Assembly: GCA_963817955.1 (NCBI GenBank)
Contig: CAWFQK010000001.1
Span: forward strand, 416,001 to 480,000
From: an uncultured Gemmatimonadaceae bacterium
Lineage (GTDB): Bacteria; Gemmatimonadota; Gemmatimonadetes; Gemmatimonadales; Gemmatimonadaceae
Direction: 5' to 3'
Length of the DNA stretch: 64,000 nt
Part shown: positions 1 to 64,000 of the stretch, piece after piece
How positions within the stretch are numbered: position 1 is the first letter of the stretch
How the letters are laid out: every line of letters begins with the position of its first letter
The notes under the pieces: generated by a model
The model's database searches: none
Told to the model about the DNA's origin: nothing
The model's input: only the letters and a program-made list of their open reading frames with translations
Made by a program: the position numbers and the translations under genes

Positions 1-15
1 AGTGCGGGATGCCAT

Positions 16-377
16 AGACGGCGCAACAGCTTTGAACGCAGAGGTCGCAGAGAACTGCAAAAGAACTGCAGAGGACTGCAAAAGAGAACTGCAAAAGAAC
101 CAAAAGAACTGCAAAAAAGGACTGGAAAAAAGAACTGCAAAGAGAACGGGAAGCGTACGGAAGAGGGAAGCGCGTATCGGTGGGATGAACTGTGATTGCC
201 GAGTCCACAATCATTCCGCCTATATCGTTGAAGATCCCGACCTGGGCGATACCATCGAGCATCACGACGGCATCATCCAAGACTTCATGGCGAGACAATC
301 CTTCATGGTCCTCTGCAGTCCTCTGCAGTTCTCTTGCAGTTCTCTGCGACCTCTGCGTTAAAGCTGTTGCGCCGTCT
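16..377. repeat. Long inverted repeat, ~65-bp arms (16-80 / 314-377), with internal AGAACTGCA-type short repeats
   Basis: Left arm AGACGGCGCAACAGCTTTGAACGCAGAGGTCGCAGAGAACTGCAAAAGAACTGCAGAGGACTGCA matches the reverse complement of 314-377 with one indel and one mismatch. Confidence 0.95.
185..262 (-). pseudogene. Probable N-terminal remnant of a GxxExxY-family protein inside the inverted repeat
   Basis: Minus strand from ATG 262 reads MLDGIAQVGIFNDIGGMIVDSAITVH, resembling GxxExxY N-termini (N-x-I-x-G-x-IVDSAI-x-VH). It breaks off before the GPGLLESxY motif. Only ~15 informative residues. Confidence 0.5.
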
Positions 378-401
378 GCGGTAAGAAGCTGGTGTTCCCC
401 G

Positions 402-1912
402 TCACCGAGGCCCGAGTAGTTTCGCGATCCCTCTCATTGGAATGCCGGCCCACGTTGGCCGGTTGTTCAACTCGTACGTCAACTCGTAGAACACCTTCTC
501 GGCCTCGAACAGGGCGATCAACTGACGTACGCTCGACGGTTCTTCGGGTAGAATGTCCGGCGAATCGTCTTCGGGTTCGCCCAGGTATCCGGCGAGATAC
601 GCCGCGCGGACGTCGCGCTCCCAACGGGCCGTGCGCAACTCGCGGGTCGGTGCATCGATCGTCTTCTCCACCGACATCGCGAGCGTCGCCGCAACGTACG
701 CAAAGCTTCGCAGCATGCTGGCGACGTCGCGCAGCGGAGAGTGCTTCTCGCGGCGTTCCTCGAGCGATCGGGCCGGCTCGCCCTCGAAGTCGATGATCAT
801 GAAGTCCCCGCCCCCGCCCCCGCCCTCGCTCACCGTGCGAAGCACCTGACCCAGGTGATAGTCGCCGTGAATGCGGATGCACATGCCGAGGTCGTCGCCC
901 AACTCATCGACGGTCTCGTCCATCCACTTCTCGAGCCGCGAGCGCCGGCTCACGAGCGCCTGGGCTTCGGCCACGCGCTCCTTGGGAAAGGTGCTGGAGG
1001 TGATTTGCCGCTCCAGGAGCACGAGCGATTCTCCAATGGCGTGCTTCGCGCGGTTCGCCCAGCGGTCGAGATCTTCCGGCACCGCCGGCTCGGCCGCGAA
1101 ATCCGGATCGTCGTCATCACTCGAGAGCGCCTCGTGCAGCGCCCGGGTAACGGCGCCGAGCCGTTTCGCGTCGACGACGAACTCGTTCGCCGCCTCACGG
1201 TTGGCCGGCCCGTTGAAGTAGCTGCGCGCGCGTTCGAGCGCATATGCCCATGCGTCCGTTGACCGCGGCAGGAACTGCTGCATCATCCCCGATGTCGTGC
1301 GTGTCGCTCCCTCTTCGAAGTGCATCCAGCCGAGGAGTGCAGGCGTATGAGAGAAGTTGGCGCGCGTCGTGAGGAACGAGGTGACCTCCACATCTGGGTG
1401 CACGCCCGGCTCGATCCTGCGAAACAACTTGAGAATTGCCGCGTCGCCAATGATGATCGACGTATTGCTCTGTTCCGCGGCGACGAGTGTCGTCTTGGCA
1501 GCGTCGATCATTGGCGCGCCAACGGGCTCGGCGACCCACTGCACCGCGTCGCCTCGCACGGTTGCACCATGGACCACGGCGCCCACAAGGCCGGCTCTGA
1601 ATTCGGGATCGTACATGGCGTCGTACAGGGGGACGTTCGACTGCGTCGCGATCATCGCTTGGTCTACGACGTCGCTCTTCGTCCGCGAAGCAAGCGGCAC
1701 CTGGTACTCGTGTTCCGCTGTTCCCGCGACCACGATGACGCGGGCAATGGCGAACGCGCCTTCGCCCCACGGCAATACGACATACGATGCCACTCTCGCC
1801 TCGGTCGCCGCGGTGCCCTTCTCCGCGAACCAGCGCTGTCGATGGAGGAAACGCAGCAACTCGTCGCTCGACAACGACGCGATTGCCGTCGCGATCGGCG
1901 AGGCGGGGATCA

Positions 1913-1916
<4 letters not shown>
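402..1916 (-). CDS. mak: Maltokinase (Mak/Pep2)
   Basis: QRWF N-terminus, EQSNTS, RIHGDYHLGQVL, IIDFEGEP, RDVASMLRSF motifs; overlaps the treS stop codon. Confidence 0.93.
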
Positions 1917-3583
<1,667 letters not shown>

Positions 3584-3589
3584 TCGGTG

Positions 3590-3693
3590 ACTGGTGGTTG
3601 GTGGTTGGTGGTGGTGGTGGTGGTGGTGGTGGTGGTGGTGGTGGTGGTGGTGGTGGTGGTGGTGGTGGTGGTGGTGGTGGTGGTGGTGGTTGG
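3590..3693. repeat. (GGT)n trinucleotide tract with TGGTGGT heptamers at its edges
   Basis: Directly visible; lies just upstream of the treS start. Confidence 0.9.
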
Positions 3694-3849
3694 TCGCTAG
3701 TCGTGGCTTGTTGGGCCTGCTGGTGCGGAGGTTGCGGTGTGGGAGCCGTTAAAGTGTCTCAGAGATTAGTAGCTAGTATCTAGCATCAATAGCCAGCACT
3801 AAGCACCTGAGCCAGCACCAGGCACCCTGCCACCAGTAACCGGCGACCA

Positions 3850-4521
3850 ATGCTCCTTCCCCTCATTGCACTCCTTCTTGCGTCGGGAGATACCCTACGA
3901 ATCCGGCCTACCGTACCGCCAGTGATCGCACCGGCGTCCGCACCGGCAGACTCGGTCGCAAGCGTGGACTGGTACGACCGAGCGCCCGAACTCGACGCAC
4001 GACTGGCGCCGACGTTCGACGCACGACTAGTGCCGGGTTTTGAACCGCCGGCTGCAGCATCCGATACCGTCCGGAAACGCCGGAAAGCCATCGAGTACAG
4101 TGACTGGTACTACCGCCGCCTGCAGATCCACAGGTGGGGCAGCTGGGTCGAACTTCCGTTGTTTGCCGGCGAATACTGGCTTGGCAACAAGCTCATGCCG
4201 CGCGGCGAACCAATCGCCAATTGGCTGAGGCCAGCGCATCGCACCGTCGCCGGAGGGCTCGGCGTCTTATTCGGTATCAACACGATCACCGGGGTCTGGA
4301 ATCTGTGGGATTCCCGCAACGATACAGATGACCGCGGGCTCGTCTGGACCCATTCGGCCCTCATGCTCGCCTCCGACGCGGGGTTCGCGATCACCGGAGC
4401 ACTAGGTCACAACGCCCGCCGCTCGATTAACGGAGCCAATCAACATCGAAACGCAGCCCTCGCCTCGATCGGGCTCGCAACGGTGGGGACCGCGATCATG
4501 TGGGTGAAGCGAGGGCTGTGA
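3850..4521 (+). CDS. Hypothetical signal-peptide membrane protein
   Basis: 223-aa ORF with a hydrophobic N-terminus, ~4 His-containing TM segments, and a stop just before the repeats. Confidence 0.75.
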   Translation: MLLPLIALLLASGDTLRIRPTVPPVIAPASAPADSVASVDWYDRAPELDARLAPTFDARLVPGFEPPAAASDTVRKRRKAIEYSDWYYRRLQIHRWGSWVELPLFAGEYWLGNKLMPRGEPIANWLRPAHRTVAGGLGVLFGINTITGVWNLWDSRNDTDDRGLVWTHSALMLASDAGFAITGALGHNARRSINGANQHRNAALASIGLATVGTAIMWVKRGL

Positions 4522-4557
4522 GGTACGAGACACGGGACACGGGACCCGGGACACGGG

Positions 4558-4650
4558 AAACTCACCACGCACAACTCACCACTGGACAACTCGAAACTCG
4601 CCGACCGGTGGGCCGACCAGTACGGAGCAGCCAGCGACATCCAGCCGGCT
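4558..4650 (+). repeat. R element copy 1 (right half only), preceded by GACACGG heptamers (4527-4557)
   Basis: AACTCACCACTGG..CTCGAAACTCGCCGACCGGTGGGCCGACC..TACGGAGCAGCCAGCGACATCCAGCCGG matches the other copies. Confidence 0.92.
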
Positions 4651-4652
4651 CA

Positions 4653-4718
4653 CAGAGATCCTTCGCTTGCTCAGGATGACAGGCATCCAGGATGACAGGC
4701 CTTCGCTCAGGATGACAG
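4653..4718. repeat. REP-like cluster (GATCCTTCGC..GCTCAGGATGAC family)
   Basis: Three CAGGATGACAGG units; same family at 19520, 27116, 31749 and 60644. Confidence 0.88.
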
Positions 4719-4739
4719 GCATCGCGGGTGATCGGTGAT

Positions 4740-4980
4740 CAGTTGTGAGTTGTGAGTTGTGAGTTGTCAGTATACGGGTCATGCGCACCAGGGTGCCTGG
4801 CTCGCCGGCCACTATCGCCGGTCGGCGAGGTTCGGGTGTCCAGTTGTGAGTCGTGAGTTGTGAGTTTTTAACAACGCGTAACGCATAACTCATCACTGGC
4901 AACTCGGAACTCGCCGACCGGTGGGCCGACCACTACGGAGCAGCCAGCGACATCCAGCCGGTCAGAACCCGGAGTCCAAC
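4740..4980 (+). repeat. R element copy 2 (full length)
   Basis: Heptamer leader, GTATACGGG..CCAGGGTGCCTGG..CACTATCG module, CCGGTCGGCGAG/CTCGCCGACCGG hairpin, right module ending CCGGAGTCCAA. Confidence 0.95.
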
Positions 4981-5035
4981 GCGCGCCTCACGATCGTTCC
5001 TCCCATCGGCGAGTTTCCCGTCTTGCGTTTGCGCA

Positions 5036-7123
5036 TCATGCGTCGACCGTCTCCACCGCCAGTACGTGCCCCACCGCCTCAACCGGATCCAGCCGGACGT
5101 AGTTCCTCACCCCCTGCCACATGTACTTCACCCCCGTGAGCAGATCGTGCACCACGTACGGCTGCTCGTCGTCGATGCCCATGTCGTGAATCGGCACGTG
5201 GACCATCGTCTCCTGGACGTGGTGCGGGTCGAGGTTGACGGCAACGAGAATGTCGGTGCTCGTCGCGATGGGAGCGAGGTCGAGCGCTGCGGCGATCTTT
5301 GGTGGAACTGGATGGCCCGTGGGGTTCGTCCATTGCACCAGCGGCGCGCGCGATGACTTGCGGTAGAACAGGATGTTCGGGTTCTCGGACGTGTGGAATG
5401 AAAGGTTGGCGTACTGTTGGAGCGCCCGCTGTTCGCGGCGCAGGCGATTCAGCCGTTCGATGTCCACATTGATGTTCCCGGGCGCGCCGTAGTTGCGCGG
5501 GCGAAGCTGGTACTTCTCCGAATCGAGATACTCCTCGCTCCCTTCACCCACCGGCACATTCTCGCACAGTTCGAAGCCGCTGTAGATGCCATACAGCGGC
5601 AGCAGCGTCGCGGCGAGCAACAGACGCACCCGAAAGGCGGGCCGGCCGCCGTTTACCAGGTATTCATTCAGAATGTCTGGTGTGTTGACGAACAAGTTCC
5701 CGCGGAAGTACTCCACCATTGGACTCTGCGCCAGCTCCTGCAGATGCTCGCGCAAGTCCCACGCGGCGTTCTTCCAGGTGAAATAGGTGTACGACATCGT
5801 GAAGCCAAGCTTGGCGAGCACCTTCATTGGCTTGGGCCGCGTGAATGCTTCCGCGAAGAAGATCACGTCGGGGTGCTCGCGTTGCACATCCTGGATCACC
5901 CACTCCCAGAAGGCGAACGCCTTGGTGTGCGGATTGTCGACGCGAAAGATCTTCACGCCGTGACCAATCCAGTACAGCAGCACGTCGCGGCAGGCGTTCC
6001 ATAGCCCATGCCGGTCGTCGCACCAGAAGTTCAGTGGATAGATGTCCTGATACTTCTTCGGCGGATTCTCGGCGTAATGGATGGAGCCGTCGGGCCGAAT
6101 GTAGAACCAGTCGGGGTGCTCCGTGACCCACGGGTGATCGGGCGAGCACTGGAGCGCGTAGTCGAGCGCCACTTCCATTCCCAGCGTGCGCGCCGTGTCG
6201 ACGAACTGATCGAAGTCGTCGATCGTGCCCAGCGCCGGCTCGATGGCGGTGTGCCCGCCATTCTCGTTTCCGATCGCCCACGGACTGCCGACGTCGTCTG
6301 GCTCCGGCGTGAGTGAGTTGTTCTTGCCCTTCCGGTACGAATGGCCAATGGGGTGGATGGGCGGCAGGTAGACGACGTCGAACCCGAGGTCGGCAATGCG
6401 CTGTAGCCGCGCCGCCGCATCGATAAACGTTCCGTGATGCGGCGGCGTGAACCCAGGAGTGACTTGTGACCGCGGAAACATCTCGTACCAAGCGGCAAAG
6501 CGCGCCAATTCTCGATCGACAGTGATGGCGAGATCGTGCCGGTAGCGCGCCAGATCGCTCACCGGGCCGTACTCGGTCATGAGCGCACGCAGATCGTCGT
6601 CCAGCGCGCGTTGCACGCGTCGTTCGATCGGCGTGTCGCTCTGATCCTCGAGCATCTTCGCGGTCATGAGCAGCGACGCCCTGGCAGCCTTGCTCTTCAC
6701 CGACCGCGCCGCCGAACGCGCATGCTGCGCACCCTCCATCAAGTCCACCGTCACGTCCTGGCCGGCCTTGACCTTTTTCTCGACAGCATTCCGCCAGGTA
6801 CCGAATCGGTCGGTCCACGCCTGTATCGTGAACGCCCAAGGCCCAAGGCGATCAACCGTGAAGGCGCCATACCAACGGTCACTGTCGAAGTCGTATGCCA
6901 TTGGCGACCACGACCAATCGCCGTCGCCCGGACCGCGATACAGCAGCTGCGCGGTCAGTTGGTCGTGTCCTTCCTTCATGATGTCGGCTCCGACCGACAC
7001 CCGGTCGCCGACCACCCGTTTGACAGGATAGCGCCCGCCGTCGAGCTCGGGCGTGACGCACTCAATGACGATATGCTCGAGTCGGCGTGACGTGGAACGG
7101 CGCTCGGTCTTTCTGGTAGCCAC
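5036..7123 (-). CDS. glgE: Alpha-1,4-glucan:maltose-1-phosphate maltosyltransferase
   Basis: WYEMFPRS, YLPPIHPIG, RKGKNN, GSPWAIG, YAENPPKKYQDIYP, FRVDNPHTK, AEAFTRP. Start set at GTG 7123 (7147 also possible) to avoid the thrA overlap. Confidence 0.96.
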   Translation of the reverse strand: MATRKTERRSTSRRLEHIVIECVTPELDGGRYPVKRVVGDRVSVGADIMKEGHDQLTAQLLYRGPGDGDWSWSPMAYDFDSDRWYGAFTVDRLGPWAFTIQAWTDRFGTWRNAVEKKVKAGQDVTVDLMEGAQHARSAARSVKSKAARASLLMTAKMLEDQSDTPIERRVQRALDDDLRALMTEYGPVSDLARYRHDLAITVDRELARFAAWYEMFPRSQVTPGFTPPHHGTFIDAAARLQRIADLGFDVVYLPPIHPIGHSYRKGKNNSLTPEPDDVGSPWAIGNENGGHTAIEPALGTIDDFDQFVDTARTLGMEVALDYALQCSPDHPWVTEHPDWFYIRPDGSIHYAENPPKKYQDIYPLNFWCDDRHGLWNACRDVLLYWIGHGVKIFRVDNPHTKAFAFWEWVIQDVQREHPDVIFFAEAFTRPKPMKVLAKLGFTMSYTYFTWKNAAWDLREHLQELAQSPMVEYFRGNLFVNTPDILNEYLVNGGRPAFRVRLLLAATLLPLYGIYSGFELCENVPVGEGSEEYLDSEKYQLRPRNYGAPGNINVDIERLNRLRREQRALQQYANLSFHTSENPNILFYRKSSRAPLVQWTNPTGHPVPPKIAAALDLAPIATSTDILVAVNLDPHHVQETMVHVPIHDMGIDDEQPYVVHDLLTGVKYMWQGVRNYVRLDPVEAVGHVLAVETVDA

Positions 7124-7219
7124 AGTATCCGGGTAGATCGGTCGCACATGAGGCCGTTGCGACTCGAACGGCGTTCGGCGGAGTTGCTCGCAACATCCGC
7201 GCCCTCTATATCGTACAAA

Positions 7220-9706
7220 ATGGCCACCGCATCTCATACTGTCTTCGTTCACAAATTCGGCGGCAGCAGCCTTGCCGACGGCGACGCCTTCCGCCGCGTC
7301 GCCGCAATCGTTGCTGCCCGCCCCGAGTCGCGGCGTGTCATCGTCGTCTCGGCCATGAGCGGGGTGACGAACACCCTCGTCAACGCCGTGGAGCGTGCCG
7401 GTGCGGGCGATCAATCGTACGTAACGCTCCTCGACGAGCTTCGCCGCCGCCACCTGTCGACGATCGATCAGCTGTTCGACGAATCAGCGGCCGAACCACT
7501 CCGCGCCGTCATCGAGCACGACCTCACGGAGATTGGCAAGATTCTGCATGTGGCTTCACTCCTCCACAGCTCGCACGACGCGCTTGGTCTGGTGAGTGGA
7601 TTCGGCGAGCTCTGGTCCGCGCAACTCCTTGCCGAGTGTTTGCGGTCGGTGGCCGGGGTACCCACTGCATGGCTGAACGCGCGCGACGTGCTCACGGTGG
7701 TGCCCACCGACGGTCCAGTGCCGGACGTCGATTGGGACGTGTCGCGCATGCGCCTCGCCCAGTGGATCGCGGCACATCCGCAGCTTCCACCGACGTTGGT
7801 CGTCACCGGCTTCGTCGCCTCCACTCGCGACGGCGTCGCAACGACACTCGGCCGCAACGGCAGCGATTTCACTGCGTCGATTTTCGGTTCACTCGTGCAA
7901 GCGGACGAGATCCACATCTGGACCGACGTCGATGGTGTGATGAGCGCCGACCCGCGTCTCGTGCCCGAAGCCGTCACGCTCGATGCGCTGTCGTACGACG
8001 AGGCAATGGAGCTCGCCTACTTCGGGGCCAAGGTGATCCACCCGAGCACGATGGCGCCGGCCATTCTACGCGACACGCCGTTGATCATCCGTAACACCTT
8101 CAACGCCGAGCATCCCGGAACACGCATCGAAGCGCATCCCCTGTCGTCATTCGGCGTCAAGGGACTGGCCACCGTGCAGTCGATTGCGCTCCTCAACCTC
8201 GAGGGCACGGGCATGATCGGCGTGCCCGGCACCGCCCAACGCCTATTCGGCGCACTGCGCGAGGCGGGCATCTCGGTGGTGATGATCTCGCAGGGCAGCT
8301 CGGAACACTCGATCTGCTTCGCCGTGCCAATGGCGCTCGCCGAACGGGCGCGCGAAGCGGTGGAGCGAGCGTTCTTCGCCGAGCGACATCACGGACAGAT
8401 TCAGCGTGTCGATGTGTTGTCCGATTGCAGCATCCTGGCCGTGGTCGGTGATCGCATGGCGGGACAACCAGGCGTTGCAGCCAAGTTCTTCAGTGCACTT
8501 GGGAAGTCCGGGGTGAACATTCGCGCCATCGCGCAGGGGTCGTCGGAGCGCAACATCTCCGTCGTCGTGGACGCGGGCGACACGCAACGCGCGCTCCGCG
8601 CCGCGCACGCCAGCTTCTATCTCTCCAATCAAACTATCTCCATCGGCCTGGTGGGCGCCGGCAACATTGGCGCAACGTTCCTTGGTCAGCTCCAGCGAGA
8701 GCGTACTCGCCTCAAGGAGACGTTCGACGTCGATCTCCGAGTGCGGGCCATTGCCACGTCGTCGCGCATGCTCCTCAGCCATTCAGCCATCGATCTCGCC
8801 GACTGGCGCGGCTCGCTCGCCCAGAGCGGAGAAGCGTTGGACCTGGACCGACTCGTCGCACACGTGCGCACCGAGCATCTCCCGCACGCCGCGATCATCG
8901 ACTGCACGGCCAGCGAGGTCGTTGCGCGGCAGTACGCGGAATGGCTCGAGCGCGGCATTCACGTCATCACGCCAAACAAGCGCGCGAACACCGCATCGAT
9001 GGACTACTACCGTCGCTTGCGTCCGGCCACAGGCAGCCTTGGCGCACACTATCTCTATGAGACCACTGTGGGCGCCGCGCTGCCGATCATCCGCACGCTG
9101 CGCGATCTCGTGCAGACGGGCGATCAGGTACAGGAAATCGAGGGCATTCTGTCCGGTACGTTGTCGTACTTGTTCAACAGCTTCGACGGTTCGCGTCCCT
9201 TCTCGGATCTCGTGAAACGCGCCCGTGCGCTCGGGTACACTGAGCCCGATCCGCGCGACGATCTGTCCGGCGCCGACGTCGCGCGCAAAGTCGTCATTCT
9301 GGCGCGCGAGATGGGATTGTCGCTCGAGCTCGCGGACGTCCAGGTGCAGAGCCTCGTGCCGAACGTGCTGCAACGCGGATCGACCGAGGACTTTCTTGCC
9401 GCGTTGCCCGAGCACGACGCCGAGATGGAAAGCCAGCGCCGAGCCGCGGCCGCCGAGGGCAGTGCACTGCGGTATGTTGGCCGCGTCGATGCGAGCGGGC
9501 GGGCGACGGTGCAACTTCGCGCGTATGCGTCCACGCATCCATTCGCGCGCATTCAACTCACCGACAACATCGTGCTGTTTCGCACGGCCCGGTACAGCGA
9601 GAATCCGCTGGTCGTGCAGGGGCCGGGTGCAGGACGCGACGTAACGGCCGCCGGCGTCTTTGCCGACCTGCTGCGTCTGGCGTCGTACCTCGGCGCGGTG
9701 ATGTAA
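7220..9706 (+). CDS. thrA: Bifunctional aspartate kinase / homoserine dehydrogenase I
   Basis: HKFGGSS, LGRNGSDF, WTDVDGV, two ACT domains, GAGNIG, YETTVGAALP, GYTEPDPRDDLSG, GPGAG. Confidence 0.96.
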   Translation: MATASHTVFVHKFGGSSLADGDAFRRVAAIVAARPESRRVIVVSAMSGVTNTLVNAVERAGAGDQSYVTLLDELRRRHLSTIDQLFDESAAEPLRAVIEHDLTEIGKILHVASLLHSSHDALGLVSGFGELWSAQLLAECLRSVAGVPTAWLNARDVLTVVPTDGPVPDVDWDVSRMRLAQWIAAHPQLPPTLVVTGFVASTRDGVATTLGRNGSDFTASIFGSLVQADEIHIWTDVDGVMSADPRLVPEAVTLDALSYDEAMELAYFGAKVIHPSTMAPAILRDTPLIIRNTFNAEHPGTRIEAHPLSSFGVKGLATVQSIALLNLEGTGMIGVPGTAQRLFGALREAGISVVMISQGSSEHSICFAVPMALAERAREAVERAFFAERHHGQIQRVDVLSDCSILAVVGDRMAGQPGVAAKFFSALGKSGVNIRAIAQGSSERNISVVVDAGDTQRALRAAHASFYLSNQTISIGLVGAGNIGATFLGQLQRERTRLKETFDVDLRVRAIATSSRMLLSHSAIDLADWRGSLAQSGEALDLDRLVAHVRTEHLPHAAIIDCTASEVVARQYAEWLERGIHVITPNKRANTASMDYYRRLRPATGSLGAHYLYETTVGAALPIIRTLRDLVQTGDQVQEIEGILSGTLSYLFNSFDGSRPFSDLVKRARALGYTEPDPRDDLSGADVARKVVILAREMGLSLELADVQVQSLVPNVLQRGSTEDFLAALPEHDAEMESQRRAAAAEGSALRYVGRVDASGRATVQLRAYASTHPFARIQLTDNIVLFRTARYSENPLVVQGPGAGRDVTAAGVFADLLRLASYLGAVM

Positions 9707-9749
9707 TGACCTTCGCGCATGGTGTAGCAGGGGTGGCGTCAACCGGGCT

Positions 9750-9940
9750 TGGACTCCGGGTTGTTGACCGGCTGGATGTCGCTGGCTGCTCCGTAGCGGT
9801 CGGCCCACCGGTCGGCGAGGTTCGAGTTGCCAGTGATGAGTGATGCGTTGCGCGTTGTTAAAAACTCACAACTCACAACGCACAACTGGACACCCGAACC
9901 TCGCCGACCGGCGATAGTGGTCAGCGTGCCAGGCGCCCGG
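9750..9940 (-). repeat. R element copy 3 (inverted, left end truncated), followed by TAACGCG heptamers (9959-9987)
   Basis: Reverse complement of copy 2, downstream of the thrA stop. Confidence 0.93.
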
Positions 9941-10054
9941 CGGTAGAAGCCCAACTGGTAACGCATAACGCGTAACGCGTAACGCGGTGCCCCGTGTCCC
10001 CAACATTTGTAAGGATCATGTACGAGCGCGGCCCATCCGTCGTATCTTTTCCCG

Positions 10055-11284
10055 ATGCCAACTGTAACTGTCATCGGCGGCGGCCTCGTCGGCCTGGCCA
10101 GTACATACAAGCTTCTGCTCGGCGGGCAGTTCGACCGAGTCGTACTCCTGGAGAAGGAACCGGACGTCGCCCGTCATCAATCGACGCACAACAGCGGCGT
10201 GTTGCACGCGGGGTTGTACTACACGCCGGGCTCGCTCAAGGCGCGCTTTGCCGTCAACGGCCTCCGCGAGATGGTGGCGTTCTGTCAGGAGCACGGGGTG
10301 GCGTACGACCAGTGCGGCAAGGTGGTCGTGGCCACGGAAGACGCGGAGCTCGGTCGGTTGCACACGCTGTTCGAGCGCGGACAACAGAATGGCCTGTCCG
10401 GATTGCGCTGGCTCGACGGCAAGGAGCTGCGCGAGATCGAGCCGCACGCGGCGGGCATTGCCGCGGTGCACGTGCCAGAGGAGGGCATAGCGGACTACGC
10501 GGGCGTCGCGCAGGCCATCAAGCGTCTGATCGTCAAGGCTGGCGGAGAAGTGGTCGTGAGCGCGCCCGTGCGCTCGCTCACGCGGTCCGCTTCCGGCTGG
10601 ACGATTCGCGCCGGAGCGCAGACGCTGACGGCGAACACCATCGTCAATTGCGCAGGTCTGCACGCCGATCGCATTGCGCGGCTGGCCGGCGAGCAGACCG
10701 ATGTCCGGATCGTACCGTTTCGCGGTGAGTACTACACCCTGCGCCCGGACCGCGCGTCGCTAGTTCGAAATCTCATATATCCGGTTCCGAACCCCGCCTT
10801 TCCGTTCCTGGGCGTGCATCTCACGAGAATGATCCACGGCGGTGTGGAGGGTGGGCCGAACGCCGTGCTTGCCGGTGCGCGCGAGGGGTACACGAAATGG
10901 CAGATCAACCTGCGCGACCTCGGCGAGGCGATCACCTTTCCCGGCCTGTGGCACTTCATCGCGCACTACCCGCAGGTCGTCACGTATGAATTGGCGCGGT
11001 CGTTCAGCTCGAGATTGTTCTTGCGCGCGCTGCAGCGCCTGGTCCCCGAGCTGCGCGCCGGCGACATCGTGCCCGGAATGGCCGGCGTGCGCGCTCAGGC
11101 CATGCGTGGCAACGGCGAATTGGTACAGGATTTCGACATGATCGTGCGTCCAGACGCCGTTCACGTACTCAACGCACCGAGCCCGGCCGCCACGGCTTCG
11201 TTGGCGATTGGAGCCGAGATAGCCAGTTGGACTTGTCGCCAATCCCCACGACCATCGCCGACGACCCGGCCGCTCGGCCGGTGA
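10055..11284 (+). CDS. lhgO: L-2-hydroxyglutarate oxidase
   Basis: GGGLVG, HQSTHNSGVLHAGLYY, PFRGEYY, YPVPNPAFPFLGVH, GVRAQA, NAPSPAATASLAI. Confidence 0.93.
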   Translation: MPTVTVIGGGLVGLASTYKLLLGGQFDRVVLLEKEPDVARHQSTHNSGVLHAGLYYTPGSLKARFAVNGLREMVAFCQEHGVAYDQCGKVVVATEDAELGRLHTLFERGQQNGLSGLRWLDGKELREIEPHAAGIAAVHVPEEGIADYAGVAQAIKRLIVKAGGEVVVSAPVRSLTRSASGWTIRAGAQTLTANTIVNCAGLHADRIARLAGEQTDVRIVPFRGEYYTLRPDRASLVRNLIYPVPNPAFPFLGVHLTRMIHGGVEGGPNAVLAGAREGYTKWQINLRDLGEAITFPGLWHFIAHYPQVVTYELARSFSSRLFLRALQRLVPELRAGDIVPGMAGVRAQAMRGNGELVQDFDMIVRPDAVHVLNAPSPAATASLAIGAEIASWTCRQSPRPSPTTRPLGR

Positions 11285-12030
11285 TGACAACGGTCGTCGC
11301 GGACGATCTCCTGCTGCACACCCCGAGACGTGGGCCGGATGGTCGCTGGGCGAAGAGCGCGTGGCCCGCCTATTCCGCGCCGCGGCCTCGTTCTATGACG
11401 CCGCGCCTCTGGTCGCAGGCCGTATAGGCAGCGCCCCCGTTGTACCCGCCACGGCGCGCCGTCACTCGACGGCTGGCACTACACCTTGTTGAACATGTCA
11501 TGTACGGAAACCGAGCGCCGATCACGGCGATCACCGAGTTCGACCTGCGCGAGTTTCTCTTCGACTCGTTGCCGAGAAAACTCAGGCTCGCCCGCTCGGC
11601 GGCGTTGGCTGCGCTTGGCTCTCTCGAACGGTTCTTCGAGTTTCTCGCCGCCGAAGAAGGCATCGAATGTCCCTGGGCCGCGCCCATTCTACAGGACCGA
11701 AGCGCGTTCATCGAGCGATGGGAAACCTGTCCGAACAAACCCTTCTGGGATCTGGAGTCGATTGATTGGATCAGTGATCTGAATGCCGATCTCCAACGGC
11801 GCTCGCTGCTGCCGGAGTCCGATCTGGGGTCCGGGCCGGAGTCTGCTTCGGTCTCCGATGATCTGGAACTTCCGATCACCCCCATGACCTGGGAGCAACA
11901 TCTGGTGTGGCTGCGTCTGCACCGGCAGTGGCTCGCTTGGCGCGACGAGATCATTCGGTCTGGTGTGACCGACGCCGAGACCGTGTACAACCGCTTGGCC
12001 GAGCGGGCGCGCGCCCAACAGTCTACTTGA
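11284..12030 (+). CDS. Hypothetical protein with an in-frame TAG at 11425-11427 (or a shorter protein starting ~11479)
   Basis: ATG overlaps the lhgO stop (TGATG); the ORFs before and after the TAG share one frame. Confidence 0.5.
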
Positions 12031-12290
12031 AAGCCGTCGGGCTATTGGCCCGATCTGGTGCGTTCAAGGCGTAAAACGACGGCGGAGCACTCTATGCTTC
12101 GCCGTCGTTTTCTCTCCTACTCCCTTCCCACCACCACCCCACCCCACCCGCGGAATCAAGGAGCATCGAGCGTACCACGCCACTTTCCCCGTCGAGTTCT
12201 TCGACGCCGGAGACCGCGTGGCACGCCAATTTCTTTACCAGCCGTCGAGAGAAAGACCACATCTGACTCATCGAACTTGCCGGCTGTCTC

Positions 12291-13403
12291 ATGCGTGCTC
12301 GTGTTTCCACTCAGATCAGTGTCCGCCTCGGGCTCGCCGGTGCGAGCATGGTGGCAGCGCTGATCGGGTGCGCAACCCTGTCGCGATCGGGCAGCGTGAG
12401 TGCGACACCACCCTCCGATGAATCGGGCGATCTGTACAGTCTCGCGTCCAGCGGCGCGCGACCAACAATGATTCACGAAACTCATACGATCTCGCTCGCC
12501 CTCGATCGTATCGACCAGCGTACGCTGCCGCTCGATCGCACCTATCGCCACTCGGCCACCGGCAAGGGCGTAACGGTCTACGTGTTCGACGGCGGCATCT
12601 CGACCACGCACCCGGAGCTCGCCGGCCGCGTACGCATCGGTTATACAGCGTTTCCTGAAGATCCCAAGATCTGCAACCCGCACGGTACCGCCGTCGCTGG
12701 TGCGATCGCCGGCACGACGCTCGGCGTGGCGCCCGATGCCGAGATCGTCGACGTGAAGATGGTGGAGTGCGAGCGGCTGCGTGGCACGGTCAACGCCATC
12801 GTCGAGGGCACGCACTGGGTCATTGCGGACCACAAGCTGCATCCCGGCCCGGCAGTCGCCAACTGGTCGTTCATCGCCGACACGTCCGGGAATATTCCGG
12901 CGCTCGACAGCGCCGTCATCGATCTCCGCGCCAACGGCATTCCCGTGGTCGTCTCGGCTGGAAACCTGGACATCGACGCGTGCAAGGTGTCGCCAGCCAA
13001 TTCCCGGGGCACCATCGTGGTCGGTGCATCGGGGATCGCGACCGAGCAGGGGAGCAACGGTCTCACACGCATGGTTGACCGCCGGTCTCCGGGCACGGCA
13101 TACGGCGCATGCGTCGATCTCTACGCACCAGGTGACTCGGTGTTGCTGCCGAGTCTCGACCGCGATCAGGCGCCGATCTCACAGCTCTGGAACGGCACGT
13201 CGATGTCAGCCGGGTACGTGAGCGGAGCGGCGGCGCTGTACCTCGAGACACATCCGAGCGCCACGCCGGATCAGGTGGGGGATGAGCTCGAGCGTGATGC
13301 GACGGTCAATGTGTTGCGGGACACGCACACCACGTCTTCGAGAATGTTGTATGTGGGAACGCAGGAGCCGCAGTTGGTCGCGAGGAAGGTGGCGCGGCGC
13401 TGA
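12291..13403 (+). CDS. S8 subtilisin-like serine peptidase (proteinase K-like), probable lipoprotein
   Basis: Catalytic motifs VFDGGI, HGTAVAG, SAGN, GTSMS; LIGC lipobox-like sequence. Confidence 0.9.
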   Translation: MRARVSTQISVRLGLAGASMVAALIGCATLSRSGSVSATPPSDESGDLYSLASSGARPTMIHETHTISLALDRIDQRTLPLDRTYRHSATGKGVTVYVFDGGISTTHPELAGRVRIGYTAFPEDPKICNPHGTAVAGAIAGTTLGVAPDAEIVDVKMVECERLRGTVNAIVEGTHWVIADHKLHPGPAVANWSFIADTSGNIPALDSAVIDLRANGIPVVVSAGNLDIDACKVSPANSRGTIVVGASGIATEQGSNGLTRMVDRRSPGTAYGACVDLYAPGDSVLLPSLDRDQAPISQLWNGTSMSAGYVSGAAALYLETHPSATPDQVGDELERDATVNVLRDTHTTSSRMLYVGTQEPQLVARKVARR

Positions 13404-13407
13404 GCCA

Positions 13408-13836
13408 TCAAGAAATCTTTGCGGCCACCGCGGCTCGGCGGTTAATACCAAGTTTTCTCAACACATTTTCCGTATGATGCTGCACGGTATGGATGCTGAG
13501 GTGTAGCCGATCGGCAATGCGCTGATTGGATTCGCCCTCGGCGAGCAGGCGCGCAACGTCGACTTCGCGCGGCGTGAGCCGGTACTTGGCGATGAGATCC
13601 GGAAGCGGACTCGAGGTTTCTTGGGTCTTGAACAAGTGTGTTGGCGTGAAGAGGGTCGGCCGGCGCCCGTCATTGGGAACCCTTTGCCGGCGCGTCATTG
13701 TGACAGATATCATTCGGACGCGCTCGGCAAACTTCAATACTATCTGGATTTTTGTCAACGCATTTGCGTTGATGAACTCGCTATTGAGCGGCAGGGGCTC
13801 GTGGGTGGGCCGAGTCGGACGCGCATAGCGTAACAT
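13408..13836 (-). CDS. LuxR-type HTH protein (start uncertain)
   Basis: LTPREVDVARLLAEGESNQRIADRLHLSIHTVQHH..RKLGI. Confidence 0.8.
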   Translation of the reverse strand: MLRYARPTRPTHEPLPLNSEFINANALTKIQIVLKFAERVRMISVTMTRRQRVPNDGRRPTLFTPTHLFKTQETSSPLPDLIAKYRLTPREVDVARLLAEGESNQRIADRLHLSIHTVQHHTENVLRKLGINRRAAVAAKIS

Positions 13837-13871
13837 TTTGTTACTGATACTGTTGTTGCCGACCCGGCAGC

Positions 13872-14360
13872 CTACAGTCCGAGCGCCAGGCCCGCAGCCA
13901 ACAGCAGTGCGTGCCGTCCAGTCTGCGTCGTCAGCGATCCGTTCGCGAAGAGCTCGAGCTCACCTACCGGGAACGACCGAATGGAGCATTCGCCGCCTGC
14001 CAGCGCCGCGAACCCATTCACGTCGCCCGTTTCGAAATGGCCGCGGCCATAGCCGACGCCTGCCTTGACACTCAGTGGCGTCCCCAGCAAATGGACGCTT
14101 GCCAGGCCCACAATGTCGAGCGCGTTGACGGAGGTTCGTTGCCAGTAATCGACCTGCATGCCGACGCTCACGAAGGGCACGACCGGAACGGCAACGCTCC
14201 CCATCAGGAGCGGCGCAGCCTTGAGGTCGGAGCTGGGCCCAGCCAGTCCGGCGCCCACACCAGCGGTGACGCGTGCGCCCAGGAGCGTTTGAGCGCGGAT
14301 GCCCTCCGACGGCGCAAGGAGGAGCACGGCAGCGACGGCGGCGATCGAGATACGGCGCAT
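13872..14360 (-). CDS. Secreted / outer-membrane beta-barrel-like hypothetical protein
   Basis: Signal peptide MRRISIAAVAAVLLL..AQ and alternating Gly/hydrophobic strands. Confidence 0.65.
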   Translation of the reverse strand: MRRISIAAVAAVLLLAPSEGIRAQTLLGARVTAGVGAGLAGPSSDLKAAPLLMGSVAVPVVPFVSVGMQVDYWQRTSVNALDIVGLASVHLLGTPLSVKAGVGYGRGHFETGDVNGFAALAGGECSIRSFPVGELELFANGSLTTQTGRHALLLAAGLALGL

Positions 14361-14419
14361 GATCACTCCGAGTCAGGCGTTGGAACAAACTCTTGTCGCA
14401 ACGATGAATGCGTCGTTCG

Positions 14420-14857
14420 TCAGGTCAATAGGGCTTTCTGGAGGAACGTGTCGACGGCGGCGACGTACTTGGAAAACTCGTCACATACCGTGCCGATTGC
14501 TTCCAACACGATGGCGTCGTCAATGTCGTCGTACTCGTGCACCAATCGGTTGCGTAGGCCTGCGGCTGGTGCGAGTGAGGCCGCCAATGAGTCCGGCATG
14601 ATCCCCAGTCGTCCGAGCGCAATGAAGCTGTCGTAATAGTCTGTCGCTGACGATCCGCGGGTATTTCGCAACAAGTGCTGGTTGGCATCCACCGCGGCTT
14701 CGATCGTCTCCTGAACCAACCGCTCAGCGCCCTTCAGGCGAAATCGATCTCGGCGATACGCCGTCAGCGACTCGTGCCGGACATGGTCGAGGTCAGCGAT
14801 ATTGCGGACGATCACGGCCAGCTTTCGGCGCACGAGCGCCTCGTCGACAGGCATCAT
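14420..14857 (-). CDS. hepT: HepT-like HEPN ribonuclease toxin (DUF86)
   Basis: GLRNRLVHEY RxxxxH motif, AERLVQETIEAAVD; coupled to the MNT gene. Confidence 0.9.
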   Translation of the reverse strand: MMPVDEALVRRKLAVIVRNIADLDHVRHESLTAYRRDRFRLKGAERLVQETIEAAVDANQHLLRNTRGSSATDYYDSFIALGRLGIMPDSLAASLAPAAGLRNRLVHEYDDIDDAIVLEAIGTVCDEFSKYVAAVDTFLQKALLT

Positions 14858-15279
14858 CGCCCAAGTGTTCGCGCCGCGACGAATTCGCGTATGCGCTCCG
14901 CTTCGAGATCGCGAAATTTCTTGGTGTCTGCGTAGCGACGCGCGGCCAGCGACGCAAACTGGTCGAACGTGCTCGGATCGCGTTCGAACAACGCCACCCC
15001 ATCACGCGCTACCAACATGAGGAGCAACGGATCGGCGTGCCGCAGATTGACGAGGTCCACTTCCTGTTCCCTCAGCGCCTGAATGAAGGCGTTGGTCAGC
15101 ATCACCATATCGATGGTGCTCGGACCGAGGACCCCCAGATCGATGTCACTGCCCGACGCGCGGTCGCCTCTCGCTGTCGAGCCGAACAACACGACGAGAT
15201 CGAGCTGCTCGCGACGCGCAACGTCGGCCGCAGCGCGCCGCAAATGCTCCATGTCGAGTCTGCTGGCGTCGCTCGTCAT
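14854..15279 (-). CDS. mntA: MntA-like nucleotidyltransferase antitoxin
   Basis: LFGSTARG..SDIDLGV and VDLVNL; start set at ATG 15279. Confidence 0.88.
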   Translation of the reverse strand: MTSDASRLDMEHLRRAAADVARREQLDLVVLFGSTARGDRASGSDIDLGVLGPSTIDMVMLTNAFIQALREQEVDLVNLRHADPLLLMLVARDGVALFERDPSTFDQFASLAARRYADTKKFRDLEAERIREFVAARTLGR

Positions 15280-15289
15280 ACAATTCAAT

Positions 15290-16135
15290 TTACCCGCCGC
15301 CGGAGGAATCGGCGACTTCGCCGGCGTCAGCGTTCCGGTATGCCGCTGTAGCGCGACACACCGACCGCTCCACCGCCGCAATGTTCTCGCCGCGCGCACT
15401 GATCTCGATCGACACCCAGCCCAGAAATCCCACGCTCGCCAACCCTTGGGCGGCGCGTTCGTGTTCGTCGTCAGATCCCAGCTCGACGAAATCCGGCTCG
15501 CTCGCGTGGTAGTGCGCGATGAACGGCGCCGCGCCTTCGATGAACGTCCGCGGATCCTCGCCAGACAGCGTCATTGCGCCAAGATCGGCGTTCAGGCGAA
15601 TGCCTGGATGATCGATGCGACGACACAGCTCCAACGCTTCGGCCGGCGTCGTGAGAAAATCGGCGCCATAGCGCGGCGGCACGGGCTCCAGGCACAACGC
15701 GAGATCGCGCGACAAGGCGTGCTCGCCGACCATGTGGAAGAAATCGACGGCGATGGCAGCGGTGTCAGCATCGGACATCGTTCCCCGCAGGCGGTTTTTC
15801 GGCGACCCGAACACGAGAGCTTTGGCCCCGAGCGCCGCACCAAGATCGATGATGCCACGCAGATACTCGCCAAGCGACACGCGGCTCGTCGCGTCGCCGA
15901 ACAACTGCAGGTCCGGCCGGCCGAAGAGGAGTGACTGCATCGCAACGATCTCGAGTCCGCGATCGGCCCAGTCGCGCCGATAGTCGGCGACCTCACGCGG
16001 CGGCGCCTCGAGCGGCTTGTCCCACCGCTTCGTCGGCGCAATCTCGACGCCCGTCACGCCGTGCCGCCGCAGCACCTCCGCAACCGGGTCATCCTCCGTT
16101 GGATTCCAGGCGATGTTCGAAATGGCTAGGTGCAA
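15290..16135 (-). CDS. Sugar phosphate isomerase/epimerase (TIM barrel)
   Basis: LAISNIAW, EIAPT, MQSLLFG, LVFGSPKNR, LEP, HYHASEP, SIE. Confidence 0.88.
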   Translation of the reverse strand: MHLAISNIAWNPTEDDPVAEVLRRHGVTGVEIAPTKRWDKPLEAPPREVADYRRDWADRGLEIVAMQSLLFGRPDLQLFGDATSRVSLGEYLRGIIDLGAALGAKALVFGSPKNRLRGTMSDADTAAIAVDFFHMVGEHALSRDLALCLEPVPPRYGADFLTTPAEALELCRRIDHPGIRLNADLGAMTLSGEDPRTFIEGAAPFIAHYHASEPDFVELGSDDEHERAAQGLASVGFLGWVSIEISARGENIAAVERSVCRATAAYRNADAGEVADSSGGG

Positions 16136-16734
16136 TGTGGGGGCTCCAGTCTCTGAGGCAGCACAATCTGGCCGGCACGAACCCACGCCATCATGTCTCT
16201 CGGGTCGGCGATCACGATGTCGCGACCGATGCCGCGGTGGAGCGCGACTCGGCCTGGTATGAGGACATCGGTGCGGTAGCTAGCGAAGTCGCCAAAATTG
16301 CGCGTCACGAGGACATCCGTGAGGCCGGCCACGGCGGTCTCCATCACGTGCGCGTCCTCGTCGTCGCGCAGAGGCATCACGCCGGTACCGCCAAGCAACA
16401 GGTAGGGAGCGATGCCTGCCGGCCCGAGGCGGGCATACCCCGTGATCACGCCGATGTAGGCCTCGGCGAGGGACCGATCAACGTGCCAGGAATCCGCGAG
16501 CACCGCGCGCAGCCGGGTCAGCATTCCCCACGAAATTACCAACTGCGTCGGTCCAAGTGCGCACTCCCCGCGTCGAACGATCGCGACGAGTTCCTGTGCC
16601 GCGCTACCGGAGCGCCCCGCTTTCTCGGCCAGGAACGCGGCGCACCAGATGTTCAGGTCAAGACACAGGCGCAGGATGGTCGGGACGGGCGTGTGCTCTT
16701 CGTGAACGGAAGCAGGCGGGCTGCTGCGAGCCAT
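16126..16734 (-). CDS. PIN-domain protein (putative toxin)
   Basis: CLDLNIW, RDDEDAHVMETAVAG, LVTRNFGDF. Confidence 0.85.
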   Translation of the reverse strand: MARSSPPASVHEEHTPVPTILRLCLDLNIWCAAFLAEKAGRSGSAAQELVAIVRRGECALGPTQLVISWGMLTRLRAVLADSWHVDRSLAEAYIGVITGYARLGPAGIAPYLLLGGTGVMPLRDDEDAHVMETAVAGLTDVLVTRNFGDFASYRTDVLIPGRVALHRGIGRDIVIADPRDMMAWVRAGQIVLPQRLEPPHCT

Positions 16735-16742
16735 ATCCCGAA

Positions 16743-17171
16743 TCAGCGACCTGACGTGTGACGACGCCCGCGCTTGCCCGTGGCCGCGGAGTCCGGCATC
16801 ACCCTGTTCGCGGCAGCACCGCGCGAGGTGCGATTCGCCACACGGACGCCCGCATCGAGGAGATCATCCTCCGTCTGGAGGGCGTCGACCCCCTCGACCT
16901 GCATCTGCTGCACCACCTGCCGCTGCACCACGTCGTAGTCCATGTCGAGAATGCGCCGGGCGATGGCGCGCGACACCTGCTCGAGATCCTCGACGGAGCC
17001 GAACGCCTCGATGTGGCGCAACGCCGCGTGCGCCTCCACAGGGAGCCCAACGTAGTAACCCAGAGCCGCGGCCGCGATCTGCGACGCCGTACGACCCTCG
17101 AGTTTCGTGAGCTGCTCGACGCGGCGAGCCACAGACTCCTCGACGTGGGCGGAAATCGTTCTGCCAGCCAT
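16743..17171 (-). CDS. RHH/CopG-like antitoxin
   Basis: TISAHV..VEQL..EGRTASQIAAAAL; directly upstream of the PIN gene. Confidence 0.75.
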   Translation of the reverse strand: MAGRTISAHVEESVARRVEQLTKLEGRTASQIAAAALGYYVGLPVEAHAALRHIEAFGSVEDLEQVSRAIARRILDMDYDVVQRQVVQQMQVEGVDALQTEDDLLDAGVRVANRTSRGAAANRVMPDSAATGKRGRRHTSGR

Positions 17172-17298
17172 ACCCCCCTCCGACTCTTATACGGCGCTAT
17201 AACCCATAGGATCTATAGGAACTATGCGATCCCGACGCCGTATTCGCAACCTCGGCGGTCCACCAGAGGGTAGGACATGGGGGGGAGTCGCTGAGCGG

Positions 17299-18096
17299 TC
17301 AGGACGACAACGAGCCCAGATCCCGCCGTTCCCGCTCGACGAACCGCTGGATCCCGGCCAGCTCCTCGATCTTGCTCTCGACGTACACCCCATCTCCCCC
17401 GAACAGCGCCGCGTGCCGCGTATGCACGTCGTACCGCGCCGGCACCGGCACCACTTCGTTGGTGAACTCCATGCCGAACGCCGCCCGAGCGACGTCGGCC
17501 ACGCTCACCGGCTCCGTCGGCAGGTGCGCCAGTGGCAACGCGTTGGCGATCGCGGTCTCGGCATCGCGCCAGAGGCGATCGATATCATAGAACTGGAATG
17601 ATCCGCGCGAGTCGATCTTGTACACTTCGTGGTCATGCAACAGATCGTGGATGGCGTTCTTCTTGAGGCCGTGGCCGTAGAGTCCCGCCAGACGCAGGAC
17701 CACCGTGTCGAAGCGTGCCGACAGCACTTCCTCGAGCAGCCGCCGGTTGCGTCCATACGCGTGCAGGCCGGTGAGCGGAACGGGCGAATCTTCGTCCACG
17801 TCTACCGGATTGATGAACACATCCACCGTGGAGATCAACACCACCTTCTGCGCATACGCCACGCGATCGATGGCGCGAATCAATCGCTCGATGTTGTCGC
17901 GGTCGCGCGCGGGATCGGCATTCGCCTTCCACTTCTCGGCCGGCGCGCCGGACACGACGAGCAGATCGAAGCCGCGGCCGTCGATCTGCTCGATGTTCTT
18001 CGAGTTGAAGCAGGCATCGAATGCGCGTTGGCGCAGCAGATTGCTGCCGACGAAACCGGTATGACCTACGAGAGCCGACGATTGTGTGTCGCTCAC
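17299..18096 (-). CDS. NAD(P)-dependent epimerase/oxidoreductase
   Basis: GHTGFVGSNL, PAEKWKAN, ISTVDV, YGRNR. Confidence 0.88.
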   Translation of the reverse strand: MSDTQSSALVGHTGFVGSNLLRQRAFDACFNSKNIEQIDGRGFDLLVVSGAPAEKWKANADPARDRDNIERLIRAIDRVAYAQKVVLISTVDVFINPVDVDEDSPVPLTGLHAYGRNRRLLEEVLSARFDTVVLRLAGLYGHGLKKNAIHDLLHDHEVYKIDSRGSFQFYDIDRLWRDAETAIANALPLAHLPTEPVSVADVARAAFGMEFTNEVVPVPARYDVHTRHAALFGGDGVYVESKIEELAGIQRFVERERRDLGSLSS

Positions 18097-18758
18097 GAGA
18101 GGAACGCGTAGCTGATGCCGGCTTCCTGCGCCCGGTTTCCCGCGACCAGCATGGCCGGTACCACGAACACGCCCGGCAGCAGGCCATGCAGAAGTCCATC
18201 GCGAATCTCGCCTTCGGTGCCGAATCCCTTGGGCGCGAGTCGCTTGGCAAGGCTGTCAATCGAATTCTTGCAGGCGAGAAAGCGAACGCCGCGTGTCATG
18301 AGCGACGACACGGTCGCATCGTCGCGCACACCCATCGCTGCCGCATCGGCGACATACACATTTCGCTCGGCGGGCTTTCCGGTTGCCGCGTCGATCAGTG
18401 AAAACAGCTCGCCAAGGTGATAGCGCGCCCAGACCGCATGCGAGCTGACGAACGCCAGGCCGGCGGCATGCGCGCCGAAGATGGCATTGATCGACGTTTC
18501 CTTCAGTGAGTACGCCGATACGTATGCGCTGAGGAAGTTGCTCGTGCGCATGAGCGGCTTCCCGTCAGCAATGCCACCGACGTCGAAGAATTGCCGGTGC
18601 GTTCCGTTCAGGCCAGCGAGCCAGGGTTCCAGGCTCGCTGAGTTATGCGACGTCCGCGGCTCGCGACGCAGACCGACGCCTGCGGCAACCGCGCCGAGTG
18701 CTTGGAGAAACGAGCGTCGGTTGGTTGGATCGCTTCCGTCAAGTTGACAAGGCTTCAT
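18093..18758 (-). CDS. Tat-exported DsrE-like protein
   Basis: NRRSFLQ twin-arginine signal; RGVRFLACKNS and VVPAM..AQEAG DsrE-like C-terminus. Confidence 0.7.
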   Translation of the reverse strand: MKPCQLDGSDPTNRRSFLQALGAVAAGVGLRREPRTSHNSASLEPWLAGLNGTHRQFFDVGGIADGKPLMRTSNFLSAYVSAYSLKETSINAIFGAHAAGLAFVSSHAVWARYHLGELFSLIDAATGKPAERNVYVADAAAMGVRDDATVSSLMTRGVRFLACKNSIDSLAKRLAPKGFGTEGEIRDGLLHGLLPGVFVVPAMLVAGNRAQEAGISYAFLS

Positions 18759-19525
18759 GGATCAAAGCGTCCGAGCACTGCGTTGGCGAGGGTCTGAAGC
18801 ACCAGGAGATTGCCTTTCACGGGACTGATCTTGGTGGGCGTCTTACCCTCTGCAGGATACTGCCGCGTGACCGGCGTCTCAATGACGCGGAAGCCGAGCT
18901 GCGCGGCGCGAATGGCGAGATAGTAGTGTAGCTCGTAGCCCATGAACACGTCGCGCAGCGGCTGCACGCGTGAATCGGCGAGCAGACGGCGGCTGTAGGC
19001 GCGAAAACCATTCGTCGTGTCGGTGTACCGCTTGCCGGCGGCAAGACTGATCAACGGCGCGTGAAGCAGCTTCACCCCGAGCGTGCGGCTGAGCGGAGTG
19101 TTGATGCCTTTACCACCGGCTATGTAGCGCGAACCTTGGATGTGATCGTAGCCGGCATCGAGCAGTTCAATGAAGCGAGGGATGGCCGAATAGTCGTCCT
19201 TGCCGTTGCCGTCGATGACCACGAGGCCGTCGTAGCCTTCTTCGAGCGCAAAGGCGATCGCCATACGCATCTGCGCGCTCAGCTTTCCGGGGCCGCGTTT
19301 GATGAGCAGCGCGCGGAGGCGAAAGGCGGCGAGCGAGTGGAGCGCGAGCGAGTTGTCGGTGCTGCCGCCGTCAGCGACGACGATGTCGATCTGGTCGGCA
19401 AGAGACGCCATGCCCCGGAGCTGACGACGTACGCGTTCGCCTTCATTGATGACGAAGACGGCGACGCAATACCGATGGCGCTTCGGGCCGAAGACGTGAC
19501 GCTCGTGGTCCGGGACGCCAGTCAT
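18755..19525 (-). CDS. Glycosyltransferase family 2 (DPM1-like)
   Basis: DGGSTD, IDGNGKD, QGSRY, DTTNGFRAYS. Confidence 0.9.
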   Translation of the reverse strand: MTGVPDHERHVFGPKRHRYCVAVFVINEGERVRRQLRGMASLADQIDIVVADGGSTDNSLALHSLAAFRLRALLIKRGPGKLSAQMRMAIAFALEEGYDGLVVIDGNGKDDYSAIPRFIELLDAGYDHIQGSRYIAGGKGINTPLSRTLGVKLLHAPLISLAAGKRYTDTTNGFRAYSRRLLADSRVQPLRDVFMGYELHYYLAIRAAQLGFRVIETPVTRQYPAEGKTPTKISPVKGNLLVLQTLANAVLGRFDP

Positions 19526-19606
19526 CCTAATAGTCCTGTCATCATGGAGCCCCTTCCCGTCATCCTGGAGTCCCTTCCTGTCATCCTGAGCGCAGCGAAG
19601 GATCCC
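19520..19606. repeat. REP-like cluster (GTCATCCTGAGCGCAGCGAAGGATC plus degenerate GTCATC units)
   Basis: GTCATC at 19521, 19538, 19559 and 19580; same family as 4653. Confidence 0.85.
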
Positions 19607-20525
19607 TCGGCGCATTCGACGACCCCACGACGTTCTTCCGCTCCTCTCGCAGCAGCACGGAACTGGTGTGCTCTTCCCGAACGTAGTAGCTCGGCCGATC
19701 ACGGAAGCGGCGCGTGAGACCGGCGACGTACTCGCCGATCAGCGCGATCATGACGGCGAGCACGAGGAACGCAATGGGTCCGCCAAAGAACGCCACATCC
19801 ACGATCGCGATCAGCACACCAATCCAGATCACCGTGCGCAACGGGTGCGTCGTGTGATCGATGATCATGGCGCGGAACAGATTGATTGCCTCGCGCTTTG
19901 GCCGCACCGCAGCATGTCCGCTGCGGTTGATCGGCGCGTACGGGAGCGGCTCCTTGCGAAAGCCGATGTACGACGTGAGTAATCTCAGATACTGATCCGG
20001 ACCATGGATCTGCGAGATCGCGTTCACCACTTGCCGGCTCATGCAGCGGAACTGCGTGGAGTTCTCTGGAATGCCGGCCTTGATGACGCGGTTCATGTAC
20101 CAGTAGAACATGCCGGCGCCGGCGCGGTACCAGAGCGGTTCGCTCTTGCGGTGCAGGCGCACGCCATAGACGACATCAGCTTCGCCGCGCGCCAGCTCGA
20201 AGAACCGCGGAATGAGCGACGGCGGATCCATGTTCGGCAGCATCACGATCACATAATCGCCAATGGCGACATCGAGTCCCGCGGAGATCGCCGTCTCTTC
20301 GCCAAAGTGCCGCGACAGCCTGAGGAACCGCAAGAAATCGTACTGCGCGAGCAACGCGCGCACGCGCGTCACCGTCTCCTCGTGCGCGCCGTCGTCGACG
20401 AGAATGATCTCGTAGTGCGACACGAGGCTGCTCAGCACAGCCACCGTCTCGTCGATGAACTGCTCGACGGCGGCCGCTGTATCGGCTTCGAGGGGGGCGA
20501 CGACGCTTATGAAGGACTCAAGCAC
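19581..20525 (-). CDS. Glycosyltransferase family 2 (GtrB/ArnC-like)
   Basis: ISVVAP, EIILVDDG, LSRHFG..AISAGL, C-terminal TM segments. Confidence 0.88.
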   Translation of the reverse strand: MLESFISVVAPLEADTAAAVEQFIDETVAVLSSLVSHYEIILVDDGAHEETVTRVRALLAQYDFLRFLRLSRHFGEETAISAGLDVAIGDYVIVMLPNMDPPSLIPRFFELARGEADVVYGVRLHRKSEPLWYRAGAGMFYWYMNRVIKAGIPENSTQFRCMSRQVVNAISQIHGPDQYLRLLTSYIGFRKEPLPYAPINRSGHAAVRPKREAINLFRAMIIDHTTHPLRTVIWIGVLIAIVDVAFFGGPIAFLVLAVMIALIGEYVAGLTRRFRDRPSYYVREEHTSSVLLREERKNVVGSSNAPRDPSLRSG

Positions 20526-21622
20526 GAGAAGGCATCCTCCACATCATACACGCTATCGATCTTGGCGCCCAGCACCGTGAAGAGCGCGGGAATCTCTCTG
20601 CTGCGGTGGAGCAGGATCGGCCGGCTGTCGTCCTGCTCGCTGCGCGGCATCACCGTCTTCACTTCCCAGATCGAGTCCACGTAGCGCGCCGAGCGTATGG
20701 CGGGGAGGTAGCGCCCGGCATCACGGATCATGTGAGGGAACGCCGAGTGGCGAGCGGCGAGGAGATCGTCGGCATTCACCGCACTCGCACCGCCCTCGTC
20801 CATCCAGCTCGCGTGTGGCGTGTAGCGCACGTGGCTGAGGGTGCTGAGGCCGCGCGACGGATAGGGCATGAGCGAGAAGAACGGGCCGTCCATCACCGTC
20901 ACGGCGGCGCCGTGCAACTCGGCAGGCGGTTCGACGAGGGCCATCTCGGTGAGCTCGTGCTTCGCCGGCACCGTCGACGCGCCCGATGCGGCGAGCAGGC
21001 TATTCAGTCGCGAATAGGTGCAGTTGAGCACGATCTGCGCGCCAATTCGCTGTTCCTCGCCATCCCTCGCTACCACGGCAGTCACGCCATCCGCCGCATG
21101 GTCGACGCGCAGCGCTTCGGCGTTTAGCCAGACGTCGACGTCTGCGTCCCGCAATTCTCGCTCGAGGCGTGCCGCCAACCGCACGGCGTCGAAGGCGCAC
21201 TCCTGCACGAGAAACACCGCTTCGATGCGCGAGCGATCGAACAGCGCCACCACGTTGTCCGGCGCCGGCGAGAGTGGGGCGTCAATGCGCCGGCAGAACT
21301 CGGCAAATTGCGACGCCGTGACGTTGGACGTGCCGCGCGCGATGGCGTAATAGTGCGCAAAGCCGTCGTCGATGCAGTCCGCGTACTCGGCTACGAACCG
21401 AGCGTAGTTCATCCGCGAGCGGAGCGACGTGAGAATGCTCCGCGGGTAGTGGTAACCGCCGTGCACACGCGCCTGGTTCCGAAGCGACGCCCGACCAAGC
21501 AGCGCAGGGCCGCGCTCGACGAGCAAGACTCGGCGTCCGGAGCGGCGGAGATAGAGCGCTAAACGGCAGCCGAAAAAGCCGCCGCCAATGACGAGGGCGT
21601 CGTATGAGCAGGGTTGGTCCAC
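20507..21622 (-). CDS. FAD-dependent oxidoreductase (DAO-like)
   Basis: IGGGFFG, ASLRNQARVHGGYHYPRS, TVMDGPFFSLMPY, SHVRYTPH. Start at GTG 21622 or 21655. Confidence 0.88.
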   Translation of the reverse strand: MDQPCSYDALVIGGGFFGCRLALYLRRSGRRVLLVERGPALLGRASLRNQARVHGGYHYPRSILTSLRSRMNYARFVAEYADCIDDGFAHYYAIARGTSNVTASQFAEFCRRIDAPLSPAPDNVVALFDRSRIEAVFLVQECAFDAVRLAARLERELRDADVDVWLNAEALRVDHAADGVTAVVARDGEEQRIGAQIVLNCTYSRLNSLLAASGASTVPAKHELTEMALVEPPAELHGAAVTVMDGPFFSLMPYPSRGLSTLSHVRYTPHASWMDEGGASAVNADDLLAARHSAFPHMIRDAGRYLPAIRSARYVDSIWEVKTVMPRSEQDDSRPILLHRSREIPALFTVLGAKIDSVYDVEDAFSCLSPS

Positions 21623-21734
21623 TTTTATAGACGAGTCCTGACGGCCGGCGGTCACCTTGGCGAGAGCCGTACTCTATTGCGTCTCGCCATCCAATCAACC
21701 AGAATAGACGCCTCTTTCTCGACCGAGAGCGCCG

Positions 21735-21941
21735 ATGCCACTCGCACGCGCAGTTCTCACGTTGTTCGTCGTCTCGGCCGTTGCGGCCGGATGCGCCAGG
21801 CCCATCGCGCAGATCCGTTCCTTTCCGGACGGCTGCCCGACGGGATGGCGATACCTATACACCGACCGCCAGATGAGCTCCAGTACGGAGCGAATGGTAT
21901 CAGTATGTCGCCAGGAGCGGGACTCGGCCGGCGGGCGATAG
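21735..21941 (+). CDS. Small putative lipoprotein
   Basis: Hydrophobic leader ending AAGC; 68 aa only. Confidence 0.4.
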   Translation: MPLARAVLTLFVVSAVAAGCARPIAQIRSFPDGCPTGWRYLYTDRQMSSSTERMVSVCRQERDSAGGR

Positions 21942-22167
21942 GGGGACACGGGACGCGCGATCTCACGGCGCCGGCCGGATAGTGTACTTGGTCGTCTGCA
22001 CCACCGCCCCGCCTTTCGACAACAGGTACGTACCGCCAATACTGCCGGCGGCGCCGACCTGACCGTTCAACGAAATGGTGTATTTGTCGCCAGCAGCACG
22101 CACAGCGGCAGTGCGCGTGTTGCGTGTTTCCACCAGAATGTGTGAGGCATGTATTGCCCTCCCAGGC

Positions 22168-22911
22168 TCAGTCGCGGCGAACGAGCGCGAAGTATTGTTT
22201 CGCGCCGGCGGGTGTGGTCCAGTAGAACTCGAGATTGCCCTTGTTCAACGTCGCACGGCCGTTGTTCCACGCAACCAGGGAACCGGTGAATACCACGTCG
22301 TTGCCGTCAACGCGCCATCGTCCCGATCCCGAGTTGGGCGACGTGTACGTTCCATTCGCATTGACCTCGATCTGGCCGACGAAGTTGGCGCCGTACCAGG
22401 TACCGACGAGCGAGTTGGGCTTTGCCGGTTGCGCGGTCTTGCCGGCGTTGCCGGCCGTTCCGGATTTCCCACTCGGCGACGCCGTAAAGCTCCCGTTGGC
22501 GGGATCGATCTTGATCGTCGTCACGCGATCGCCGGCGTACTTGAACGTGAGCGCATACTGATCGACGGTCACGCTGCTGCGCTGGCCAAAGACGCGCACG
22601 ACATCCGCGGCGCTGCTGCCCACCCCGATCCCCGAGGCGAGACGCACGTCGGGGCCATTGATGGTGAAATGCCAGATTTCATCGCGTCGTCCACCCACCA
22701 TCACGCCAAATTCAGCGTAGCCGAACGTTCGCACGTCCCAGGTGACCTTCGTCGGCTCGCCGAATTTCTGAACGATCTGCGCCTTGGTCCAGCTGAGCTT
22801 GAGCCCGTTCGACAGCGGTTCGACCGGATTGTCCCCACGCGCTGGCAGCGCAACGACGGTCGTGAGGAACAGCGCCGCAGAAACGCGGCGCAGGCTTTGG
22901 AAAATTATCAT
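22168..22911 (-). CDS. Secreted hypothetical protein with a C-terminal lipocalin-like beta domain
   Basis: Signal peptide; LVGTWY..NGTY..GRWRVDG pattern. Confidence 0.7.
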   Translation of the reverse strand: MIIFQSLRRVSAALFLTTVVALPARGDNPVEPLSNGLKLSWTKAQIVQKFGEPTKVTWDVRTFGYAEFGVMVGGRRDEIWHFTINGPDVRLASGIGVGSSAADVVRVFGQRSSVTVDQYALTFKYAGDRVTTIKIDPANGSFTASPSGKSGTAGNAGKTAQPAKPNSLVGTWYGANFVGQIEVNANGTYTSPNSGSGRWRVDGNDVVFTGSLVAWNNGRATLNKGNLEFYWTTPAGAKQYFALVRRD

Positions 22912-23068
22912 CGTATTCCCTGTGAGCACATGGTTAGCAGCCCGAGGAGTCGGCCGCGCGCTTGGCACCGAAGGCAGCCCACGAACCTACTGGCACACTC
23001 CCCACTGCTCAATGAGCACCAACTGCCCGGCGCGGCTACCAACCGCGTGATGTCTGAACCAGCGCATG

Positions 23069-23869
23069 TCACCACGCTTTTGGTTTGTACGTGATGCCGT
23101 TCAGCACGACGCCGGTCTTGCCGTTCGGTCCGAGCATGCGGAAGGAGTAGTGGCGCGTCTGGCCCACCGCGGTCTCGCCCGCGGTCATCGTCGTCACACG
23201 ATTCACGACGCTGCCAGATGCGTTGGTGATGCGCGTGACGTGCACATCTAGCGCGTCGCCATTGATGGTGTACGTGCCGCGCTCGGAGGTGCCGTGAGAC
23301 ATGGTGCCGCCGTTGAAGACCTCGCGGTACAGGTACGTACCGTCGGCGACAAAGTCCCACGTATGAAGCAGGTTCTGCGCGTCCACATAGAAGTACCGAG
23401 CCGTCCACCCGGTCGGCGTCGGTTTGGCCGCGACCGGCGCCGCCGGGGCGACACCAGAGGATTGCACGGGGGTTCGCACGGAAGAAACGCCAGCTGGGGA
23501 AACTGCTTTTGGCGTACTGTCAGCGTGCAGAGTAGTGGTCGTGTCTTTGTTCTGGTGAAGCGGCACTAATCCATATGCTCGCGTCTTCACCCCGCTCCCA
23601 TACGTTGGCGCGGCCACGCTTCCATATGTCCGTGTCTGGACACCTCCGTACGCGCGCGTAGTTGCTCCCGTCGCCTGAGCGGCGCGAAGCGAGTCGGCTT
23701 GCACTTTGGCGGCCTTGGCTTTCGCTGACCGTGCCGCGCGAACGGCGCGAAGCGAATCGGCGCGGGTCTGGCTGGCCGGCGCGGTATCGGTGACCTGAGC
23801 GGCTGAGGGCCTGCCCAGCGCCACGCATGCAACGGCCGCGATGCACAACAGCTTGGTCCGTTTCCTCAT
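23069..23869 (-). CDS. Secreted hypothetical protein with T-x-x-YG repeats and a C-terminal beta domain
   Basis: Strong RBS (GGAGGAAGAGG), signal peptide, four YG repeats, DGTY..ERGTYTING. Confidence 0.72.
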   Translation of the reverse strand: MRKRTKLLCIAAVACVALGRPSAAQVTDTAPASQTRADSLRAVRAARSAKAKAAKVQADSLRAAQATGATTRAYGGVQTRTYGSVAAPTYGSGVKTRAYGLVPLHQNKDTTTTLHADSTPKAVSPAGVSSVRTPVQSSGVAPAAPVAAKPTPTGWTARYFYVDAQNLLHTWDFVADGTYLYREVFNGGTMSHGTSERGTYTINGDALDVHVTRITNASGSVVNRVTTMTAGETAVGQTRHYSFRMLGPNGKTGVVLNGITYKPKAW

Positions 23870-24121
23870 ACCCTCTTCCTCCTCCTCGGGTTTTGACGCG
23901 ATTGGCTAAACCATGCACCGCGCATTATGGTGATGATTCATCACGCGCCGATCATCGGTCGATCACACAGCTATGATACTGCGCCTCAACATCTTTATAT
24001 GGACGAGTCCTGATGGGCGGCGGTCACCGTGGCCGTGTGCGCCCATGGACGGATAGTCGGGAGTGGCGGGTGAAGCGATCGAGACGGCGGGTGACAGTGG
24101 TGAGTCGTCGGGATCGAGTCG

Positions 24122-24913
24122 TTAGTCGTCAGTGACTGAGGACCCCGCCGGCCCTCGACGGATTGCCAGCAGGCTACGCGCTGCATCCGCAATCCGGTTC
24201 ACTGCCGCCACCGCGTGCCGCCCTTCCTCTTCGCTGGGGAACGGTCTCGGAGCGAAATCATCTTCCGGATAGCGGGAATCCACGGCAAAGCGACACAGGA
24301 ACACGCAGTCGTCATCCAACCCGTCGAGCGAGTATCCAAGCCGCCAGCACTGCTCGAGCACCGCGTGGACATCGTGCGTCCGCTCCGGGCGCTCCCAGCG
24401 CTGAATGATCAGCGCCTTGAGATACTTCTCGGCGGCTTGCTGGGCGTGGAAGCAGACGGCTGCCCACGGAATGTGCTCGACTGCCAGAGACGCCCGGATA
24501 GTGGTCAGATCTATCTCCGCGTACTCGATCCAGCGCGCCACCGACGCCGGCTCCTTCGGCCGCTCCCGCACATACCGCGACGCACCTACCGCGACGTCGC
24601 TCCGGCGGTACAACTCCTTCCCTTCTCTCGCAATCGCGTAGGCCATGGTGCCCGGATCATCGCGACACGCGTCCAGCTCTTCGGGCGTATAGACGAATAC
24701 GTCCATGTCCCAATCGCGCTGGCTGAAGAGCCGGCGAACGACTTCACGTCGCTCGCGCACGGGCAGCGGCGTCTCCAACTCCACCATGATGTCCGCATCG
24801 CTGTCCGCACGCGCATCGCCGCGGGCGCGGCTGCCGAAGAGCACCACGCGCCGCGGATGCAGGGCGTCTACGATCGTGCAAACGATCTCGTCTATCGGCG
24901 GAGTGCCTCGCAT
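24122..24913 (-). CDS. Fused MNT nucleotidyltransferase-HEPN protein
   Basis: LFGSRARG..DSDADI followed by CFHAQQAAEKYLKA, RTHD and SRYP. Confidence 0.88.
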   Translation of the reverse strand: MRGTPPIDEIVCTIVDALHPRRVVLFGSRARGDARADSDADIMVELETPLPVRERREVVRRLFSQRDWDMDVFVYTPEELDACRDDPGTMAYAIAREGKELYRRSDVAVGASRYVRERPKEPASVARWIEYAEIDLTTIRASLAVEHIPWAAVCFHAQQAAEKYLKALIIQRWERPERTHDVHAVLEQCWRLGYSLDGLDDDCVFLCRFAVDSRYPEDDFAPRPFPSEEEGRHAVAAVNRIADAARSLLAIRRGPAGSSVTDD

Positions 24914-25587
24914 GTGCTTACGATACTGCAAGGCACCCGCCGAGCGCCATCGTTTGGTTTCGGAAGCGGCGATCGTAATAGCACGTGCCACTCTTCGAGG
25001 AGGCACAGATCGATTGGAGCCGCGGCGTGTACCATTGCGTCGATCACTCCCCTGGTGATCTTGGCGTCCCGCAAACCATTGCGAATAGCGGCCGTCGCGA
25101 GGGTGCCACCGGCGATGATCCGGTAGCGGTCGTCGACTGCTTTCTCGAGAGCGTCGATCACATCGCGCAGGCCGCTCGCGGTGTTGGCGCTTACGCCGTG
25201 CTCCTCGAACTCAGCGGTGCGCTCTGTGAGCAAGCCCGCGAGCGCGCGTCCGTGTGTTATGAATTGCTCGATCGACTCCCTCATGGTCGGCGCGACGAAG
25301 CCGGGCAGGGCGCCCGATCGGTGCGCTATGGCACGCGTGACGGCGAAGATGACGCGGAAGTGGCGGTCGAGTATGTGCTGTCGCAATGTTCGGATCACAT
25401 TGGTGATTCCGCGCGCCTCGCTCGCGGCGCGCGCCTGCGTGATGGCCGCCTCTTGGACCGTCTCGATGTGCTCCTTCAAATGCACACGTGCCGGCAGACG
25501 CGCGAAACCGAGCTGTCTTCCGTGACTGTCCATGAATGCGTCGACGCGGAGCAGCATGGCGAGCGCGTGCGCTTCTTTTGTGTTCAT
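24892..25587 (-). CDS. Alpha-helical hypothetical protein (paralog of 25678-26472)
   Basis: Shares the L-x-RV-x-x-F-x-D, LR-x-x-L-x-x-H and terminal EW pattern with its neighbour. Confidence 0.7.
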   Translation of the reverse strand: MNTKEAHALAMLLRVDAFMDSHGRQLGFARLPARVHLKEHIETVQEAAITQARAASEARGITNVIRTLRQHILDRHFRVIFAVTRAIAHRSGALPGFVAPTMRESIEQFITHGRALAGLLTERTAEFEEHGVSANTASGLRDVIDALEKAVDDRYRIIAGGTLATAAIRNGLRDAKITRGVIDAMVHAAAPIDLCLLEEWHVLLRSPLPKPNDGARRVPCSIVSTCEALRR

Positions 25588-25624
25588 AATATACTCATGG
25601 TGAATGGTTGTGGTGGGCGCAAAC

Positions 25625-25658
25625 GCACACGGCCGCCCGGTGAGGGGCGGCCGTGTGC
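25625..25658 (-). terminator. Perfect 14-bp hairpin between the two helical paralogs
   Basis: GCACACGGCCGCCC-ggtgag-GGGCGGCCGTGTGC; only a short U tail on the minus strand. Confidence 0.6.
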
Positions 25659-25677
25659 ATGACTACGTGGGTGTCGC

Positions 25678-26472
25678 TCAGATGGCCGGCGGCGGTGTCG
25701 GAGCCGGTGTTGGGGTTGGAGCCGGTGTTGGCGTTGGAGCCGGTGTTGGCGTTGGAGCCGGTGTTGGCGTTGGAGCCGGTGTTGGCGTTGGAGCCGGTGT
25801 TGGCGTTGGAGCCGGTGTGTCAGGCACGTTTGGTCTCACCGTCGTCGTCGGCGGCTTCTTTACGATGTTCCACTCGTTGAGCAGGTCCTCGTTGTCCTTC
25901 AGGTCGACCTTGACCAGCGCGTCGAGCACGAGGACGGTGCGTCGAGCGGCGACGAGCTGCGATCGGAGACTCTTGGTCGCACCCCCTTTAGCGCCGCGGG
26001 TGGCCGAACGCTGGTCGATAGACGCGATCATGTCGGCCGCGGCCTGCCGAAGGCGGTCGGCGAAGTCTGTCGTCAACCCCGCTTCGATGAACACCGGCGC
26101 GTGCTGTGCCGCCACGTCGGCCATGCCGATGGCCATACTGTTCAACTGTTCCGCCGTCGCGTTCGTGCGCGGCATCTTGAGCGCAGACAGCTCGGGCGTG
26201 TGCGGCAGGTCAGCCGCGGCAATGCGACTGATCGGCGACATGTGGTCCTGCAGCAGCGTCTTGCGCAACGCGTATTGCTTGGCGGTGAGGCCGCGCGCAG
26301 CCTGGGTTCCGCCGGCCTGCGTTCCCGCGTGTCCCTCGAGCTGGACAAGCCTCGCTTTGAGCTTTCCGCGCGACCCCGCCACCGCGGCGACGGGAAGCTT
26401 GTCCGCGTTCGCGTCGATGAAGTCGTCGACGGCGCGGAGGGACTTGATGGTGTTGCCCTGTCTGATTTGCAT
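25678..26472 (-). CDS. Alpha-helical hypothetical protein with a (TPAPTP)n tail
   Basis: 264-aa ORF with AGAGG RBS; tail encoded by an 18-bp tandem repeat. Confidence 0.8.
25700..25818. repeat. 18-bp coding tandem repeat GGAGCCGGTGTTGGCGTT, ~6.5 copies
   Basis: Directly visible. Confidence 0.95.
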
Positions 26473-26574
26473 ACTGCCTCTATGAAATAGAGTGGTTGGA
26501 CGCGCATGAATGTGCGGCCGGCGTGCGCGTCCTCACGTCGGCCGGCAATGAACGGGCGGTACTTGGGATTTTCA

Positions 26575-27057
26575 GTAGGGATGACGCACGTGCCTGTCGG
26601 AGCCACGTGTTGGTCTGTCGCGGTCACGCGTCCGGGTGTCGCGGTCACGCGCCTGCTTGACGGCGAGACATGCCATCCGGTCGGGATGAAGCGTCAGCGT
26701 GTCGGAGCGCCGCGTTCACCAGTCGCGGTCACGCGTTCGTTGGTCGGCCTTCGGCGCTCGAATGTTGGAGTCGGACGATCGCTTGTCGGGGTCGGACGAT
26801 TGGCGGTCGGCGTGGCGTGCGTGGCGATCGAGGTGCCGCAACTGACTGTCGCGGTTCAACGTCTGATCGTCGCGATCGGGCGTCTATCGAACGGTGTGAC
26901 GTGTCGCGATGTCGCCGTGTGGCGCGCGGTCGTCGCAGTCACGCGTTCGGATGACGGTGTATTGGACCCGATGGTCGGGGTTGCGTGCAGCGACGTCGTG
27001 GTTCGGCGTTCGGCTGACGAGGTCGCGTGCTCGGCTGACGGCGCCGGCGAGTGGGTA
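26575..27057. repeat. Degenerate 21-nt periodic array, 23 units in unbroken register
   Basis: Units start mostly G(T/A)CG every 21 nt (26596, 26617 ... 27016, 27037). The + ORF 26506-27099 reads heptads V/D-G/A-V-x-R/C-x-x. Confidence 0.85.
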
Positions 27058-27115
27058 CATCGAGCGACGACGACGGGCACGGATCGCGGTCATCCGTGAG
27101 GCATGAAACGACAAA

Positions 27116-27203
27116 GGATCTCTTCGACTTGAAAGAGATCCTTCGCTTTGCTCAGGATGACAACGGGTGGCTCAGAATGACAACGGGTGGCTCAGAATGA
27201 CAA
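27116..27203. repeat. REP-like cluster (GATCCTTCGCTTTGCTCAGGATGAC plus two GCTCAGAATGACAA units)
   Basis: Same family as 4653 and 19520. Confidence 0.88.
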
Positions 27204-27379
27204 GCTCGATCCGTAGTTGGCGAGTTCATGCCCCTATATATTAGTTCCGAATTTGGGGGGTCGGCGCAAGAGGCAATTTTTGCCGGGGGCCAAAATTGGT
27301 CATTTTGTCCGTTTAGTCGTCGACGTCATCGCGGCAGCGGGGGCGGGGGCGGGGGCGGGGTTACGGGACGTGAGCACAC

Positions 27380-28114
27380 CTATCGCCAAGGCTCGCAATT
27401 CACCGTAGCCGAAAGGTCGAATCCCTTCATGCGCACGTGCTTCCCCGCCTGACCACCCAGAAACCCACCGCGAAAGGTGATCGTGGCCGCGGCGGCGTCA
27501 TAGATGTACGCGCCGCCGCGCTTGCCATCGAGGTCGTCGTACGTTCCCCCGGTCTTGAGGCGAAAGCCCATTCCTGCCATCAGCTTGGTGTGCACGCCGT
27601 AGCACGCGTATTCGCCGATGTAGAGACTTCCCTGCTCCTTCACAGCAGGCGTCGTGGGCTGAGCGCCGACGGGCGCTGCTCGCGGTGCCGCCTCACCGGC
27701 CAGGCCAGCCACTGGCATGGAGCTCACGCCTTCGGAAGGGTTGTTCTTGCAGACGGCATCGCTGACCGTCATGCGACCTTGGACGATCCACTTGCCGAAG
27801 TCATCCTTTAATGCGTCGAACTTCCACTTGTCCATTTTGCCGACGCAGGTCTGCCCGTAGTAATGATTACTGGGGTAACCCGGGCCGTAATCGTGGATGA
27901 TTGCCGTGACCTGGAATGGATAATATCCGCCATTCGGTTTCCCCGGCTGCACGTCCTGAAAGAGCACCGTGCGCACGGTTGTTCCGGCTGGCTTGAGCTT
28001 CTGCAAATGCGCCTCGAGCAGCTGCGTGAACTGTGCTGCGGACGGCTGTGCGGCAGCCGTTGATGCCATCAGCGCCAATGAGACGAGCGCGATGCCGAGC
28101 CGGGGGGTACGCAT
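27380..28114 (-). CDS. Secreted hypothetical protein
   Basis: Signal peptide ending AAAQ; C-terminal IGEYAC..GGTY..GAY..ITFRGG beta domain. Confidence 0.72.
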   Translation of the reverse strand: MRTPRLGIALVSLALMASTAAAQPSAAQFTQLLEAHLQKLKPAGTTVRTVLFQDVQPGKPNGGYYPFQVTAIIHDYGPGYPSNHYYGQTCVGKMDKWKFDALKDDFGKWIVQGRMTVSDAVCKNNPSEGVSSMPVAGLAGEAAPRAAPVGAQPTTPAVKEQGSLYIGEYACYGVHTKLMAGMGFRLKTGGTYDDLDGKRGGAYIYDAAAATITFRGGFLGGQAGKHVRMKGFDLSATVNCEPWR

Positions 28115-28335
28115 TTGCTGACCGGAGAGAGGGGTACGGGACACGAGTAGTAGCTTGGCGCCGCGCGGGAGGGAAGTGATGACGGCAAACCTGGGTAGAA
28201 GCTGACGTGCTAGGTAACAGCTAAAACTCCGGCAATTGGTAATTATTCAGTAGTTCCTACATGCAGGTGTGCGCCTTGGACTAGGCAAAGTTAAATTGAA
28301 CTGAAGTAAGAACTTGCGATGTTTTAGTAGGAATT

Positions 28336-28362
28336 GTAGTTTTAGTTAGAAACTAAAACTAC
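28336..28362. promoter_or_regulatory. Perfect 12-bp inverted repeat, probable autoregulatory operator
   Basis: GTAGTTTTAGTT-aga-AACTAAAACTAC in an AT-rich promoter, 12 bp before the ATG. Confidence 0.75.
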
Positions 28363-28374
28363 TGGATTTGATAA

Positions 28375-29547
28375 ATGAACCCTCGCCGACGAGCCCCGGA
28401 GAACCACGATCAACTGACGGCTGCCCTGCTGGGTTTCTGGCGTGACGAACTCGGTCTATCGGTTACGCGCGAGTTGGGCGCATCCCGCGAGACGGATCGA
28501 GACGAGTTTGACGAAGTCATTTCCTTGCACCTCGATGATCGAGTCTGGCGCCTATACATCGATTGGCAATCCCGCGCGCCATCCGCCCTCGACTTGCACC
28601 ACTTAGAGGCCCGCGCTATCCGGCTCTCAAAAGCGGACACGAGCGGCGTGCTGTGCCTCGCCGTACCACGCCTACTCAAGCGGCATCATGCGGCACTACG
28701 CGAATCCGGTATTAGCCACGCAGATCTGCGCAGCATCCTGTACTTGCGTGCGCCAGGGTTGCTTGTTGACATAGAACGTCTGCGAGACTCGACCGATCGG
28801 GCGGCGGCGTCCATGGACTCATCCCCCGTGACTCCCGTTGATCCGTTCTCGGATCGCACGAGTCTCGTCGCGCGCACCTTACTGGAGTACCCGCGAGAGT
28901 CATTCAAAGTCATCGACCTCGCAAAGCTCACCGGCGTCAGCGCTGGCTGGGTCTCGATCGTTTCCAACGAGCTCTGCCGCCGAGGGTACGCCGCCAAGTC
29001 CGCCCGCGAACTTCAACTCGCTGATGCGGTCCGCCTCCTCCAGGACTGGTCACGCGTCTACACCTGGCGACGAAACCCCGTTCAACGCTTCGAGGTGCCA
29101 TACTCTGCGGAGGAGATCCTCCGAAAGTTCCGGCTTCATCAGGCTGACAAACCCAGTTCCGAGTCCGGCCAGGCCGCCCTGACGCTACACTCGGCGGCTC
29201 AACTTGTCTCACCACACGTTCGCAGTGACGTTGTAGCGCTGTATGCCGAGCGTCCCGCGCATAAACGACTGCTCGAATGGCTTGCGACAGACTTGCAAGC
29301 GCAGCCGACAACAGCTGGCGGCGGTTTCCAGGTCGTCACTCCGTTCTACGAGCACTCCGCGTTCTACCAGGTCAAGTCTATCAGTGGCCTGCCGGTCGTT
29401 TCGCTTCCGCAGCTGTTTCTCGATTTGGTGCACTACCCGATACGCGGCCAAGAAGCAGCCTCGATGCTCGTACGCACAGCTCTCGGCGACCATCTCGACC
29501 TCTCGCCCGCCGATCGGCAACGGCTAACGCGAGAAATCGAGCAATGA
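28375..29547 (+). CDS. AbiEi-like (type IV TA) antitoxin / wHTH regulator
   Basis: HTH (DLAKLTGVSAGWVS), LLQDW, C-terminal VVSLPQLFLDL..RGQEAA; coupled to the nucleotidyltransferase gene. Confidence 0.78.
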   Translation: MNPRRRAPENHDQLTAALLGFWRDELGLSVTRELGASRETDRDEFDEVISLHLDDRVWRLYIDWQSRAPSALDLHHLEARAIRLSKADTSGVLCLAVPRLLKRHHAALRESGISHADLRSILYLRAPGLLVDIERLRDSTDRAAASMDSSPVTPVDPFSDRTSLVARTLLEYPRESFKVIDLAKLTGVSAGWVSIVSNELCRRGYAAKSARELQLADAVRLLQDWSRVYTWRRNPVQRFEVPYSAEEILRKFRLHQADKPSSESGQAALTLHSAAQLVSPHVRSDVVALYAERPAHKRLLEWLATDLQAQPTTAGGGFQVVTPFYEHSAFYQVKSISGLPVVSLPQLFLDLVHYPIRGQEAASMLVRTALGDHLDLSPADRQRLTREIEQ

Positions 29548-29778
29548 GCGCCGACGACGACGCAACTGGAGTCTTTGCGAAGCTCATCCGTGCCTTGAAC
29601 CCGTACGCCTCAGAAATTGTTTTGGTCGGCGGTTGGGTACACGCACGCTATCTCGCTGACGCGAATCGCGGAGGAAGAGGCGTTCGAGCACAGTGGCCGG
29701 TCCACACGGACGACATCGATATCACGATCCCGCCTAAGCTTCTTTCGTGGGCCTCCCCCGATTTCGTAGACACGAGGT

Positions 29779-30671
29779 TTACGCTGCTATTGCGGGTTCT
29801 CTCATGCGTGTCTGCCGCAGCTCAAACGCGGCGGGACTCAGGTAGCCCAGGCTCGAGTGCCGCCGTTGTTGATTATACCACACCTCGATGTACTCGAACA
29901 CCGCCGTCCTTGCCTCGTCGCGTGTCGCCCAATCGGCGTCATCCGCCAGCTCGCGCTTGAGCGTCGCAAAGAAGCTTTCCGCGACCGCATTATCCCAGCA
30001 GTTCCCCACCCGACTCATGCTGCAGGTCATCGCGTGAGCCGTGAGGATATCCTGATAGTCGCCAGCCGCGTATTGACTCCCCCGGTCGGAATGGTACAGC
30101 GTGCCCGGCTTGGGCTGACGCCCCGCCAACGCCATCAGCAGCGCGTCCCGGGTGAGCGCGCCCTCCAAGGTGTGCCGCATCGCCCACCCGATCACTCGGC
30201 GCGACGCGAGATCGAGCACGATCGCCAAGTACAGCCAGCCTTCGCGCGTCGACAGATACGTAATGTCGCCGACCCACACGCGATCGAGCGCGGCCCCGTC
30301 CGCCACGGCGAACTGCCGATCGAGCACGTTGGGCGCGATCGGATGTGCATGCCTGGAATCCGTCGTCCCGCGGAAGCGCCGCGGCGTCTTGGCGCGGAGC
30401 CCTTCCTCCTGCATGAGGCGCGCGACCCGCTTCGCGCCGTGCGCTGCCCCTGTGCTTTGAGCTCGGCGTGCACGCGCGGACTGCCATACCGCTGGCGGCT
30501 CTTGGCATGAATGACCGTGATCGCCTCGGCGAGCTGGGCGTCGTCCTCGGCGTGCCGACTCGGTGGCCGGCTGACCCATGCATAGTAGCTGGCCTTCTTC
30601 ACCTGCAACACGCGACACATGGTCGTCACGTGGAACTCGGGCGTGTGGACCGCGATGAACGCGAATCTCAT
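29779..30671 (-). CDS. IS3 OrfB DDE transposase with a 1-nt frameshift near 30440
   Basis: YGSPRV in one frame; WVGDITY, HSDRGSQY, CWDNAVAESFF and RRHSSLGY in the next. Confidence 0.9.
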
Positions 30672-31024
30672 CGCCCGCTCTTGGCGAAGAAGGCCGTCGC
30701 TTTTCCCAAGATGTCACGCTCCTCGCGCAACACCGCGTTCTCGCGCCGCAACTGGCGAATCTCCTCGTCCTGGCTCGTCAACTTTCCGTTTCCCGGGAAG
30801 ATGTCGGCCGGCCGGTGGCCCGCCCGCGCTTCCACCTGGCGCGTCCACTGGCGGAGCATTTCGGGACGAATGCCCAAATCGCGCGCGACTGCACTCACCC
30901 GCCGATCGCCGACGGCAGCGAGGCGCACGGCCTCAAGCTTGAAGTCTTGGGTGAACTGCCGACGGGATTGCGGCGGTTGACTCCCGACCTGTTGTGGCTG
31001 CTGCTTGGTTCGTTTTGCCCTCAT
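30668..31024 (-). CDS. IS3 OrfA (HTH)
   Basis: RRQFTQDFKLEAV..VARDLGI..LRRENAVLREERDILGKATAFFA. Confidence 0.93.
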   Translation of the reverse strand: MRAKRTKQQPQQVGSQPPQSRRQFTQDFKLEAVRLAAVGDRRVSAVARDLGIRPEMLRQWTRQVEARAGHRPADIFPGNGKLTSQDEEIRQLRRENAVLREERDILGKATAFFAKSGR

Positions 31025-31748
31025 TCGACACCTCCACCCTGAACGTAGCAGGGTTAATTGGGTGTCTACAAAAATGGGGGACCTTCATTGGCCGACCGAC
31101 CCACTCTGGTCGAGTTAGCGTTGGGCGTCGGGTTTCATTTTGACAAGTCCAATTGGTATGACGAAACTGTATTGGCGAATCTCGTCCATCCCGTCGGCGG
31201 CGGCGTCATCGATCTCGACATCCTTGCCCGCGCAGACCGACCGGATGTCGCCATAGCGATCGACGGCCAACCGGGCCTCGTGGTACACGGTTACCCGGAT
31301 CTCGACATCCTGTCGGACAACACAAAGTGGCTGGAGGTCGGAACGGAGACGCACCGCACGCTCGATCCGTCTGTCTCTATACGTGTTCCCGTGCCAGCGG
31401 CGTACGTCTTCCAGAAAGGGCTGGCGGCGCAACGCCGAGACGATCGAGCGAAGATCGCCAAAGATCTCGTGTACATCTGCGAGCTCGTTCGACATCCAGG
31501 ATTGCGCGATGAGATTGTGCACGCTTTTCCCGAAATCGCTCGTAGGCACGTCAACAGGTACGCCACCTGGAGGAGTTTCATCACTGGCCTTCGCGTCGGC
31601 ATACCGCCCGTCTCAGACGCCGTCGAGCAACTGCTCGAGGAGAATCGGGCTCAGGGAAGCCCGGAGCAAGTTGGCGCCGCGGTCGTCTCGCGCTTGCAGC
31701 GGCTGGTCGCCGACATAGACGCCGCGTTGAAAAGCTGATGACCCCGGT

Positions 31749-31783
31749 CACAGAGATCCCTCGCTTTCGCTCAGGATGACAGA
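31749..31783. repeat. REP-like unit joined to R copy 4
   Basis: CACAGAGATCCCTCGCTTTCGCTCAGGATGACAG. Confidence 0.85.
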
Positions 31784-31789
31784 TATCGC

Positions 31790-32056
31790 GGGTGATCAGT
31801 GATGAGTTGTCAGTTGTCAGTTGTCAGTTGTCAGTTGTCAGTGTACAGGTCATGTGCACCAGGGCGCCTGGCTCGCAGGCCACTATCGCCGGTCGGCGAG
31901 TTTCGGGTGTCCAGTTGTGAGTTGTGAGTTGTGAGTTGCTAAAAACGCATAACGCATCACTCACAACTGGCAACTCGAAACTCGCCGACCGGTGGGCCGA
32001 CAGCTACGGAGCAGCCAGCGACATCCAGCCGGTCAACACCCAGAGTCCAATCCCCG
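31790..32056 (+). repeat. R element copy 4 (full), followed by TGTCCCG heptamers (32106-32152)
   Basis: All three modules present; lies between convergent genes. Confidence 0.95.
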
Positions 32057-32151
32057 CTGCGCCGACCGGTGCGAGAAGGCACGCATGCTCGAAAACCCGA
32101 AGTCGTTGTCCCGTGTCCCGTTGTCCCGTGTCCGTGCTCGTGTCCCGTGTC

Positions 32152-32947
32152 TCAGATCCACCCCTTCCACCGGTACTTCACCATCCCCAATCGCTCGTAC
32201 ACGTACTCCCGGAACGCCTCCAGCCGATCGTCCGGCCCACGCGGATTGATCGTGACGTAGTCCCGCTCCCGCGCCGGCTGGCACGCCACCTTGAAGCCAA
32301 CCCCCTCGAACACCGCACACGCGCGCCGAGTGTGCATGGGTGACGTCACCACGACAATCGATCGTGCCCCAGCGGGCAACAACAACCGAGCCGCCCCCAC
32401 CGCTTCGTCACGCGTCGAGTGGACGTTGGGCACGATGTCCCACTGCACCGAAAGATTTGTCATGGTGATGATGCGCTGCTGATCCACATCACTCGTCCCG
32501 CCGTGGTCACGCTGCACAAATATGCGACTGGTCACGAGACGCCGGGACGCGCCTTTCTGGAGTAGCTCGATTCCGGACAGCAGACGGTCCAACCCGTTGC
32601 CGGTGATTGTGGTGTCGTTCGTGATTCCGCTGGACAACACCATCACGGCGTCTACCGAGGCAGGCATTGGATCGCGACGAACCCAGCTCGCCGAGAGCCC
32701 ATGGGCCAATGGCGTCTCCGCGATCACCAGATAGGCCACGAGGAGCAGCCCATCGAGCGCCGGCCACCCACCCTGGTCTCTTACGGAGGCCCGCGGCAAA
32801 GCCGGCGACGGCGAACCAGAAGACGACCGTGTCACCGGACGGGAAGCCGAGTAGCCCGTCCAGCCCCAGCTCCAGGAGCAGGAAGCCCGCGAGCGCGCCA
32901 AGCAGCGCGCCGTACCATGCCGGCTTGTTGATTTTGGCTAAGTTCAT
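32152..32947 (-). CDS. YdcF/DUF218-family membrane protein (1-nt frameshift near 32760)
   Basis: N-terminal TM segments in one frame; DAVMVLSSG, STRDEA, VVTSPMHTRRA and EYVYE in the other. Confidence 0.82.
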
Positions 32948-32984
32948 ATGGCCGAGAATCAATGTTTTCCCGCCTGGAACAGCA

Positions 32985-35003
32985 ATGCCGAACCCGACCC
33001 CAGATATCGATCAGCTCTGCATAAATACGGTCCGCACTCTCGCCATGGACGCCGTCCAGAAGGCAGAGTCGGGGCACCCGGGCACGCCAATGGCCCTCGC
33101 GCCCATTGGCTACGTGCTCTACACGCGCGTGATGCGGCACGATCCCGCGGATCCGAGCTGGCCCGATCGCGACCGATTCATTCTGTCGTGCGGTCACGCG
33201 TCAATGTTGCTGTACTCCTGCCTGTACCTGAGCGGCTACGATCTCTCGCTCGACGACATCAAGCAGTTCCGGCAGTGGGAGAGCCGCACGCCGGGCCACC
33301 CGGAGTACGGCTACACGCCCGGTGTGGAGACGACGACCGGCCCCCTCGGCCAGGGCGTAGGGAACGCGGTGGGAATGGCGGTGGCCGAAGCGCATCTGGC
33401 GGCCACGTTCAACAAGCCAGGGCATGAGATCGTCGATCACTACACGTATTTCATCTGTAGTGACGGCGATCTGATGGAGGGCATCTCGCACGAAGCGGCG
33501 AGCTTTGCGGGACACTACAAGCTCGGGAAGCTGATCGGCTTCTACGACGACAACAAGATCACGATCGACGGCTCCACCGATCTCACCTTCACCGACGACA
33601 CGTCCGCGCGCTTCGAGGCCTACGGCTGGCAGGTGCTGCACATCAGCGACGTGAACGATCTCCAGCAGATCGAGGGCGCGGTCGCCGAGGCGCAGGCGGA
33701 CACAGAGCGACCGACGCTCATCGTCACCAAGACCCACATCGGCTTCGGCAGCCCGCGGCAGGATACCGCCCAGGCACATGGCGAGCCGCTGGGTGCAGCG
33801 AATGTGCTGGCCACCAAGAAGAACCTGGGCTGGCCGAGCACGGAGCCGTTCTTTGTGCCGGAGGAGTCGCTGGCCCACTGGCGCAAGGCCAAGGACAAGG
33901 GGGCAACTGAGCACGCCAAGTGGAACGAGCGCTGGTCGGCATACGCACAGGGGTTCCCAGACGACGCCAAGGAGCTCGACCGCCGGCTGGCCGGCAAGCG
34001 CGCCGCCGACTGGGCAGCGAAGGCGCCGAACTTCACCAAGGAGAACGGCAACCTGGCGAGCCGCGCGGCGTTCGGCGCGGTGCTCAACGCGACGGCGGAA
34101 TCACTGCCGGAGCTCGTCGGCGGATCGGCCGACCTCACGCCGTCGAACAACACGTCGGTCAAGACCTGGAAGAATTTCTCCACCGCCGATTACGCCGCGC
34201 GGTACGTGCACTTTGGCATCCGCGAGCATGGCATGGGGTCGATCATGAACGGCATGGCGCTGCACAAGGGCATTCTGCCGTACGGCGGCACGTTCCTGAT
34301 CTTCTCCGACTACATGCGGCCGGCCATTCGCCTGGCGGCGGTCATGAAGCAGCAGGTGATCTACGTCTTCACCCACGACTCCATTGGACTGGGCGAGGAC
34401 GGGCCGACGCACCAGCCCATCGAGCAGCTCTCGGCGCTGCGGGCAATCCCCAATCTCACGGTGATCCGCCCGGCAGATGCGACCGAGGCGTCCGTCGCCT
34501 GGCAGGTGGCGGTGAACCACGAGGGCGGACCGATCGCGCTGGTGCTGACGCGACAGAAGCTGGGGTACATCGACCGCCAGACTTACGCGCCGGCGACGGG
34601 GCTCGCGCATGGCGGCTACGTGCTGGCAGACCCGCCGGCTGGGAGAGCGCCGCAGGTGATCCTGATGTCGTCAGGGTCCGAGGTGGCGTTGGTGCTCAAG
34701 GCGCACGAGCAGCTCGCCGAAAGTGGGGTGGCGACGCGCGTGGTGAGCATGGCGTCGATGGAGCTGTTCGCGGCGCAGCCAGTGGCGTACCAGGATGCGG
34801 TGCTGACGCCGGGCGTGCCGCGCGTGGCAATCGAGGCGGGGCATCCGATGTCGTGGTACCGCTGGATGGGGTCGAACGGGGGGGGGGTGGTGCTTGGCTT
34901 GTCGCGGTACGGGGCGTCGGCGCCGTACGAGAGGATTTATGAGGAGTTGGGGTTGACGGTGCAGAAGGTGGTGGAGGCGGCGAAAGGGTTGCTGTCGAGC
35001 TGA
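32985..35003 (+). CDS. tkt: Transketolase
   Basis: SGHPG, RDRFILSCGHASML, TPGHPE, TTGPLGQG, DGDLMEG, HFGIREH, THDSIGLGEDGPTHQP. Confidence 0.97.
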   Translation: MPNPTPDIDQLCINTVRTLAMDAVQKAESGHPGTPMALAPIGYVLYTRVMRHDPADPSWPDRDRFILSCGHASMLLYSCLYLSGYDLSLDDIKQFRQWESRTPGHPEYGYTPGVETTTGPLGQGVGNAVGMAVAEAHLAATFNKPGHEIVDHYTYFICSDGDLMEGISHEAASFAGHYKLGKLIGFYDDNKITIDGSTDLTFTDDTSARFEAYGWQVLHISDVNDLQQIEGAVAEAQADTERPTLIVTKTHIGFGSPRQDTAQAHGEPLGAANVLATKKNLGWPSTEPFFVPEESLAHWRKAKDKGATEHAKWNERWSAYAQGFPDDAKELDRRLAGKRAADWAAKAPNFTKENGNLASRAAFGAVLNATAESLPELVGGSADLTPSNNTSVKTWKNFSTADYAARYVHFGIREHGMGSIMNGMALHKGILPYGGTFLIFSDYMRPAIRLAAVMKQQVIYVFTHDSIGLGEDGPTHQPIEQLSALRAIPNLTVIRPADATEASVAWQVAVNHEGGPIALVLTRQKLGYIDRQTYAPATGLAHGGYVLADPPAGRAPQVILMSSGSEVALVLKAHEQLAESGVATRVVSMASMELFAAQPVAYQDAVLTPGVPRVAIEAGHPMSWYRWMGSNGGGVVLGLSRYGASAPYERIYEELGLTVQKVVEAAKGLLSS

Positions 35004-35069
35004 CGCAGTCGCGGGGGGTGCGGGCTTTGCGGGCCTGCGGGCCACTACCGCCGGCCCGTGCGGCGTGGT

Positions 35070-35172
35070 GGGCTCCGGGCCCGCGACCGGCTGGATGTCG
35101 CTGGCTGCTCGGTACCGGTCGGCCCACCGGTCGGCGAGTTTCGAGTTTCCAGTTGTGAGTTGTGCGTTGTGA
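35070..35172 (-). repeat. R element copy 5 (inverted right half), joined to TCGTGTC heptamers (35179-35212)
   Basis: Reverse-complement match to the right module and right hairpin arm; downstream of tkt. Confidence 0.9.
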
Positions 35173-35349
35173 TGTTGTTCTCGTGTCTCGTGTCTCGTGT
35201 CTCGTGTCTCGTCGCCTGGCCGGCCTGCGAATTCAATCGCTGGTCGTGAGTTTTATCGCGCTACCCTTGACCCTGTAGCACAAAAATAGCATAGTGGTGT
35301 AGGACTTCTGTGCTACATCAGAGCCTATCGACCTCAACTGGGCGGCCCT

Positions 35350-35577
35350 ATGGTCAAGAAGATTGCGATGCGCCGCGCCGGCGGATCGGTCACGGTCACC
35401 ATCCCGAAGGACATGGCCGATCGCTACCACATGACGGCTGGCGAAGAAGGGTTCGTGATTGAGACGGACCGCGGGGTCCTGTTGACCGCCTATGACCCGA
35501 CGTTCGAGCAGGCCATGCGCGTGTACGAGCGGGGGGCTCACACGTTCCGGAACGCCCTTCACGAACTCGCGAAGTGA
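35350..35577 (+). CDS. AbrB/MazE-type antitoxin
   Basis: RRAGGSVTVTIPKD..LLTAYDP..NALHELAK; upstream operator IR TGTAGCACA/TGTGCTACA. Confidence 0.88.
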   Translation: MVKKIAMRRAGGSVTVTIPKDMADRYHMTAGEEGFVIETDRGVLLTAYDPTFEQAMRVYERGAHTFRNALHELAK

Positions 35578-35586
35578 CGCGGCTTC

Positions 35587-35988
35587 GTGGATGAACCGAC
35601 GTGGCTGAATAGGACGATCGTCGATGCCATGCACTTCGACCAGTTGGAGAAGCATGGCGGGCTTCGCGGCATCAAGGACGAGAATGCGTGGGAGTCTGCG
35701 CTCGCACGCCCACGGAACCGGTGGGCATACGAACCGGACTCAGATCTCTTCGATCTCGCGGCTGCGTATTGGTACGGGCTTGCGACGAATCACGGATACA
35801 GCGATGGGAACAAGCGCATCGCGTTCGTCGCCACGTATACGTTCCTCGGTCTGAACGGCTGGGAGATCGTCGCCTCGGAACCTGAAGTCGTTCCGCTCGT
35901 GCTCGATGTCGCCGCGAACCATTGTACCGAAGAAGAGCTCGCGACTTGGCTTCGCGACCACGTCCAGCAGTTCCCTGATCTCGAGTAG
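35587..35988 (+). CDS. doc: Death-on-curing (Doc/Fic) toxin
   Basis: HGGLRGIKD, ESALARP, NHGYSDGNKR. Confidence 0.9.
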   Translation: MDEPTWLNRTIVDAMHFDQLEKHGGLRGIKDENAWESALARPRNRWAYEPDSDLFDLAAAYWYGLATNHGYSDGNKRIAFVATYTFLGLNGWEIVASEPEVVPLVLDVAANHCTEEELATWLRDHVQQFPDLE

Positions 35989-36051
35989 CCGCAGCTTTTG
36001 AACGCTTTCGTCGGGAGCTGGCTTACGGCGCGACTCGGTAACGCGGCGTCG

Positions 36052-36102
36052 CTACGCCATGCGGCGCTGTGCTGCTGCACGCTCCTCATGCTCGAACGCG
36101 TC
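36052..36102 (-). pseudogene. HipA C-terminal remnant (copy of 52098-52148)
   Basis: ~50-bp near-identical match encoding DAFEHEERAAAQRRMA*. Confidence 0.7.
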
Positions 36103-36323
36103 AACGACCTGCTCGACGCGATCGTGGGGCCACCGGCACCACCGTCTATCGTCGCACCGACGGCGTCGCCGTGGTACCGGCCGCACTGCTTGGTCCGTAA
36201 CGAGACACGAGACACGGGACGAGGTCACGGAGGCGACCGACGCCATCGCGCTCCTCGCGCCTCGAAAGAGCCTGAAATTGAAAATGCTGAGGCGACATGG
36301 CGCAGGCGGGCGGGGTCGCCAGC

Positions 36324-37444
36324 TTAGCGACCCCCTGAATTCGTGTACAGTAGCGCCCCAGTGTTGCTCGCGGTGTTGGCACATGCCGCCCAGCCGACCA
36401 AGTCAGACAGCATCACGATGTCTTGCACGATGCAGGTGGCGCCAGCCCCAGTAGCCTGCGTGGTCCAGCTGGTTCCGCCGTTCGCGGAATACATAATAAT
36501 TGAGCCGGTTCCGATATTACCGCCTATCCACACACCGCTGCCGGATGGTGAGATCGCCACCGATGCAAATGTGGCGCTGCTTCCGGTGGGCAAGCTGGTC
36601 CAACTGGTTCCTCCATTGCTCGTCTTGAGAACCGTTCCAGAACTCCCGGCGGCGTAGCAGGTAGTGCCGAGGCACTTGACCTTGAACAGGTTGCTGGTGG
36701 TCCCGCTGGCCGGGCTGGCCCAGGTCGAACCCATGTTCGTTGTCGTTCGAATGACTCCGCCATCGCCTACGACGATCAGGTTGTTTGGATTGGACGATAC
36801 GGCATCAATTCCATAAAAGCGGTCCGACGCACTGGTTGTGAGGAGTGTGTGCCAGGTCCCAGGGAATCACGCCCGAGGACGAACGCGCTGTTGTTGGTCA
36901 ACCCTCCGACGGCCGCAACCTGGCGCGACGGCGTGATCACAAACCCCTGGACGCGGTCCAGATACGCCATGCCGCCAAAAAAGGCAGCCGTGTTGACCTC
37001 TTTCGTCCACGTCGCCCCGCCCGTCGTGCTTTTCCAAACCGAAGCCCCGCTGACGTCCTTTCCAGCAACCCAGATCTCGGTTGGGGAGAGCGCCGCGATT
37101 GCGTACAGATCACCGCTGGTGGGAGAACCAACCCCCACTGAGGACTCGCCTCCGTCTGGCGTCATGAGAATTTCGCCGAGGTGCCCAGCGGTGAATGCGT
37201 GCTGGCTATCCAGAAAGAACAAGCTGCTCGGACCGGCAGTGGCACCGTCGGTAAGACCTCCCGAATACGCGCTCGGAAGGATGATGTTGCCGGCACTAGA
37301 AATGATCGTTGCCCACCCAGTGGTTGCCGTTGGAAGAGGCCCACTACCGGAGCTTGAGGGAGAGCTCGTAGCCGAACTGCAGCCCATGAGCCCAAGGGAC
37401 GCAAAGGCCCCGGCGGCTAGGGCGACTCGCGTGGACTGTTTCAC
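36324..37444 (-). CDS. YCF48/BNR-repeat beta-propeller lipoprotein (1-nt frameshift near 36860)
   Basis: LMGC lipobox; repeated S/T-x-N/D-G-G-x-S/T-W boxes across two frames. Confidence 0.75.
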
Positions 37445-37808
37445 TAGACGAACTCCGCCGTTTGATGCCAGGGTGTAGAGAGAAAGGACGGATTAGTGTC
37501 TGTCGCCGCGAGTCAGTGCGCTGTCAGGAAACTCCCGCATCGTTTGTCGGGTTTGTGCTGACAGCACTGGTCTGCCGTCGTTGCGGGTTGAGCGGTCGGG
37601 CCGCGCCGCAATCGTCCTCATGCAATCCGGCCCGCGCGCGTCGCCTCATCTTTTGCGCGTGTTTTTCAAATACTGAGCGTATAGCGCACATAATTCAAAC
37701 CGCGCGCAAAGATTTCACGGCTGAGACGCCAGCAGCGCTGTGCCTTTGCGTTCCGCTCCGCTACGACTCGCTGCGAAATTGTGCGTAGTCCGGGCGTATT
37801 CGTCGCCT

Positions 37809-37869
37809 TTGACATACAACTAATACCTAGATAGTATTAGCCAACACACTAATATCTATACGGTATTAG
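37809..37869 (+). promoter_or_regulatory. Sigma70 promoter TTGACA-N17-TAGTAT with two CTAATAY-N7-GTATTAG operators
   Basis: -35 at 37809-14, -10 at 37832-37; operators at 37820-40 and 37849-69. Confidence 0.8.
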
Positions 37870-37912
37870 CGCCTTCGAGCGCAGCACGAATATCCATCTG
37901 GGAAACCCGCTC

Positions 37913-39229
37913 ATGACGATGTTGCGTTCCCTGCCCACCCCCTGGAACGTCTACAACCTCACCGGCTCGCCGTACTTTCAGGAAGCGCTCGAGGCTGGCG
38001 AAAACACACCACGACCGCTGAGTCTGTTCGTCGGTCGGCAGACCGAACTGCATCGCCTCCAAGCGAACATCCGAAGCGCCGGCGGCAACTCAACCCGCCA
38101 GGCGGTGGCGGGGGCGCCTGGCGTCGGCAAGACCACGCTCGTGAAAGAGCTGAAGGCGCTCGCGCTGGCCGATGGGTACCTCACGACGGATGCCCTCGTG
38201 CCCATCCTGGGTAACGACACGGTCAGTACGGTATTCGGCCGAGTGTTGGGTGCTCTTTATGACACGGTCGTCGCCAATCGGCCTCATGCGATCGACGATC
38301 CAACCCTCCGCGACGCGCAGGTGCTGGTCCGCGCGACACGCCTCGGGACCGGAGGTGGTGGCGTCTCGGTCATGGGGGTGGGGGCGACGCTCACGACAGG
38401 GTCAACGGTGCTCCATCCCGGCGACATGATGATCGACGGCCCCCGGGTGGTGCGTGACCTGTCGCGGTTCGTCCAAGCGAGCGACGCGCGCGGCGTGCTG
38501 TTGCACCTGAACAACATGGAGAATCTCACGGAGTCGGATGCCCAACATGCCGCGAATCTGCTGCGCGACTTGCGTGATCCGCTCTTGCTACAGAATGGCC
38601 TTCATTTCGTGCTGGTCGGGACGACGGATGCTGTGACGACGGTCGTCAATACGCACCAGCAGGTGCGGAACACGGTCAGCATTCTTCGGCTTGAACCGCT
38701 GGACATCGCCGAGGTGCATGCGATGCTTGCGGCGCGCTACGCGTACCTGCAGTTGAACCCGCACGATCCCATTTCCGCGCCTGTTGAACCCGAGGCCGTG
38801 AACCTCCTCCACGAGCTTTTCCGTGGCGACCTGCGCGGATTGCTCAAAGCTCTCGAGGACGGCGTCGAACCACTACTCGGCCTACTGGACCGGAACGGCG
38901 GCACGGTGGTTCGCCCAGTGACCGGTGCCGAAATTCGCGGAACGTTGCAGGCGCGGTACACTGCCGAGCTTTCTCAGCACGTCGAGCCGGTACGAGTCAC
39001 GCAACTCACCGCGTGGGGCACGCAGGCACCGGGGGCGGGGGTGGGGGCGGGGGCGGGGGGCGTACAAACTCAAAAATCCCTTCGCGGGCTCTGGAAGCTC
39101 TCGCAGCCGGGCGTGTCGAACGCGGTGGCCGCGCTCGTCCGGCAGGGGTACGTGGTGCTACTCCCGCGGTCCGGAGCGGAGCCAATTCAGTACGTGCTCT
39201 CCGGGGTCAGTCGACTCATCTTCGGATGA
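37913..39229 (+). CDS. P-loop ATPase with C-terminal wHTH (ATPase-1)
   Basis: FVGR, Walker A GAPGVGKTT, atypical Walker B LHLNNMEN, GDLR sensor, C-terminal HTH. Confidence 0.85.
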   Translation: MTMLRSLPTPWNVYNLTGSPYFQEALEAGENTPRPLSLFVGRQTELHRLQANIRSAGGNSTRQAVAGAPGVGKTTLVKELKALALADGYLTTDALVPILGNDTVSTVFGRVLGALYDTVVANRPHAIDDPTLRDAQVLVRATRLGTGGGGVSVMGVGATLTTGSTVLHPGDMMIDGPRVVRDLSRFVQASDARGVLLHLNNMENLTESDAQHAANLLRDLRDPLLLQNGLHFVLVGTTDAVTTVVNTHQQVRNTVSILRLEPLDIAEVHAMLAARYAYLQLNPHDPISAPVEPEAVNLLHELFRGDLRGLLKALEDGVEPLLGLLDRNGGTVVRPVTGAEIRGTLQARYTAELSQHVEPVRVTQLTAWGTQAPGAGVGAGAGGVQTQKSLRGLWKLSQPGVSNAVAALVRQGYVVLLPRSGAEPIQYVLSGVSRLIFG

Positions 39230-39308
39230 CGGGGGGGGGGGGGGGGAGGGGGGGGGGGAGGCGGGACGGCGGGACGGCGGGACGGCGGGACGGCGGGTGA
39301 GGTAATCC

Positions 39309-39640
39309 GTTGTGAGTTGTCAGTTGTCAGTTGTGAGTATACGGGTCATGCGCACCAGGGCGCCTGGCTTCGCGGGCCACTATCGCCGGTCGGCGAGGTT
39401 CGGGTGTCCAGTTGTGAGTTGTGAGTTGTGAGTTTTTAACAACGCGCAACGCATAACTCACAACTGGCAACTCGAAACTCGCCGACCGGTGGGCCGACCG
39501 CTACGGAGCAGCCAGCGACATCCAGCCGGTCAACACCCGGAGCTCAATCCACGGCCTCACGATCGGCTGCGCCGGTGGGCCGACCGCTACGGAGCAGCCA
39601 GCGACATCCAGCCGGTCAACACCCGGAGTCCAATCCCCGC
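39309..39640 (+). repeat. R element copy 6 (full) with tandemly duplicated right module (39571-39640)
   Basis: CCGGTGGGCCGACC..CAACACCCGGAG occurs twice; preceded by poly-G and GGGACGGC octamers. Confidence 0.95.
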
Positions 39641-39772
39641 CTCGCGATTCCCCGCCCCCCAATCGGCCAACACTCGGAGCGCCCAATCCGGCTTGCGCTG
39701 GTCGGCGATAGGCATATAATTTCACAATAGATCGATAAGATCGGGTAAGATACCTCAAATCGCTGACTCAGC

Positions 39773-40993
39773 ATGAATCCGCTAAACAACCCGTTCTCAC
39801 CCGGAGCCGGCGCCCCTCCGCCCGAGCTCGCTGGTCGTGACGAAATCGTCAACGCCGCGACGATCGCTCTTCACCGTATCCGCGCAGGACGACCGGAAAA
39901 GAGTCAGCTGCTCCTCGGCCTTCGCGGCGTCGGAAAGACGGTCTTGTTGAACCGGATCGCCACCATCGCTGAAGAGACGGGCCATCTCGTCGTCCAATTC
40001 GAAGCACCGGAGGGGCAGAAGCTGGCCGAGTATCTCGCGCCGGCACTGAAAAGCGTCCTCCTCCGACTCAGCCGCGTCGAACGGGCGAAAGACTATGCCG
40101 CCCGCGCCATGGGCGCGCTGAGAGGGTTTGCAAGCGTGTTCAAGGTTTCCATCGGCGAGGTCGGGTTCGGCGTCGCCGAGCCGCAAACCGCCGACAGCGG
40201 CAACATCGAGTTTGATCTTCCTGAGTTACTGATCGCGACAGCGCAAGCGGCGAAAGCCGCGGACACAAGCGTCGCCGTCTTCGTCGATGAGGTCCAATAC
40301 CTGTCGGAGGAGGACCTCCGTGCACTGATCGTTGCGCTGCATCGCGTCGCGCAAAAGGGCTTACCTCTCGTCCTCTTTGGCGCCGGGCTTCCGCAGGTAG
40401 CCGCTCTCGCCGGAGAGGCGAAGTCTTACGCCGAACGGCTGTTCGACTATCCGGAAATCGGCCCTCTCGTTCCTTCGGCGGCAGAGCGTGCGGTACGGGA
40501 ACCCGTCCGCTCTGAAGGGGCGGACATTGACGCTGGAGCACTGCACGGGATCGTCGAGGTGACCCAAGGCTATCCGTACTTTCTGCAGGAATGGGGTAAG
40601 CACGCCTGGAACACTGCGCCACGATCGCCGATCACCGCGGCGGATGTCGAAATGGCCAGCAGGTCTGCGACCGACGCCTTGGACAAGAATTTCTTCCGAG
40701 TCCGGTTCGATAGGCTCACTCCGCGCGAACAGGATTATCTGCGGGCGATGGCGGACCTCGGCCCAGGCCCCCACCGGTCCGGGGCGATCGCTGAGAAGCT
40801 CGGGGCGGCGGTGGAGAACCTCGGTCCGCTGCGGAGCGGCCTCATAAAAAGGGGTATGATTTGGAGCCCGTCACACGGCAACACCGCCTTTACTGTACCC
40901 ATGTTCGACGCGTTCATGCGACGCGCGATCCCAGTTTGGCAGGCACCAGCCGCGCCCAAGCGCCGGGGGGGGACTGTGACCAGTGGTCAGTGA
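39773..40993 (+). CDS. AAA-family ATP-binding protein with wHTH (ATPase-2)
   Basis: NPFSPGAG..ELAGR, GLRGVGKT, VDEVQ, GAGLP, SYAERLF, GYPYFLQ, FTVPMF. Confidence 0.9.
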   Translation: MNPLNNPFSPGAGAPPPELAGRDEIVNAATIALHRIRAGRPEKSQLLLGLRGVGKTVLLNRIATIAEETGHLVVQFEAPEGQKLAEYLAPALKSVLLRLSRVERAKDYAARAMGALRGFASVFKVSIGEVGFGVAEPQTADSGNIEFDLPELLIATAQAAKAADTSVAVFVDEVQYLSEEDLRALIVALHRVAQKGLPLVLFGAGLPQVAALAGEAKSYAERLFDYPEIGPLVPSAAERAVREPVRSEGADIDAGALHGIVEVTQGYPYFLQEWGKHAWNTAPRSPITAADVEMASRSATDALDKNFFRVRFDRLTPREQDYLRAMADLGPGPHRSGAIAEKLGAAVENLGPLRSGLIKRGMIWSPSHGNTAFTVPMFDAFMRRAIPVWQAPAAPKRRGGTVTSGQ

Positions 40994-41250
40994 CCAGTGG
41001 TGAGTTGTGAGTTGTGAGTTGTGAGTTGTGAGTGTACGGGGCATGCGCACCAGGGCGCCTGGCATGCAGGCCACTATCGCCGGTCGGCGAGGTTCGGGTG
41101 TCCAGTTGTGAGTTGTGAGTTGTGAGTTTTTAACAACGCGCAACGCATAACTCACAACTGGCAACTCGAAACTCGCCGACCGGTGGGCCGACCGCTACGG
41201 AGCAGCCAGCGACATCCAGCCGGTCGATACCCGGAGCTCCAATCCCCGCC
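40976..41250 (+). repeat. R element copy 7 (full)
   Basis: Between convergent ATPase-2 and tsdA-like genes; its leader supplies the ATPase stop codon. Confidence 0.95.
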
Positions 41251-41259
41251 GGTCCGCGA

Positions 41260-42297
41260 TCAGCACCCGCTCTCGGCAATAATTTCACGCCTAGCTGTAC
41301 GGTACGCCGCATCGGGCGGAGCATCCCCTTTCGGCCAATCCAGCTCCTTCCCGACAAAATCAGGCCGTGGCTTCGACACGATAAAAGCCGCCACGTCGAA
41401 CGCCTCGCCGGGGGCGAGCGTGCCCGGCCGGTTGAATGGCATGCTGGCCTGGATGAACGCTGCTGCCGTGCGCACTCGCGCCATGCCTGCGCCAATATTG
41501 AACGATTGCCCTCCCCAGAGCGGCGTCGCGATCGTCGTTCCCTCGCCATTCGCGCCATGGCAGGCCGCACAATTGAGCGCAAATACCGCTCGGCCACGCG
41601 CGGTATCCGGCGGGGTTGCTGGGGCATTTACCTTCAGCGCCTGGGTGCCGTCGTTGCGGACCAGCGGCGAGGGGCGTGAGAGGTAGGCCATGTACGCGAC
41701 CAGGTCGCGCATCTCGCGGCTGGTATCCGGGAGCGCGCGACCGTTCATGCTGCGACGAAGGCAGCCGTTCACACGATCCGCCATCGTCAGAATCTTGCCC
41801 TCACGCGGGCGATACTGCGGAAAGCGCGCGTAGACCCCCAGCCAGGGGATGGCGCCCGTCCGCGTGCCGCCGTCGAGATGACAACTGGAGCAGCGGAGCG
41901 TATTGCCCGTGTAGCCGGGCAAGCTATCGCGCGTTGCGTCGGCAATGGCACGACCCCGAAGAACGGCCGCGCGAACCTGGGGAGCCAGCTCGACGTTACC
42001 GGGAATGGAGAAGGCCGCAGGCGGCTCCACGATCGAGCGCTCCGTCGCGGTAAGCGACTGGTGCTGCACGTAGCGCGTGACGGCGAGCACACTGGCGAGC
42101 GCGGCACCAGCGCCGACCGTCGCCACAATGCGCGGCTTCGCTCGGCGGCCGATACGCTGGCTGATGGCCTGCATGGGCCGAGCGATCATTGGCCCGATCA
42201 GGAAGAGAAGCAGGATCGTGAGCCACGCCAGACCCGCGGCGCAGAGCACGAGGCCGAGCCCAATTGCCAGAATGCCAAGCGGTCCGTGAGTTTCCAT
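41260..42297 (-). CDS. tsdA: Diheme c-type cytochrome, thiosulfate dehydrogenase TsdA-like
   Basis: CSSCH and CAACH, RVNGCLRRSMNG (Cys ligand), PLWG..SFNIGAGMAR; N-terminal TM anchor. Confidence 0.8.
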   Translation of the reverse strand: METHGPLGILAIGLGLVLCAAGLAWLTILLLFLIGPMIARPMQAISQRIGRRAKPRIVATVGAGAALASVLAVTRYVQHQSLTATERSIVEPPAAFSIPGNVELAPQVRAAVLRGRAIADATRDSLPGYTGNTLRCSSCHLDGGTRTGAIPWLGVYARFPQYRPREGKILTMADRVNGCLRRSMNGRALPDTSREMRDLVAYMAYLSRPSPLVRNDGTQALKVNAPATPPDTARGRAVFALNCAACHGANGEGTTIATPLWGGQSFNIGAGMARVRTAAAFIQASMPFNRPGTLAPGEAFDVAAFIVSKPRPDFVGKELDWPKGDAPPDAAYRTARREIIAESGC

Positions 42298-42467
42298 GCG
42301 GTTCTCGTGTCAACGATAATCGTTTTCCGGGATTCATGTAAACCCATTATGGGTATACCTACTATTGCCTGCTCTGCGCAAAAAGAGTGGGGGGCTCCGC
42401 GCGTCGATTCTTGAGAGCTGTGGCGACAACGTGTACATTGGTACGTACACATGTACACGAGGTCTGT

Positions 42468-42848
42468 ATGCCGTCCGCAAATCACTCGCCCGTTGCCGTC
42501 GCGCTCGCGCTACTCGAGGAGCATCAGGAGCGCACCGTCACGGTGAAAGCGACCCAGGCTCGGCATGACTTCTTCCCGCTCCTTGAGTCCGTCGTCGCCG
42601 ACCCGTCCGAGGTGGTGGAGGTCGAGCACAAGGGCCTCCAAGGCCGTGCGTTACTTGTGAATGCGCGGTTCCGTGACTACGTGCGCCAGCTCGAGGAGAC
42701 GGTACGTGCGCTGCTGGGTCCGGCGTCGGGCGGGCCGACGTTCCGACTCGCGGGTTCGCTGTCAGTGGGGGGGGACGTCGAGGAGGGGATCGAGGCACTC
42801 CGCAGCCGGGAGCGCCAAGCCGCCGCCGAGCGCTTCGCTGATCTGTGA
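42468..42848 (+). CDS. Phd/YefM-like antitoxin
   Basis: VKATQARHDFFPLL; overlaps the PIN gene start. Confidence 0.72.
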   Translation: MPSANHSPVAVALALLEEHQERTVTVKATQARHDFFPLLESVVADPSEVVEVEHKGLQGRALLVNARFRDYVRQLEETVRALLGPASGGPTFRLAGSLSVGGDVEEGIEALRSRERQAAAERFADL

Positions 42849-43297
42849 CGCGGCCCGAACGTGAAACGCTAGGCGCCGGGAGCAGCGAGCGGAGCGTGCT
42901 GGCAGTCACCGATACGCACAGCCTCCTCTGGCATGCGACGCAGCGCGTTCAGAAACTCGGGCTGCGGGCCCGCGAGCACTTCGAGCGGACCGACCGGCGC
43001 GAAGCGGCCGTCTACGTGCCGACGTTTGTCCTGGCCGAGGTGGGCGAGTTGGTCCACCTCGGCCGCGTACAGCTCCCGCGCCCATTTGAGGAGTGGCTCG
43101 ACGACCTGCTCGGGAGCAAGGTCTACATCCCGGCCGACCTCACCGCGGACGTGGTGCGTAGCGCACACAGTCTCTTTGCCATTCCCGAGCGTGGAGATCG
43201 ACTGATCGCCGCCACGGCGGTGGCGCTCGATGTGCCGCTCATCACCCGCGACGGCGAGATCGCGGCGTGCGCCCAGGTGGGGCGACTCTGGGACTGA
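42845..43297 (+). CDS. vapC: VapC/PIN toxin
   Basis: VTDTHSLLW, LAEV, DRLIAATA, LITRD. Confidence 0.88.
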   Translation: MTRPERETLGAGSSERSVLAVTDTHSLLWHATQRVQKLGLRAREHFERTDRREAAVYVPTFVLAEVGELVHLGRVQLPRPFEEWLDDLLGSKVYIPADLTADVVRSAHSLFAIPERGDRLIAATAVALDVPLITRDGEIAACAQVGRLWD

Positions 43298-43319
43298 CAA
43301 GGTGCTGGAAAACCTTCGC

Positions 43320-43480
43320 TCGGTGTCGCGGCTAAACCCCGCGGCGCCGTAGAGGATGCACGCCTGCCCGCCCATGAGCAGGTAGCGAACGCCATGTTCG
43401 CGCATGGAAGAAAGGACTATGCGAGCCGTGCCTACAGCACCGTTCTCCAGCGCACTCGACCTGACTGTTCGAGCCATCCC
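43320..43480 (-). pseudogene. Deleted remnant of the small-protein/nucleotidyltransferase pair found intact at 57879-58914
   Basis: Matches 58571-58675 joined to 58840-58899 through TGCGAG microhomology. Confidence 0.85.
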
Positions 43481-43546
43481 GGTGGACCCAGTCTCAGCGG
43501 TTCGCGCCGTTACCGCCGCCAGCACTGAACCTCGGACAAAGCAGTA

Positions 43547-44983
43547 CTAGTCAATCAGATCTGCGCTGGCGAACCCGAGGACGTCACCGGATGCGATTGC
43601 GGCTGCCACGCCATGCGACCATGCATCGTCGCCGGAGAAGACGGCGAAGTGCACGCGATGCACTGGTTGACCGGCCGGCAGATCGGTGAGGAGCAGTTTT
43701 GCGCGAGCGCGAAGGGTGTCGAGGTCGGGATCATCGACCCTACCCCATTTGCATTCGCCGACGAGGATGTCTCCGTCCAGTCCGACGGCGACGATGTCGA
43801 TTTCGTTCCGTGAGTCCGCGTCCCACCAGGCCCCGACCCTGCTGGGCTTGAATGGGAGTTTGGTGGTGCGGCCTACCCAAGCGCGGCAGATGTCCTCGAA
43901 GGGGGCACCCATGTAGTCGTCGAGCCGCGGTGCAATGCGCTGCTGCCACAGTTGCTCTGGCGCAACGAGGCTGATCTCGCCGGTGGCGATGAGGGGGGCA
44001 ACGAACCGGTGCCAGAAGGCAACGTACGGATCGTTAATTCGATACAGCGTCCGTTTGGAGTGCTGCGGGCTCGTCTCTGTGATGGGGACCATGCGGGCCA
44101 CGACCTGCATCTCTTCGAGCCAACGCATTGGACGAGAGAGGGAACCGCTGCCCTTCCCCAGCCTGCTCGTGATCTTGCTCCACGTGCGCTCTCCGTTCGC
44201 GATGGCCTGGATGATCGAATAATGGATGTCCGCGTCCCCCCCCCCGCGAAAGGCGTCAAGCATGTGCTGCGCCTCGTCGAACAGGCGTCCGGCCGGGGTT
44301 AGCATCTGTCGCATCACGTTCGCTGCGAGCGCCCGCTCGGGGTCGAGGAGGGCGAGGTGCCCCGGCAAGCCGCCGAAGATGCTGAAGATGATGAGGCGTT
44401 CCCGAGCGGTGTACCCCGGGACGAAGGCGCCGACGTATTCGTGGGTGAATGGCGGGAAGATGAGTCGTCCGGTTCGGCGACCGTAGAGCGGCTGATCCGC
44501 CTGCTCCAAACGCTGCATTGCCGAGATGTGCGACCCGTTGAGGACGAGCTTGAGACGGGTCTCGGGCCAGTGGTGGTCCCACACCGATTGAATGATCGAG
44601 GGTAGTGCTGGCGCGGCCGCCGCCAGATATGGGAACTCGTCGAGGATGAGGAGGAGCGGGACACCGGCAGCTCGGTCTGTGAGGTATTGGAAGAGGCTCT
44701 CCCAATCCGGGAGCGCCACCCCACGAAGTAGCGCCGCATCCTCAAAATGGCTCCCAATAATACGGCTGAGCGCCGCAAGTTGCTCAGTCTCCGTGCGGTT
44801 GGTGGCCTGGTAATAGATTCCGCCCACGGACTTCGCGAATCGAGTCAGGACCCAGCTCTTGCCTGCGCGCCGACGTCCAACGCCAAAGATGAGATCGGGG
44901 GAAGATCGGTTCCAGATCTCGTTGAGTTCCTGCCACTGGGCATCTCGGTCGATGATGTCGGCAGGCTTTATTGGTCGAGGCAT
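43547..44983 (-). CDS. ATPase_2/DUF234-type ATP-binding protein with C-terminal PD-(D/E)XK-like domain (ATPase-3)
   Basis: GRRRAGKS, LDEFPYL, LNGS, PLYGRRT, GGLP, EIDIVA..GECKW; upstream 2x TTGTA-N4-TACAA (45012-45040). Confidence 0.9.
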   Translation of the reverse strand: MPRPIKPADIIDRDAQWQELNEIWNRSSPDLIFGVGRRRAGKSWVLTRFAKSVGGIYYQATNRTETEQLAALSRIIGSHFEDAALLRGVALPDWESLFQYLTDRAAGVPLLLILDEFPYLAAAAPALPSIIQSVWDHHWPETRLKLVLNGSHISAMQRLEQADQPLYGRRTGRLIFPPFTHEYVGAFVPGYTARERLIIFSIFGGLPGHLALLDPERALAANVMRQMLTPAGRLFDEAQHMLDAFRGGGDADIHYSIIQAIANGERTWSKITSRLGKGSGSLSRPMRWLEEMQVVARMVPITETSPQHSKRTLYRINDPYVAFWHRFVAPLIATGEISLVAPEQLWQQRIAPRLDDYMGAPFEDICRAWVGRTTKLPFKPSRVGAWWDADSRNEIDIVAVGLDGDILVGECKWGRVDDPDLDTLRARAKLLLTDLPAGQPVHRVHFAVFSGDDAWSHGVAAAIASGDVLGFASADLID

Positions 44984-45138
44984 GGTCGCATCCGATGCGT
45001 CGTCGCAATTGTTGTAGCGCTACAACTTGTATGGCTACAACATAGATGCTGCTCCGGCGCGAGGCAATATGATCCTTGGACGCTCCAGTTGGCCTCGGCC
45101 AGCGGGTGCGGATTGCGACGGTGGTGACGGTCGAGATG

Positions 45139-45678
45139 TCAGCGAGGCGAACTGGGGACGCCGCGGGGCGCGGTAAGTTCGATCACCCGTTGAACTGTGC
45201 CCATCGGCATGAACATGGGGCGATTGGTCGCTTCCGCGCCGAGCGACGTAAACCCCATCTTCTCGTAAAACGCGGTGCTCTTGGCATCGCGGGAGTGAAG
45301 GAAGATCCCGGTCGATCCGACGACTTCTGCCGCAGCAGCGCTCCGCCTCATGGCGTCGACCATCAGCTCCGTTCCGATCCCCTTTCCCTGCTGGCCTCTG
45401 GTGACGGCGAACATGCCAATGTAAGTCACGGACAACGGATACTTCGGGAGCTTGCCGCCGAGCACCGGTTGCAACGTCTCCGGCGTCGCATTGCTGGCGG
45501 ACAGCGTGTAGAACCCGAGGACTTGGTCAGCAGCCTGCGAGTCGAGAATCACGTACGCGCGCCCAATCTCGGCACGGTCGTTCCCGTAGGCGCGCTTCGA
45601 CAGGAATGCGTCAAGGGTGGGCTCTCCACAGGAGAACCCACCCTTGCCGTCCCCCTCCGCGATGCCGCGAATGATCAT
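45139..45678 (-). CDS. GNAT acetyltransferase toxin (AtaT/TacT-like)
   Basis: FSCGEPTLDAFL, GFYTLS, QGKGIGTELM, FYEKMGF. Confidence 0.88.
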   Translation of the reverse strand: MIIRGIAEGDGKGGFSCGEPTLDAFLSKRAYGNDRAEIGRAYVILDSQAADQVLGFYTLSASNATPETLQPVLGGKLPKYPLSVTYIGMFAVTRGQQGKGIGTELMVDAMRRSAAAAEVVGSTGIFLHSRDAKSTAFYEKMGFTSLGAEATNRPMFMPMGTVQRVIELTAPRGVPSSPR

Positions 45679-46031
45679 CGCGCCGTGACCAGACTCGGTC
45701 GAGCGAAAAGCTCACACAGAGCGGCGGTCGGCTCTGGCGGGTTCTCGATGAGTTCCATCATGCGGCTGTACGCTGCATCGGTGACGCGGAGACGGTCGGT
45801 CGAGCGAGCGCGTTCGAGGACCGGCATGTCGAGCTCTCGCACGGCTCCCTCCTCGGTCACGCTGGCGATATGGCGTCCTTGGCGGATCTGGCCGACACAC
45901 CAGTCCATCAACTGCAGCGCGTTGCGGATCAGGTCGGCATTGCCGGTCCTGAGGACAGCCTGCAGTCGTTCGACCTGCTCAACGTCCGCCGGATCGTTGA
46001 GGGTTGCTTCAAGCCGGAGTGCGGTCGCCAA
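45675..46031 (-). CDS. DUF1778-like antitoxin
   Basis: C-terminal LRVTDAAYSRMMELIENPPEPTAAL; TTG start after an AGGA RBS. Confidence 0.78.
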   Translation of the reverse strand: MATALRLEATLNDPADVEQVERLQAVLRTGNADLIRNALQLMDWCVGQIRQGRHIASVTEEGAVRELDMPVLERARSTDRLRVTDAAYSRMMELIENPPEPTAALCELFARPSLVTAR

Positions 46032-46308
46032 GGCGGCTTCCTGAGAGATGATACTCAAATAGTACCGGTATTTCCCCGGAAAATCAACGGGTGGATTACC
46101 GCCAAGAGCCCGGTATTCCACCGTGAAATGACTTTGATAAGGCGCCGCGGAACTGCGGGACCGCGCTCAACCGGGCGTAAGTGCGCTCACGTTACGCTGG
46201 ATTCGTTCGAGTTCGCCTGATAGTGCATCTGGTTGCCGGGCGAAACGACATATGGTATAGTATATGAAACCGTACTAGCACAGACAGTATCATATACTAT
46301 ACGACACA

Positions 46309-46641
46309 ATGAAAGCAGCCACGCACGACCGTCTTCCTCTCGCTGTCCGCCGTTCGCTCACGAAGTTGGGGCGTGACGTGGCGACCGCCCGGAAGAAACG
46401 CCGGTTGACGATGGCCATGATGGCCGAGCGGGTCGGGATCACCAAGGTCACGTACATCCGTGTCGAACGGGGAGACCCGACCGTGGGCATGGGGATCTAT
46501 GCCATGGTCCTTTTCGTCCTGGGACTGGGGGCACCGTTCGCCGATCTAGCCGATCCTGGTTCGGATGACCAGGCGCTCCTGCTTGAAGCCGAGCGCTTGC
46601 CGACCCGAGTGCGCACCAAGCAGGAGCCGACTGCACAATGA
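46309..46641 (+). CDS. XRE-family HTH antitoxin
   Basis: ARKKRRLT..MAERVGI..VERGDPTV..LFVLGL. Confidence 0.88.
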   Translation: MKAATHDRLPLAVRRSLTKLGRDVATARKKRRLTMAMMAERVGITKVTYIRVERGDPTVGMGIYAMVLFVLGLGAPFADLADPGSDDQALLLEAERLPTRVRTKQEPTAQ

Positions 46642-47942
46642 AGCGCACGATCAACGTATACCTCGGTGAAGCGCCCAAGCACATCGGCGTCCTCCGGTAC
46701 AACCAGGAGGGCGCGCGCGAGAGCGCGAGCTTTGAGTATGAAACGGCGTGGCTCATCGACCCACAGCGCTTCGCGATTGATCCGTTGCTCCCACTGCAAG
46801 CGGGCGCGCAGTATCGCAAGCGGTCGGAGGGAGGCTCGATCTTTCACTCCGCGATTGCGGACACGGAGCCCGACGGGTGGGGGAAGACGGTCATCCGGCG
46901 TGACCATGCGAAGCGTCGCGCTGCCGCCAAGGCGGCTGGTCAGCCGCTTCCCCCGATTGAAGGCGCACTCGACTTCCTGCTCGGAGTAGACGACCCGAGC
47001 CGCATTGGCGCGCTCCGCTTTCAAGATGAGTGGGGAGTGTTCCAGCGCGCGATAGCACCTGGGCAGCGGTCGGTCCCACCACAAGTTGAATTGCAGCATC
47101 TCATTGCCGCCACCAGCGCGGTCGAGCTCCACCAGGAGACGGCGGAAGACTTGGCCTATCTCCGCGGTCGTGGCACATCACTGGGCGGACTCCGACCCAA
47201 GGCGACGATCGTCGATCACGCGGGGCGACTGGCCATCGGCAAGTTCCCGAGTGTGCGCGACGAGCGGGCCGTGACCAAAGGCGAGGTGCTGGCCTTACAT
47301 CTGGCGACCCAAGCGGGGGTGGACGCGGCGCATGCGAGCTTGGTCATGAGCGAGGACGTACCGGTGGCCGTCGTGCGACGCTTTGATCGGGACGAGCATG
47401 GCAACCGTTTTATGTATGTGTCGGCAGCAACACTGCTTGGCGTCGAAGCCCAAGGCGCCGACCAATACACCTATACGGACATTGTGGACACCATCCGGCA
47501 GCATGGAGCGAAGGCGCAGCATGACATCGACGAACTATGGCGCCGCATAGCGTTCTCCATCCTCATCAACAACGGGGACGATCATCTGCACAATCACGGC
47601 TTCCTGCACGCGGAGTCGGGCAAGTGGCGTTTGTCGCCGGCGTTCGACGTAAACCCGTTTCCGGACAGGGCCCGCGAGCTGAAGACGTGGATTACGGCGG
47701 ACACAGGTCCGGCTGCGACGATTGACGCCCTTCTCTCGGCGACGAAGTACTTCGCGATTCAGCCGTCGCGCGCCCAGGACATCCTGAAGGCGGTCGAGAG
47801 GGCTGTGTCGCAATGGCAAAGCGTTGGCCGAGCACTGGGGATGTCAGAGATCGACCTCGCGCAGTTCGCCGATGCGTTTGAGCACCCGCAACGTGAGGCC
47901 GCCCGTAAGGCGTTTGCGATGCGCCCTGCTCGCAGCATCTAA
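46638..47942 (+). CDS. hipA: HipA-family kinase toxin
   Basis: PDGWG, SLGGLRPKA, KFP, RFDR, NGDDHLHNHGF, LSPAFDVNP. Confidence 0.92.
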   Translation: MKRTINVYLGEAPKHIGVLRYNQEGARESASFEYETAWLIDPQRFAIDPLLPLQAGAQYRKRSEGGSIFHSAIADTEPDGWGKTVIRRDHAKRRAAAKAAGQPLPPIEGALDFLLGVDDPSRIGALRFQDEWGVFQRAIAPGQRSVPPQVELQHLIAATSAVELHQETAEDLAYLRGRGTSLGGLRPKATIVDHAGRLAIGKFPSVRDERAVTKGEVLALHLATQAGVDAAHASLVMSEDVPVAVVRRFDRDEHGNRFMYVSAATLLGVEAQGADQYTYTDIVDTIRQHGAKAQHDIDELWRRIAFSILINNGDDHLHNHGFLHAESGKWRLSPAFDVNPFPDRARELKTWITADTGPAATIDALLSATKYFAIQPSRAQDILKAVERAVSQWQSVGRALGMSEIDLAQFADAFEHPQREAARKAFAMRPARSI

Positions 47943-48023
47943 CCCGACAGCTTCTGCGAGGATCGAGGGGCAGGTGGGCGGCGATCCCTCAGTCGCGCAC
48001 CTGTGGTAACACGCCTGAGAACA

Positions 48024-49124
48024 TCACGCAGTGATTGCGTAGCTCGTACTGCGACCGCCTGCGGGACCTTTGCTGAGGATGTTCATTTCTACCAGGGCGA
48101 CGATATCTCGGATGGCCGTGTCCTGAGAGCACTTTCCGATTCTGGCCCACTTCGATGAGGTGAGCTTACCCTCAAAACCATCGAGCAGCAGGTTGAGCAC
48201 CTTGATCTGGCGCCCATTGAGTTGGGCGGCAGCGTGCCGCTGCCAGAAGTGAGCCTTGGAGAGCACGGCAGAAAGGGTGGCCTCGGCGCCTTCGATCGCG
48301 CGGTGCAAGCATCCGAGAAACCACTCCATCCAGCGCGTCACGTCGACGGTGTCTTTTTGAGTCCGCTCGAGGGCGGTGTAATAGGCGCGTCGTTCGGCCT
48401 GGATCTGGGCCGACATGCTGTAGTAGCGCTGGGGGCAGTTCTCCGAGCGCGCCAGGGCGAGGTCGGCGATCGCGCGGGCAATGCGACCGTTGCCATCGTC
48501 AAACGGGTGGATCGTGACGAACCACAGGTGTGCGAGTGCGGCCTTCAGGACGGGGTCGATCGCCGGCGACGCGTTGAACCAATCGAGGAAGCGCCCCATT
48601 TCGGCGTCGAGGCCCTCTGCTGGTGGAGCTGAATAGTGGACCCGCTCGTGACCGATGGGTCCGGAGACGACCTGCATTGGCCCTCCGGAGTCATCACGCC
48701 ACGCCCCAACACGGATTTTGCTCATGCCGGTGCGGCCGGTTGGGAAGAGTGCGGCGTGCCACCCAAAGAGCCTGTCCTCCGTCAGCGGATCCGCGAAGTT
48801 ACGAGTGGCGTCGAGCATCATTTCCACGACGCCTTCGACGTGACGATCAGCCGGGGTGAGCGCGCCAACATCAATCCCAAGGCGGCGGGCGAGGGATGAT
48901 CGCACCTGAGCGGCGTCCAGCTTCTCGCCCTCGATTTCGCTCGTTTTCAGAACATCCTGCGTAAGAGTTCGGAGGAAGGCCTCCTCACGCAACGCGAACC
49001 CGAGCGACTCCATGCGGCCGAGTAGCCGCCCCTGCTCGTGGCGCAAGTCGGCCAAGGGTTGAGCCAATCGCAGCTCGTCCCAGCGAAGCTTCGGCCACTC
49101 CGGCTGTTCCCATATGTAGCGCAT
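48024..49124 (-). CDS. Fic family protein (DUF4172 + Fic + wHTH)
   Basis: YIWEQPEWP, TSEIEGE, HPFDDGNGRIAR, GGRSTSY. Confidence 0.93.
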   Translation of the reverse strand: MRYIWEQPEWPKLRWDELRLAQPLADLRHEQGRLLGRMESLGFALREEAFLRTLTQDVLKTSEIEGEKLDAAQVRSSLARRLGIDVGALTPADRHVEGVVEMMLDATRNFADPLTEDRLFGWHAALFPTGRTGMSKIRVGAWRDDSGGPMQVVSGPIGHERVHYSAPPAEGLDAEMGRFLDWFNASPAIDPVLKAALAHLWFVTIHPFDDGNGRIARAIADLALARSENCPQRYYSMSAQIQAERRAYYTALERTQKDTVDVTRWMEWFLGCLHRAIEGAEATLSAVLSKAHFWQRHAAAQLNGRQIKVLNLLLDGFEGKLTSSKWARIGKCSQDTAIRDIVALVEMNILSKGPAGGRSTSYAITA

Positions 49125-49272
49125 AATCTCCGTACCTCCTGAGGAGATTATAGTCGCCAATCACCGCACGTCCAAGTCAATCGCCGCACTCTATGCGGAT
49201 ATTAGCGTGCTCAATCTCCGCATCACCCGCTGTCCCGATCGCGAGATTCCGCGCGCCGCTGCAGAGCCAGTC

Positions 49273-49668
49273 TCAACGGCGAGAAGCGTGCTGTCGCTGC
49301 TCAGCCAGTCGATCCAGGATGCTGCCTTGGTAACTGTTCCAGATGGCCTTGCGGTCGCCGATCAAGAGCACCCACACCTCATGAGCTGAGTTCTCGATAT
49401 GGTAGGCAACGCGCAGATGACCTATGCTGAGCTTGTATAGCCCATGCAGGGGCGCATGCAGCGGGGCGCCATACTCGAGCGGGGCACTGGGAAGCTTCTT
49501 GAGTATCGCCTGCTTGGCCCGCTCGAAGGCTGCGTGCCCGATCTCCGGCAAATCCTCGGAGAGGATGCGCGGTGAGAACCGGAGGCGCCAATACGAACCC
49601 TGGTCGCTCTGCCCGAGCGCTGCCTTGCCCGAAGAAGGCTCGGCGGGCGACCGACGTGGTTTCTTCAC
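49273..49668 (-). CDS. RelE/ParE-family toxin
   Basis: P..YGAPLHAPLHGLYKLSIGHLRVAY..VLLIGDR. Confidence 0.8.
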   Translation of the reverse strand: MKKPRRSPAEPSSGKAALGQSDQGSYWRLRFSPRILSEDLPEIGHAAFERAKQAILKKLPSAPLEYGAPLHAPLHGLYKLSIGHLRVAYHIENSAHEVWVLLIGDRKAIWNSYQGSILDRLAEQRQHASRR

Positions 49669-49693
49669 GACGATCCGCGACGCTGATCGGCAG

Positions 49694-49999
49694 CTACTTC
49701 TTCGCGCGCGCCGCCATGGCGGCGTCAGCCTTCGCAAAGAAGTCGTCCGCGTCGAGGAGGGCATCAGCGCCAGCGCGAACGGCGGCGATGCGATCAGTCG
49801 CGATTCCAGCGATTTGGAGATTTTCCAGGGCGTCCTCGAGAATACCCATCATCTCCATGCTGATGATGCCGCCAATGGGCTGACCATCCTTCGTGACGTA
49901 GACGCGATAATGCTCAGCCGCCTTGAAGGCGCCTCGAACATCCTTCTTGACCTCAGTGGTCGAGATCACCGCGGCCCGCGGGGCGTCGATTACCAGCAT
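49694..49999 (-). CDS. Phd/YefM-like antitoxin
   Basis: ISTTEVKK..VYVTKDGQP..LEDALEN. Confidence 0.78.
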   Translation of the reverse strand: MLVIDAPRAAVISTTEVKKDVRGAFKAAEHYRVYVTKDGQPIGGIISMEMMGILEDALENLQIAGIATDRIAAVRAGADALLDADDFFAKADAAMAARAKK

Positions 50000-50217
50000 T
50001 GGAACTCCAACCAAAGGTATGCGAAAAGGTACTCTCTAAAGTACCATATGGTGGCTCCGATGGCAAGTTGTCGCATGACGGGCTTGGCGTGATCAGTGGC
50101 GGACGACTGACAACCCACCACTGACCACTGACGACCCCAGCCCTTGACGCTTTCTTCCCTTTATGTAACCTTCTTCGACAACAGCCACTTCCTTCCCTTT
50201 ACGTAATCTCAAGCGAC

Positions 50218-50475
50218 GTGGAGCTTACCCCGCGAATCATTCAGACCCCCGAAGAGTTCGGCGCGGTGCTCCGCGCCGAACGACGCGCGCGCCACCTGAC
50301 CCAAGCAAAGGCCGCCGCCCTAGCTGGCGTGAGCGAACGCCTGTGGAACGAGACCGAACGTGGGAAGCGTTTGCAGCTCGGCATGGATACCGCCCTCCGG
50401 ATGCTCCAGACCCTCGGGTTCGATCTTGGCCTTGTGGCCCGGGCGCGCCGCGGAACCGCTTCGGGAGCATACTGA
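50218..50475 (+). CDS. HipB-like HTH antitoxin
   Basis: LTQAKAAALAGVS..ERG; repeated TTCCCTTT..GTAA operator-like sites upstream. Confidence 0.85.
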   Translation: MELTPRIIQTPEEFGAVLRAERRARHLTQAKAAALAGVSERLWNETERGKRLQLGMDTALRMLQTLGFDLGLVARARRGTASGAY

Positions 50476-50479
50476 GACG

Positions 50480-51821
50480 ATGGTCCGGCGCGCGGCCAAC
50501 CGCTACGACACGTCGTCGCCCAAGCTCGACGTCATGCTCCACGATGTGCCGACCGGCACGGTCGGGGAGTCCAACGCGAGCGTGCGGTTTCTGTACGACG
50601 ACGCGATTGTCCGCTCGGACTTCGGCGATCGGTTGAGCGCGCAGGCGATCTCCGTGCGGATGCCAGTGGCAGCCGCGCCGTACGATCACGCGGCAACCCT
50701 CGTGTTCTTCGACAACCTCCTGCTCGAGTCCGACACTCGGTCCGAACTCGCCCAGCTCGATGGGCGCGACGCCTCCGATGTGGCCGGCCTGCTCGGCCGC
50801 GTGGGGGCCGAGTGCGCCGGCGCCGTGTCCCTCTGGCCTCACGGCGCGCCGCAGTGGGGAGCGCTCCTATCGCGAACTTTCGGTCGCCGAGGTCGAAGCG
50901 CTCTTCGATGAACGTCATGGGGAGCGTTTCTCCCAAGCGCTCCTCGAAAGCCAGCAGGTCATGAGCGGCGCGCAACGGAAGCTCGTGCTTCGTCGCCACG
51001 GCGACACATGGGCGCTCCCGTTGCACGGCGCACCGAGCACCCATCTCATCAAACGCTCGAGTGGACGCTACGACGGCCTCGTGGCCAACGAGCTCGCGTG
51101 CCTGCGGCTCGCGAACACACTGGGACTGACAGTGCCAGAGGCGTGGAGCGCGGGCACCGTGACAACGTGGCCGGACGGCACGACGGAACCGCGGATGATC
51201 GCCATCACCCGGTTCGACCGTGAGGTGCGCCCGGACGCGACAATCACGCGCCTCCATCAAGAAGATCTCTGCCAGATCACTGGTCGGCGGCCCAGCGCCA
51301 AGTACCAAGCGAACGGGGGACCCACCCTCCGGGATCTCGCTACATCGATCCGCCGCTACAGCGTGGCGCCGGACACCGACCTTCAGGCCGCACTCACCAT
51401 GACCGTCGCCAATGTGTGCCTCGGCAACGGCGACGCGCACGGCAAGAACTTCGCTCTGCTCTCCAACGCGAACGGTGAGCGACGGCTGGCCCCGTTCTAC
51501 GACGTCGTTTCCACCGACGTCTACCCGGCGCTCACCCCGACATTCTCGATGACGTTCGGCCATGCGGTGCGCGCCACCGAGTTGAGTGCGCGCGATCTCG
51601 ACCGCGTCGCTCGTGACTTCGGAATTAGCCCGTCGCTCGTCCGCACGACCGTCGAGTCCGTCACCACGACGCTGCCGCGGGAGCTGGACAACGTACTCGA
51701 TGGGGTAGAACGGGAGATCGGCGTGGCGACACCCGTGCTCCAACGCCTCAGCGCCCTCGTGCGCGCGCGCACCGCCCAGATGGAAGGGCTACTCGTGCGC
51801 GACAGCAACAGCCACGGCTGA
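50480..51821 (+). CDS. hipA: HipA-family toxin with N-terminal coupling domain (frameshift near 50860)
   Basis: ISVRMP..FFDNLLLE..ECAGAV in one frame; SGAQRK, STHLIK, RFDR, LHQEDLCQ, NGDAHGKN and LAPFYD in the next. Confidence 0.88.
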
Positions 51822-51853
51822 GCGAGTTACGGAACAATTACGACCACCCTACG

Positions 51854-52087
51854 GTGGAGCGGGCCCAACGCCTGATGGGCGATGCGCTGCGACGGTGCCT
51901 CGACGGTCTGGAGGCGATCGGCTCAGTCGGCATTTTCCTCGACTCCCACGACGAGGCGAGCACGCGGTTCTACCAGGGCCTCGGGTTTGAACTGATCCCG
52001 CATCTCCCGTCGATGACTGCTCCCTACCGGCAGCCGATGTTCCTCTCGATGAAGACGCTTCGGTTCGCGAAACGGGCGGGCACGTAG
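51854..52087 (+). pseudogene. 5'-truncated GNAT toxin remnant (paralog of 45139)
   Basis: LMGDAL..GSVGIFLDS..FYQGLGF..PMF aligns only to the C-terminal half of the intact GNAT. Confidence 0.75.
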
Positions 52088-52097
52088 ATCGGCCCCG

Positions 52098-52412
52098 CTA
52101 CGCCATGCGGCGCTGTGCTGCTGCACGCTCCTCGTGCTCGAACGCGTCGGCGAAGCTCTCGGCCTCCTCCCGTGTGAAGCCCAGGGAGGCTGCCATCTCG
52201 CGCCATCCGGCGACGGCGCGCGGCGCGAATTGCGGTCCTCGGACCAATGGGAGCGTTGGGTCGATCTTGTAGCGTGCCGGATCGCTGAGCCATGTGGCGG
52301 CGTACTCGAACGCCGCGTGCTCCCGCCGGCCCTCCTGCGTGTAGCGGATCTGCCCGACGAGGGTGTCACCAACGAGCACATCAAGCTGGCGCTGTACGGA
52401 GGGGGAGACCAC
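52098..52412 (-). pseudogene. HipA remnant with the kinase core deleted in frame
   Basis: N-terminus (RYTQEG..FEY..IDP.LPL) fused to C-terminus (FADAFEH) of a 46638-type HipA. Confidence 0.8.
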
Positions 52413-52415
52413 GGG

Positions 52416-52745
52416 CTACTTGGGCTGGGGGGTACGCTTGGGCCGGACCTTTTTTGGCAGATCGGCGATCTCCAGGGCAGTCCCCATTTCGTCGGCCTGT
52501 GGGTCGGCACTGCGTTCGAAGCTTTCCCACTCGAGGCCGAGAACGAACATCGCCATGAGGTACGTCCCCATGGCCACGGTGGGGTCGCCGCCCTCGACCC
52601 GGCTATAGGTCTGGCGGCCCACTCCGATGCGCTCGGCCATCATCGCGGCGGTCAGCTTGCGGCGCCGGCGAGCGACGTTTATACCGCGACCGAGCTGGAC
52701 CATCGAGCGTCGGACCCTGGATGGAAGAACGTCAGATGTAGTCAT
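52416..52745 (-). CDS. XRE-family HTH antitoxin (paralog of 46309)
   Basis: ARRRRKLTAAMMAERIG..VEGGDPTVAMG. Confidence 0.85.
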   Translation of the reverse strand: MTTSDVLPSRVRRSMVQLGRGINVARRRRKLTAAMMAERIGVGRQTYSRVEGGDPTVAMGTYLMAMFVLGLEWESFERSADPQADEMGTALEIADLPKKVRPKRTPQPK

Positions 52746-52904
52746 ATGCACGATAAAACAGGTGACATTGCTTATTAGGCATGATATATCACGCTTAACA
52801 AGCGTGTCAACGGCAAGCACTGCGCTCCGCATGGGCTGGGTGCGAAGGATACGTGATTGGCCTTCCGCGTGGCGGCCGGAATCCGAGCCGAGCCGCGGGT
52901 GGCT

Positions 52905-53155
52905 GTGATCAGTTTTCAGTTTTCAGTGGTGAGTGGTGAGTATACGGGGCCTGCGCACCAGGGTGCCTGGCGCGCAGGCCACTATCGCCGGTCGGCGAGG
53001 TTCGGGTGTCCAGTTGTGCGTTGTGAGCTGTGAGTTTTAAAAACGCGCAACGCATAACACACTACTGGCAACTCGAACCTCGCCGACCGGCGGGCCAACC
53101 GCTACGGAGCAGCCAGCGACATCCAGCCGGAATAGAGCCCGGAGTCCAATCCACG
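52905..53155 (+). repeat. R element copy 8 (full)
   Basis: All three modules present. Confidence 0.94.
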
Positions 53156-53179
53156 CCTGCGCCAGTCGGCGATCGAGCC

Positions 53180-53242
53180 CTACGGCCAATTCACGCCCAT
53201 GGTGCGGTACGCCGCACCGGGCGGAGCATCCCCCCTTCGGCC
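53180..53242 (-). pseudogene. Last ~20 codons of a third tsdA-like copy
   Basis: Reads WPKGDAPPGAAYRTMGVNWP*, matching the 3' end at 56821-56883. Confidence 0.8.
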
Positions 53243-53469
53243 AGTCGAAGACGGGCTATATGACTACTATGACCTGGGCTAAACGACTACTACAAGGTCG
53301 AACCTGGCACCTTTCCGTAACGCGTGTAGTATCCCCTATCGGCAGATGCCATGGGATACTTGCTATCCAGTCCGTATTTCTGGGATACTGGTCCAATATC
53401 CCTCACGCATATATTCTCCATTGTTGGGATATACGAGTGGTAGTCTCCCTTTACCTACATCTAGGGAAT

Positions 53470-54756
53470 ATGACCGCGCCCACCACAGCCCTACCATCGC
53501 TCCCAAACCTGTGGAACGTCTTCAATCTCCGCGAGACGCCTTACTTCCAGAACACCCTTGGAAGTTCTGCGCAAGGCTATCCGCTGAGCTTGTTTGTCGG
53601 TCGGGAGCAAGAGACGCAGACGCTACTCGCCGGCATAGGCGGTACACGCTCTTCGCGCGCGGCGATTTGCGGTGCGGCTGGGGTTGGGAAGACAACCCTC
53701 GTCCAACAAATCAAGGCGGCTGCCATCGCCGCCGGCTACTTCGCCACGGACGAACTGGTACCCGTGTACGAGGACGATGACATTGAGCGCCTGTTGGGAC
53801 GGATGCTCAGCGTACTCTACGACACGATCCTCGCAGCGCGCCCGCACACCGCCGATCACGCGGTTATGCGCGACGCGCAACAACTCGTCAAGGTCGCCCG
53901 CTTGACCGCTGGCGGCGCGAACGTGTCCGTTCTCGGAATCGGCGTCGGCGGAAGCCGCAGTACCAACCTCGTGACCCCGCCGGGGGCGATGCTTCTCGAC
54001 GGCCCGCGCATCATGCGCGCGATGTTGGCGCTCGTACAAGAAGCCGAGTCGCAGGGCGTGGTGATGCACCTGAACAACCTGGAGAACCTCTCCGATAAAG
54101 GCGCCACACGAGCGGCGGACCTTCTCCGGTCGCTGCGAGATACAGTCCTCCTACTCGAGGGGCTGCACATTCTCTTGGTCGGCACCGTTGACGCAGTCTT
54201 CCGAGCTGTGAACACGCACGCGCAAGTTCGCTCGATCTTTCCCGTTCCGCTGGTGTTGCACGCAATGCCAATCGACGACGTGCAGCGCTTGCTGGCGGCA
54301 CGTTACGCGTACCTGGCCATTGACGATCGTACGCCCGTTCCGCCCGCCGCCCCCGAGGCTGTTGGGCAACTCTATCCGCTATTCCGCGGTGACCTGCGTT
54401 CCCTCTTGAGTGCTCTCGACGAGGGAACTCGGCTCCTCATTGGGACGGTACCGGCCGGAACCTCCATTCCGTTCGACCTCCTACACCCCGCTCTTCGCGA
54501 ACGATACGAAGCGGTGCTCAACGAGCGACTCAGCGAGATCCGCCGTCGCTATCTCGAGGCGTGGGCCGCAGTAGGTGCTGAGACGGCGCAGACGCAATTG
54601 GAGCTACAGGGCCTCTGGGCGCTGACACAAAGCAAGGTCTCGAAGACGCTCGCGGAGCTTGAAACGCAGGGATACGTGATTGGCCTTCCGCGCGACGGGC
54701 GGAGTCCGAAACAGTACGTATTGAGCGGCGTGAGCCGCCTGATCTTCGCGGCGTGA
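53470..54756 (+). CDS. P-loop ATPase with wHTH (diverged paralog of ATPase-1)
   Basis: WNVFNL..PYFQ, GAAGVGKTT, MHLNNLEN, FRGDLR, identical C-terminal YVLSGVSRLIF. Confidence 0.87.
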   Translation: MTAPTTALPSLPNLWNVFNLRETPYFQNTLGSSAQGYPLSLFVGREQETQTLLAGIGGTRSSRAAICGAAGVGKTTLVQQIKAAAIAAGYFATDELVPVYEDDDIERLLGRMLSVLYDTILAARPHTADHAVMRDAQQLVKVARLTAGGANVSVLGIGVGGSRSTNLVTPPGAMLLDGPRIMRAMLALVQEAESQGVVMHLNNLENLSDKGATRAADLLRSLRDTVLLLEGLHILLVGTVDAVFRAVNTHAQVRSIFPVPLVLHAMPIDDVQRLLAARYAYLAIDDRTPVPPAAPEAVGQLYPLFRGDLRSLLSALDEGTRLLIGTVPAGTSIPFDLLHPALRERYEAVLNERLSEIRRRYLEAWAAVGAETAQTQLELQGLWALTQSKVSKTLAELETQGYVIGLPRDGRSPKQYVLSGVSRLIFAA

Positions 54757-54887
54757 GCCGCCTGATCTTCGCATGGTGGCCGGGCGTGCCCCCAGGCTGA
54801 TGGGACGTGCTCGTTGGCGCTACTCGCGAAGCCAAAGCCCGAGCCGAGCCGAGCCGAGCCGAGCCGAGCCGAGCCGAGCCGCGGGTG

Positions 54888-55135
54888 GTTGTGATCAGTT
54901 TCCAGTGGTGAGTTGTGAGTATACGGGGCATGCGCACCAGGGTGCCTGGCGCGGAGACCACTATCGCCGGTCGGCGAGGTTGCGGGTGTCCAGTTGTGCG
55001 TTGTGAGTGGTGAGTTTTTGAAACGCGCAACGCATAACTCACCACTGGAAACTCGAACCTCGCCGACCGGTGGGCCGACCGGTACGGAGCAGCCAGCGAC
55101 ATCCAGCCAGTCAACACCCGGAGCCCAATCCCCGC
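54888..55135 (+). repeat. R element copy 9 (full), preceded by GAGCC pentamers (54841-54880)
   Basis: All three modules present. Confidence 0.94.
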
Positions 55136-55235
55136 CTGCGCCAGTCCGCTCTAAAGGTCGAACCTGGAACCCTTTGACCGATCGTGGGCGAGTGGTACAT
55201 TCCCTCTAAGGGAATATTCCACTGAGGATCTGCGA

Positions 55236-55563
55236 ATGAGCCACATCATCGGGTACCTGACGATCGATCAGAAGGGGCGCACGACGTTTCCCCAGGAAAT
55301 GCGGAAGCAGCTCGGCATCACCGCCGGGGTGCAACTGCGCATTGAGCAGGCGGACAACGGGGCGTTCGAGCTCGTGCCGGCGGTGTCGATTCCTCAGGAT
55401 CAGTTGTTCTATCACTCTCCGGAAGGTCGCGCACGCCTGGAGCGCGCCGAGGAGGACATTCGGCTGGGTCGGGTGACTCGTACCCATGGCGCCGAGTGAG
55501 GCACAGGAATTCCTCGACTCGCTCAAGTCCGCCACCGGGCCTGGCAGACCGTCCAGACGCTGA
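55236..55563 (+). CDS. AbrB/MazE-type antitoxin (apparent 1-nt insertion at ~55497)
   Basis: TIDQKGRTTFP..QLFYHSPE..AEEDI..GRV; continues EAQEFLDSL in the shifted frame. Confidence 0.78.
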
Positions 55564-55569
55564 GGCGAC

Positions 55570-55857
55570 ATGGCACGTAAGCAATCATTCCTCAACGCAG
55601 TTTGGACCGAGCAGTTCAAGGAGAGCTACGCAGCGATTCAAGCGAACGAGCAGAAGTCCGCTGACAAGGTCTCGTTCGCGATCATGAAGGGCGAGGTGAC
55701 TCCCGGCATGCGGGTCAAGCCAATCGAGCCGGAGAAGTATTTCAACGAGGCGCGGCTGGACGATGGGGACCGCCTCGTTCATCGGATACAAGAGGGCACG
55801 GTCTACTTCGTTGACATCGTGCCTCACGATCAGATCAACAAGTACGGTAGACGCTGA
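55570..55857 (+). CDS. RelE-like toxin
   Basis: WTEQFKESY..PGMRVKPI..EARL..DRLV..DIVPHD; GAGG RBS. Confidence 0.75.
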   Translation: MARKQSFLNAVWTEQFKESYAAIQANEQKSADKVSFAIMKGEVTPGMRVKPIEPEKYFNEARLDDGDRLVHRIQEGTVYFVDIVPHDQINKYGRR

Positions 55858-55884
55858 GTAGTGCGCCTCAGCCGCGCCGCGGGG

Positions 55885-56054
55885 TGACTGTGGTCAGTGA
55901 CCAGTTGTCAGTTGTCAGTTGTCAGTGGTCAGTGGTCAGTGGTCAGTATACGGGTCATGGGCACCAGGGCGCCTGGCTCGCAGGCCACTATCGCCGGTCG
56001 GCGAGGTTCGGGTGTCCAGTTGTGAGTTGTGAGCTGTGAGTTTCTAAAAACGCG
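55885..56054 (+). repeat. R element copy 10, left half (ends at hairpin apex)
   Basis: Leader, left module and left arm, ending GAGTTTCTAAAAACGCG. Confidence 0.94.
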
Positions 56055-56056
56055 GT

Positions 56057-56224
56057 ACAAACCGGTCTGATAGGTGAGCAACAAACCGGTCTGATAGGTG
56101 AGCAACAAACCGGTCTGATAGGTGAGCAACAAACCGGGCTGATAGGTGAGCAACAAACCGGGCTGATAGGTGAGCAACAAACCGGGCTGATAGGTGAGCA
56201 AACAGACCGGGCTGATAGGTGAGC
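56057..56224. repeat. 24-bp tandem array ACAAACCGG(T/G)CTGATAGGTGAGCA x7
   Basis: Three T-type units, three G-type units, one degenerate unit; no spacers. Confidence 0.96.
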
Positions 56225-56299
56225 TTGGGTGAGACAGCCTGGACCGGCCGGAAACGGTACGATGCTGCGACCTAGACTGCGGCCGCGCAGCTTTTGCAC

Positions 56300-56677
56300 A
56301 TGCAGGATTTTCGCCGGCTCAAAGTATGGGACAAGGCTGTCGCTCTGGCGCTCGGAGTCCGAAGGGCTACGACGCGGTTTCCAAAGCAGGGCTATTCGGA
56401 ACTGAAAGCGCAGCTGGTCTCGGCTGCCGAATCGGTGGGCAACAACATCGTCGAGGGTTGCGGCGCGAGCACGCAGAAAGAATTCGCGCGCTTTCTGGAA
56501 ATGTCCGTGAAGTCCGCGATGGAGCTCGAGGGCGAACTGGAGCTGGCGTACCGGTACGACGTGCTGCAGGAACGCGACCGGCGCGCCCTTGGCGCAATGA
56601 CAGTCGAGACGCGCCGAATGCTCTGCGGTCTGCGGAACAAGGTGCTGAGCACCACCGGTGAGACCCCACCCCGTTAA
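56300..56677 (+). CDS. Four-helix-bundle protein (23S rRNA IVS protein / Avd-like family)
   Basis: MQDFRRLKVWDKA..FP..L..QL..AA.SV..NIVEG.G..T.KEF.RFL..S..S..E signature. Confidence 0.92.
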   Translation: MQDFRRLKVWDKAVALALGVRRATTRFPKQGYSELKAQLVSAAESVGNNIVEGCGASTQKEFARFLEMSVKSAMELEGELELAYRYDVLQERDRRALGAMTVETRRMLCGLRNKVLSTTGETPPR

Positions 56678-56790
56678 CACTCACAACGCACAACTCACAA
56701 CTGGAAACTCGAACCTCGCCGACCGGTGGGCCGCCCGCTACGGAGCAGCCAGCGACATCCAGCCGGCCAACACCCGGAGCCCAATCCACG
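56678..56790 (+). repeat. R element copy 10, right half
   Basis: Starts immediately after the four-helix-bundle stop codon: ACTCACAACGCACAACTCACAACTGG..CTCGCCGACCGG plus right module. Confidence 0.95.
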
Positions 56791-56820
56791 CCTTCGCCGG
56801 TCCGCGATCACTCAGCCGGA

Positions 56821-57843
56821 CTACGGCAATTTCGTGCCTACCGTGCGGTACGCCGCATCGGGCGGAGCATCCCCTTTCGGCCAATCGAGTTCCTTCCCGA
56901 CAAAATCCGGACGTGGCTTCGACACGATATATGCCGCCACGTCGAACGCTTCGCCGGGCGCGAGTGTGCCCGGTCGGTTGAATGGCATGCTGGCCTGGAT
57001 GAACGCCGCCGCGGTGCGCAGTCGAGCCATGCCTGCGCCGACATTGAACGAGGAAGCCCCCCATAGCGGCGTTGCGATCGTCGTCCCCTCCCCATTCGCG
57101 CCGTGGCAGGCTGCACAATTGAGCGCAAACACTGCTCGGCCCCGCGCGGTATCAGGCGGGCTTGCCGGGGCATTCACCTTCAGCGCCTGGGTGCCGTCGT
57201 TGCGGACTTGCGCCGAGGGGCGTGAGAGGTACGCCATGTAGGCGACCAGGTCGCGCATCTCGCGGCTGTTCTCCGGGAGCGCGCGACCGTTCATGCTGCG
57301 ACGAAGGCAGCCGTTCACGCGATCGGCCATCGTCAAAATCTTGCCCTCGCGGGCGCGATACTGCGGAAAGCGCGCATAGACTCCCAGCCAGGGGATCGCG
57401 CCATTTCGCATGCCGCCGTCGAGATGACAACTCGAGCAGCGGAGCACGTTGCCCGTGTAGCCGGGCAAACTGTCTCGCGTTGCGTCGGCAATGGCGCGAC
57501 CCCGGAGGACGGCCGCGCGAACCTGGGGGGTCAACTCGACGTTATTTGGGATCGAGAAGGCCGTGGGAGACTCCACAATCGAGGGCTCCGTCGCGACCAA
57601 CGACTCGTGCTGTACGAAGCGCGTGACGGCGAGCACACTGGCGAGCGCGGCGCCCGCGCCGACGGTTGCCAATATGCGCCGCTTCGTTCGGCGGCCGATA
57701 CGCTGGCTGATGGCCTGCACGGGCCGGGCGATCATGGGCCCGATCAGGAAGAGAAGCACGAACGTGAGCCACGCCAGACCCGCGATGCATAGCACGAGGC
57801 CGAGCGCAATCGCCAGAATGCCAAGCGGTCCGTGAGTTTCCAT
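56821..57843 (-). CDS. tsdA: TsdA-like diheme cytochrome c, second copy
   Basis: Same motifs as 41260-42297, with many scattered substitutions. Confidence 0.8.
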   Translation of the reverse strand: METHGPLGILAIALGLVLCIAGLAWLTFVLLFLIGPMIARPVQAISQRIGRRTKRRILATVGAGAALASVLAVTRFVQHESLVATEPSIVESPTAFSIPNNVELTPQVRAAVLRGRAIADATRDSLPGYTGNVLRCSSCHLDGGMRNGAIPWLGVYARFPQYRAREGKILTMADRVNGCLRRSMNGRALPENSREMRDLVAYMAYLSRPSAQVRNDGTQALKVNAPASPPDTARGRAVFALNCAACHGANGEGTTIATPLWGASSFNVGAGMARLRTAAAFIQASMPFNRPGTLAPGEAFDVAAYIVSKPRPDFVGKELDWPKGDAPPDAAYRTVGTKLP

Positions 57844-57878
57844 ACGGCTCTAGTGTTCCAGAACTGGCTTCGAGGCAA

Positions 57879-58688
57879 TCACCTGCGAGGATCGGTGCTT
57901 TGCCGTTCGGTGTGTTCGCGGCGGATGACGTGGCGGAGGCTTTCGAGCTCCTGGATGCGGGGACGCCAGTATGCCTCGTCCGCGGCGCGCTCTCGCGTCT
58001 CCTCGTCCGCGAGGGCGCTTCCGATCTCCTGTTCCGAACCTCCCTGCGCGGCGATTGCGGTCGCCTGGCGGGCGGCCGACAGTTCGGGAAGGAGCGCGGC
58101 GATCTCGGAGGGTGCGGCCTGAGCGCGCGCGACGCATTCGGCAAGAAGCGCGGGCGTGCGTAGCTCGCGCAGCCAGAAGCGAAACCGCTCAGGCGTCGGC
58201 TCGAGCTCCGGATCCAAGTAGTGGCGTTCGACGAGCCGTCGGACCATGGGCCAATCCTTGTCGCGGCGTGTCTTCTTGCAACGGACCAAATCCTCGAGGC
58301 CGAGCACTTCGAGCTCGCCAAGGTCGCCGAGGGCGAACGTGCTCCGGCGGGCCCAGCATTCCGCAAACGAGGGGACGTTCCGCATCGACGCCATCACGTC
58401 GATCCGCATGCCCGCCGCCGCTGATCCTGGGCCGCATTCAAAGTGGACCGCGTGTCCGCGTGCCAGGTACTCCGGCTCGAAGGGGGGAACGGCGGTGACG
58501 CGCGCCGCGAGGGCCGAAAGTGCTGTTTGCAGTCGCCGCAGGTTATCAGGCTCCGCGAGGATGGCGATGTCGGTGTCGCGGCTAAACTCCGCGGCGCCGT
58601 AGAGGATGCACGCCTGCCCGCCCATGAGCAGGTAGCGAACGCCATGTTCGCGCATGGAAGAAAGGACTCTGCGAGTCGGGCTCGACAT
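57879..58688 (-). CDS. Nucleotidyltransferase-fold protein
   Basis: YLLMGGQAC..SRDTDI, RIDVM, LVRCKKTRRDKDW. Confidence 0.8.
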   Translation of the reverse strand: MSSPTRRVLSSMREHGVRYLLMGGQACILYGAAEFSRDTDIAILAEPDNLRRLQTALSALAARVTAVPPFEPEYLARGHAVHFECGPGSAAAGMRIDVMASMRNVPSFAECWARRSTFALGDLGELEVLGLEDLVRCKKTRRDKDWPMVRRLVERHYLDPELEPTPERFRFWLRELRTPALLAECVARAQAAPSEIAALLPELSAARQATAIAAQGGSEQEIGSALADEETRERAADEAYWRPRIQELESLRHVIRREHTERQSTDPRR

Positions 58689-58914
58689 CGAGACTGCCTC
58701 CGAGATCGGTGAACGTCTGCCATAATTGCTCCGCCTCGCGCCACCGATCCTGCGGACTCAGTCGATACCAGTCTGCCCATTCCGGGCCGACGAGCGCGAT
58801 CAGCGCGTCCGGTTCAAAGTAGGCGGACGGCGCCACGCTGCGAGCCGTGCCGACAGCACGGTTCCCCAGCGCACTCGACCTGACTGTTCGAGCCATCCCG
58901 TTATCGTCGTGCAT
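58582..58914 (-). CDS. Small protein overlapping the nucleotidyltransferase start (putative TA partner)
   Basis: EWADWYRLSPQDRW..LGGSLD.EPD.QSPF. Confidence 0.6.
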   Translation of the reverse strand: MHDDNGMARTVRSSALGNRAVGTARSVAPSAYFEPDALIALVGPEWADWYRLSPQDRWREAEQLWQTFTDLGGSLDVEPDSQSPFFHARTWRSLPAHGRAGVHPLRRRGV

Positions 58915-59005
58915 TCTATCACTATATGGGTTTCAGCAGGTTCGCTCAAGGCAGATAGCTGACGGCTCGCGGCTGCGGCCGCGCGACTGACGACTGACAA
59001 CCGTT

Positions 59006-60124
59006 TTACTGATGACTGAAGGCGGAGGAACTGATTGCGTAGCTCGTACTGCGACCGCCTGCGGGACCTTTGCTGAGGATGTTCAATTCTACCAGGGCGA
59101 CGATATCCCGGATGGCCGTGTCCTGAGAGCACTTTCCGATCTTGGCCCACTTCGATGAGGTGAGCTTACCCTCAAAGCCATCGAGCAGCAGGTTGAGCAC
59201 CTTGATCTGGCGCCCGTTGAGTTGGGCGGCAGCGTGCCGCTGCCAGAAGTGAGCCTTGGAGAGCACGGCAGAAAGGGTGGCCTCGGCGCCGTCGATCGCG
59301 CGGTGCAAGCATCCGAGAAACCACTCCATCCAGCGCGTCACATCGACGGTGTCTTTTTGAGTCCGCTCGAGGGCGGTGTAATAGGCGCGTCGTTCGGCCT
59401 GGATCTGGGCCGACATGCTGTAGTAGCGCTGGGGGCAGTTCTCCGAGCGCGCCAGGGCGAGGTCGGCGATCGCGCGCGCAATGCGACCGTTGCCATCGTC
59501 AAACGGGTGGATCGTGACGAACCACAGGTGTGCGAGTGCGGCTTTCAGGACGGGGTCGATCGCCGGCGACGCGTTGAACCAATCGAGGAAGCGCCCCATT
59601 TCGGCGTCGAGGCCCTCTGCTGGTGGAGCTGAATAGTGGACCCGCTCGTGACCGATGGGTCCGGAGACGACCTGCATTGGCCCTCCGGAGTCATCACGCC
59701 ACGCCCCAACACGGATTTTGCTCATGCCGGTGCGGCCGGTTGGGAAGAGTGCGGCGTGCCACCCAAAGAGCCTGTCCTCCGTCAGCGGATCCGCGAAGTT
59801 ACGAGTGGCGTCGAGCATCATTTCCACGACGCCTTCGACGTGACGATCAGCCGGAGTGAGCGCGCCAACATCAATCCCAAGGCGGCGGGCGAGGGATGAT
59901 CGCACCTGAACGGCGTCCAGCTTCTCGCCCTCGATTTCGCTCGTTTTCAGAACATCCTGCGTAAGAGTTCGGAGGAAGGCCTCCTCACGCAGCGCGAACC
60001 CGAGCGACTCCATGCGGCCGAGTAGCCGTCCCTGCTCGTGGTGCAAGTCGGCCAAGGGTTGAGCCAATCGCAGCTCGTCCCAGCGAAGCTTCGGCCACTC
60101 CGGCTGTTCCCATATGTAGCGCAT
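59006..60124 (-). CDS. Fic family protein, second near-identical copy
   Basis: 59032-60212 matches 48032-49212 including the promoter, with few substitutions. Confidence 0.93.
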   Translation of the reverse strand: MRYIWEQPEWPKLRWDELRLAQPLADLHHEQGRLLGRMESLGFALREEAFLRTLTQDVLKTSEIEGEKLDAVQVRSSLARRLGIDVGALTPADRHVEGVVEMMLDATRNFADPLTEDRLFGWHAALFPTGRTGMSKIRVGAWRDDSGGPMQVVSGPIGHERVHYSAPPAEGLDAEMGRFLDWFNASPAIDPVLKAALAHLWFVTIHPFDDGNGRIARAIADLALARSENCPQRYYSMSAQIQAERRAYYTALERTQKDTVDVTRWMEWFLGCLHRAIDGAEATLSAVLSKAHFWQRHAAAQLNGRQIKVLNLLLDGFEGKLTSSKWAKIGKCSQDTAIRDIVALVELNILSKGPAGGRSTSYAISSSAFSHQ

Positions 60125-60232
60125 AATCTCCGTACCTCCTGAGGAGATTATAGTCGCCAATCACCGCACGTCCAAGTCAATCGCCGCATTCTATGCGGAT
60201 ATTAGCGTGCTCTCGGCTATTTTGCCGTTCCT

Positions 60233-60415
60233 GTGGTCGCAAAGCTGACCGCTTCCGTACGTGCGCTCGAGGCCCTCTGGAAGACCTCGTACACCACCGC
60301 GAATGAGACTGTCAAGCGGCTAGTCGAGGCAGGGTATCTGACGACCCGTCCTCCCACGGGTCGCCCAGCGATGCGGTACGGCGCGACCGGCGCAACGCGT
60401 CTGGCGTTGTGGTGA
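60233..60415 (+). pseudogene. C-terminal wHTH fragment
   Basis: SYTTANETVKRLVEAGYL..TGRP; begins just after the Fic duplication breakpoint. Confidence 0.45.
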
Positions 60416-60643
60416 GGTGTCAGTGGTGAGGTGTGAGTGGTGAGTTGTGAGTATACAGGCCCTGTGCACCAGGGTGCCTGGCTCGCAGGCTACTATCGCC
60501 GGTCGGCGAGGTTCGGGTGTCCAGTTGTGCGTTGTGAGTGGTGCGTTGTAAAAACGCGCAACGCATAACTCATCACTGGAAACTCGAACCTCGCCGACCG
60601 GTGGGCCGACCGGTACGGAGCAGCCAGCGACATCCAGCCGGTC
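60410..60643 (+). repeat. R element copy 11 (full), joined to a REP unit at 60644-60678
   Basis: Ends CCAGCCGGTC-CACAGAGATTCTTCGCTTCGCTCAGAATGACAGG. Confidence 0.95.
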
Positions 60644-60664
60644 CACAGAGATTCTTCGCTTCGC

Positions 60665-62119
60665 TCAGAATGACAGGCCTTTGCAGTGAGTCAGGTCTGC
60701 GCTGGTGAACCCAAGGACGTCACCCGAGGCGATTGCGGCTGCCACGCCATGCGACCATGCATCGTTGCCGGAGAAGAGGGCGAAGTGCACGCGGTGCACT
60801 GGTTGACCGGCCGGCAGATCGGTGAGGAGCAGTTTTGCGCGCGCGCGAAGCGTGTCGAGGTCGGGATCATCGACCCTGCCCCATTTGCATTCGCCGACGA
60901 GGATGTCTCCGTCCAGTCCGACGGCGACGATGTCGATTTCGTTCCGTGAGTCCGCGTCCCACCAGGCCCCGACCCTGCTGGGCTTGAATGGGAGTTTGGT
61001 GGTGCGGCCTACCCAAGCGCGGCAGATGTCCTCGAAGGGGGCACCCATGTAGTCGTCGAGTCGCGGTGCAATACGCTGCTGCCACAGTTGCTCTGGCGCA
61101 ACGAGGCTGATCTCGCCGGTGGCGATGAGGGGGGCAACGAACCGGTGCCAGAAGGCAACGTACGGATCGTTAATTCGATACAGCGTGCGTTTGGAGTGCT
61201 GCGGGCTCGTCTCTGTGATGGGGACCATGCGGGCCACGACCTGCATCTCTTCGAGCCAACGCATTGGACGAGAGAGGGAACCGCTGCCCTTCCCCAGCCT
61301 GCTCGTGATCTTGCTCCACGTGCGCTCTCCGTTCGCGATGGCCTGGATGATCGAATAATGGATGTCCGCGTCCCCACCCCCGCGAAAGGCGTCAAGCATG
61401 TGCTGCGCCTCGTCGAACAGGCGTCCGGCCGGGGTGAGCATCTGTCGCATCACGTTCGCTGCGAGCCCCCGCTCGGGGTCGAGGAGGGCGAGGTGCCCCG
61501 GCAAGCCGCCGAAGATGCTGAAGGTGATGAGGCGTTCCCGAGCGGTGTACCCCGGGACGAAGGCGCCGACGTATTCGTGGGTGAATGGCGGGAAGATGAG
61601 CCGTCCGGTTCGGCGACCGTACAGCGGCTGATCCGCCTGCTCCAAACGCTGCATTGCCGAGATGTGCGACCCGTTGAGGACTAGCTTGAGGCGGGTCTCG
61701 GGCCAGTGGTGGTCCCACTCCGATTGAATGATCGAGGGTAGTGATGGCGCGGCCGCTGCCAGGTATGGGAACTCGTCGAGGATGAGGAGGAGCGGGGCAC
61801 CGGCAGCTCGGTCTGTGAGGTATTGGAAGAGGCTCTCCCAATCCGGAAGCGCCACCCCACGAAGTAGCGCCGCATCATCAAAATGGCTCCCAATAATCCG
61901 GCTGAGGGCCGCGAGCTGCTCAGTCTCCGTGCGGTTGGTGGCCTGGTAATAGATTCCGCCCACGGACTTCGCGAATCGAGTCAGGACCCAGCTCTTGCCC
62001 GCGCGCCGACGTCCAACGCCGAAGATGAGATCGGGGGCAGCTCGGTTCCAGATCTCGTTGAGTTCCTGCCACTGGGCATCTCGGTCGATGATGTCAGCAG
62101 GCTTTATTGGTCGAGGCAT
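60665..62119 (-). CDS. ATPase-3, second copy
   Basis: Near-identical to 43547-44983; stop codon supplied by the REP unit. Confidence 0.9.
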   Translation of the reverse strand: MPRPIKPADIIDRDAQWQELNEIWNRAAPDLIFGVGRRRAGKSWVLTRFAKSVGGIYYQATNRTETEQLAALSRIIGSHFDDAALLRGVALPDWESLFQYLTDRAAGAPLLLILDEFPYLAAAAPSLPSIIQSEWDHHWPETRLKLVLNGSHISAMQRLEQADQPLYGRRTGRLIFPPFTHEYVGAFVPGYTARERLITFSIFGGLPGHLALLDPERGLAANVMRQMLTPAGRLFDEAQHMLDAFRGGGDADIHYSIIQAIANGERTWSKITSRLGKGSGSLSRPMRWLEEMQVVARMVPITETSPQHSKRTLYRINDPYVAFWHRFVAPLIATGEISLVAPEQLWQQRIAPRLDDYMGAPFEDICRAWVGRTTKLPFKPSRVGAWWDADSRNEIDIVAVGLDGDILVGECKWGRVDDPDLDTLRARAKLLLTDLPAGQPVHRVHFALFSGNDAWSHGVAAAIASGDVLGFTSADLTHCKGLSF

Positions 62120-62202
62120 GGTTGCATCCGATGCGTCATCGCTATTGTTGCAGCACTACAACTTGTATGCTTACAACATAGATGCTGCTCCGGCGCGAGA
62201 CA

Positions 62203-63216
62203 ATCGCTGAAGAGAAGGGCCATCTCGTCGTCCAACTCGAAGCACCAGAGGGGCAGAAGCTGGCGGAGTATCTCGCGCCGGCACTGAAAAGCGTCCTCCT
62301 CCGACTCAGCCGCGTCGAACAGGCGAAAGACTACGCCACCCGCGCCATGGGCGCGCTGAGAGGCTTTGCAAGCGTGTTCAAGGTTTCAATCGGCGAGGTC
62401 GGGTTCGGCGTCGCCGAGCCGCCAACCGCCGACAGCGGCAACATCGAGTTTGATCTTCCCGAGTTACTCATCGCGACAGCGCAAGCGGCGAAAGCCGCGG
62501 ACACAAGCGTCGCCGTCTTCGTCGATGAGGTCCAATACCTGTCGGAGGAAGACCTCCGTGCACTGATCGTTGCGCTGCATCGCGTCGCGCAAAAGGGCTT
62601 ACCTCTCGTCCTCTTTGGCGCCGGGCTTCCGCAGGTAGCCGCTCTTGCCGGAGAGGCGAAGTCTTACGCCGAACGGCTGTTCGACTATCCGGAAGTCGGC
62701 CCTCTCGATCCTTCGGCGGCAGAGCGTGCGGTACGGGAACCCGTCCGCTCTGAAGGGGCGGACATTGACGCTGGAGCACTGCACGAGATCGTCGAGGTAA
62801 CCCAAGGCTATCCGTACTTCCTGCAGGAATGGGGTAAGCATGCCTGGAACACTGCGCCACGATCTCCAATCACCGCGGAGGATGTCGAAATGGCCAGCAG
62901 GTCTGCGACCGACGCATTGGACAAGAACTTCTTCCGAGTCCGGTTCGACAGGCTCACTCCGCGCGAACAGGATTATCTGCGGGCGATGGCGGACCTCGGC
63001 CCAGGACCGCACCGGTCCGGGGCGATCGCTGAGAAGCTCGGGGCGGCCGTGGAGAACCTCGGTCCGCTGCGGAGCGGCCTCATAAAAAAGGGTATGATTT
63101 GGAGCCCGTCGCACGGCAATACGGCCTTTACTGTACCCATGTTCGACGCGTTCATGCGACGCGCGATCCCGGTTTGGCAGGCACCAGCCGCACCCAAGCG
63201 CCGGGGGGGACTGTGA
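62203..63216 (+). pseudogene. 5'-truncated second copy of ATPase-2 (no Walker A)
   Basis: Match to 39965 begins at ATCGCTGAAGAG, fused to the ATPase-3 promoter region. Confidence 0.88.
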
Positions 63217-63417
63217 CCAGTGGTGCGTTGTCAGTTGTCAGTTGTCAGTTGTGAGTTGTGAGTTGTGAGTGTACGGGGCATGCGCACCAGGGCGCCTGGC
63301 ATGCAGGCCACTATCGCCGGTCGGCGAGGTTCGGGTGTCCAGTTGTGAGTTGTGAGTTATGAGTTTCTAAAAACGCATAACTCACAAATGGCAACTCGAA
63401 ACTCGCCGACCGGTGGG
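63212..63417 (+). repeat. R element copy 12 (right module missing)
   Basis: Leader, left module and full hairpin; stops after CCGGTGGG. Confidence 0.93.
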
Positions 63418-63550
63418 GCGACTTCTGAGCTGTCTGACAGCCCGCAGCCGTTGGCTCTCCGTTCACACTTCGCCACCCCGTCCAAGCGCCGCGGCTTGCA
63501 GCGCGGTGATCTTCCGGGCGGCGACCGTGACGCGAGGAAGCGCCACTCCG

Positions 63551-64000
63551 TCAGAGCGTTCCGAGTTGTTGGGCCCACCGGAGCCAGTGACCGAGGAGCG
63601 GGTCCTCCAGCCGGTACTCCACGACGCCCTGGCTCCCAGTCTCGCGCACGAGACCTCGTGCATCGAGCGCGTGGAGCGCCCGGTGCATGGACCCGGGAGG
63701 GACGCGGTACCTGCGCGTCACGTCTGCGGAGAGGAGGCCGCGACCGTGCTCGAGCACGACTGCCTTGAGCGCGCGCTTCTGCTGGAGGGTGAGCGAGTTC
63801 CAGATCTGCGTGTACGCCGCATCCTCCTGCCCCAGCACCCGCTCGAGAGCAGCATCCACCAAGGCATCCGTGAGCGTGGAAGTCGTGGCTCCTCCGCGGG
63901 ACGGGGTTACCCGAAGCATCTCCCAGCACTCGTGGGCGAGTCGTTGCACCGTGTAGGGAACGTCCTCGGCGCGGTCCAGGATGTGGAGCAAGGCCGCCTC
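63551..64000 (-). CDS. C-terminal part of another ATPase-wHTH protein (runs off the window)
   Basis: VPYTVQRLAHECW..WNSLT..Q..AL..YRLEDPLLGHWL. Confidence 0.7.
   Translation of the reverse strand, partial: EAALLHILDRAEDVPYTVQRLAHECWEMLRVTPSRGGATTSTLTDALVDAALERVLGQEDAAYTQIWNSLTLQQKRALKAVVLEHGRGLLSADVTRRYRVPPGSMHRALHALDARGLVRETGSQGVVEYRLEDPLLGHWLRWAQQLGTL

Follow-up and report, generated by a model that had tools for sequence, protein, structure and literature searches.

A hairpin-forming repeat family at gene 3' ends of a soil Gemmatimonadaceae bacterium, likely derived from the arms of a four-helix-bundle gene cassette

The genome of one soil bacterium (Gemmatimonadaceae) carries 119 loci of a hairpin-forming repeat family, and the reading that we prefer, with a probability of about 0.55, is that these hairpins were inserted at gene 3' ends and are likely copies of cassette arms that lack the cassette's gene and have later recombined with one another. 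The family came to attention in a window of 64,000 nucleotides, the whole stretch of DNA that was analysed, from which an earlier note had listed copies of a repeat. All of the listed loci exist, including the doubled R module of the sixth copy and the missing R of the twelfth (none follows position 63418), and the seven loci at 39-64 kb do lie on the same strand. Counted across the genome, the loci are mostly at gene 3' ends, as had been proposed (87/119 within 60 bp), and the described clustering in the TA island is borne out, since its 8 loci make it the genome's densest 25-kb stretch.

The L-hairpin-R unit originally described is one arrangement of a wider genome family. The recurring part is arm A, a single heptamer arm of ~50 bp with about 161 copies in the genome, which is flanked on one side by R or by inverted L. 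Arms are joined either head-out, as g-A-R-S-h-L-A'-g' wedged between stop codons, or head-in, as L-A'-A-R (the junction form); in other settings they surround a four-helix-bundle gene or are solitary. Single arms account for 46 of the 119 loci, outward-facing inverted arms for 13 and L-hairpin-R for 22. R itself is non-periodic, 60 bp long and present at 116 places, with a core that is the best-conserved part of the repeat. In 19/111 copies R is followed by a tail, to which L is homologous in inverted orientation. What had been called a central hairpin is a pair of inverted copies of arm A, the loci at 4558 and 35070 are real but are half elements (GGGACAC array, arm A and R), and 4558 and 4740, listed separately, together form one composite (Table 1). 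The statement that the repeat lacks terminal inverted repeats is true of the L-hairpin-R arrangement alone, because arms elsewhere face outward and bound the element: head-out copies (g-A...A'-g') have long terminal inverted repeats that the junction form does not. Eight copies in the window are near-complete, with mutual identities of 87.6-96.8%, and one 23-mer of the repeat is found exactly 11 times in the window, and 58 times when the whole genome is counted. Replication-strand bias was not visible by eye in 100-kb bins.

Table 1. Repeat copies and enclosed features in the window (positions counted from its first base).
Feature and parts	Position	Strand	Context or basis
Composite copy: GGGACAC array, arm A 4554-4608, R 4609-4650, spacer S, heptamer array h 4741-4768, L 4769-4817, A' 4818-4867, A 4874-4921, R 4922-4979	4527..4979	+	Empty site in relatives; begins 5 bp past stop of gene 3964-4521, faces glgE stop
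Junction form: partial L, A', A, R	9749..9938	-	Behind thrA
S, h, L, A', A, R (31993-32053), tail, inverted GGGACAC array	31765..32153	+	Between convergent genes
Single arm: GGGACAC-type array, A, R	35069..35210	-	Behind tkt
h, L, A', A, R, R (tandem second R 39576-39636)	39315..39636	+	
h, L, A', A, R	40989..41244	+	Overlaps stop of ATPase gene 39773-40993; two segmental duplications end here
h, L, A', A, R (second R allele)	52925..53152	+	Flanked by divergent genes, alone among window copies
h, L, A', A, R	54904..55131	+	
Left arm of gene-carrying cassette: h, L, A'	55903..56045	+	
IS481-like left end, inner repeat expanded	56054..56240	+	Seven inner-repeat units vs two in intact element; no transposase after it
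Intact four-helix-bundle gene, 125 aa (PF05635, TIGR02436)	56300..56677	+	In hairpin loop; stop abuts arm A
Right arm of gene-carrying cassette: A, R	56678..56787	+	
h, L, A', A, R, S	60436..60684	+	Overlaps 3' end of ATPase gene 60665-62119; duplicate of that gene at 43547 lacks the repeat
h, L, A', A without R	63233..63422	+	Duplicate of 40989 copy, cut at A|R border

The link to a cassette comes from the genes that some arms enclose. Five four-helix-bundle (23S-IVP family) genes are present in the genome, and two of them lie between A arms, both intact and encoding proteins that are 95% identical; the other three have different arms or none. One of the two occupies the split copy at 55885/56678, which is real, although the earlier description of it missed the enclosed IS481-like left end and the gene. 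The second gene-carrying copy (C4:1553037-1553810) has the layout R'-A'-gene-A-R, which indicates that R belongs to the arm. Its arms fall at the base (branch lengths 0 and 0.025) of an 18-copy R subfamily with support of 84/98 from few columns, and a zero branch length is also found at five other tips of the R tree. In the genus more broadly, inverted flanks scoring 40 or more accompany 29/30 of the four-helix-bundle loci fetched, compared with 6/677 small genes of this genome. Judging from these sequence comparisons, the repeat likely consists of arms of a four-helix-bundle hairpin cassette that have been copied without its gene. Alternatively, the arms could overlie an older cassette through conversion. 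Both gene-carrying copies have themselves been rearranged, since an IS481-like left-end fragment lies upstream of the gene in each, and an excised or circular form of the element was not seen.

Placement and comparison with relatives argue for insertion. The loci lie between convergent genes in 64/119 cases, compared with 573/4027 gene pairs, and 39/54 of the GGGACAC arrays that lead into A begin no more than 30 bp from a sense stop. Among six informative relatives, four have a 17-bp overlap between glgE and its convergent neighbour and one has a gap of 25 bp, whereas 514 bp separate the two genes here; the overlapping stop codons in those four relatives show that the element was inserted, with a precision limited by the closest relatives being only ~75% identical in protein. 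The element's ends are fuzzy, with arrays of variable length abutting stop codons, and fixed ends with a constant target duplication were not seen when the copies of this one genome were inspected by eye. The family was not found in 60 related genomes examined, of which 3 gave heptamer-arm matches only. A 32-base pattern of the repeat found 0 stretches in metagenome contigs, and the hits to a 19-base pattern (4 in those contigs, 1 in GTDB contigs) stood in other contexts and were all due to chance. By these searches, the repeat sequence itself is restricted to one lineage.

Once in place, the copies appear to have exchanged parts. The modules assort independently: distances in L and R are uncorrelated across 23 junction copies (r = -0.13), and 60/120 site pairs within R fail the four-gamete test, although recurrent mutation can also produce such failures and few sites enter the module tests. 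The R tree is star-like, as in a burst. In the island, segmental duplications (39962-41192 = 62200-63422; 41130-42310 = 56674-57856) have produced two of the copies, and R lies at the ends of two duplications, with most duplication ends elsewhere. One local expansion was considered for the island copies and rejected, as they form no clade in the R tree. BIME-type mosaics offer a comparison for the mosaics of this family. Taken together, the empty site in relatives, the star-like tree, the independent modules and R at duplication ends support the earlier suggestion of mobile, recombining hairpin DNA.

Under our preferred reading, the family would have expanded in a burst, as a single strand folded back on itself. 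Its most likely helper in trans would be the four-helix-bundle protein that the two gene-carrying copies encode, much as RAYT serves REPINs. This putative helper role is the weakest step and we consider it doubtful. RecA-type exchange and template switching among the many arms could then give rise to the mosaics and island rearrangements, and the long 3' hairpins that the arms would form on transcripts would be a by-product. A bolder version, which strikes us as unlikely, has the IVP protein mobilising transposase-free fold-back elements that insert directly behind stops; R would mark a recent, 100-copy non-autonomous burst, the head-in and head-out forms would be junctions of a circular or rolling-hairpin intermediate, and the extruded hairpin would mimic attC and so capture an attC-hunting IS481-like element.

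Like REPINs, as described in the available part of PMC3116915, the repeat is an extragenic, non-coding inverted doublet predicted to fold into a hairpin as single-stranded DNA or mRNA, and it likewise has clusters, mosaics, single arms as decay products, and roles as an IS target and recombination spot. Unlike the ~20-bp REPs of that account, the arms here are graded heptamer arrays of 50-110 bp with unique modules; moreover, no RAYT was found, the enclosed gene, where there is one, encodes a four-helix-bundle protein, and the heads are tied to stops. The cassette resembles ORF-bearing 23S rRNA intervening sequences in having an S23p/IVP-family ORF in the loop of a terminal-inverted-repeat stem, as far as the accessible text of PMC4990558 describes them, but it lies between protein-coding genes, with no rRNA in the window, and its gene-less arms have been amplified about 100-fold. 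Heptamer arrays of Xanthomonas and Nostoc are likewise intergenic, often in inverted pairs and near one ORF, and in the portion of PMC4692102 consulted they are simple and G-rich, whereas here R, L, S, permutations, a cargo gene and an IS guest are added. Among titles and, in part, abstract openings, no relevant publication on a link between four-helix-bundle proteins and heptamers was found. Heptamer arrays and the IVP protein family have both long been unexplained, and this genome provides a young, high-copy case in which R and L act as unique sequence tags that connect about 100 gene-less hairpins with two intact four-helix-bundle genes. Thus, the question of what moves them becomes testable with one gene and one marked hairpin.

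The alternative that fares best, although we think it rather unlikely, is that the repeats are 3'-end mRNA hairpins tolerated or selected by the host, perhaps as stabilisers, Rho-dependent or bidirectional stop signals, or RNase III sites, and that they arose by heptamer slippage and gene conversion with no dedicated mobiliser and with the gene as a passenger. The position of the loci at stops and between convergent genes is consistent with this notion, as is the composition of the 39 genes before array heads, whose last 60 coding bases are C-poor (0.267 vs 0.308; 0/2000 random draws as low). The stop of a thioredoxin-reductase-like gene is also suggestive, with an unrelated repeat array or hairpin in 11/27 relatives, which as kin are not independent, against 33/600 gene ends in this genome; R, A and L are absent from those arrays and hairpins. 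However, five of the six relatives have no insert at glgE, terminators are not in excess at 52.7-57 kb (3 found vs 2.5 expected), and slippage does not account for a non-periodic 60-bp R at 116 places. Furthermore, two arms of the same copy are no better matched than arms taken from different copies (13 full copies, p = 0.86), which argues that pairing has not been maintained.

It is less probable still that the repeat is a MITE or REPIN moved through its inverted arms by an IS481-like, an IS110 or a lost RAYT/IS200-type enzyme. The long terminal inverted repeats of the head-out form, the burst-like tree and the intact IS481-like transposase inside four copies speak for such a mechanism. Yet the IS481-like element, whose transposase scores 204.9 bits against the NF033577 cut-off of 224 (best of five families), is a guest in the repeat: it has its own ends (GGTAC on the left), and in relatives the same ends adjoin attC cores, at 9-16 nt behind attC-like cores, or other arrays. 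The h|L junction, which forms the 3' foot of the predicted A:h hairpin, is where all four full copies lie, each with an intact transposase. Relatives of the element in viral contigs and plasmids added nothing to this picture. Of the transposase families that were checked, the IS481-like and IS110 elements differ from the repeat in ends or places, and no IS110 copy, reverse-transcriptase match or IS91-like relic adjoins R. Searches of the genome found no Y1/RAYT gene (PF01797, NF047646) and no small stand-alone GIY-YIG gene; the assembly, at 94% completeness, may lack a mobiliser. The lack of a constant target duplication also weighs against this explanation.

The idea of a structured ncRNA, or a cis-acting 3' RNA motif, on the minus strand had been prompted by the folding of R and seems to us very improbable. 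The R core is well conserved, a 10-bp stem gains three G-U pairs when read on the minus strand, and the minus-strand fold is indeed better in 92/94 copies. That fold is no better than shuffles (mean z -0.8, 25 copies), however, and the long central hairpin favours the plus strand in 21/21 (z -12.8). Covariation, assessed among paralogues of one genome only at about 12% divergence, is also lacking: variant cells in the R stem comprise 0 compensatory, 49 stem-breaking and 14 stem-keeping, and the GUUGACCG/CGGUCGGC helix, intact in only 27/94 copies, shows 146 breaking cells and 4 compensatory ones. No Rfam family matched the repeat at the gathering threshold, a tRNA/tmRNA search returned none, and R was not found in the 60 relatives or in either collection scan. 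Among sequencing runs listed as carrying the sequence none was of RNA, and four low-share DNA runs from one study yielded only short pieces at low depth, which carry no weight here. Nor is the minus strand the only one read through: the upstream gene reads the plus strand at 93/119 loci and the downstream gene the minus at 85/119. We conclude that the repeat is not a new RNA family. A protein-gene relic was also rejected for R, whose common variants, inspected by eye, are spread over all three codon positions in the one plausible frame.

Least probable of all is an attC-like site used by the resident integron integrase (C4:1373624, above cut-off), with the TA island as a cassette array, although duplicated blocks of the island occur in a shuffled order, two of their ends being at R, and the IS residing in R adjoins attC in relatives. 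The recombination site proposed earlier is unsupported in this form: a home-made scan for the R'' (RYYYAAC) and R' (GTTRRRY) boxes that close an attC hairpin gave 46 pattern hits, of which 0 lie in an R module, the true attC sites by the integrase are unrelated to R, no R occurs in the intI array (C4:1.374-1.398 Mb), GTT and AAC stand in the opposite order to attC in the junction form, island genes face both directions, and most duplication ends lie away from R.

The behaviour of the guest element has parallels in other hairpin repeats. An IS481 element in the REPs of Pseudomonas fluorescens SBW25 likewise has every copy at one hairpin-repeat position (PMC11708052, in the part available), and the same is true of the IS1111-attC group (PMC11187229, likewise in part). 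In the available parts of these two papers the attC-adjacent habit is given for IS1111 members only, whereas the element described here is IS481-like (below the NF033577 cut-off) and has relatives behind attC-like cores. One IS lineage is found on attC sites in some genomes and, in another, on the hairpins described here; this pattern suggests that the shape of the DNA is what is recognised.

The repeat loci listed in the earlier note were all recovered by self-BLAST and motif counts, with 87.6-96.8% identity among eight near-complete copies. Profile searches of the 4.53-Mb, 94% complete genome gave 119 loci, with 161 matches to arm A, 116 to the right module R and 42 to the left module L. Arm A is a graded heptamer array of ~50 bp with a 12-bp GC-rich piece at its end, and what had been described as a central hairpin is A fused to its inverted form, A'. 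Sorted by module grammar, 46 of the 119 loci are single arms (g, A, R, where g is a GGGACAC array), 22 have the junction form already described, h-L-A'-A-R (h being a heptamer array), 13 hold A-R-S-h-L-A' with the arms outward, and 38 take other forms. Arrays of g close both ends of 6 of the 13 outward-arm loci, and in 4 of these 6 the two ends are no more than 24 bp from a pair of convergent stops. The family thus has long terminal inverted repeats, contrary to the earlier report of none, and the unit described there is a permutation. L is not an independent module: in 19 of 111 copies the stretch that follows R matches the reverse complement of L better than 99% of random DNA does. The doubling of R in copy 6 (second R at 39576) and its absence from copy 12 (no R after 63418) were as noted before, and both fit the short direct repeats that flank R. 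Five larger gene-less elements enclose a common interior of 700-800 bp that is 80-90% identical.

Locations of elements of the repeat family, its guest and module S (C1, C2, C4, C5 and C9 are contigs of the source genome; the window is C1:416001-480000)
Feature	Location	Remark
Full IS481-like copy	C4:242685-244074	
Full IS481-like copy	C4:905439-906829	
Full IS481-like copy	C5:39583-40972	
Full IS481-like copy	C9:169789-171178	
Second arm-enclosed four-helix-bundle gene	C4:1553037-1553810	R'-A'-gene-A-R; protein 95% identical to window copy
Larger gene-less element	C1:329565-330626	inverted g-A-R arms
Larger gene-less element	C2:333521-334708	inverted g-A-R arms
Larger gene-less element	C2:811146-812623	inverted g-A-R arms
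Larger gene-less element	C4:1576773-1577767	inverted g-A-R arms
Larger gene-less element	C4:198086-198878	inverted g-A-R arms
Module S	window 19535-19607	
Module S	window 27134-27200	
Module S	window 4650-4729	
Module S	window 31744-31793	
Module S	window 60645-60684	

Module S, the spacer palindrome, is a separate short family with ~123 genome matches that also occurs alone and in tandem. Palindromic repeats of the S type are linked to small GIY-YIG genes; none was found in this genome, at 94% completeness. A distinct hairpin family, with AGAACTGC-type arms around ~230 bp, occupies window 16-377.

Gene positions come from a hexamer-based caller (4036 genes) that makes some errors, such as a spurious call at 55929-56201. 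As the earlier note held, the repeats sit mostly at gene 3' ends, one of which lies within 60 bp at 87 of 119 loci. Convergent genes flank 64 of 119 loci against 573 of 4027 gene pairs, and divergent genes 5 of 119 against 571 of 4027. Among 11 relatives fetched, six keep the convergent neighbour of glgE; the two genes overlap by 17 bp in four of these and are 25 bp apart in one and 397 bp in another, where the gap is an unrelated repeat. The corresponding gap here, 514 bp, is occupied by the repeat element. R was not found in the 60 relatives searched, wider scans of sequence collections returned chance matches only, and a tree of 82 A+R copies (107 columns, weak support) is mostly star-shaped. 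Taken together, these sequence comparisons argue that the family is a young expansion within one lineage.

Such empty sites count against the main rival reading, in which a passive or host-selected 3' hairpin has spread by conversion alone, and so does a terminator search at window 52.7-57 kb, which showed no excess. The rival does draw support from the re-use of one stop codon by unrelated repeats: behind a thioredoxin-reductase-like gene (C2:970619, and L126-L153 in related genomes), where the repeat or hairpin after the stop differs among relatives, unrelated arrays or hairpins follow in 11 of 27 relatives, several of them close kin, against 33 of 600 gene ends in the source genome. It is also favored by the C-poor, G-rich sense strand of the last 60 coding bases ahead of GGGACAC array heads genome-wide. 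A small gene between the two neighbours at C2:970619 is present in relatives and lost here.

The claim that modules vary independently holds in 23 junction copies, where distance matrices calculated separately for L, A', loop, A and R do not correlate (L against R, r = -0.13) apart from a weak L-A' correlation (r = 0.30, p = 0.05). Within R, all four gametes occur at 60 of 120 pairs of sites, every arrangement contains both main R alleles, and two arms from one element are no more alike than arms taken from different ones. Arrangement labels cluster on the tree, yet 9 changes are required. Recombination between dispersed arms is the simplest cause of these mosaics, to which recurrent mutation could have contributed.

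Between the halves of the split copy at 55903-56787 lie a fragment of an IS left end and an intact four-helix-bundle gene (125 aa) of the 23S-IVP family (PF05635, TIGR02436), whose stop abuts arm A. A second such gene is also enclosed by arms (see table), and the remaining three in the genome have other arms or none. Inverted flanks scoring at least 40, each with its own sequence, occur at 29 of 30 loci fetched among 53 matches listed from the genus (two being from this genome), compared with 6 of 677 small genes of the source genome. In the A+R tree the C4 cassette's arms branch at the base of a subfamily of 18 R copies, a hint, not proof, that this cassette may be its master copy.

Insertion at gene 3' ends and module exchange bear out the suggestion of a mobile or recombining element, and with the hairpin anatomy, the arms common to the four-helix-bundle cassette and an IS landing site they are established features of the family. 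We propose that the repeat spread as a fold-back strand, after which homologous exchange and template switching would have shuffled its modules; more tentatively, at a probability of about 0.3, the four-helix-bundle protein may have helped this spread in trans. That these are transposase-free elements driven by the IVP protein seems to us still more doubtful. The repeat works like a REPIN/BIME mosaic (PMC3116915), but in a 94% complete genome where no Y1/RAYT gene was found; the gene-carrying form shares its design with ORF-bearing 23S intervening sequences (PMC4990558), but lies outside rRNA; and the arrays are similar to heptamer repeats described in Xanthomonas and Nostoc (PMC4692102). A literature search mostly outside subscription journals yielded no paper linking four-helix-bundle genes to heptamer arms, and titles and abstract openings revealed no such repeats in Gemmatimonadota.

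As to other candidate mobilisers, R does not adjoin IS110 copies, the genome's single reverse-transcriptase match or an IS91-like relic. A true integron, with an integrase above the TIGR02249 cut-off, lies at C4:1373441-1398544; behind the integrase comes a run of small genes and TA cassettes bearing attC sites, interrupted by IS elements. We reject R as an attC, since the sites of this integron bear no relation to R and 0 of 46 attC-pattern matches fall in an R module.

The IS481-like element (1390 bp; transposase 204.9 bits against a family cut-off of 224) has four full copies, 97.5-98.4% identical and with intact ORFs. All four occupy the h|L junction, at the 3' base of a hairpin predicted between A and h, in differing L alleles; a strict pattern finds 35 such junctions without an insertion, and A' loops contain three further IS left ends. 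Because its relatives share the GGTAC left end, the element appears to be a guest and not the parent of the repeat. One insertion followed by co-amplification is a possible source of the four copies, against which stand flanks only 89-96% alike, below the identity of the copies themselves. We examined 31 loci of relatives (L042-L089), leaving aside those of two unpublished genomes; 6 had no usable end, and 11 of the other 25 carry an attC-core-like heptamer, GTTRNRY, 9-16 nt upstream, compared with 2% of random 22-mers. Heptamer arrays instead host L062, the closest relative, and L080. Two papers describe attC targeting by IS1111 members (PMC11187229) and IS481 insertion at one REP position in P. 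fluorescens SBW25 (PMC11708052), so that there, as here, the IS keeps to one position of its host repeat.

We also reject the repeat as an RNA family. Rfam gave no match. R does fold better on the minus strand, by ~8 kcal/mol in 92 of 94 copies, but comparison of 25 copies with shuffled sequences gave a mean z of -0.8, and all 21 long hairpins examined fold better on the plus strand. Neighbours read through the minus strand at 85 of 119 loci, as claimed, but also through the plus strand at 93. Both candidate R helices carry mostly breaking variants: the 10-bp stem has 49 pair-breaking and 14 pair-keeping variant cells and 0 compensatory changes, and the proposed GUUGACCG/CGGUCGGC helix, which uses the most variable part of R and has all 8 pairs intact in 27 of 94 copies, has 146 breaking, 49 one-sided keeping and 4 compensatory cells. 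These counts, from paralogues of ~12% divergence that limit power, point against conserved structure.

No 25-kb stretch of the genome is denser in the repeat than the TA island, which counts 8 loci, and the seven loci noted at window 39-64 kb do share one strand. Two of these copies derive from segmental duplications, and across the genome 93 of 119 loci are oriented like their upstream gene, so the shared strand needs no special cause; the A+R tree recovered no clade of island copies. Four blocks, each 1.2-1.5 kb long, occur twice within 39962-50000 and 56674-63422, in shuffled order and at 88-99% identity; they carry an ATPase (5'-truncated in its second copy), a tsdA-like cytochrome, a DUF234 ATPase and Fic. 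A nucleotidyltransferase-type TA locus is represented by two fragments that match each other, at 43320-43481 and 58570-58900, the former an internal deletion of the latter.

Follow-up and report, generated by a model that had tools for sequence, protein, structure and literature searches.

Permuted gene duplicates and the dispersed repeat R in an accessory island of an uncultured Gemmatimonadaceae bacterium

Gene content and duplicated segments

We analyzed a 64,000-nucleotide stretch (the window) of a 559-kb contig from an uncultured soil Gemmatimonadaceae bacterium. The island within it contains HepT/MNT, PIN, HEPN-NTase, hipBA (three copies), Fic/SoFic, ParE-like, MazE, and AbiEii genes, together with AAA_16 and DUF234 ATPases. 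An IS3 element and gene debris are also present, and in these features, as in the clustering of SoFic, a PDC-S27-like ATPase, AbiEii, hipBA, HepT/MNT, and PIN, the island resembles defence and toxin-antitoxin islands. It differs from them in carrying a TsdA-like cytochrome, an unusual passenger, and its own defence function is putative.

The region begins with ATPase-1 (37913-39229, + strand), whose Pfam match is AAA_16 with a MarR-like C terminus and which, by Pfam and dS, is an old paralog of the gene at 53260-54756. It is followed by R_e (39285-39648, +), a full-length copy of a repeat, R, with an extra copy of its own right end at 39572-39648. Block 1 starts with ATPase-2 (39773-40993, +; AAA_16), which is intact, encodes 406 aa and contains the Walker A motif GLRGVGKT. 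Repeat copy R_f (40983-41250, +; self-BLASTN) separates ATPase-2 from the convergent tsdA copy 1 (41260-42297, −), which encodes a TsdA-like dihaem cytochrome c with SoxA-TsdA_cyt-c and Cytochrom_C domains and an NCBIfam SoxA match scoring under the cut-off. Next are the 5′ remnant of an NTase gene (43320-43481, −), the body of which is replaced by other sequence, and ATPase-3 copy 1 (43547-44983, −; ATPase_2 and DUF234 in Pfam, PDC-S27 in PADLOC). A single-copy hipB/hipA pair, pair 1 (46309-47942, +; Pfam), lies between ATPase-3 and Fic copy 1 (48024-49160, −; DUF4172 and Fic in Pfam, SoFic in PADLOC at 148.7 bits).

Downstream are hipB2/hipA2 copy 1 (50142-51823, +), with hipA in two frames; R_g, followed by a ~80-bp remnant of a tsdA 3′ end (together 52883-53248, +); the ATPase-1 paralog (53260-54756, +; Pfam and dS); R_h (54869-55149, +); and a split R copy (55874-56805, +) with its left half at 55874-56054 and its right half at 56673-56805. 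Block 2 consists of tsdA copy 2 (56821-57843, −; Pfam and dS); a full-length NTase gene of 269 aa (57879-58688, −; a weak Pfam match to NTP_transf_5); Fic copy 2 (59006-60160, −; Pfam); R_k (60409-60678, +); ATPase-3 copy 2 (60665-62119, −; Pfam and dS); a 5′-truncated ATPase-2 copy 2 (62182-63216, +; Pfam); and R_l (63198-63422, +), which comprises a left part and the hairpin. About 11 kb of single-copy genes lie between the two blocks.

Using self-BLASTN on the window, then widened to the flanking genome, we identified five segments that are present twice, on the same strand and in permuted order, at 88-98.6% identity. The pairs are ATPase-2 (39962-41192 and 62200-63422, 1231 bp at 95.4%); tsdA (41130-42310 and 56674-57856, 1189 bp at 88.2%); the NTase remnant, in two matches (43320-43431 and 58570-58681 at 96.4%; 43420-43481 and 58839-58900 at 95.2%); ATPase-3 (43549-45068 and 60685-62204, 1520 bp at 96.8%); and Fic (48032-49212 and 59032-60212, 1181 bp at 98.6%). 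A sixth pair, hipBA, is partly outside the window (50142-51823 and 69037-70715, 93.6%). The Fic segment includes 52 bp upstream of Fic, and the ATPase-3 segment 85 bp upstream of ATPase-3, both of which may contain promoters. These matches bear out the gene order reported in the first-pass annotation, namely ATPase-2, tsdA, NTase, ATPase-3, Fic in block 1 and tsdA, NTase, Fic, ATPase-3, ATPase-2 in block 2, and its argument that a single tandem duplication cannot produce this order. The second ATPase-2 is truncated, as had been noted; it begins at residue ~64 of the first copy and lacks the Walker A GLRGVGKT.

To compare divergence between pairs, we calculated dS by NG86 and obtained 0.041 for Fic, 0.081 for ATPase-3, 0.11 for HipB2, 0.12 for ATPase-2, 0.21 for HipA2, and 0.34 for tsdA. 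For the ATPase-1 paralogs, which share 49.6% amino-acid identity, dS was 1.9 (saturated). The unequal divergence previously judged by eye (Fic below tsdA below ATPase-1) is therefore real, and the values form at least three age classes, in agreement with separate events over time. In the duplicated genes, dN/dS was about 0.2. Mosaic identity was statistically supported only in the hipBA pair (max-chi-square permutation p<=0.003); in ATPase-3 and tsdA, the max-chi-square signal was confined to the non-coding ends.

The repeat R and the recombinases of the genome

R is ~280 bp long and contains a strong 104-nt imperfect palindrome, a hairpin built from heptamer arrays; that of R_e (39380-39495) has a folding energy of −47.5 kcal/mol (z −11.6). 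Genome-wide, 45 left-module and 105 right-module matches merged into 108 R loci, in which the modules occur in varying orders. The density of R is highest in this window (12 of the 108 loci in 1.4% of the genome), and 10 of these 12 loci are co-oriented. R also occurs between housekeeping genes, which make up most of the second densest region (contig C4, 1.545-1.585 Mb; class-I Glu/Gln tRNA synthetase, Tex, acyl-CoA dehydrogenase, and aldehyde dehydrogenase). Among the genomes of 30 relatives, no R-length match was found; three contained short matches of 24-43 bases only.

Self-BLASTN upheld the earlier placement of R downstream of each ATPase-1 paralog and of each ATPase-2 and tsdA copy. In a tree of R copies, the only sisters were R_f and R_l, which belong to the ATPase-2 pair; the copies beside the ATPase-1 paralogs were not mutual closest relatives. 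The stretches between R copies span 1 to 12 kb and contain genes of both orientations. The split R is interrupted at the hairpin loop by ~618 bp carrying a four-helix-bundle "23S rRNA IVP" gene (56294-56677). From about position 214 of 281, R_l continues as a different repeat module; a module resembling this right part is present near 67.2 kb.

REP and BIME elements are dispersed, intergenic, modular and species-specific imperfect palindromes that often lie between convergent genes and can supply homology for rearrangements. R resembles them in being a dispersed, intergenic, species-specific imperfect palindrome with varying module combinations, often between convergent genes, and in its possible use as homology for rearrangements. 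Such mosaic intergenic repeats occur in Enterobacteria and Pseudomonas (compare Delihas 2011, PMC3184786). R is far longer than the 38-bp REP units described by Slack et al. (2006, PMC1428787). We conclude that R is a REP/BIME-like mosaic intergenic repeat that gives homology to the host recombination system, rather than the target of a recombinase dedicated to cassettes.

Consistent with the first-pass annotation, no recombinase gene was found nearby. The seven PF00589 matches and two PF00239 matches of the genome all lie off the 559-kb contig. Neither a PF01797 match nor a RAYT (Y1 transposase) gene was found anywhere in the genome, a difference from REP/BIME systems. A true integron, with an integron integrase and canonical attC sites unlike R, is located on C4 (1373441 to about 1397100). 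A covariance model built from six attC sites of this integron detected 12 sites on C4 (the six training sites, four more full-length sites and two short ones) and no site in the window or the 20 kb downstream at E<=10. The attC core consensus is RYYYAAC/GTTRRRY, and by eye we found no such core in the R hairpin sequence.

Breakpoints and decay of the copies

Nine of the 12 breakpoint pairs are without R, including both Fic ends and the join between ATPase-3 and ATPase-2. Two pairs lie in R on both sides, both within one R copy, and one abuts R on one side only. R_f holds the ends of both the ATPase-2 segment (41192) and the tsdA segment (41130), which overlap by 63 bp (41130-41192), while homology of the second ATPase-3 begins 7 bp past R_k. 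Edges within R fall at three different R positions, with no single crossover point. Both ends of the Fic segment are sharp and outside any R, as is the start-side end of tsdA. Thus, the proposed involvement of R in the rearrangement holds for the ATPase-2/tsdA boundary and the edge of the second ATPase-3, but not for the other nine pairs. The further proposal that gene-plus-R units move like integron cassettes had named beforehand, as the finding that would speak against it, a lack of association between breakpoints and R; breakpoints were largely of this kind, the edges in R varied in position, and R is genome-wide, so that our results do not support it.

At 62200-62204, sequence upstream of ATPase-3 (...GCGCGAGGCAAT) and the interior of ATPase-2 (...ATCGCTGAAG) are joined as ...GCGCGAGACAATCGCTGAAG. 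The equivalent of 45068 is fused to the equivalent of 39962, with a microhomology of about 4 bases at the join, which truncates ATPase-2. A head-to-tail duplication would be expected to leave just such a y|x joint.

We also found partial copies. Beyond the truncated ATPase-2, at ~67717-67812, there is a third copy of the tsdA 3′ end, a stub next to 33 bp on its far side that match block-2-specific sequence upstream of NTase (58921-58953, 94%), and a fourth (~53171-53248) follows R_g. There were thus four or more copies of the tsdA unit, which later eroded, and the two additional remnants indicate repeated rounds of duplication with subsequent decay. Compared with copy 2, the block-1 NTase lacks 158 bp, deleted between short direct repeats. 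In hipA2 copy 1, the two reading frames indicate a frameshift near 50851; an intact hipB2/hipA2 copy lies beyond the window (~69037-70715). Stubs of Fic, HipA/HipB, and GNAT genes make up further debris.

Origin of the permuted order

The scrambled duplicates probably arose through several ordinary events of different age in a fast-turnover accessory island. An integron-like cassette system accounts for the order less well than duplication, deletion and repeat-mediated recombination do. An older duplication, covering a unit from R through tsdA and NTase to ATPase-3, would have had its left edge in an R copy; unequal homologous recombination between dispersed repeats of the same orientation predicts such an edge. 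A head-to-tail (tandem-type) duplication, fusing the ATPase-3 upstream region to the ATPase-2 interior, would have placed the truncated ATPase-2 after ATPase-3 in block 2. Later deletions and insertions may have erased most of the extra units, leaving the tsdA 3′ stubs and other debris, and the 1181-bp Fic segment, the ends of which are sharp and free of repeats, would have been copied recently. We infer RecA-type exchange at R and template switching or illegitimate joining at microhomology, and propose this order of events. Several features point against this account: it does not explain the density peak of R or its co-orientation, and statistical support for mosaic identity is confined to the hipBA pair. 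Nor does any one scheme cover all the divergences. The dS of tsdA (0.34) stands out between an NTase piece at 96% identity, ATPase-3 (0.08), and ATPase-2 (0.12), which calls for a further event, either gene conversion or swapping among at least four tsdA copies.

In an unlikely alternative, the DNA would act like a translocatable unit while relying on host recombination alone. After the head-to-tail joint formed, a unit-length circle (ATPase-2 tail, R, tsdA, NTase, ATPase-3) would have looped out and re-integrated ~11-15 kb downstream through homologous recombination of its R with one in the chromosome, yielding tsdA-NTase-ATPase-3|ATPase-2 with R on both flanks. If Fic is set aside, the order of block 2 is exactly that of block 1 after circular permutation, R is present at its start (55874-56805) and end (63198-63422), and both the edge overlap within R_f and the sister relationship of R_f and R_l fit. 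However, the right-end R falls short of a full hybrid, the excess divergence of tsdA is not what a single event would produce, and the tsdA stub and block-2-specific sequence after the truncated ATPase-2 fit an in situ tandem array better.

It is rather improbable that the blocks were acquired horizontally as related but distinct module versions, with divergences set by the donors instead of by the age of duplications. A search of 30 same-genus genomes gave no ATPase-3 match (E<=1e-20), an 84%-identical relative occurs in a wholly different context on a metagenome locus (L015), contig C3 carries a third, distant paralog set, and divergences are heterogeneous. Nonetheless, the head-to-tail joint and nested stubs demonstrate some copying within one lineage, and both blocks contain the species-specific R.

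We consider it very unlikely that metagenome-derived assembly chained together versions of a single locus from different strains. The genome (nine contigs) is 94% complete with 4.3% contamination, the best sequencing run contained 12% of the stretch's sampled words, and NTase, Fic, and ATPase-3 have ~95%-identical variants in soil metagenomes. Yet each copy has unique flanks, the blocks are separated by the single-copy genes, divergence is not uniform, and one ATPase-2 is truncated at a precise joint. A 151-base contig from sequencing run X1 also spans the left edge of the block-2 Fic segment (58992-59128) with 0 differences at a depth of 2-3; this is weak evidence, as X1 may be the source sample. 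Another X1 piece (depth 2-3) fits 62203-62343 with 7 differences and stops at the joint; we read it as block-1 ATPase-2.

Least probable is dedicated shuffling of true gene-plus-R cassettes by the C4 integron integrase or another protein encoded elsewhere: the palindrome in R, its co-orientation and density in a toxin-antitoxin-rich region, and the integrase gene recall chromosomal integron arrays, but the attC model and core gave nothing here, edges vary within R or avoid it, the genes between R copies have both orientations and fill stretches of 1 to 12 kb, R separates core genes elsewhere, and R copies at the old paralogs do not pair as sisters. Compared with the arrays and CALINs treated by Cury et al. 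(2016, PMC4889954), the region shares co-oriented palindromic repeats, toxin-antitoxin genes and an integrase absent nearby but present elsewhere in the genome; it differs in lacking attC, in units that are not a single ORF plus site, in genes on both strands and in breakpoints mostly away from the repeat.

Successive duplication and decay has a closer parallel in E. coli lac amplification. Slack et al. (2006, PMC1428787) report short microhomologies at most duplication and amplification junctions, and REP elements at four of the junction sequences. Shared features are same-strand copies, a head-to-tail novel joint with few shared bases, dispersed palindromic repeats sometimes at joints, and later loss of copies. 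The unit here measures ~5-7 kb (5.1 kb for 39962-45068; ~6.9 kb with the block-2 Fic and R insert). Unlike those fresh laboratory events, the island holds an old, partly decayed record (dS 0.04-0.34) of several nested rounds.

Duplicated genes and their divergence

The genome that holds the window comprises 4.53 Mb in nine contigs (64% G+C, 94% complete), and dense toxin-antitoxin and defence-type gene content spans from ~14 kb to past the window end. The genes of this island include HepT/MNT, PIN, HEPN-NTase, a ParE-like gene, MazE, AbiEii, and three hipBA pairs, together with Fic genes (one Doc-like, two SoFic-type, and one longer Fic), and ATPases (three AAA_16 and two DUF234, the latter PADLOC PDC-S27). 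An apparently intact IS3-family element on the minus strand (29779-31024; HTH_Tnp_1 orfA and rve orfB) lies ~7 kb upstream of the duplicated region. We also noted an IS5-like transposase at L007:11209-12321, in the stretch just downstream of the window. No tRNA genes that might serve as island borders were present in 104 kb.

Using self-BLASTN of the window and flanking genome, we detected six duplicated pairs, all on the same strand, of which five lie within 37913-63417 and the sixth extends beyond the window. These were ATPase-2 (AAA_16; 39962-41192 and 62200-63422, 95.4% identical); tsdA, which encodes a TsdA-like cytochrome (41130-42310 and 56674-57856, 88.2%); pieces of the NTase gene (43320-43481 and 58570-58900, about 96%); ATPase-3 (DUF234; 43549-45068 and 60685-62204, 96.8%); Fic (48032-49212 and 59032-60212, 98.6%); and hipBA (50142-51823 and 69037-70715, 93.6%), whose second copy is outside the window. 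The first-pass annotation had described island genes present twice, with strand kept and order permuted, and this description is borne out, gene orders included. The block-2 ATPase-2, described there as truncated, does lack the Walker A motif.

The pairs have also diverged unequally, as had been judged by eye, with Fic the closest, tsdA more distant, and the ATPase-1 paralogs most distant. Pairwise dS was 0.041 for Fic, 0.081 for ATPase-3, 0.11 for HipB2, 0.12 for ATPase-2, 0.21 for HipA2, and 0.34 for tsdA, and was saturated for the ATPase-1 paralogs; dN/dS was near 0.2 across the duplicated pairs. The divergence of tsdA is thus far above that of neighbouring duplicated segments. A longest-identical-run test was significant for hipBA only (p=0.003; ATPase-3, p=0.08), and the signals for ATPase-3 and tsdA in a max-chi-square test were confined to non-coding ends. 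Mosaic identity is therefore statistically supported for hipBA alone, and gene conversion is not shown for ATPase-2, ATPase-3, or Fic.

The duplicated TsdA/SoxA-like dihaem cytochrome c (41260-42297 and 56821-57843) is an unusual passenger in a toxin-antitoxin/defence island; a paralog that is 48% identical is found at C1:304948-305682, on the contig that carries the window. A third, distant paralog set is located at C3:44071-56953, on another contig, where ATPase-3-like (27-30% amino acid identity), ATPase-1-like (53%), and NTase-like (61%) genes occur. We found no ATPase-3 in 30 genomes of the same genus (E<=1e-20), and a metagenome scan returned one close locus, L015, whose context is unrelated to the island; the island is not shared by these relatives.

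Joints, remnants, and breakpoints

The joint at 62200-62204 links ATPase-3 upstream sequence (equivalent to 45068) with ATPase-2-internal sequence (equivalent to 39962); ~4 bases are shared. As an end-to-start joint in the same orientation, with short microhomology and a unit remnant downstream, it is the kind of joint expected from head-to-tail duplication and fits a tandem-type duplication through illegitimate recombination. According to PMC1428787, bacterial duplications typically have microhomology joints and make only occasional use of REP elements. Among the contig pieces listed for four sequencing runs, none bridged the joint at 62204 (the best of the nine runs listed contained 12% of sampled words). 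Several other apparent joints in run contigs were discarded as R-to-R or heptamer cross-matches (R being the intergenic repeat), or as block-1 copies placed on block 2.

Downstream of this joint, the truncated ATPase-2 and its R are followed by ~4.3 kb of other sequence and then by a third tsdA 3′ stub (~67717-67812). Directly after this stub, 33 bp match sequence that lies upstream of the NTase gene in block 2 only. A fourth tsdA stub (~53171-53248) follows the R copy near 53 kb. In the block-1 NTase gene, 158 bp are deleted between short direct repeats. The first hipA2 copy (50480-51818) is in two frames, indicating a frameshift near 50851; the other, at L007:5370-6713, is intact (447 aa). 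Fic, HipA/HipB, and GNAT genes have also left stubs. Together, the joint, the tsdA stubs, the NTase deletion, the hipA2 frameshift, and the gene stubs show repeated duplication followed by erosion.

The first-pass annotation had proposed that gene+R units are copied or reshuffled like integron cassettes. We found R on both sides at only two of 12 edge pairs, both within a single R copy between the convergent ATPase-2 and tsdA genes. At one further pair, the 3′-side edge of ATPase-3 is 7 bp from R in block 2 only. R is absent from the other nine edge pairs. These are the two ends of the Fic segment, the start side of tsdA, the two edges each of the NTase and hipBA segments, and two edges that come together in block 2 at 62200-62204, namely the left one of ATPase-2 and the right one of ATPase-3. 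Where an edge does lie inside R, its position varies among three sites: the hairpin loop, about position 214, and the right end. As R covers ~8% of the 25.5-kb range (coordinate sum), we do not regard the association, judged from this coverage at the level of independent events, as demonstrably above chance. Among 27 R copies placed in an unsupported FastTree, the only sisters were those beside the two ATPase-2 genes, and the copies next to the ATPase-1 paralogs, which diverged long ago, were not sisters. This indicates that R was co-duplicated just where a duplicated segment happened to include it.

We conclude that the duplications are genuine and that ordinary mechanisms probably account for the scrambled duplicates. 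The most likely history would begin with an older duplication of R-tsdA-NTase-...-ATPase-3; a unit of the block-2 type would next have been duplicated in tandem fashion, joining the second ATPase-3 to the second ATPase-2. Deletions and insertions, including that of a four-helix-bundle gene into the loop of one R, may then have occurred, and the 1181-bp Fic segment would have been copied recently. A contig end from sequencing run X5 runs past the Fic segment into block-1-flank-like sequence; we take this to mean that relatives have Fic in its block-1 context, hinting that the block-1 Fic site is the older. For the little-studied phylum Gemmatimonadota, the island is a record of how toxin-antitoxin and defence genes arise and decay; the case opens no new mechanism.

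Comparison with the integron of the same genome

The genome contains a complete integron on another contig (C4:1373441-1397100), which serves as an internal control for the cassette reading. Its integrase gene, intI (C4:1373441-1374565, 374 aa), contains the one TIGR02249 match above cut-off (C4:1373624-1374562; 414.6 bits, cut-off 265). Canonical attC sites of about 95-110 nt lie downstream of intI on the same strand, whereas a classical integron has a divergent layout; at least nine full-length and two short sites are present there. One more attC-like site is at C4:489522. A literature search combining Gemmatimonadetes, integron, and attC returned nothing relevant, judged by title or abstract.

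We built a covariance model, R1, from six attC sites of this genome. It superseded a crude attC regex and fold filter, which gave 30 genome-wide matches, mostly background. On C4, the model recovered 12 sites: the six used for training, four more full-length sites, and two short ones. The window and the next 20 kb gave no matches (E<=10), and the 20 kb preceding the window gave a single marginal one (E 0.21); BLASTN-short with two attC sites also found no match in the window. The model ruled out as attC the ~60-bp repeats of metagenome locus L015, which resemble IS ends. Of seven PF00589 matches in the genome, none is on contig C1, in keeping with the first-pass remark that no integrase is visible near the island.

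According to Cury et al. 2016 (PMC4889954), a cassette is one ORF followed by its site, excised by site x site recombination, and a CALIN requires at least two attC sites. On these definitions the island lacks every feature that defines an integron or CALIN: attC sites, an adjacent integrase, and the one-ORF-plus-site unit are all absent. R-to-R intervals instead range from 1 to 12 kb and contain genes on both strands. With no attC in the window, most edge pairs free of R, and edges at differing positions within R, we find no support for the cassette reading. The case shows that genes can come to stand in a scrambled order resembling a cassette array with no cassette machinery involved.

The repeat R and associated elements

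R is ~280 bp long. Its parts are a heptamer array that varies, a conserved core, an imperfect hairpin of 104 nt with heptamer arrays as its two arms, and a conserved right module. Folded as DNA, 116 nt containing the hairpin gave -47.5 kcal/mol (z -11.6), and none of 200 shuffles was as stable. As to MITEs, which are defined by terminal inverted repeats and target-site duplications, self-BLASTN revealed an inverted self-match of ~104 bp, internal to R, in every full copy and none between the ends of R; at the left end, the heptamer array varies in length. Counting module matches from 60 bp up, we obtained 45 left-module and 105 right-module matches genome-wide, merged to 108 loci. The modules occur as left-right, right-left, right-left-right, and right-only arrangements, and also with alternative heptamer arrays or end modules. 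Full-length R was absent from the genomes of 30 relatives (18 of the same genus, 12 of the same order); three of them had short matches of 24-43 bases, which we read as parts of the heptamer array. No Rfam family passed the gathering threshold anywhere in the window, so R matches no curated RNA.

R resembles REP/BIME sequences in that its many copies are dispersed and mostly intergenic within one genome, that it has an imperfect palindrome able to form a stem-loop, and that its modules combine in varying orders. REP elements are short and associated with a RAYT transposase. In contrast, R is ~280 bp, and a genome-wide search for PF01797 (Y1_Tnp) gave no match in the 94% complete genome. PMC1428787 gives the REP unit of E. 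coli as 38 bp. R therefore works like REP/BIME sequences and is not a member of that class: it behaves as a REP/BIME-type mosaic intergenic repeat, and is much longer. Among the ten papers listed by a literature search on repeats in Gemmatimonas, none concerned this phylum. With this long heptamer-based mosaic repeat family recorded, annotation pipelines and repeat-aware assemblers should expect such repeats there.

R density reaches its genome maximum in the window (12 of 108 loci); a region with 10 loci per 64 kb ranks second and sits among housekeeping genes. In a reading that we consider improbable, R belongs to a family of long modular repeats (heptamer arrays, 104-nt hairpin, conserved end modules) that is new and specific to this species. 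An unknown enzyme might actively spread or homogenise the family, which might act as a preferred point of breakage or exchange and nucleate gene turnover in the island. Were this true, R would provide an integrase-free, repeat-guided route for shuffling defence and toxin-antitoxin genes, and its top density and nearly uniform orientation here would have helped to cause the scrambling rather than coincide with it by chance.

Several other elements are associated with R. An insert of ~620 bp (56055-56672) lies exactly in the hairpin loop of one R copy and carries a gene for a "23S rRNA intervening-sequence protein" (four-helix-bundle, TIGR02436); a second copy (C4:1553034-1553622, 94% identical) lies between inverted R right modules. 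Two ~2.5-kb elements (C4:765246-767767 and C4:1119855-1122314, ~86% alike) are each bounded by inverted R copies, are full of internal tandem repeats, and contain no convincing gene. A second repeat family, of ~300-360 bp, forms an inverted pair at L007:1035-1337 and 3367-3668 (window-equivalent 65035-65337 and 67367-67668) that encloses a ~2-kb stretch with small ORFs and remains of Fic; further copies are found on C2 and on C4, including one that is 7 kb away from intI. A ~35-bp module (…TTCGCTCAGGATGACAGG…), present in well over 100 copies genome-wide (for example, at 60640-60690 and 4651-4684 in the window), often caps R and other repeats, and intergenic DNA commonly holds several kinds of heptamer and 17-mer arrays.

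Follow-up and report, generated by a model that had tools for sequence, protein, structure and literature searches.

In the window analysed here, a 64,000-nt stretch of DNA from an uncultured Gemmatimonadaceae bacterium, a copy of a dispersed hairpin repeat (R) carries a complete four-helix-bundle gene at its tip. The locus is probably a gene-in-hairpin cassette comparable to the ORF-bearing intervening sequences (IVSs) of 23S rRNA, in which a leader and a gene of the PF05635 family occupy the loop, while the two halves of R provide the stem. PF05635 genes are as a rule stem-enclosed throughout the bacterial family, and the arrangement also occurs in cyanobacterial plasmids. Within the host genome, three different arm types (R, S, and T) all have gene-less copies.

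Anatomy of the split R copy

The R copy at 55885-56808 is broken no more than about 10 nt from its apex, and 620 bp, including an intact PF05635/TIGR02436 gene, are inserted at the break. The left half (55885-56054, forward strand) covers profile positions 9-181 of 309 and scores 171.8 bits. It comprises a heptamer run (GTGGTCA/GTTGTCA) at 55890-55947, a unique core (TATACGGG...CACTATCG), and the left stem (CCGGTCGGCGAGG...(AGTTGTG)x3.6), which is followed by the loop TTTCTAAAA, up to ...ACGCG; the 3' end of this half, at 56054, reads ...GAGTTTCTAAAAACGCG. The right half (56674-56808, forward strand; profile positions 168-302 of 309, 105.6 bits) begins on the stop codon of the gene. It consists of complementary heptamers (ACTCACA x3.4), the right stem ...CTCGCCGACCGG, and a tail up to ...CCCGGAGCCCAATCC. 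The arrays beside the gene, AGTTGTG x3.6 at 56018-56042 and ACTCACA x3.4 at 56679-56702, are inverted relative to each other.

Alignment of eight full copies with both halves, together with a profile search of the genome, places the break at the loop position, where TTAAC-like letters on either side prevent the joint from being fixed to the exact base. The arms can pair over 48 bp at 92%. When 55885-56810 is folded, both the minimum free energy (MFE) and the centroid structure join the two halves in one long stem from which the cargo protrudes as a loop (-402.6 kcal/mol; z -4.84 relative to 20 shuffles). The first-pass annotation had described a split at the apical loop, a complete 125-aa gene whose stop codon marks the start of the right arm, and arms that are still pairable around it, and each of these observations is confirmed.

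The cassette is neighboured by a toxin–antitoxin pair on one side and a cytochrome c gene on the other. Two soil-metagenome DNA runs from a single study (shares 0.09 and 0.07) contained short contig pieces only, one of which is an exact 159-nt piece corresponding to 56522-56680; none of the pieces bridges or skips the cargo.

The enclosed gene and its product

The gene (56300-56677, forward strand) begins with an ATG at 56300 and ends with a TAA at 56675-56677. Its 125-aa product matches both PF05635 (E 6.8e-25, 87.8 bits; cut-off 33.8) and TIGR02436 (E 2.5e-24, 85.6 bits; cut-off 24). All six positions that are invariant in a 35-sequence alignment are kept (Q38, N49, E52, G53, S72, and E75), and the S...N..EG core motif of the family has been reported previously (PMC3936711). 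The 60-nt leader (56240-56299, forward strand) carries a GATG motif about 39 nt 5' of the start codon, a motif that recurs in the leaders of PF05635 genes. A sigma-70 promoter scan of 55700-57000 returned no sites, and a PADLOC search with the protein returned no matches.

By sequence similarity, the nearest solved structures are 2gsc (E 2e-8) and 2rld, with five chains deposited in each. Relatives of the protein include XCC0516, which is pentameric, and Avd, which binds nucleic acids. Stand-alone members of PF05635/TIGR02436 have previously been reported in cas operons and in rRNA insertions. To our knowledge, however, no function has ever been assigned to this very large family.

A second R-armed cassette

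The R-enclosed gene is not a one-off insertion. A second copy at C4:1553151-1553525, on another contig of the host genome, encodes a protein that is 95% identical and lies between inverted right halves of R, which pair over 118 bp (96.6%). The two cassettes share 93.7% DNA identity over 590 bp, a stretch that includes part of an insertion sequence relic (described below), the leader, the gene, and the right half. Between the two gene copies there are 8 synonymous and 6 non-synonymous differences (pN 0.021, pS 0.084).

A comparison of orthologous loci, which the first-pass annotation had proposed, found the site of the second cassette gene-less in three sister species. The comparison took in 18 regions from the genus that precede the orthologous aminotransferase gene, three of which keep the glycosyltransferase neighbour. 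In those three, the spacers measure 70-155 bp and neither R nor the helix-bundle gene was found in them, compared with 840 bp at the same site in the host genome.

An insertion sequence relic in the cargo

The left 185 bp of the cargo (56055-56239, forward strand) correspond to the left end (IRL) of a resident IS481-like insertion sequence (IS). This relic starts with GGTACAAACCGG, continues with a tandem array, and then reads TTGGGTGAGACAGCC. The array, which the first-pass annotation had counted as a component of the gene system, is indeed present (a 24-bp unit x7.0 at 56057-56224, 97% matches), but it is the amplified left end of an IS that repeatedly hits R and does not belong to the gene system. 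Each unit contains an 18-nt motif, CCGG(T/G)CTGATAGGTGAGC. A genome search for this motif with up to 3 mismatches gave 33 matches, 26 of them close. The close matches are confined to four intact IS copies, the two cassettes, and one truncated IS at an R loop, while the other seven are scattered singles with 2-3 mismatches. The 24-bp unit occurs seven times at the split R copy, twice in the intact IS, and once in the sister cassette.

The whole 620-bp cargo might be taken for a non-autonomous IS481-like derivative with a captured gene, dropped into R by the IS transposase, with its apical position reflecting target choice. The first base of the cargo is the IS end, and both cassettes start at the identical base of GGTACAAACCGG. 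All four intact IS copies (1376 bp, encoding LZ_Tnp_IS481 and rve domains) are inserted in R at an equivalent profile position (62-76), and the fifth, truncated copy also sits at an R loop. Furthermore, the last 10 nt of the sister cargo (CAGCCCGTTA) equal part of the IS right end.

This origin is nevertheless unlikely. An IS right end at the right edge of the cargo was considered and rejected, as the match spans only 9-10 nt and a score of 15-20 is also reached by random windows of the genome (mean 14.4, 95th percentile 18, 99.9th percentile 25). The transposase-binding motif was not found on the right side of the cargo. The locus differs from IS481 MITEs and relics in that R has no IS ends and the cargo has no convincing right end. 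Two other paralogues in the host genome, as well as 41 of 58 loci elsewhere, are enclosed without such an IS end. When the relic is removed, what remains is the standard layout of the class, with a 60-nt leader and GATG at -39.

R as a dispersed repeat family

R is a repeat of about 280 nt, and a profile search detects 141 matches to it genome-wide: 85 right-half matches (73 of them complete), 28 full copies, 17 left halves, and 11 fragments. Inverted doublets comprise 28 left-right hairpins and about 13 right-left ones. The right half, made up of a heptamer run, a stem, and a tail, is the elementary unit and occurs solo 73 times; R is a species-restricted, REP/BIME-like family. The search of relatives for R arms that the first-pass annotation had recommended was negative, with R not found in the 24 same-genus genomes searched. 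Around the 58 loci surveyed across the family (see below), unique R modules were likewise sought, and only heptamer runs matched. Because R is confined to one species among those searched, co-inheritance of R and the gene is not demonstrable. At gathering thresholds, Rfam has no matches in the 64-kb window; thus, R is not a described RNA family.

The nine other hairpin-complete, gene-less copies that had been noted within the window are confirmed. Eight are on the forward strand: 4721-5000, with a solo right half just before it at 4558-4668; 31792-32071; 39289-39568, the reference copy, which is followed by an 86-bp tandem duplicate of its tail; 40983-41262; 52909-53169; 54870-55149, which lies 1 kb upstream of the split copy and right after an AAA_16 ATPase gene; 60420-60680; and 63220-63473, the tail of which has diverged. 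The ninth, at 9746-9976 (C1:425746-425976), is on the reverse strand. The positional paralogue of the split copy is the one at 40983-41262, whose right half aligns, together with about 1.05 kb downstream that includes a SoxA/TsdA-type cytochrome c gene, to 56674-57856 at 88%. Joint movement of the cargo and its right arm was also examined, and the right half at the split copy proved to be 91.5% identical to the arm of the sister cassette and equally 91.5% identical to that of the positional paralogue.

Several features hint that R itself functions as RNA. G.U-compatible mismatches in its arms show a one-strand bias (65 on the forward strand versus 9 on the other), 17 of the 19 full copies fold better as the forward strand, and, of the 77 solo right halves, 56 are found on the 3' side of an ORF with the same orientation. 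These features would also fit a different account of the locus, in which a small host gene of an ordinary kind, such as a regulator, happens to lie between REP-like elements that stabilise or terminate RNA at gene 3' ends, the upstream unit belonging to the toxin gene, with no partnership between gene and repeat. Other genes are indeed flanked by R units, namely a PEMT/ICMT-type gene (C4:1083597-1084242) and a three-gene block, and chance flanking is expected for roughly one gene per genome (a rough estimate). Moreover, full R copies in the window lie directly 3' of paralogous AAA_16 genes and were duplicated together with them.

Such a coincidence is improbable for this gene. The flanking halves are those of a single R broken at its loop, and the paralogous block has an unbroken R at that position. 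The chance expectation of two in five such genes lying between inward-facing units is about 0.002, again as a rough estimate. What weighs against the cassette reading is that the helix-bundle gene occurs in only two of the 141 R matches, and these count as one independent event because they are copies of a single cassette. Enclosure recurs, however, with unrelated arms, both within this genome and well beyond it.

Paralogues in other hairpin families

Stem enclosure applies to four of the five PF05635 genes in the host genome, with inverted repeats of 48-122 bp at 92-97%. Besides the two R-armed genes, the other two enclosed paralogues lie inside two different dispersed hairpin families, S and T, each of which has gene-less copies: seven gene-less pairs and about seven solo units for S, and at least six gene-less pairs for T. 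Filled copies have near-perfect homotypic arms and gene-less copies do not, a distinction that also speaks against an ordinary gene lying between REP-like elements. At the centre of the gene-less S copies is a conserved stretch of about 100 nt with no relationship to the cargo, which indicates that the empty copies are not simple deletion products.

The proposal of the first-pass annotation, that R and the gene form a hairpin-encased element, is retained in part. A stem-enclosed gene accompanied by many gene-less copies is what is found, but the 24-bp array is not a component, R flanks other genes too, and the gene-less copies may be derivatives, targets, or independent elements.

Stem enclosure across Gemmatimonadaceae and cyanobacteria

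PF05635 is present in 52 of 61 genomes of the family (a tally that includes the unpublished genome G073). Enclosure was surveyed at 58 testable loci, of 60 fetched, from 31 other family genomes, using displaced windows as controls. The stem-enclosed pattern recurs: the best inverted repeat reached at least 40 bits at 41 of the 58 loci and in none of 229 displaced windows, and at least 30 bits at 46 loci and in one of the 229. Matched reverse-complement tandem units were detected at 24 of 58 loci versus 1 of 225 controls, and a period of 7 was found in 34 of 42 upstream arrays. Leaders are typically 60-130 nt long, and the downstream arm either meets the stop codon or overlaps it. The split R copy fits this layout: its PF05635 ORF lies between inverted tandem-heptamer arrays, its leader falls in this range once the IS relic is disregarded, and the right half of R starts at the stop codon.

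Enclosure holds for every one of the six nearest same-genus homologues (54-262 bits). In all three other genera tested, the arm is a dispersed repeat within its own genome, with 35, 64, and 20 matches. Among six cyanobacterial plasmid loci identified by tblastn against plasmids, four have inverted repeats of at least 40 bits, and a fifth has short inverted arrays. A G.U strand asymmetry was also sought in the arms of the 41 family loci; at 63 versus 47 it was judged not significant.

Heptamer units show no relation to the proteins they surround. Median protein identity between genomes is 40.2% for the 25 pairs with like heptamer units and 39.5% for the 456 other pairs. This argues against a simple one-protein-one-heptamer recognition, and against the gene and its arms always travelling together.

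Comparison with known systems

A close parallel is provided by the IVSs of 23S rRNA. ORF-bearing IVSs are described from Coxiella burnetii and, by Ralph and McClelland 1993 (cited in PMC4990558), from Leptospira. The accessible text of PMC4990558 gives the Coxiella IVS a 28-bp terminal stem and tandem heptamers ahead of its S23p ORF. As far as that text goes, both systems share an S23p/PF05635 protein, an ORF in the loop of a terminal-inverted-repeat stem, tandem heptamers of varying copy number beside the ORF, and a suspected mobility without a known mechanism. The present cassette differs in that it is not located in rRNA (no Rfam matches in the window, and protein-coding neighbours), and in that its arms are halves of a 280-nt repeat with about 140 copies.

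Excision of IVSs depends on RNase III. No RNase III gene was detected in the host genome (94% complete) using PF14622, PF00636, and TIGR02191, nor in 12 relatives using PF00636. The rRNA-IVS excision model is therefore not simply transferable, and RNA excision is not assumed here.

In Proteobacteria, REP/BIME elements are dispersed palindromic units of intergenic regions, found singly or as inverted doublets with a bias to gene 3' ends, and in REPIN-RAYT systems a gene has inverted units from its own repeat family on either side. R resembles the former in consisting of dispersed palindromic units, as singlets and inverted doublets, with a bias to gene 3' ends. The host genome resembles the latter in having several pairs of gene and repeat family (R, S, and T). 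In contrast, the flanked gene here encodes a four-helix bundle with no known nuclease fold, and R units are much longer (about 110-130 nt) and consist partly of tandem heptamers. The RAYT/REPIN analogy drawn by the first-pass annotation thus holds for the layout; as for the enzyme, the Y1 (RAYT) transposase profile PF01797 has no matches in the host genome, while control genomes were detected.

Similarity to Avd, the accessory protein of diversity-generating retroelements (DGRs), is noted for PF05635 in the accessible part of PMC10053308. The two are related four-helix-bundle families; however, the gene here stands alone inside its hairpin, with no adjacent reverse transcriptase. That it is a leftover Avd gene of a degenerate DGR, as the resemblance might suggest, is extremely unlikely, as the sole RVT_1 match in the host genome (C4:732178) lies at a distance of more than 300 kb from all five PF05635 genes and on a different contig from the split copy.

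Xanthomonas and Nostoc have many intergenic heptamer arrays, often as convergent pairs capable of forming stem-loops, with 70 such pairs in Xcc (PMC4692102). The accessible portion of that paper treats convergent heptamers as G-quadruplex repeats, with no mention there of the PF05635 family. The arrays described here differ from those so presented in that they belong to larger units and surround PF05635 genes. In the main texts searched, which included few subscription journals, no paper was found that connects non-rRNA PF05635/S23p genes with either inverted heptamer arrays or families of gene-less hairpins.

A proposed cassette in the tips of hairpin repeats

If the locus is a gene-in-hairpin cassette, hairpin repeats that already existed would carry the cassette at their tips, or would have received it there. 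A later insertion of an IS481-like IS with a preference for the ends of heptamer runs may have separated the left arm from the leader. This IS would then have been deleted down to its left end, with its 24-bp unit expanding to seven copies. The protein, as a relative of Avd and XCC0516, might act on hairpin or heptamer nucleic acid.

A broader and more tentative idea is that PF05635 proteins are trans-acting partners of dispersed hairpin repeats, that is, analogues of RAYTs without a nuclease or transposase fold. Each lineage of the protein might then maintain or spread its own gene-less hairpins, and the heptamer repeats and rRNA IVSs could belong to the same class of elements. This is doubtful at present, but the host genome lends itself to exploring it.

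The locus and its relatives show that the PF05635 family and the abundant heptamer repeats of bacteria belong together, and a single genome contains three paralogues, each paired with a dispersed family of gene-less hairpins. The old suggestion that the ORF of an IVS serves the mobility of its element, attributed to Ralph and McClelland 1993 in the accessible text of PMC4990558, can now be addressed experimentally with defined cognate and non-cognate substrates. If PF05635 proteins are indeed trans-acting partners, a genome with R, S, and T pairs and some 140 R substrates would offer a natural system in which to test this. If the protein acts on hairpins, these cassettes would represent a class of mobile or self-maintaining elements without a recognisable transposase.

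A four-helix-bundle gene in the loop of a hairpin repeat

R is a dispersed hairpin repeat of about 280 nt, with a left half, a loop and a right half. Positions without a prefix refer to the window (C1:416001-480000), and those prefixed C1 to C9 refer to contigs of the source genome. In one copy, 620 bp of cargo separates the two halves. The left half (+ strand) ends ...GAGTTTCTAAAAACGCG at 56054. It is followed by a 24-bp unit repeated 7.0 times (56057-56224, tandem-repeat search), by a 125-aa open reading frame (56300-56677, + strand) that profile matching identifies as a clear PF05635/TIGR02436 member, and by the right half (+ strand), which begins at the stop codon of this frame. The first-pass annotation had described an R copy split at its apical loop around a four-helix-bundle gene, and this observation stands. 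Both an alignment with eight full copies and a profile search put the break at the loop; pairing between the arms spans 48 bp (92%), and the 926-nt stretch, folded whole, brings both halves into one long stem. The nine other hairpin-complete copies that it had counted in the window were confirmed. Within a paralogous block of the window, an unbroken R (40983-41262) stands where the studied locus has the split copy, and homology between the two extends 1.19 kb rightward at 88%.

Duplicated blocks make up part of the region 37900-64000, an accessory island. Three AAA_16 ATPase genes lie here, as does a fourth open reading frame without a Pfam match (62182-63213), all four immediately 5' of a full R copy. 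Also present are three HipA-type modules, two Fic/DUF4172 genes (98-99% identical in DNA), two DUF234 ATPases, two SoxA/TsdA-type cytochrome c genes, and a MazE-like pair. An R tail is duplicated in tandem (86 bp) at 39486-39648, and the window further holds a (TGG)32 run (3592-3690) and an 18-bp unit repeated 6.6 times (25700-25818).

The R family across the genome

A 309-position R profile gave 141 non-overlapping matches in the 4.53-Mb genome: 28 full hairpins (nine of them in the window), 85 right-half matches (73 complete), 17 left halves, and 11 fragments. Every half breaks off at the loop, between TTTTT and AAAA. A right half is followed by a left half in about 13 cases, and inward- and outward-facing pairs also occur. 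This constant break point and the varied arrangements show the right half to be the basic unit, of which the left half is a diverged inverse. The family is intergenic, with a co-oriented long open reading frame 5' of 56 of the 77 solo right halves. Stem mismatches are G.U-compatible 65 times for the + strand versus 9 times for the other, and the + strand gives the better RNA fold in 17 of 19 full copies, although these counts are not independent because the copies share ancestry. Heptamers dominate the tandem arrays of the genome (383 of period 7 versus 155 of period 6), and 188 of 354 merged heptamer arrays lie within 60 nt of an R match. R was absent from the 24 same-genus genomes searched, where matches were heptamer runs only, and a search of the window found no Rfam family matching R.

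Other sequences also lie between R units. A PEMT/ICMT-type methyltransferase gene (C4:1083478-1084348) sits between inward-facing right halves, with inverted (GTGTCCC)n/(GGGACAC)n arrays inside the R arms. A second such pair surrounds a three-gene block (alpha/beta hydrolase, PAP2, YceI-like; C1:149523-153388); by a rough estimate, chance alone would give about one case of this kind. Elements of about 550-720 bp from yet another repeat family, without a convincing open reading frame, occur between R units with tails inward in 5/5 places (C4:198217-198759, C4:1576967-1577651, C2:333843-334565, C2:811482-812155, and C1:329776-330489). Low-complexity tandem repeats of 1.2-2 kb, open in several frames (e.g. 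RDGMRSRRDGMRS...), lie between inverted R copies at C4:765525-767506, C4:1120116-1122031, and C5:23617-24786.

Paralogous cassettes in the same genome

The genome encodes five PF05635 genes. A sister gene (C4:1553151-1553525), 95% identical in protein and 93.7% in DNA over 590 bp, lies between two inverted R right halves (118 bp, 96.6%). Except for one mismatch, its two arms are reverse complements of each other through GTTAAC; they are homotypic, whereas gene-less R arms are not. The flanking genes, a GT2 glycosyltransferase and a class-V aminotransferase, remain adjacent in only three of 18 orthologous regions fetched, all from same-genus genomes. There, a spacer of only 70-155 bp separates them, and all three spacers lack both R and the helix-bundle gene. 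The cassette was inserted at the sister site relative to these kin. The studied and sister genes differ by eight synonymous and six non-synonymous changes, and the gene is under purifying selection.

Two further PF05635 genes, C4:1054669 and C4:1616850, have flanking arms of 122 bp (95%) and 110 bp (92%) that are unrelated to R. These arms belong to two other dispersed hairpin families, S and T. Family S includes seven gene-less inverted pairs and about seven solo units, and family T at least six gene-less pairs. The gene-less S copies have in common a centre of about 100 nt, which does not derive from cargo, and their arms are heterotypic, in contrast to the homotypic arms of the filled copy. 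The remaining PF05635 gene (C2:824631) has no arms. The arrangement is therefore not a one-off: there is a second R-armed copy, and the S- and T-armed paralogues indicate three gene lineages, each in its own hairpin-repeat family.

Origin of the 24-bp array

The 24-bp array, which the first-pass annotation had placed between the left arm and the gene, is not part of the hairpin-gene system; it is the left end of an IS481-like element. Four nearly identical 1376-bp insertions (C9:169795-171170, C4:242691-244063, C4:905446-906823, and C5:39591-40966), with a 435-aa transposase carrying LZ_Tnp_IS481 and rve domains, all occupy one R profile position, the end of the first heptamer run. The left end reads GGTACAAACCGG, then CCGG(T/G)CTGATAGGTGAGC twice at a spacing of 24 bp, then TTGGTGAGACAGCC; an 18-nt motif is present in two 24-bp-spaced copies at each end of the element. 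The cargo of the studied locus starts with exactly this left-end sequence and has seven 24-bp units, versus one in the sister cassette. With up to three mismatches allowed, CCGG(T/G)CTGATAGGTGAGC has 33 matches genome-wide. The 26 close matches fall only at the four IS copies, the two cassettes, and one truncated IS copy (C2:413899-413950) that abuts an R loop beside a gene fragment; the other seven are scattered and single, with 2-3 mismatches.

From these sequence matches, the array is read as a probable later IS insertion deleted down to one end. A rival is that the IS481-like element delivered the whole cargo, which does begin with its left end; the right edge of the cargo has 9-10 nt in common with the IS right end, within chance. 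Setting aside the relic of the putative later insertion, the leader is 60 nt with GATG at -39, the usual layout of this gene class.

Recurrence in relatives and plasmids

Of the 61 genomes searched from the bacterial family, 52 encode PF05635 (a tally including the unpublished genome G073). Among the first 75 matches listed, 60 loci were fetched and 58 were testable; the 15 dropped were 11 less than 4 kb from a contig start, three from G073, and one from the source genome. The best inverted repeat between 450-bp flanks reached at least 40 bits at 41 of 58 loci versus none of 229 windows shifted by 2-3 kb, and at least 30 bits at 46 versus 1; since most of the shifted sequence is coding, these windows form a crude control. 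Tandem repeats lie upstream of the gene at 37 of the 58 loci (period 7 in 34 of 42 arrays), and matched reverse-complement tandem units occur at 24, versus 1 of 225 controls. All six nearest same-genus homologues (54-67% identity) are enclosed, and several share an inner motif, GACTGATGGACCNCGACRG, found also in family S. In each of three other genomes tested, an arm of a PF05635 gene had 20-64 matches within the genome that carries it, many of them paired closely and in inverted orientation. Across genomes, protein identity was unrelated to the heptamer unit.

An inner inverted motif, GACTGA(T/G)GGACCNCGAC(A/G)G, is common to four loci in related genomes (L092, L093, L096, and L097) and C4:1054440-1055145 of the source genome. 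It marks the loop-side ends of both arms in this one cassette sublineage, the outer arms being otherwise unrelated, and resembles terminal repeats belonging to the cassette itself. In gene-less S copies, the GACTGA-type motif is kept on the left side only.

By tblastn, 27 plasmid records were matched, and six cyanobacterial ones were examined. Inverted arrays of at least 40 bits occur on four of these (GGTGACA, TAGGGTG, TAGGGAG, and a GGGAA-type unit); a fifth shows a short pair, and the sixth a downstream array only, beside a transposase gene. The PF05635 genes of these plasmids sit between cas6/cas4, cmr2/cmr3, parA/parB, and ribonucleotide reductase genes.

GATG occurs in the leaders of 44 of 63 PF05635 loci (58 from the family and five from the source genome) versus 90 of 228 control windows. 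Its position peaks 31-40 nt upstream of the start codon, where 22 of 61 occurrences fall, and it may represent either an RNA motif or a -10-like promoter element.

Possible mechanism and relation to known systems

The architecture of the cassette, its recurrence, its insertion relative to kin, the purifying selection on its gene, and the IS relic are established. The cassette may occupy hairpin tips, and the PF05635 protein would act on hairpin or heptamer nucleic acid. The near-perfect homotypic arms of filled copies raise the speculation that one arm might be copied from the other, for example by strand switching.

The Coxiella 23S rRNA intervening sequence (IVS), which RNase III excises, is closed by a 28-bp terminal stem, and a varying number of tandem heptamers lies 5' of the open reading frame of S23p, the PF05635/TIGR02436 protein (available sections of PMC4990558). 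The idea that the IVS frame serves mobility is credited there to Ralph and McClelland 1993. PF14622, PF00636, and TIGR02191 found no RNase III gene in the source genome, and PF00636 found none in 12 same-order relatives, several of them 99-100% complete; the RNase III models did pick up 8-9 of the genomes used as controls. Classical RNase III may be missing from the order, and simple transfer of the IVS model is disfavoured because no such gene was found. A RAYT- or DGR-type mechanism is likewise disfavoured, since the genome yielded no Y1 transposase and its sole reverse transcriptase is far from every PF05635 copy. The proposed analogy with RAYT/REPIN fits the layout, in which R resembles REP/BIME elements.

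PF05635 genes have been reported, unexplained, inside cas loci and in CPR rRNA insertions (PMC3936711, bioRxiv 2024.02.27.582315, in the sections available). Xanthomonas and Nostoc carry convergent heptamer repeats, according to the accessible part of PMC4692102; neither that part nor PMC4679880 mentions the protein family. In the literature searched, neither cassettes of this class at sites other than rRNA nor gene-less families partnering them were described. The locus is a real, well-defined member of a widespread and apparently undescribed gene-in-hairpin class related to rRNA IVSs. To this class, the present genome adds three pairs of gene and repeat family, and a clean IS relic accounting for the 24-bp array.
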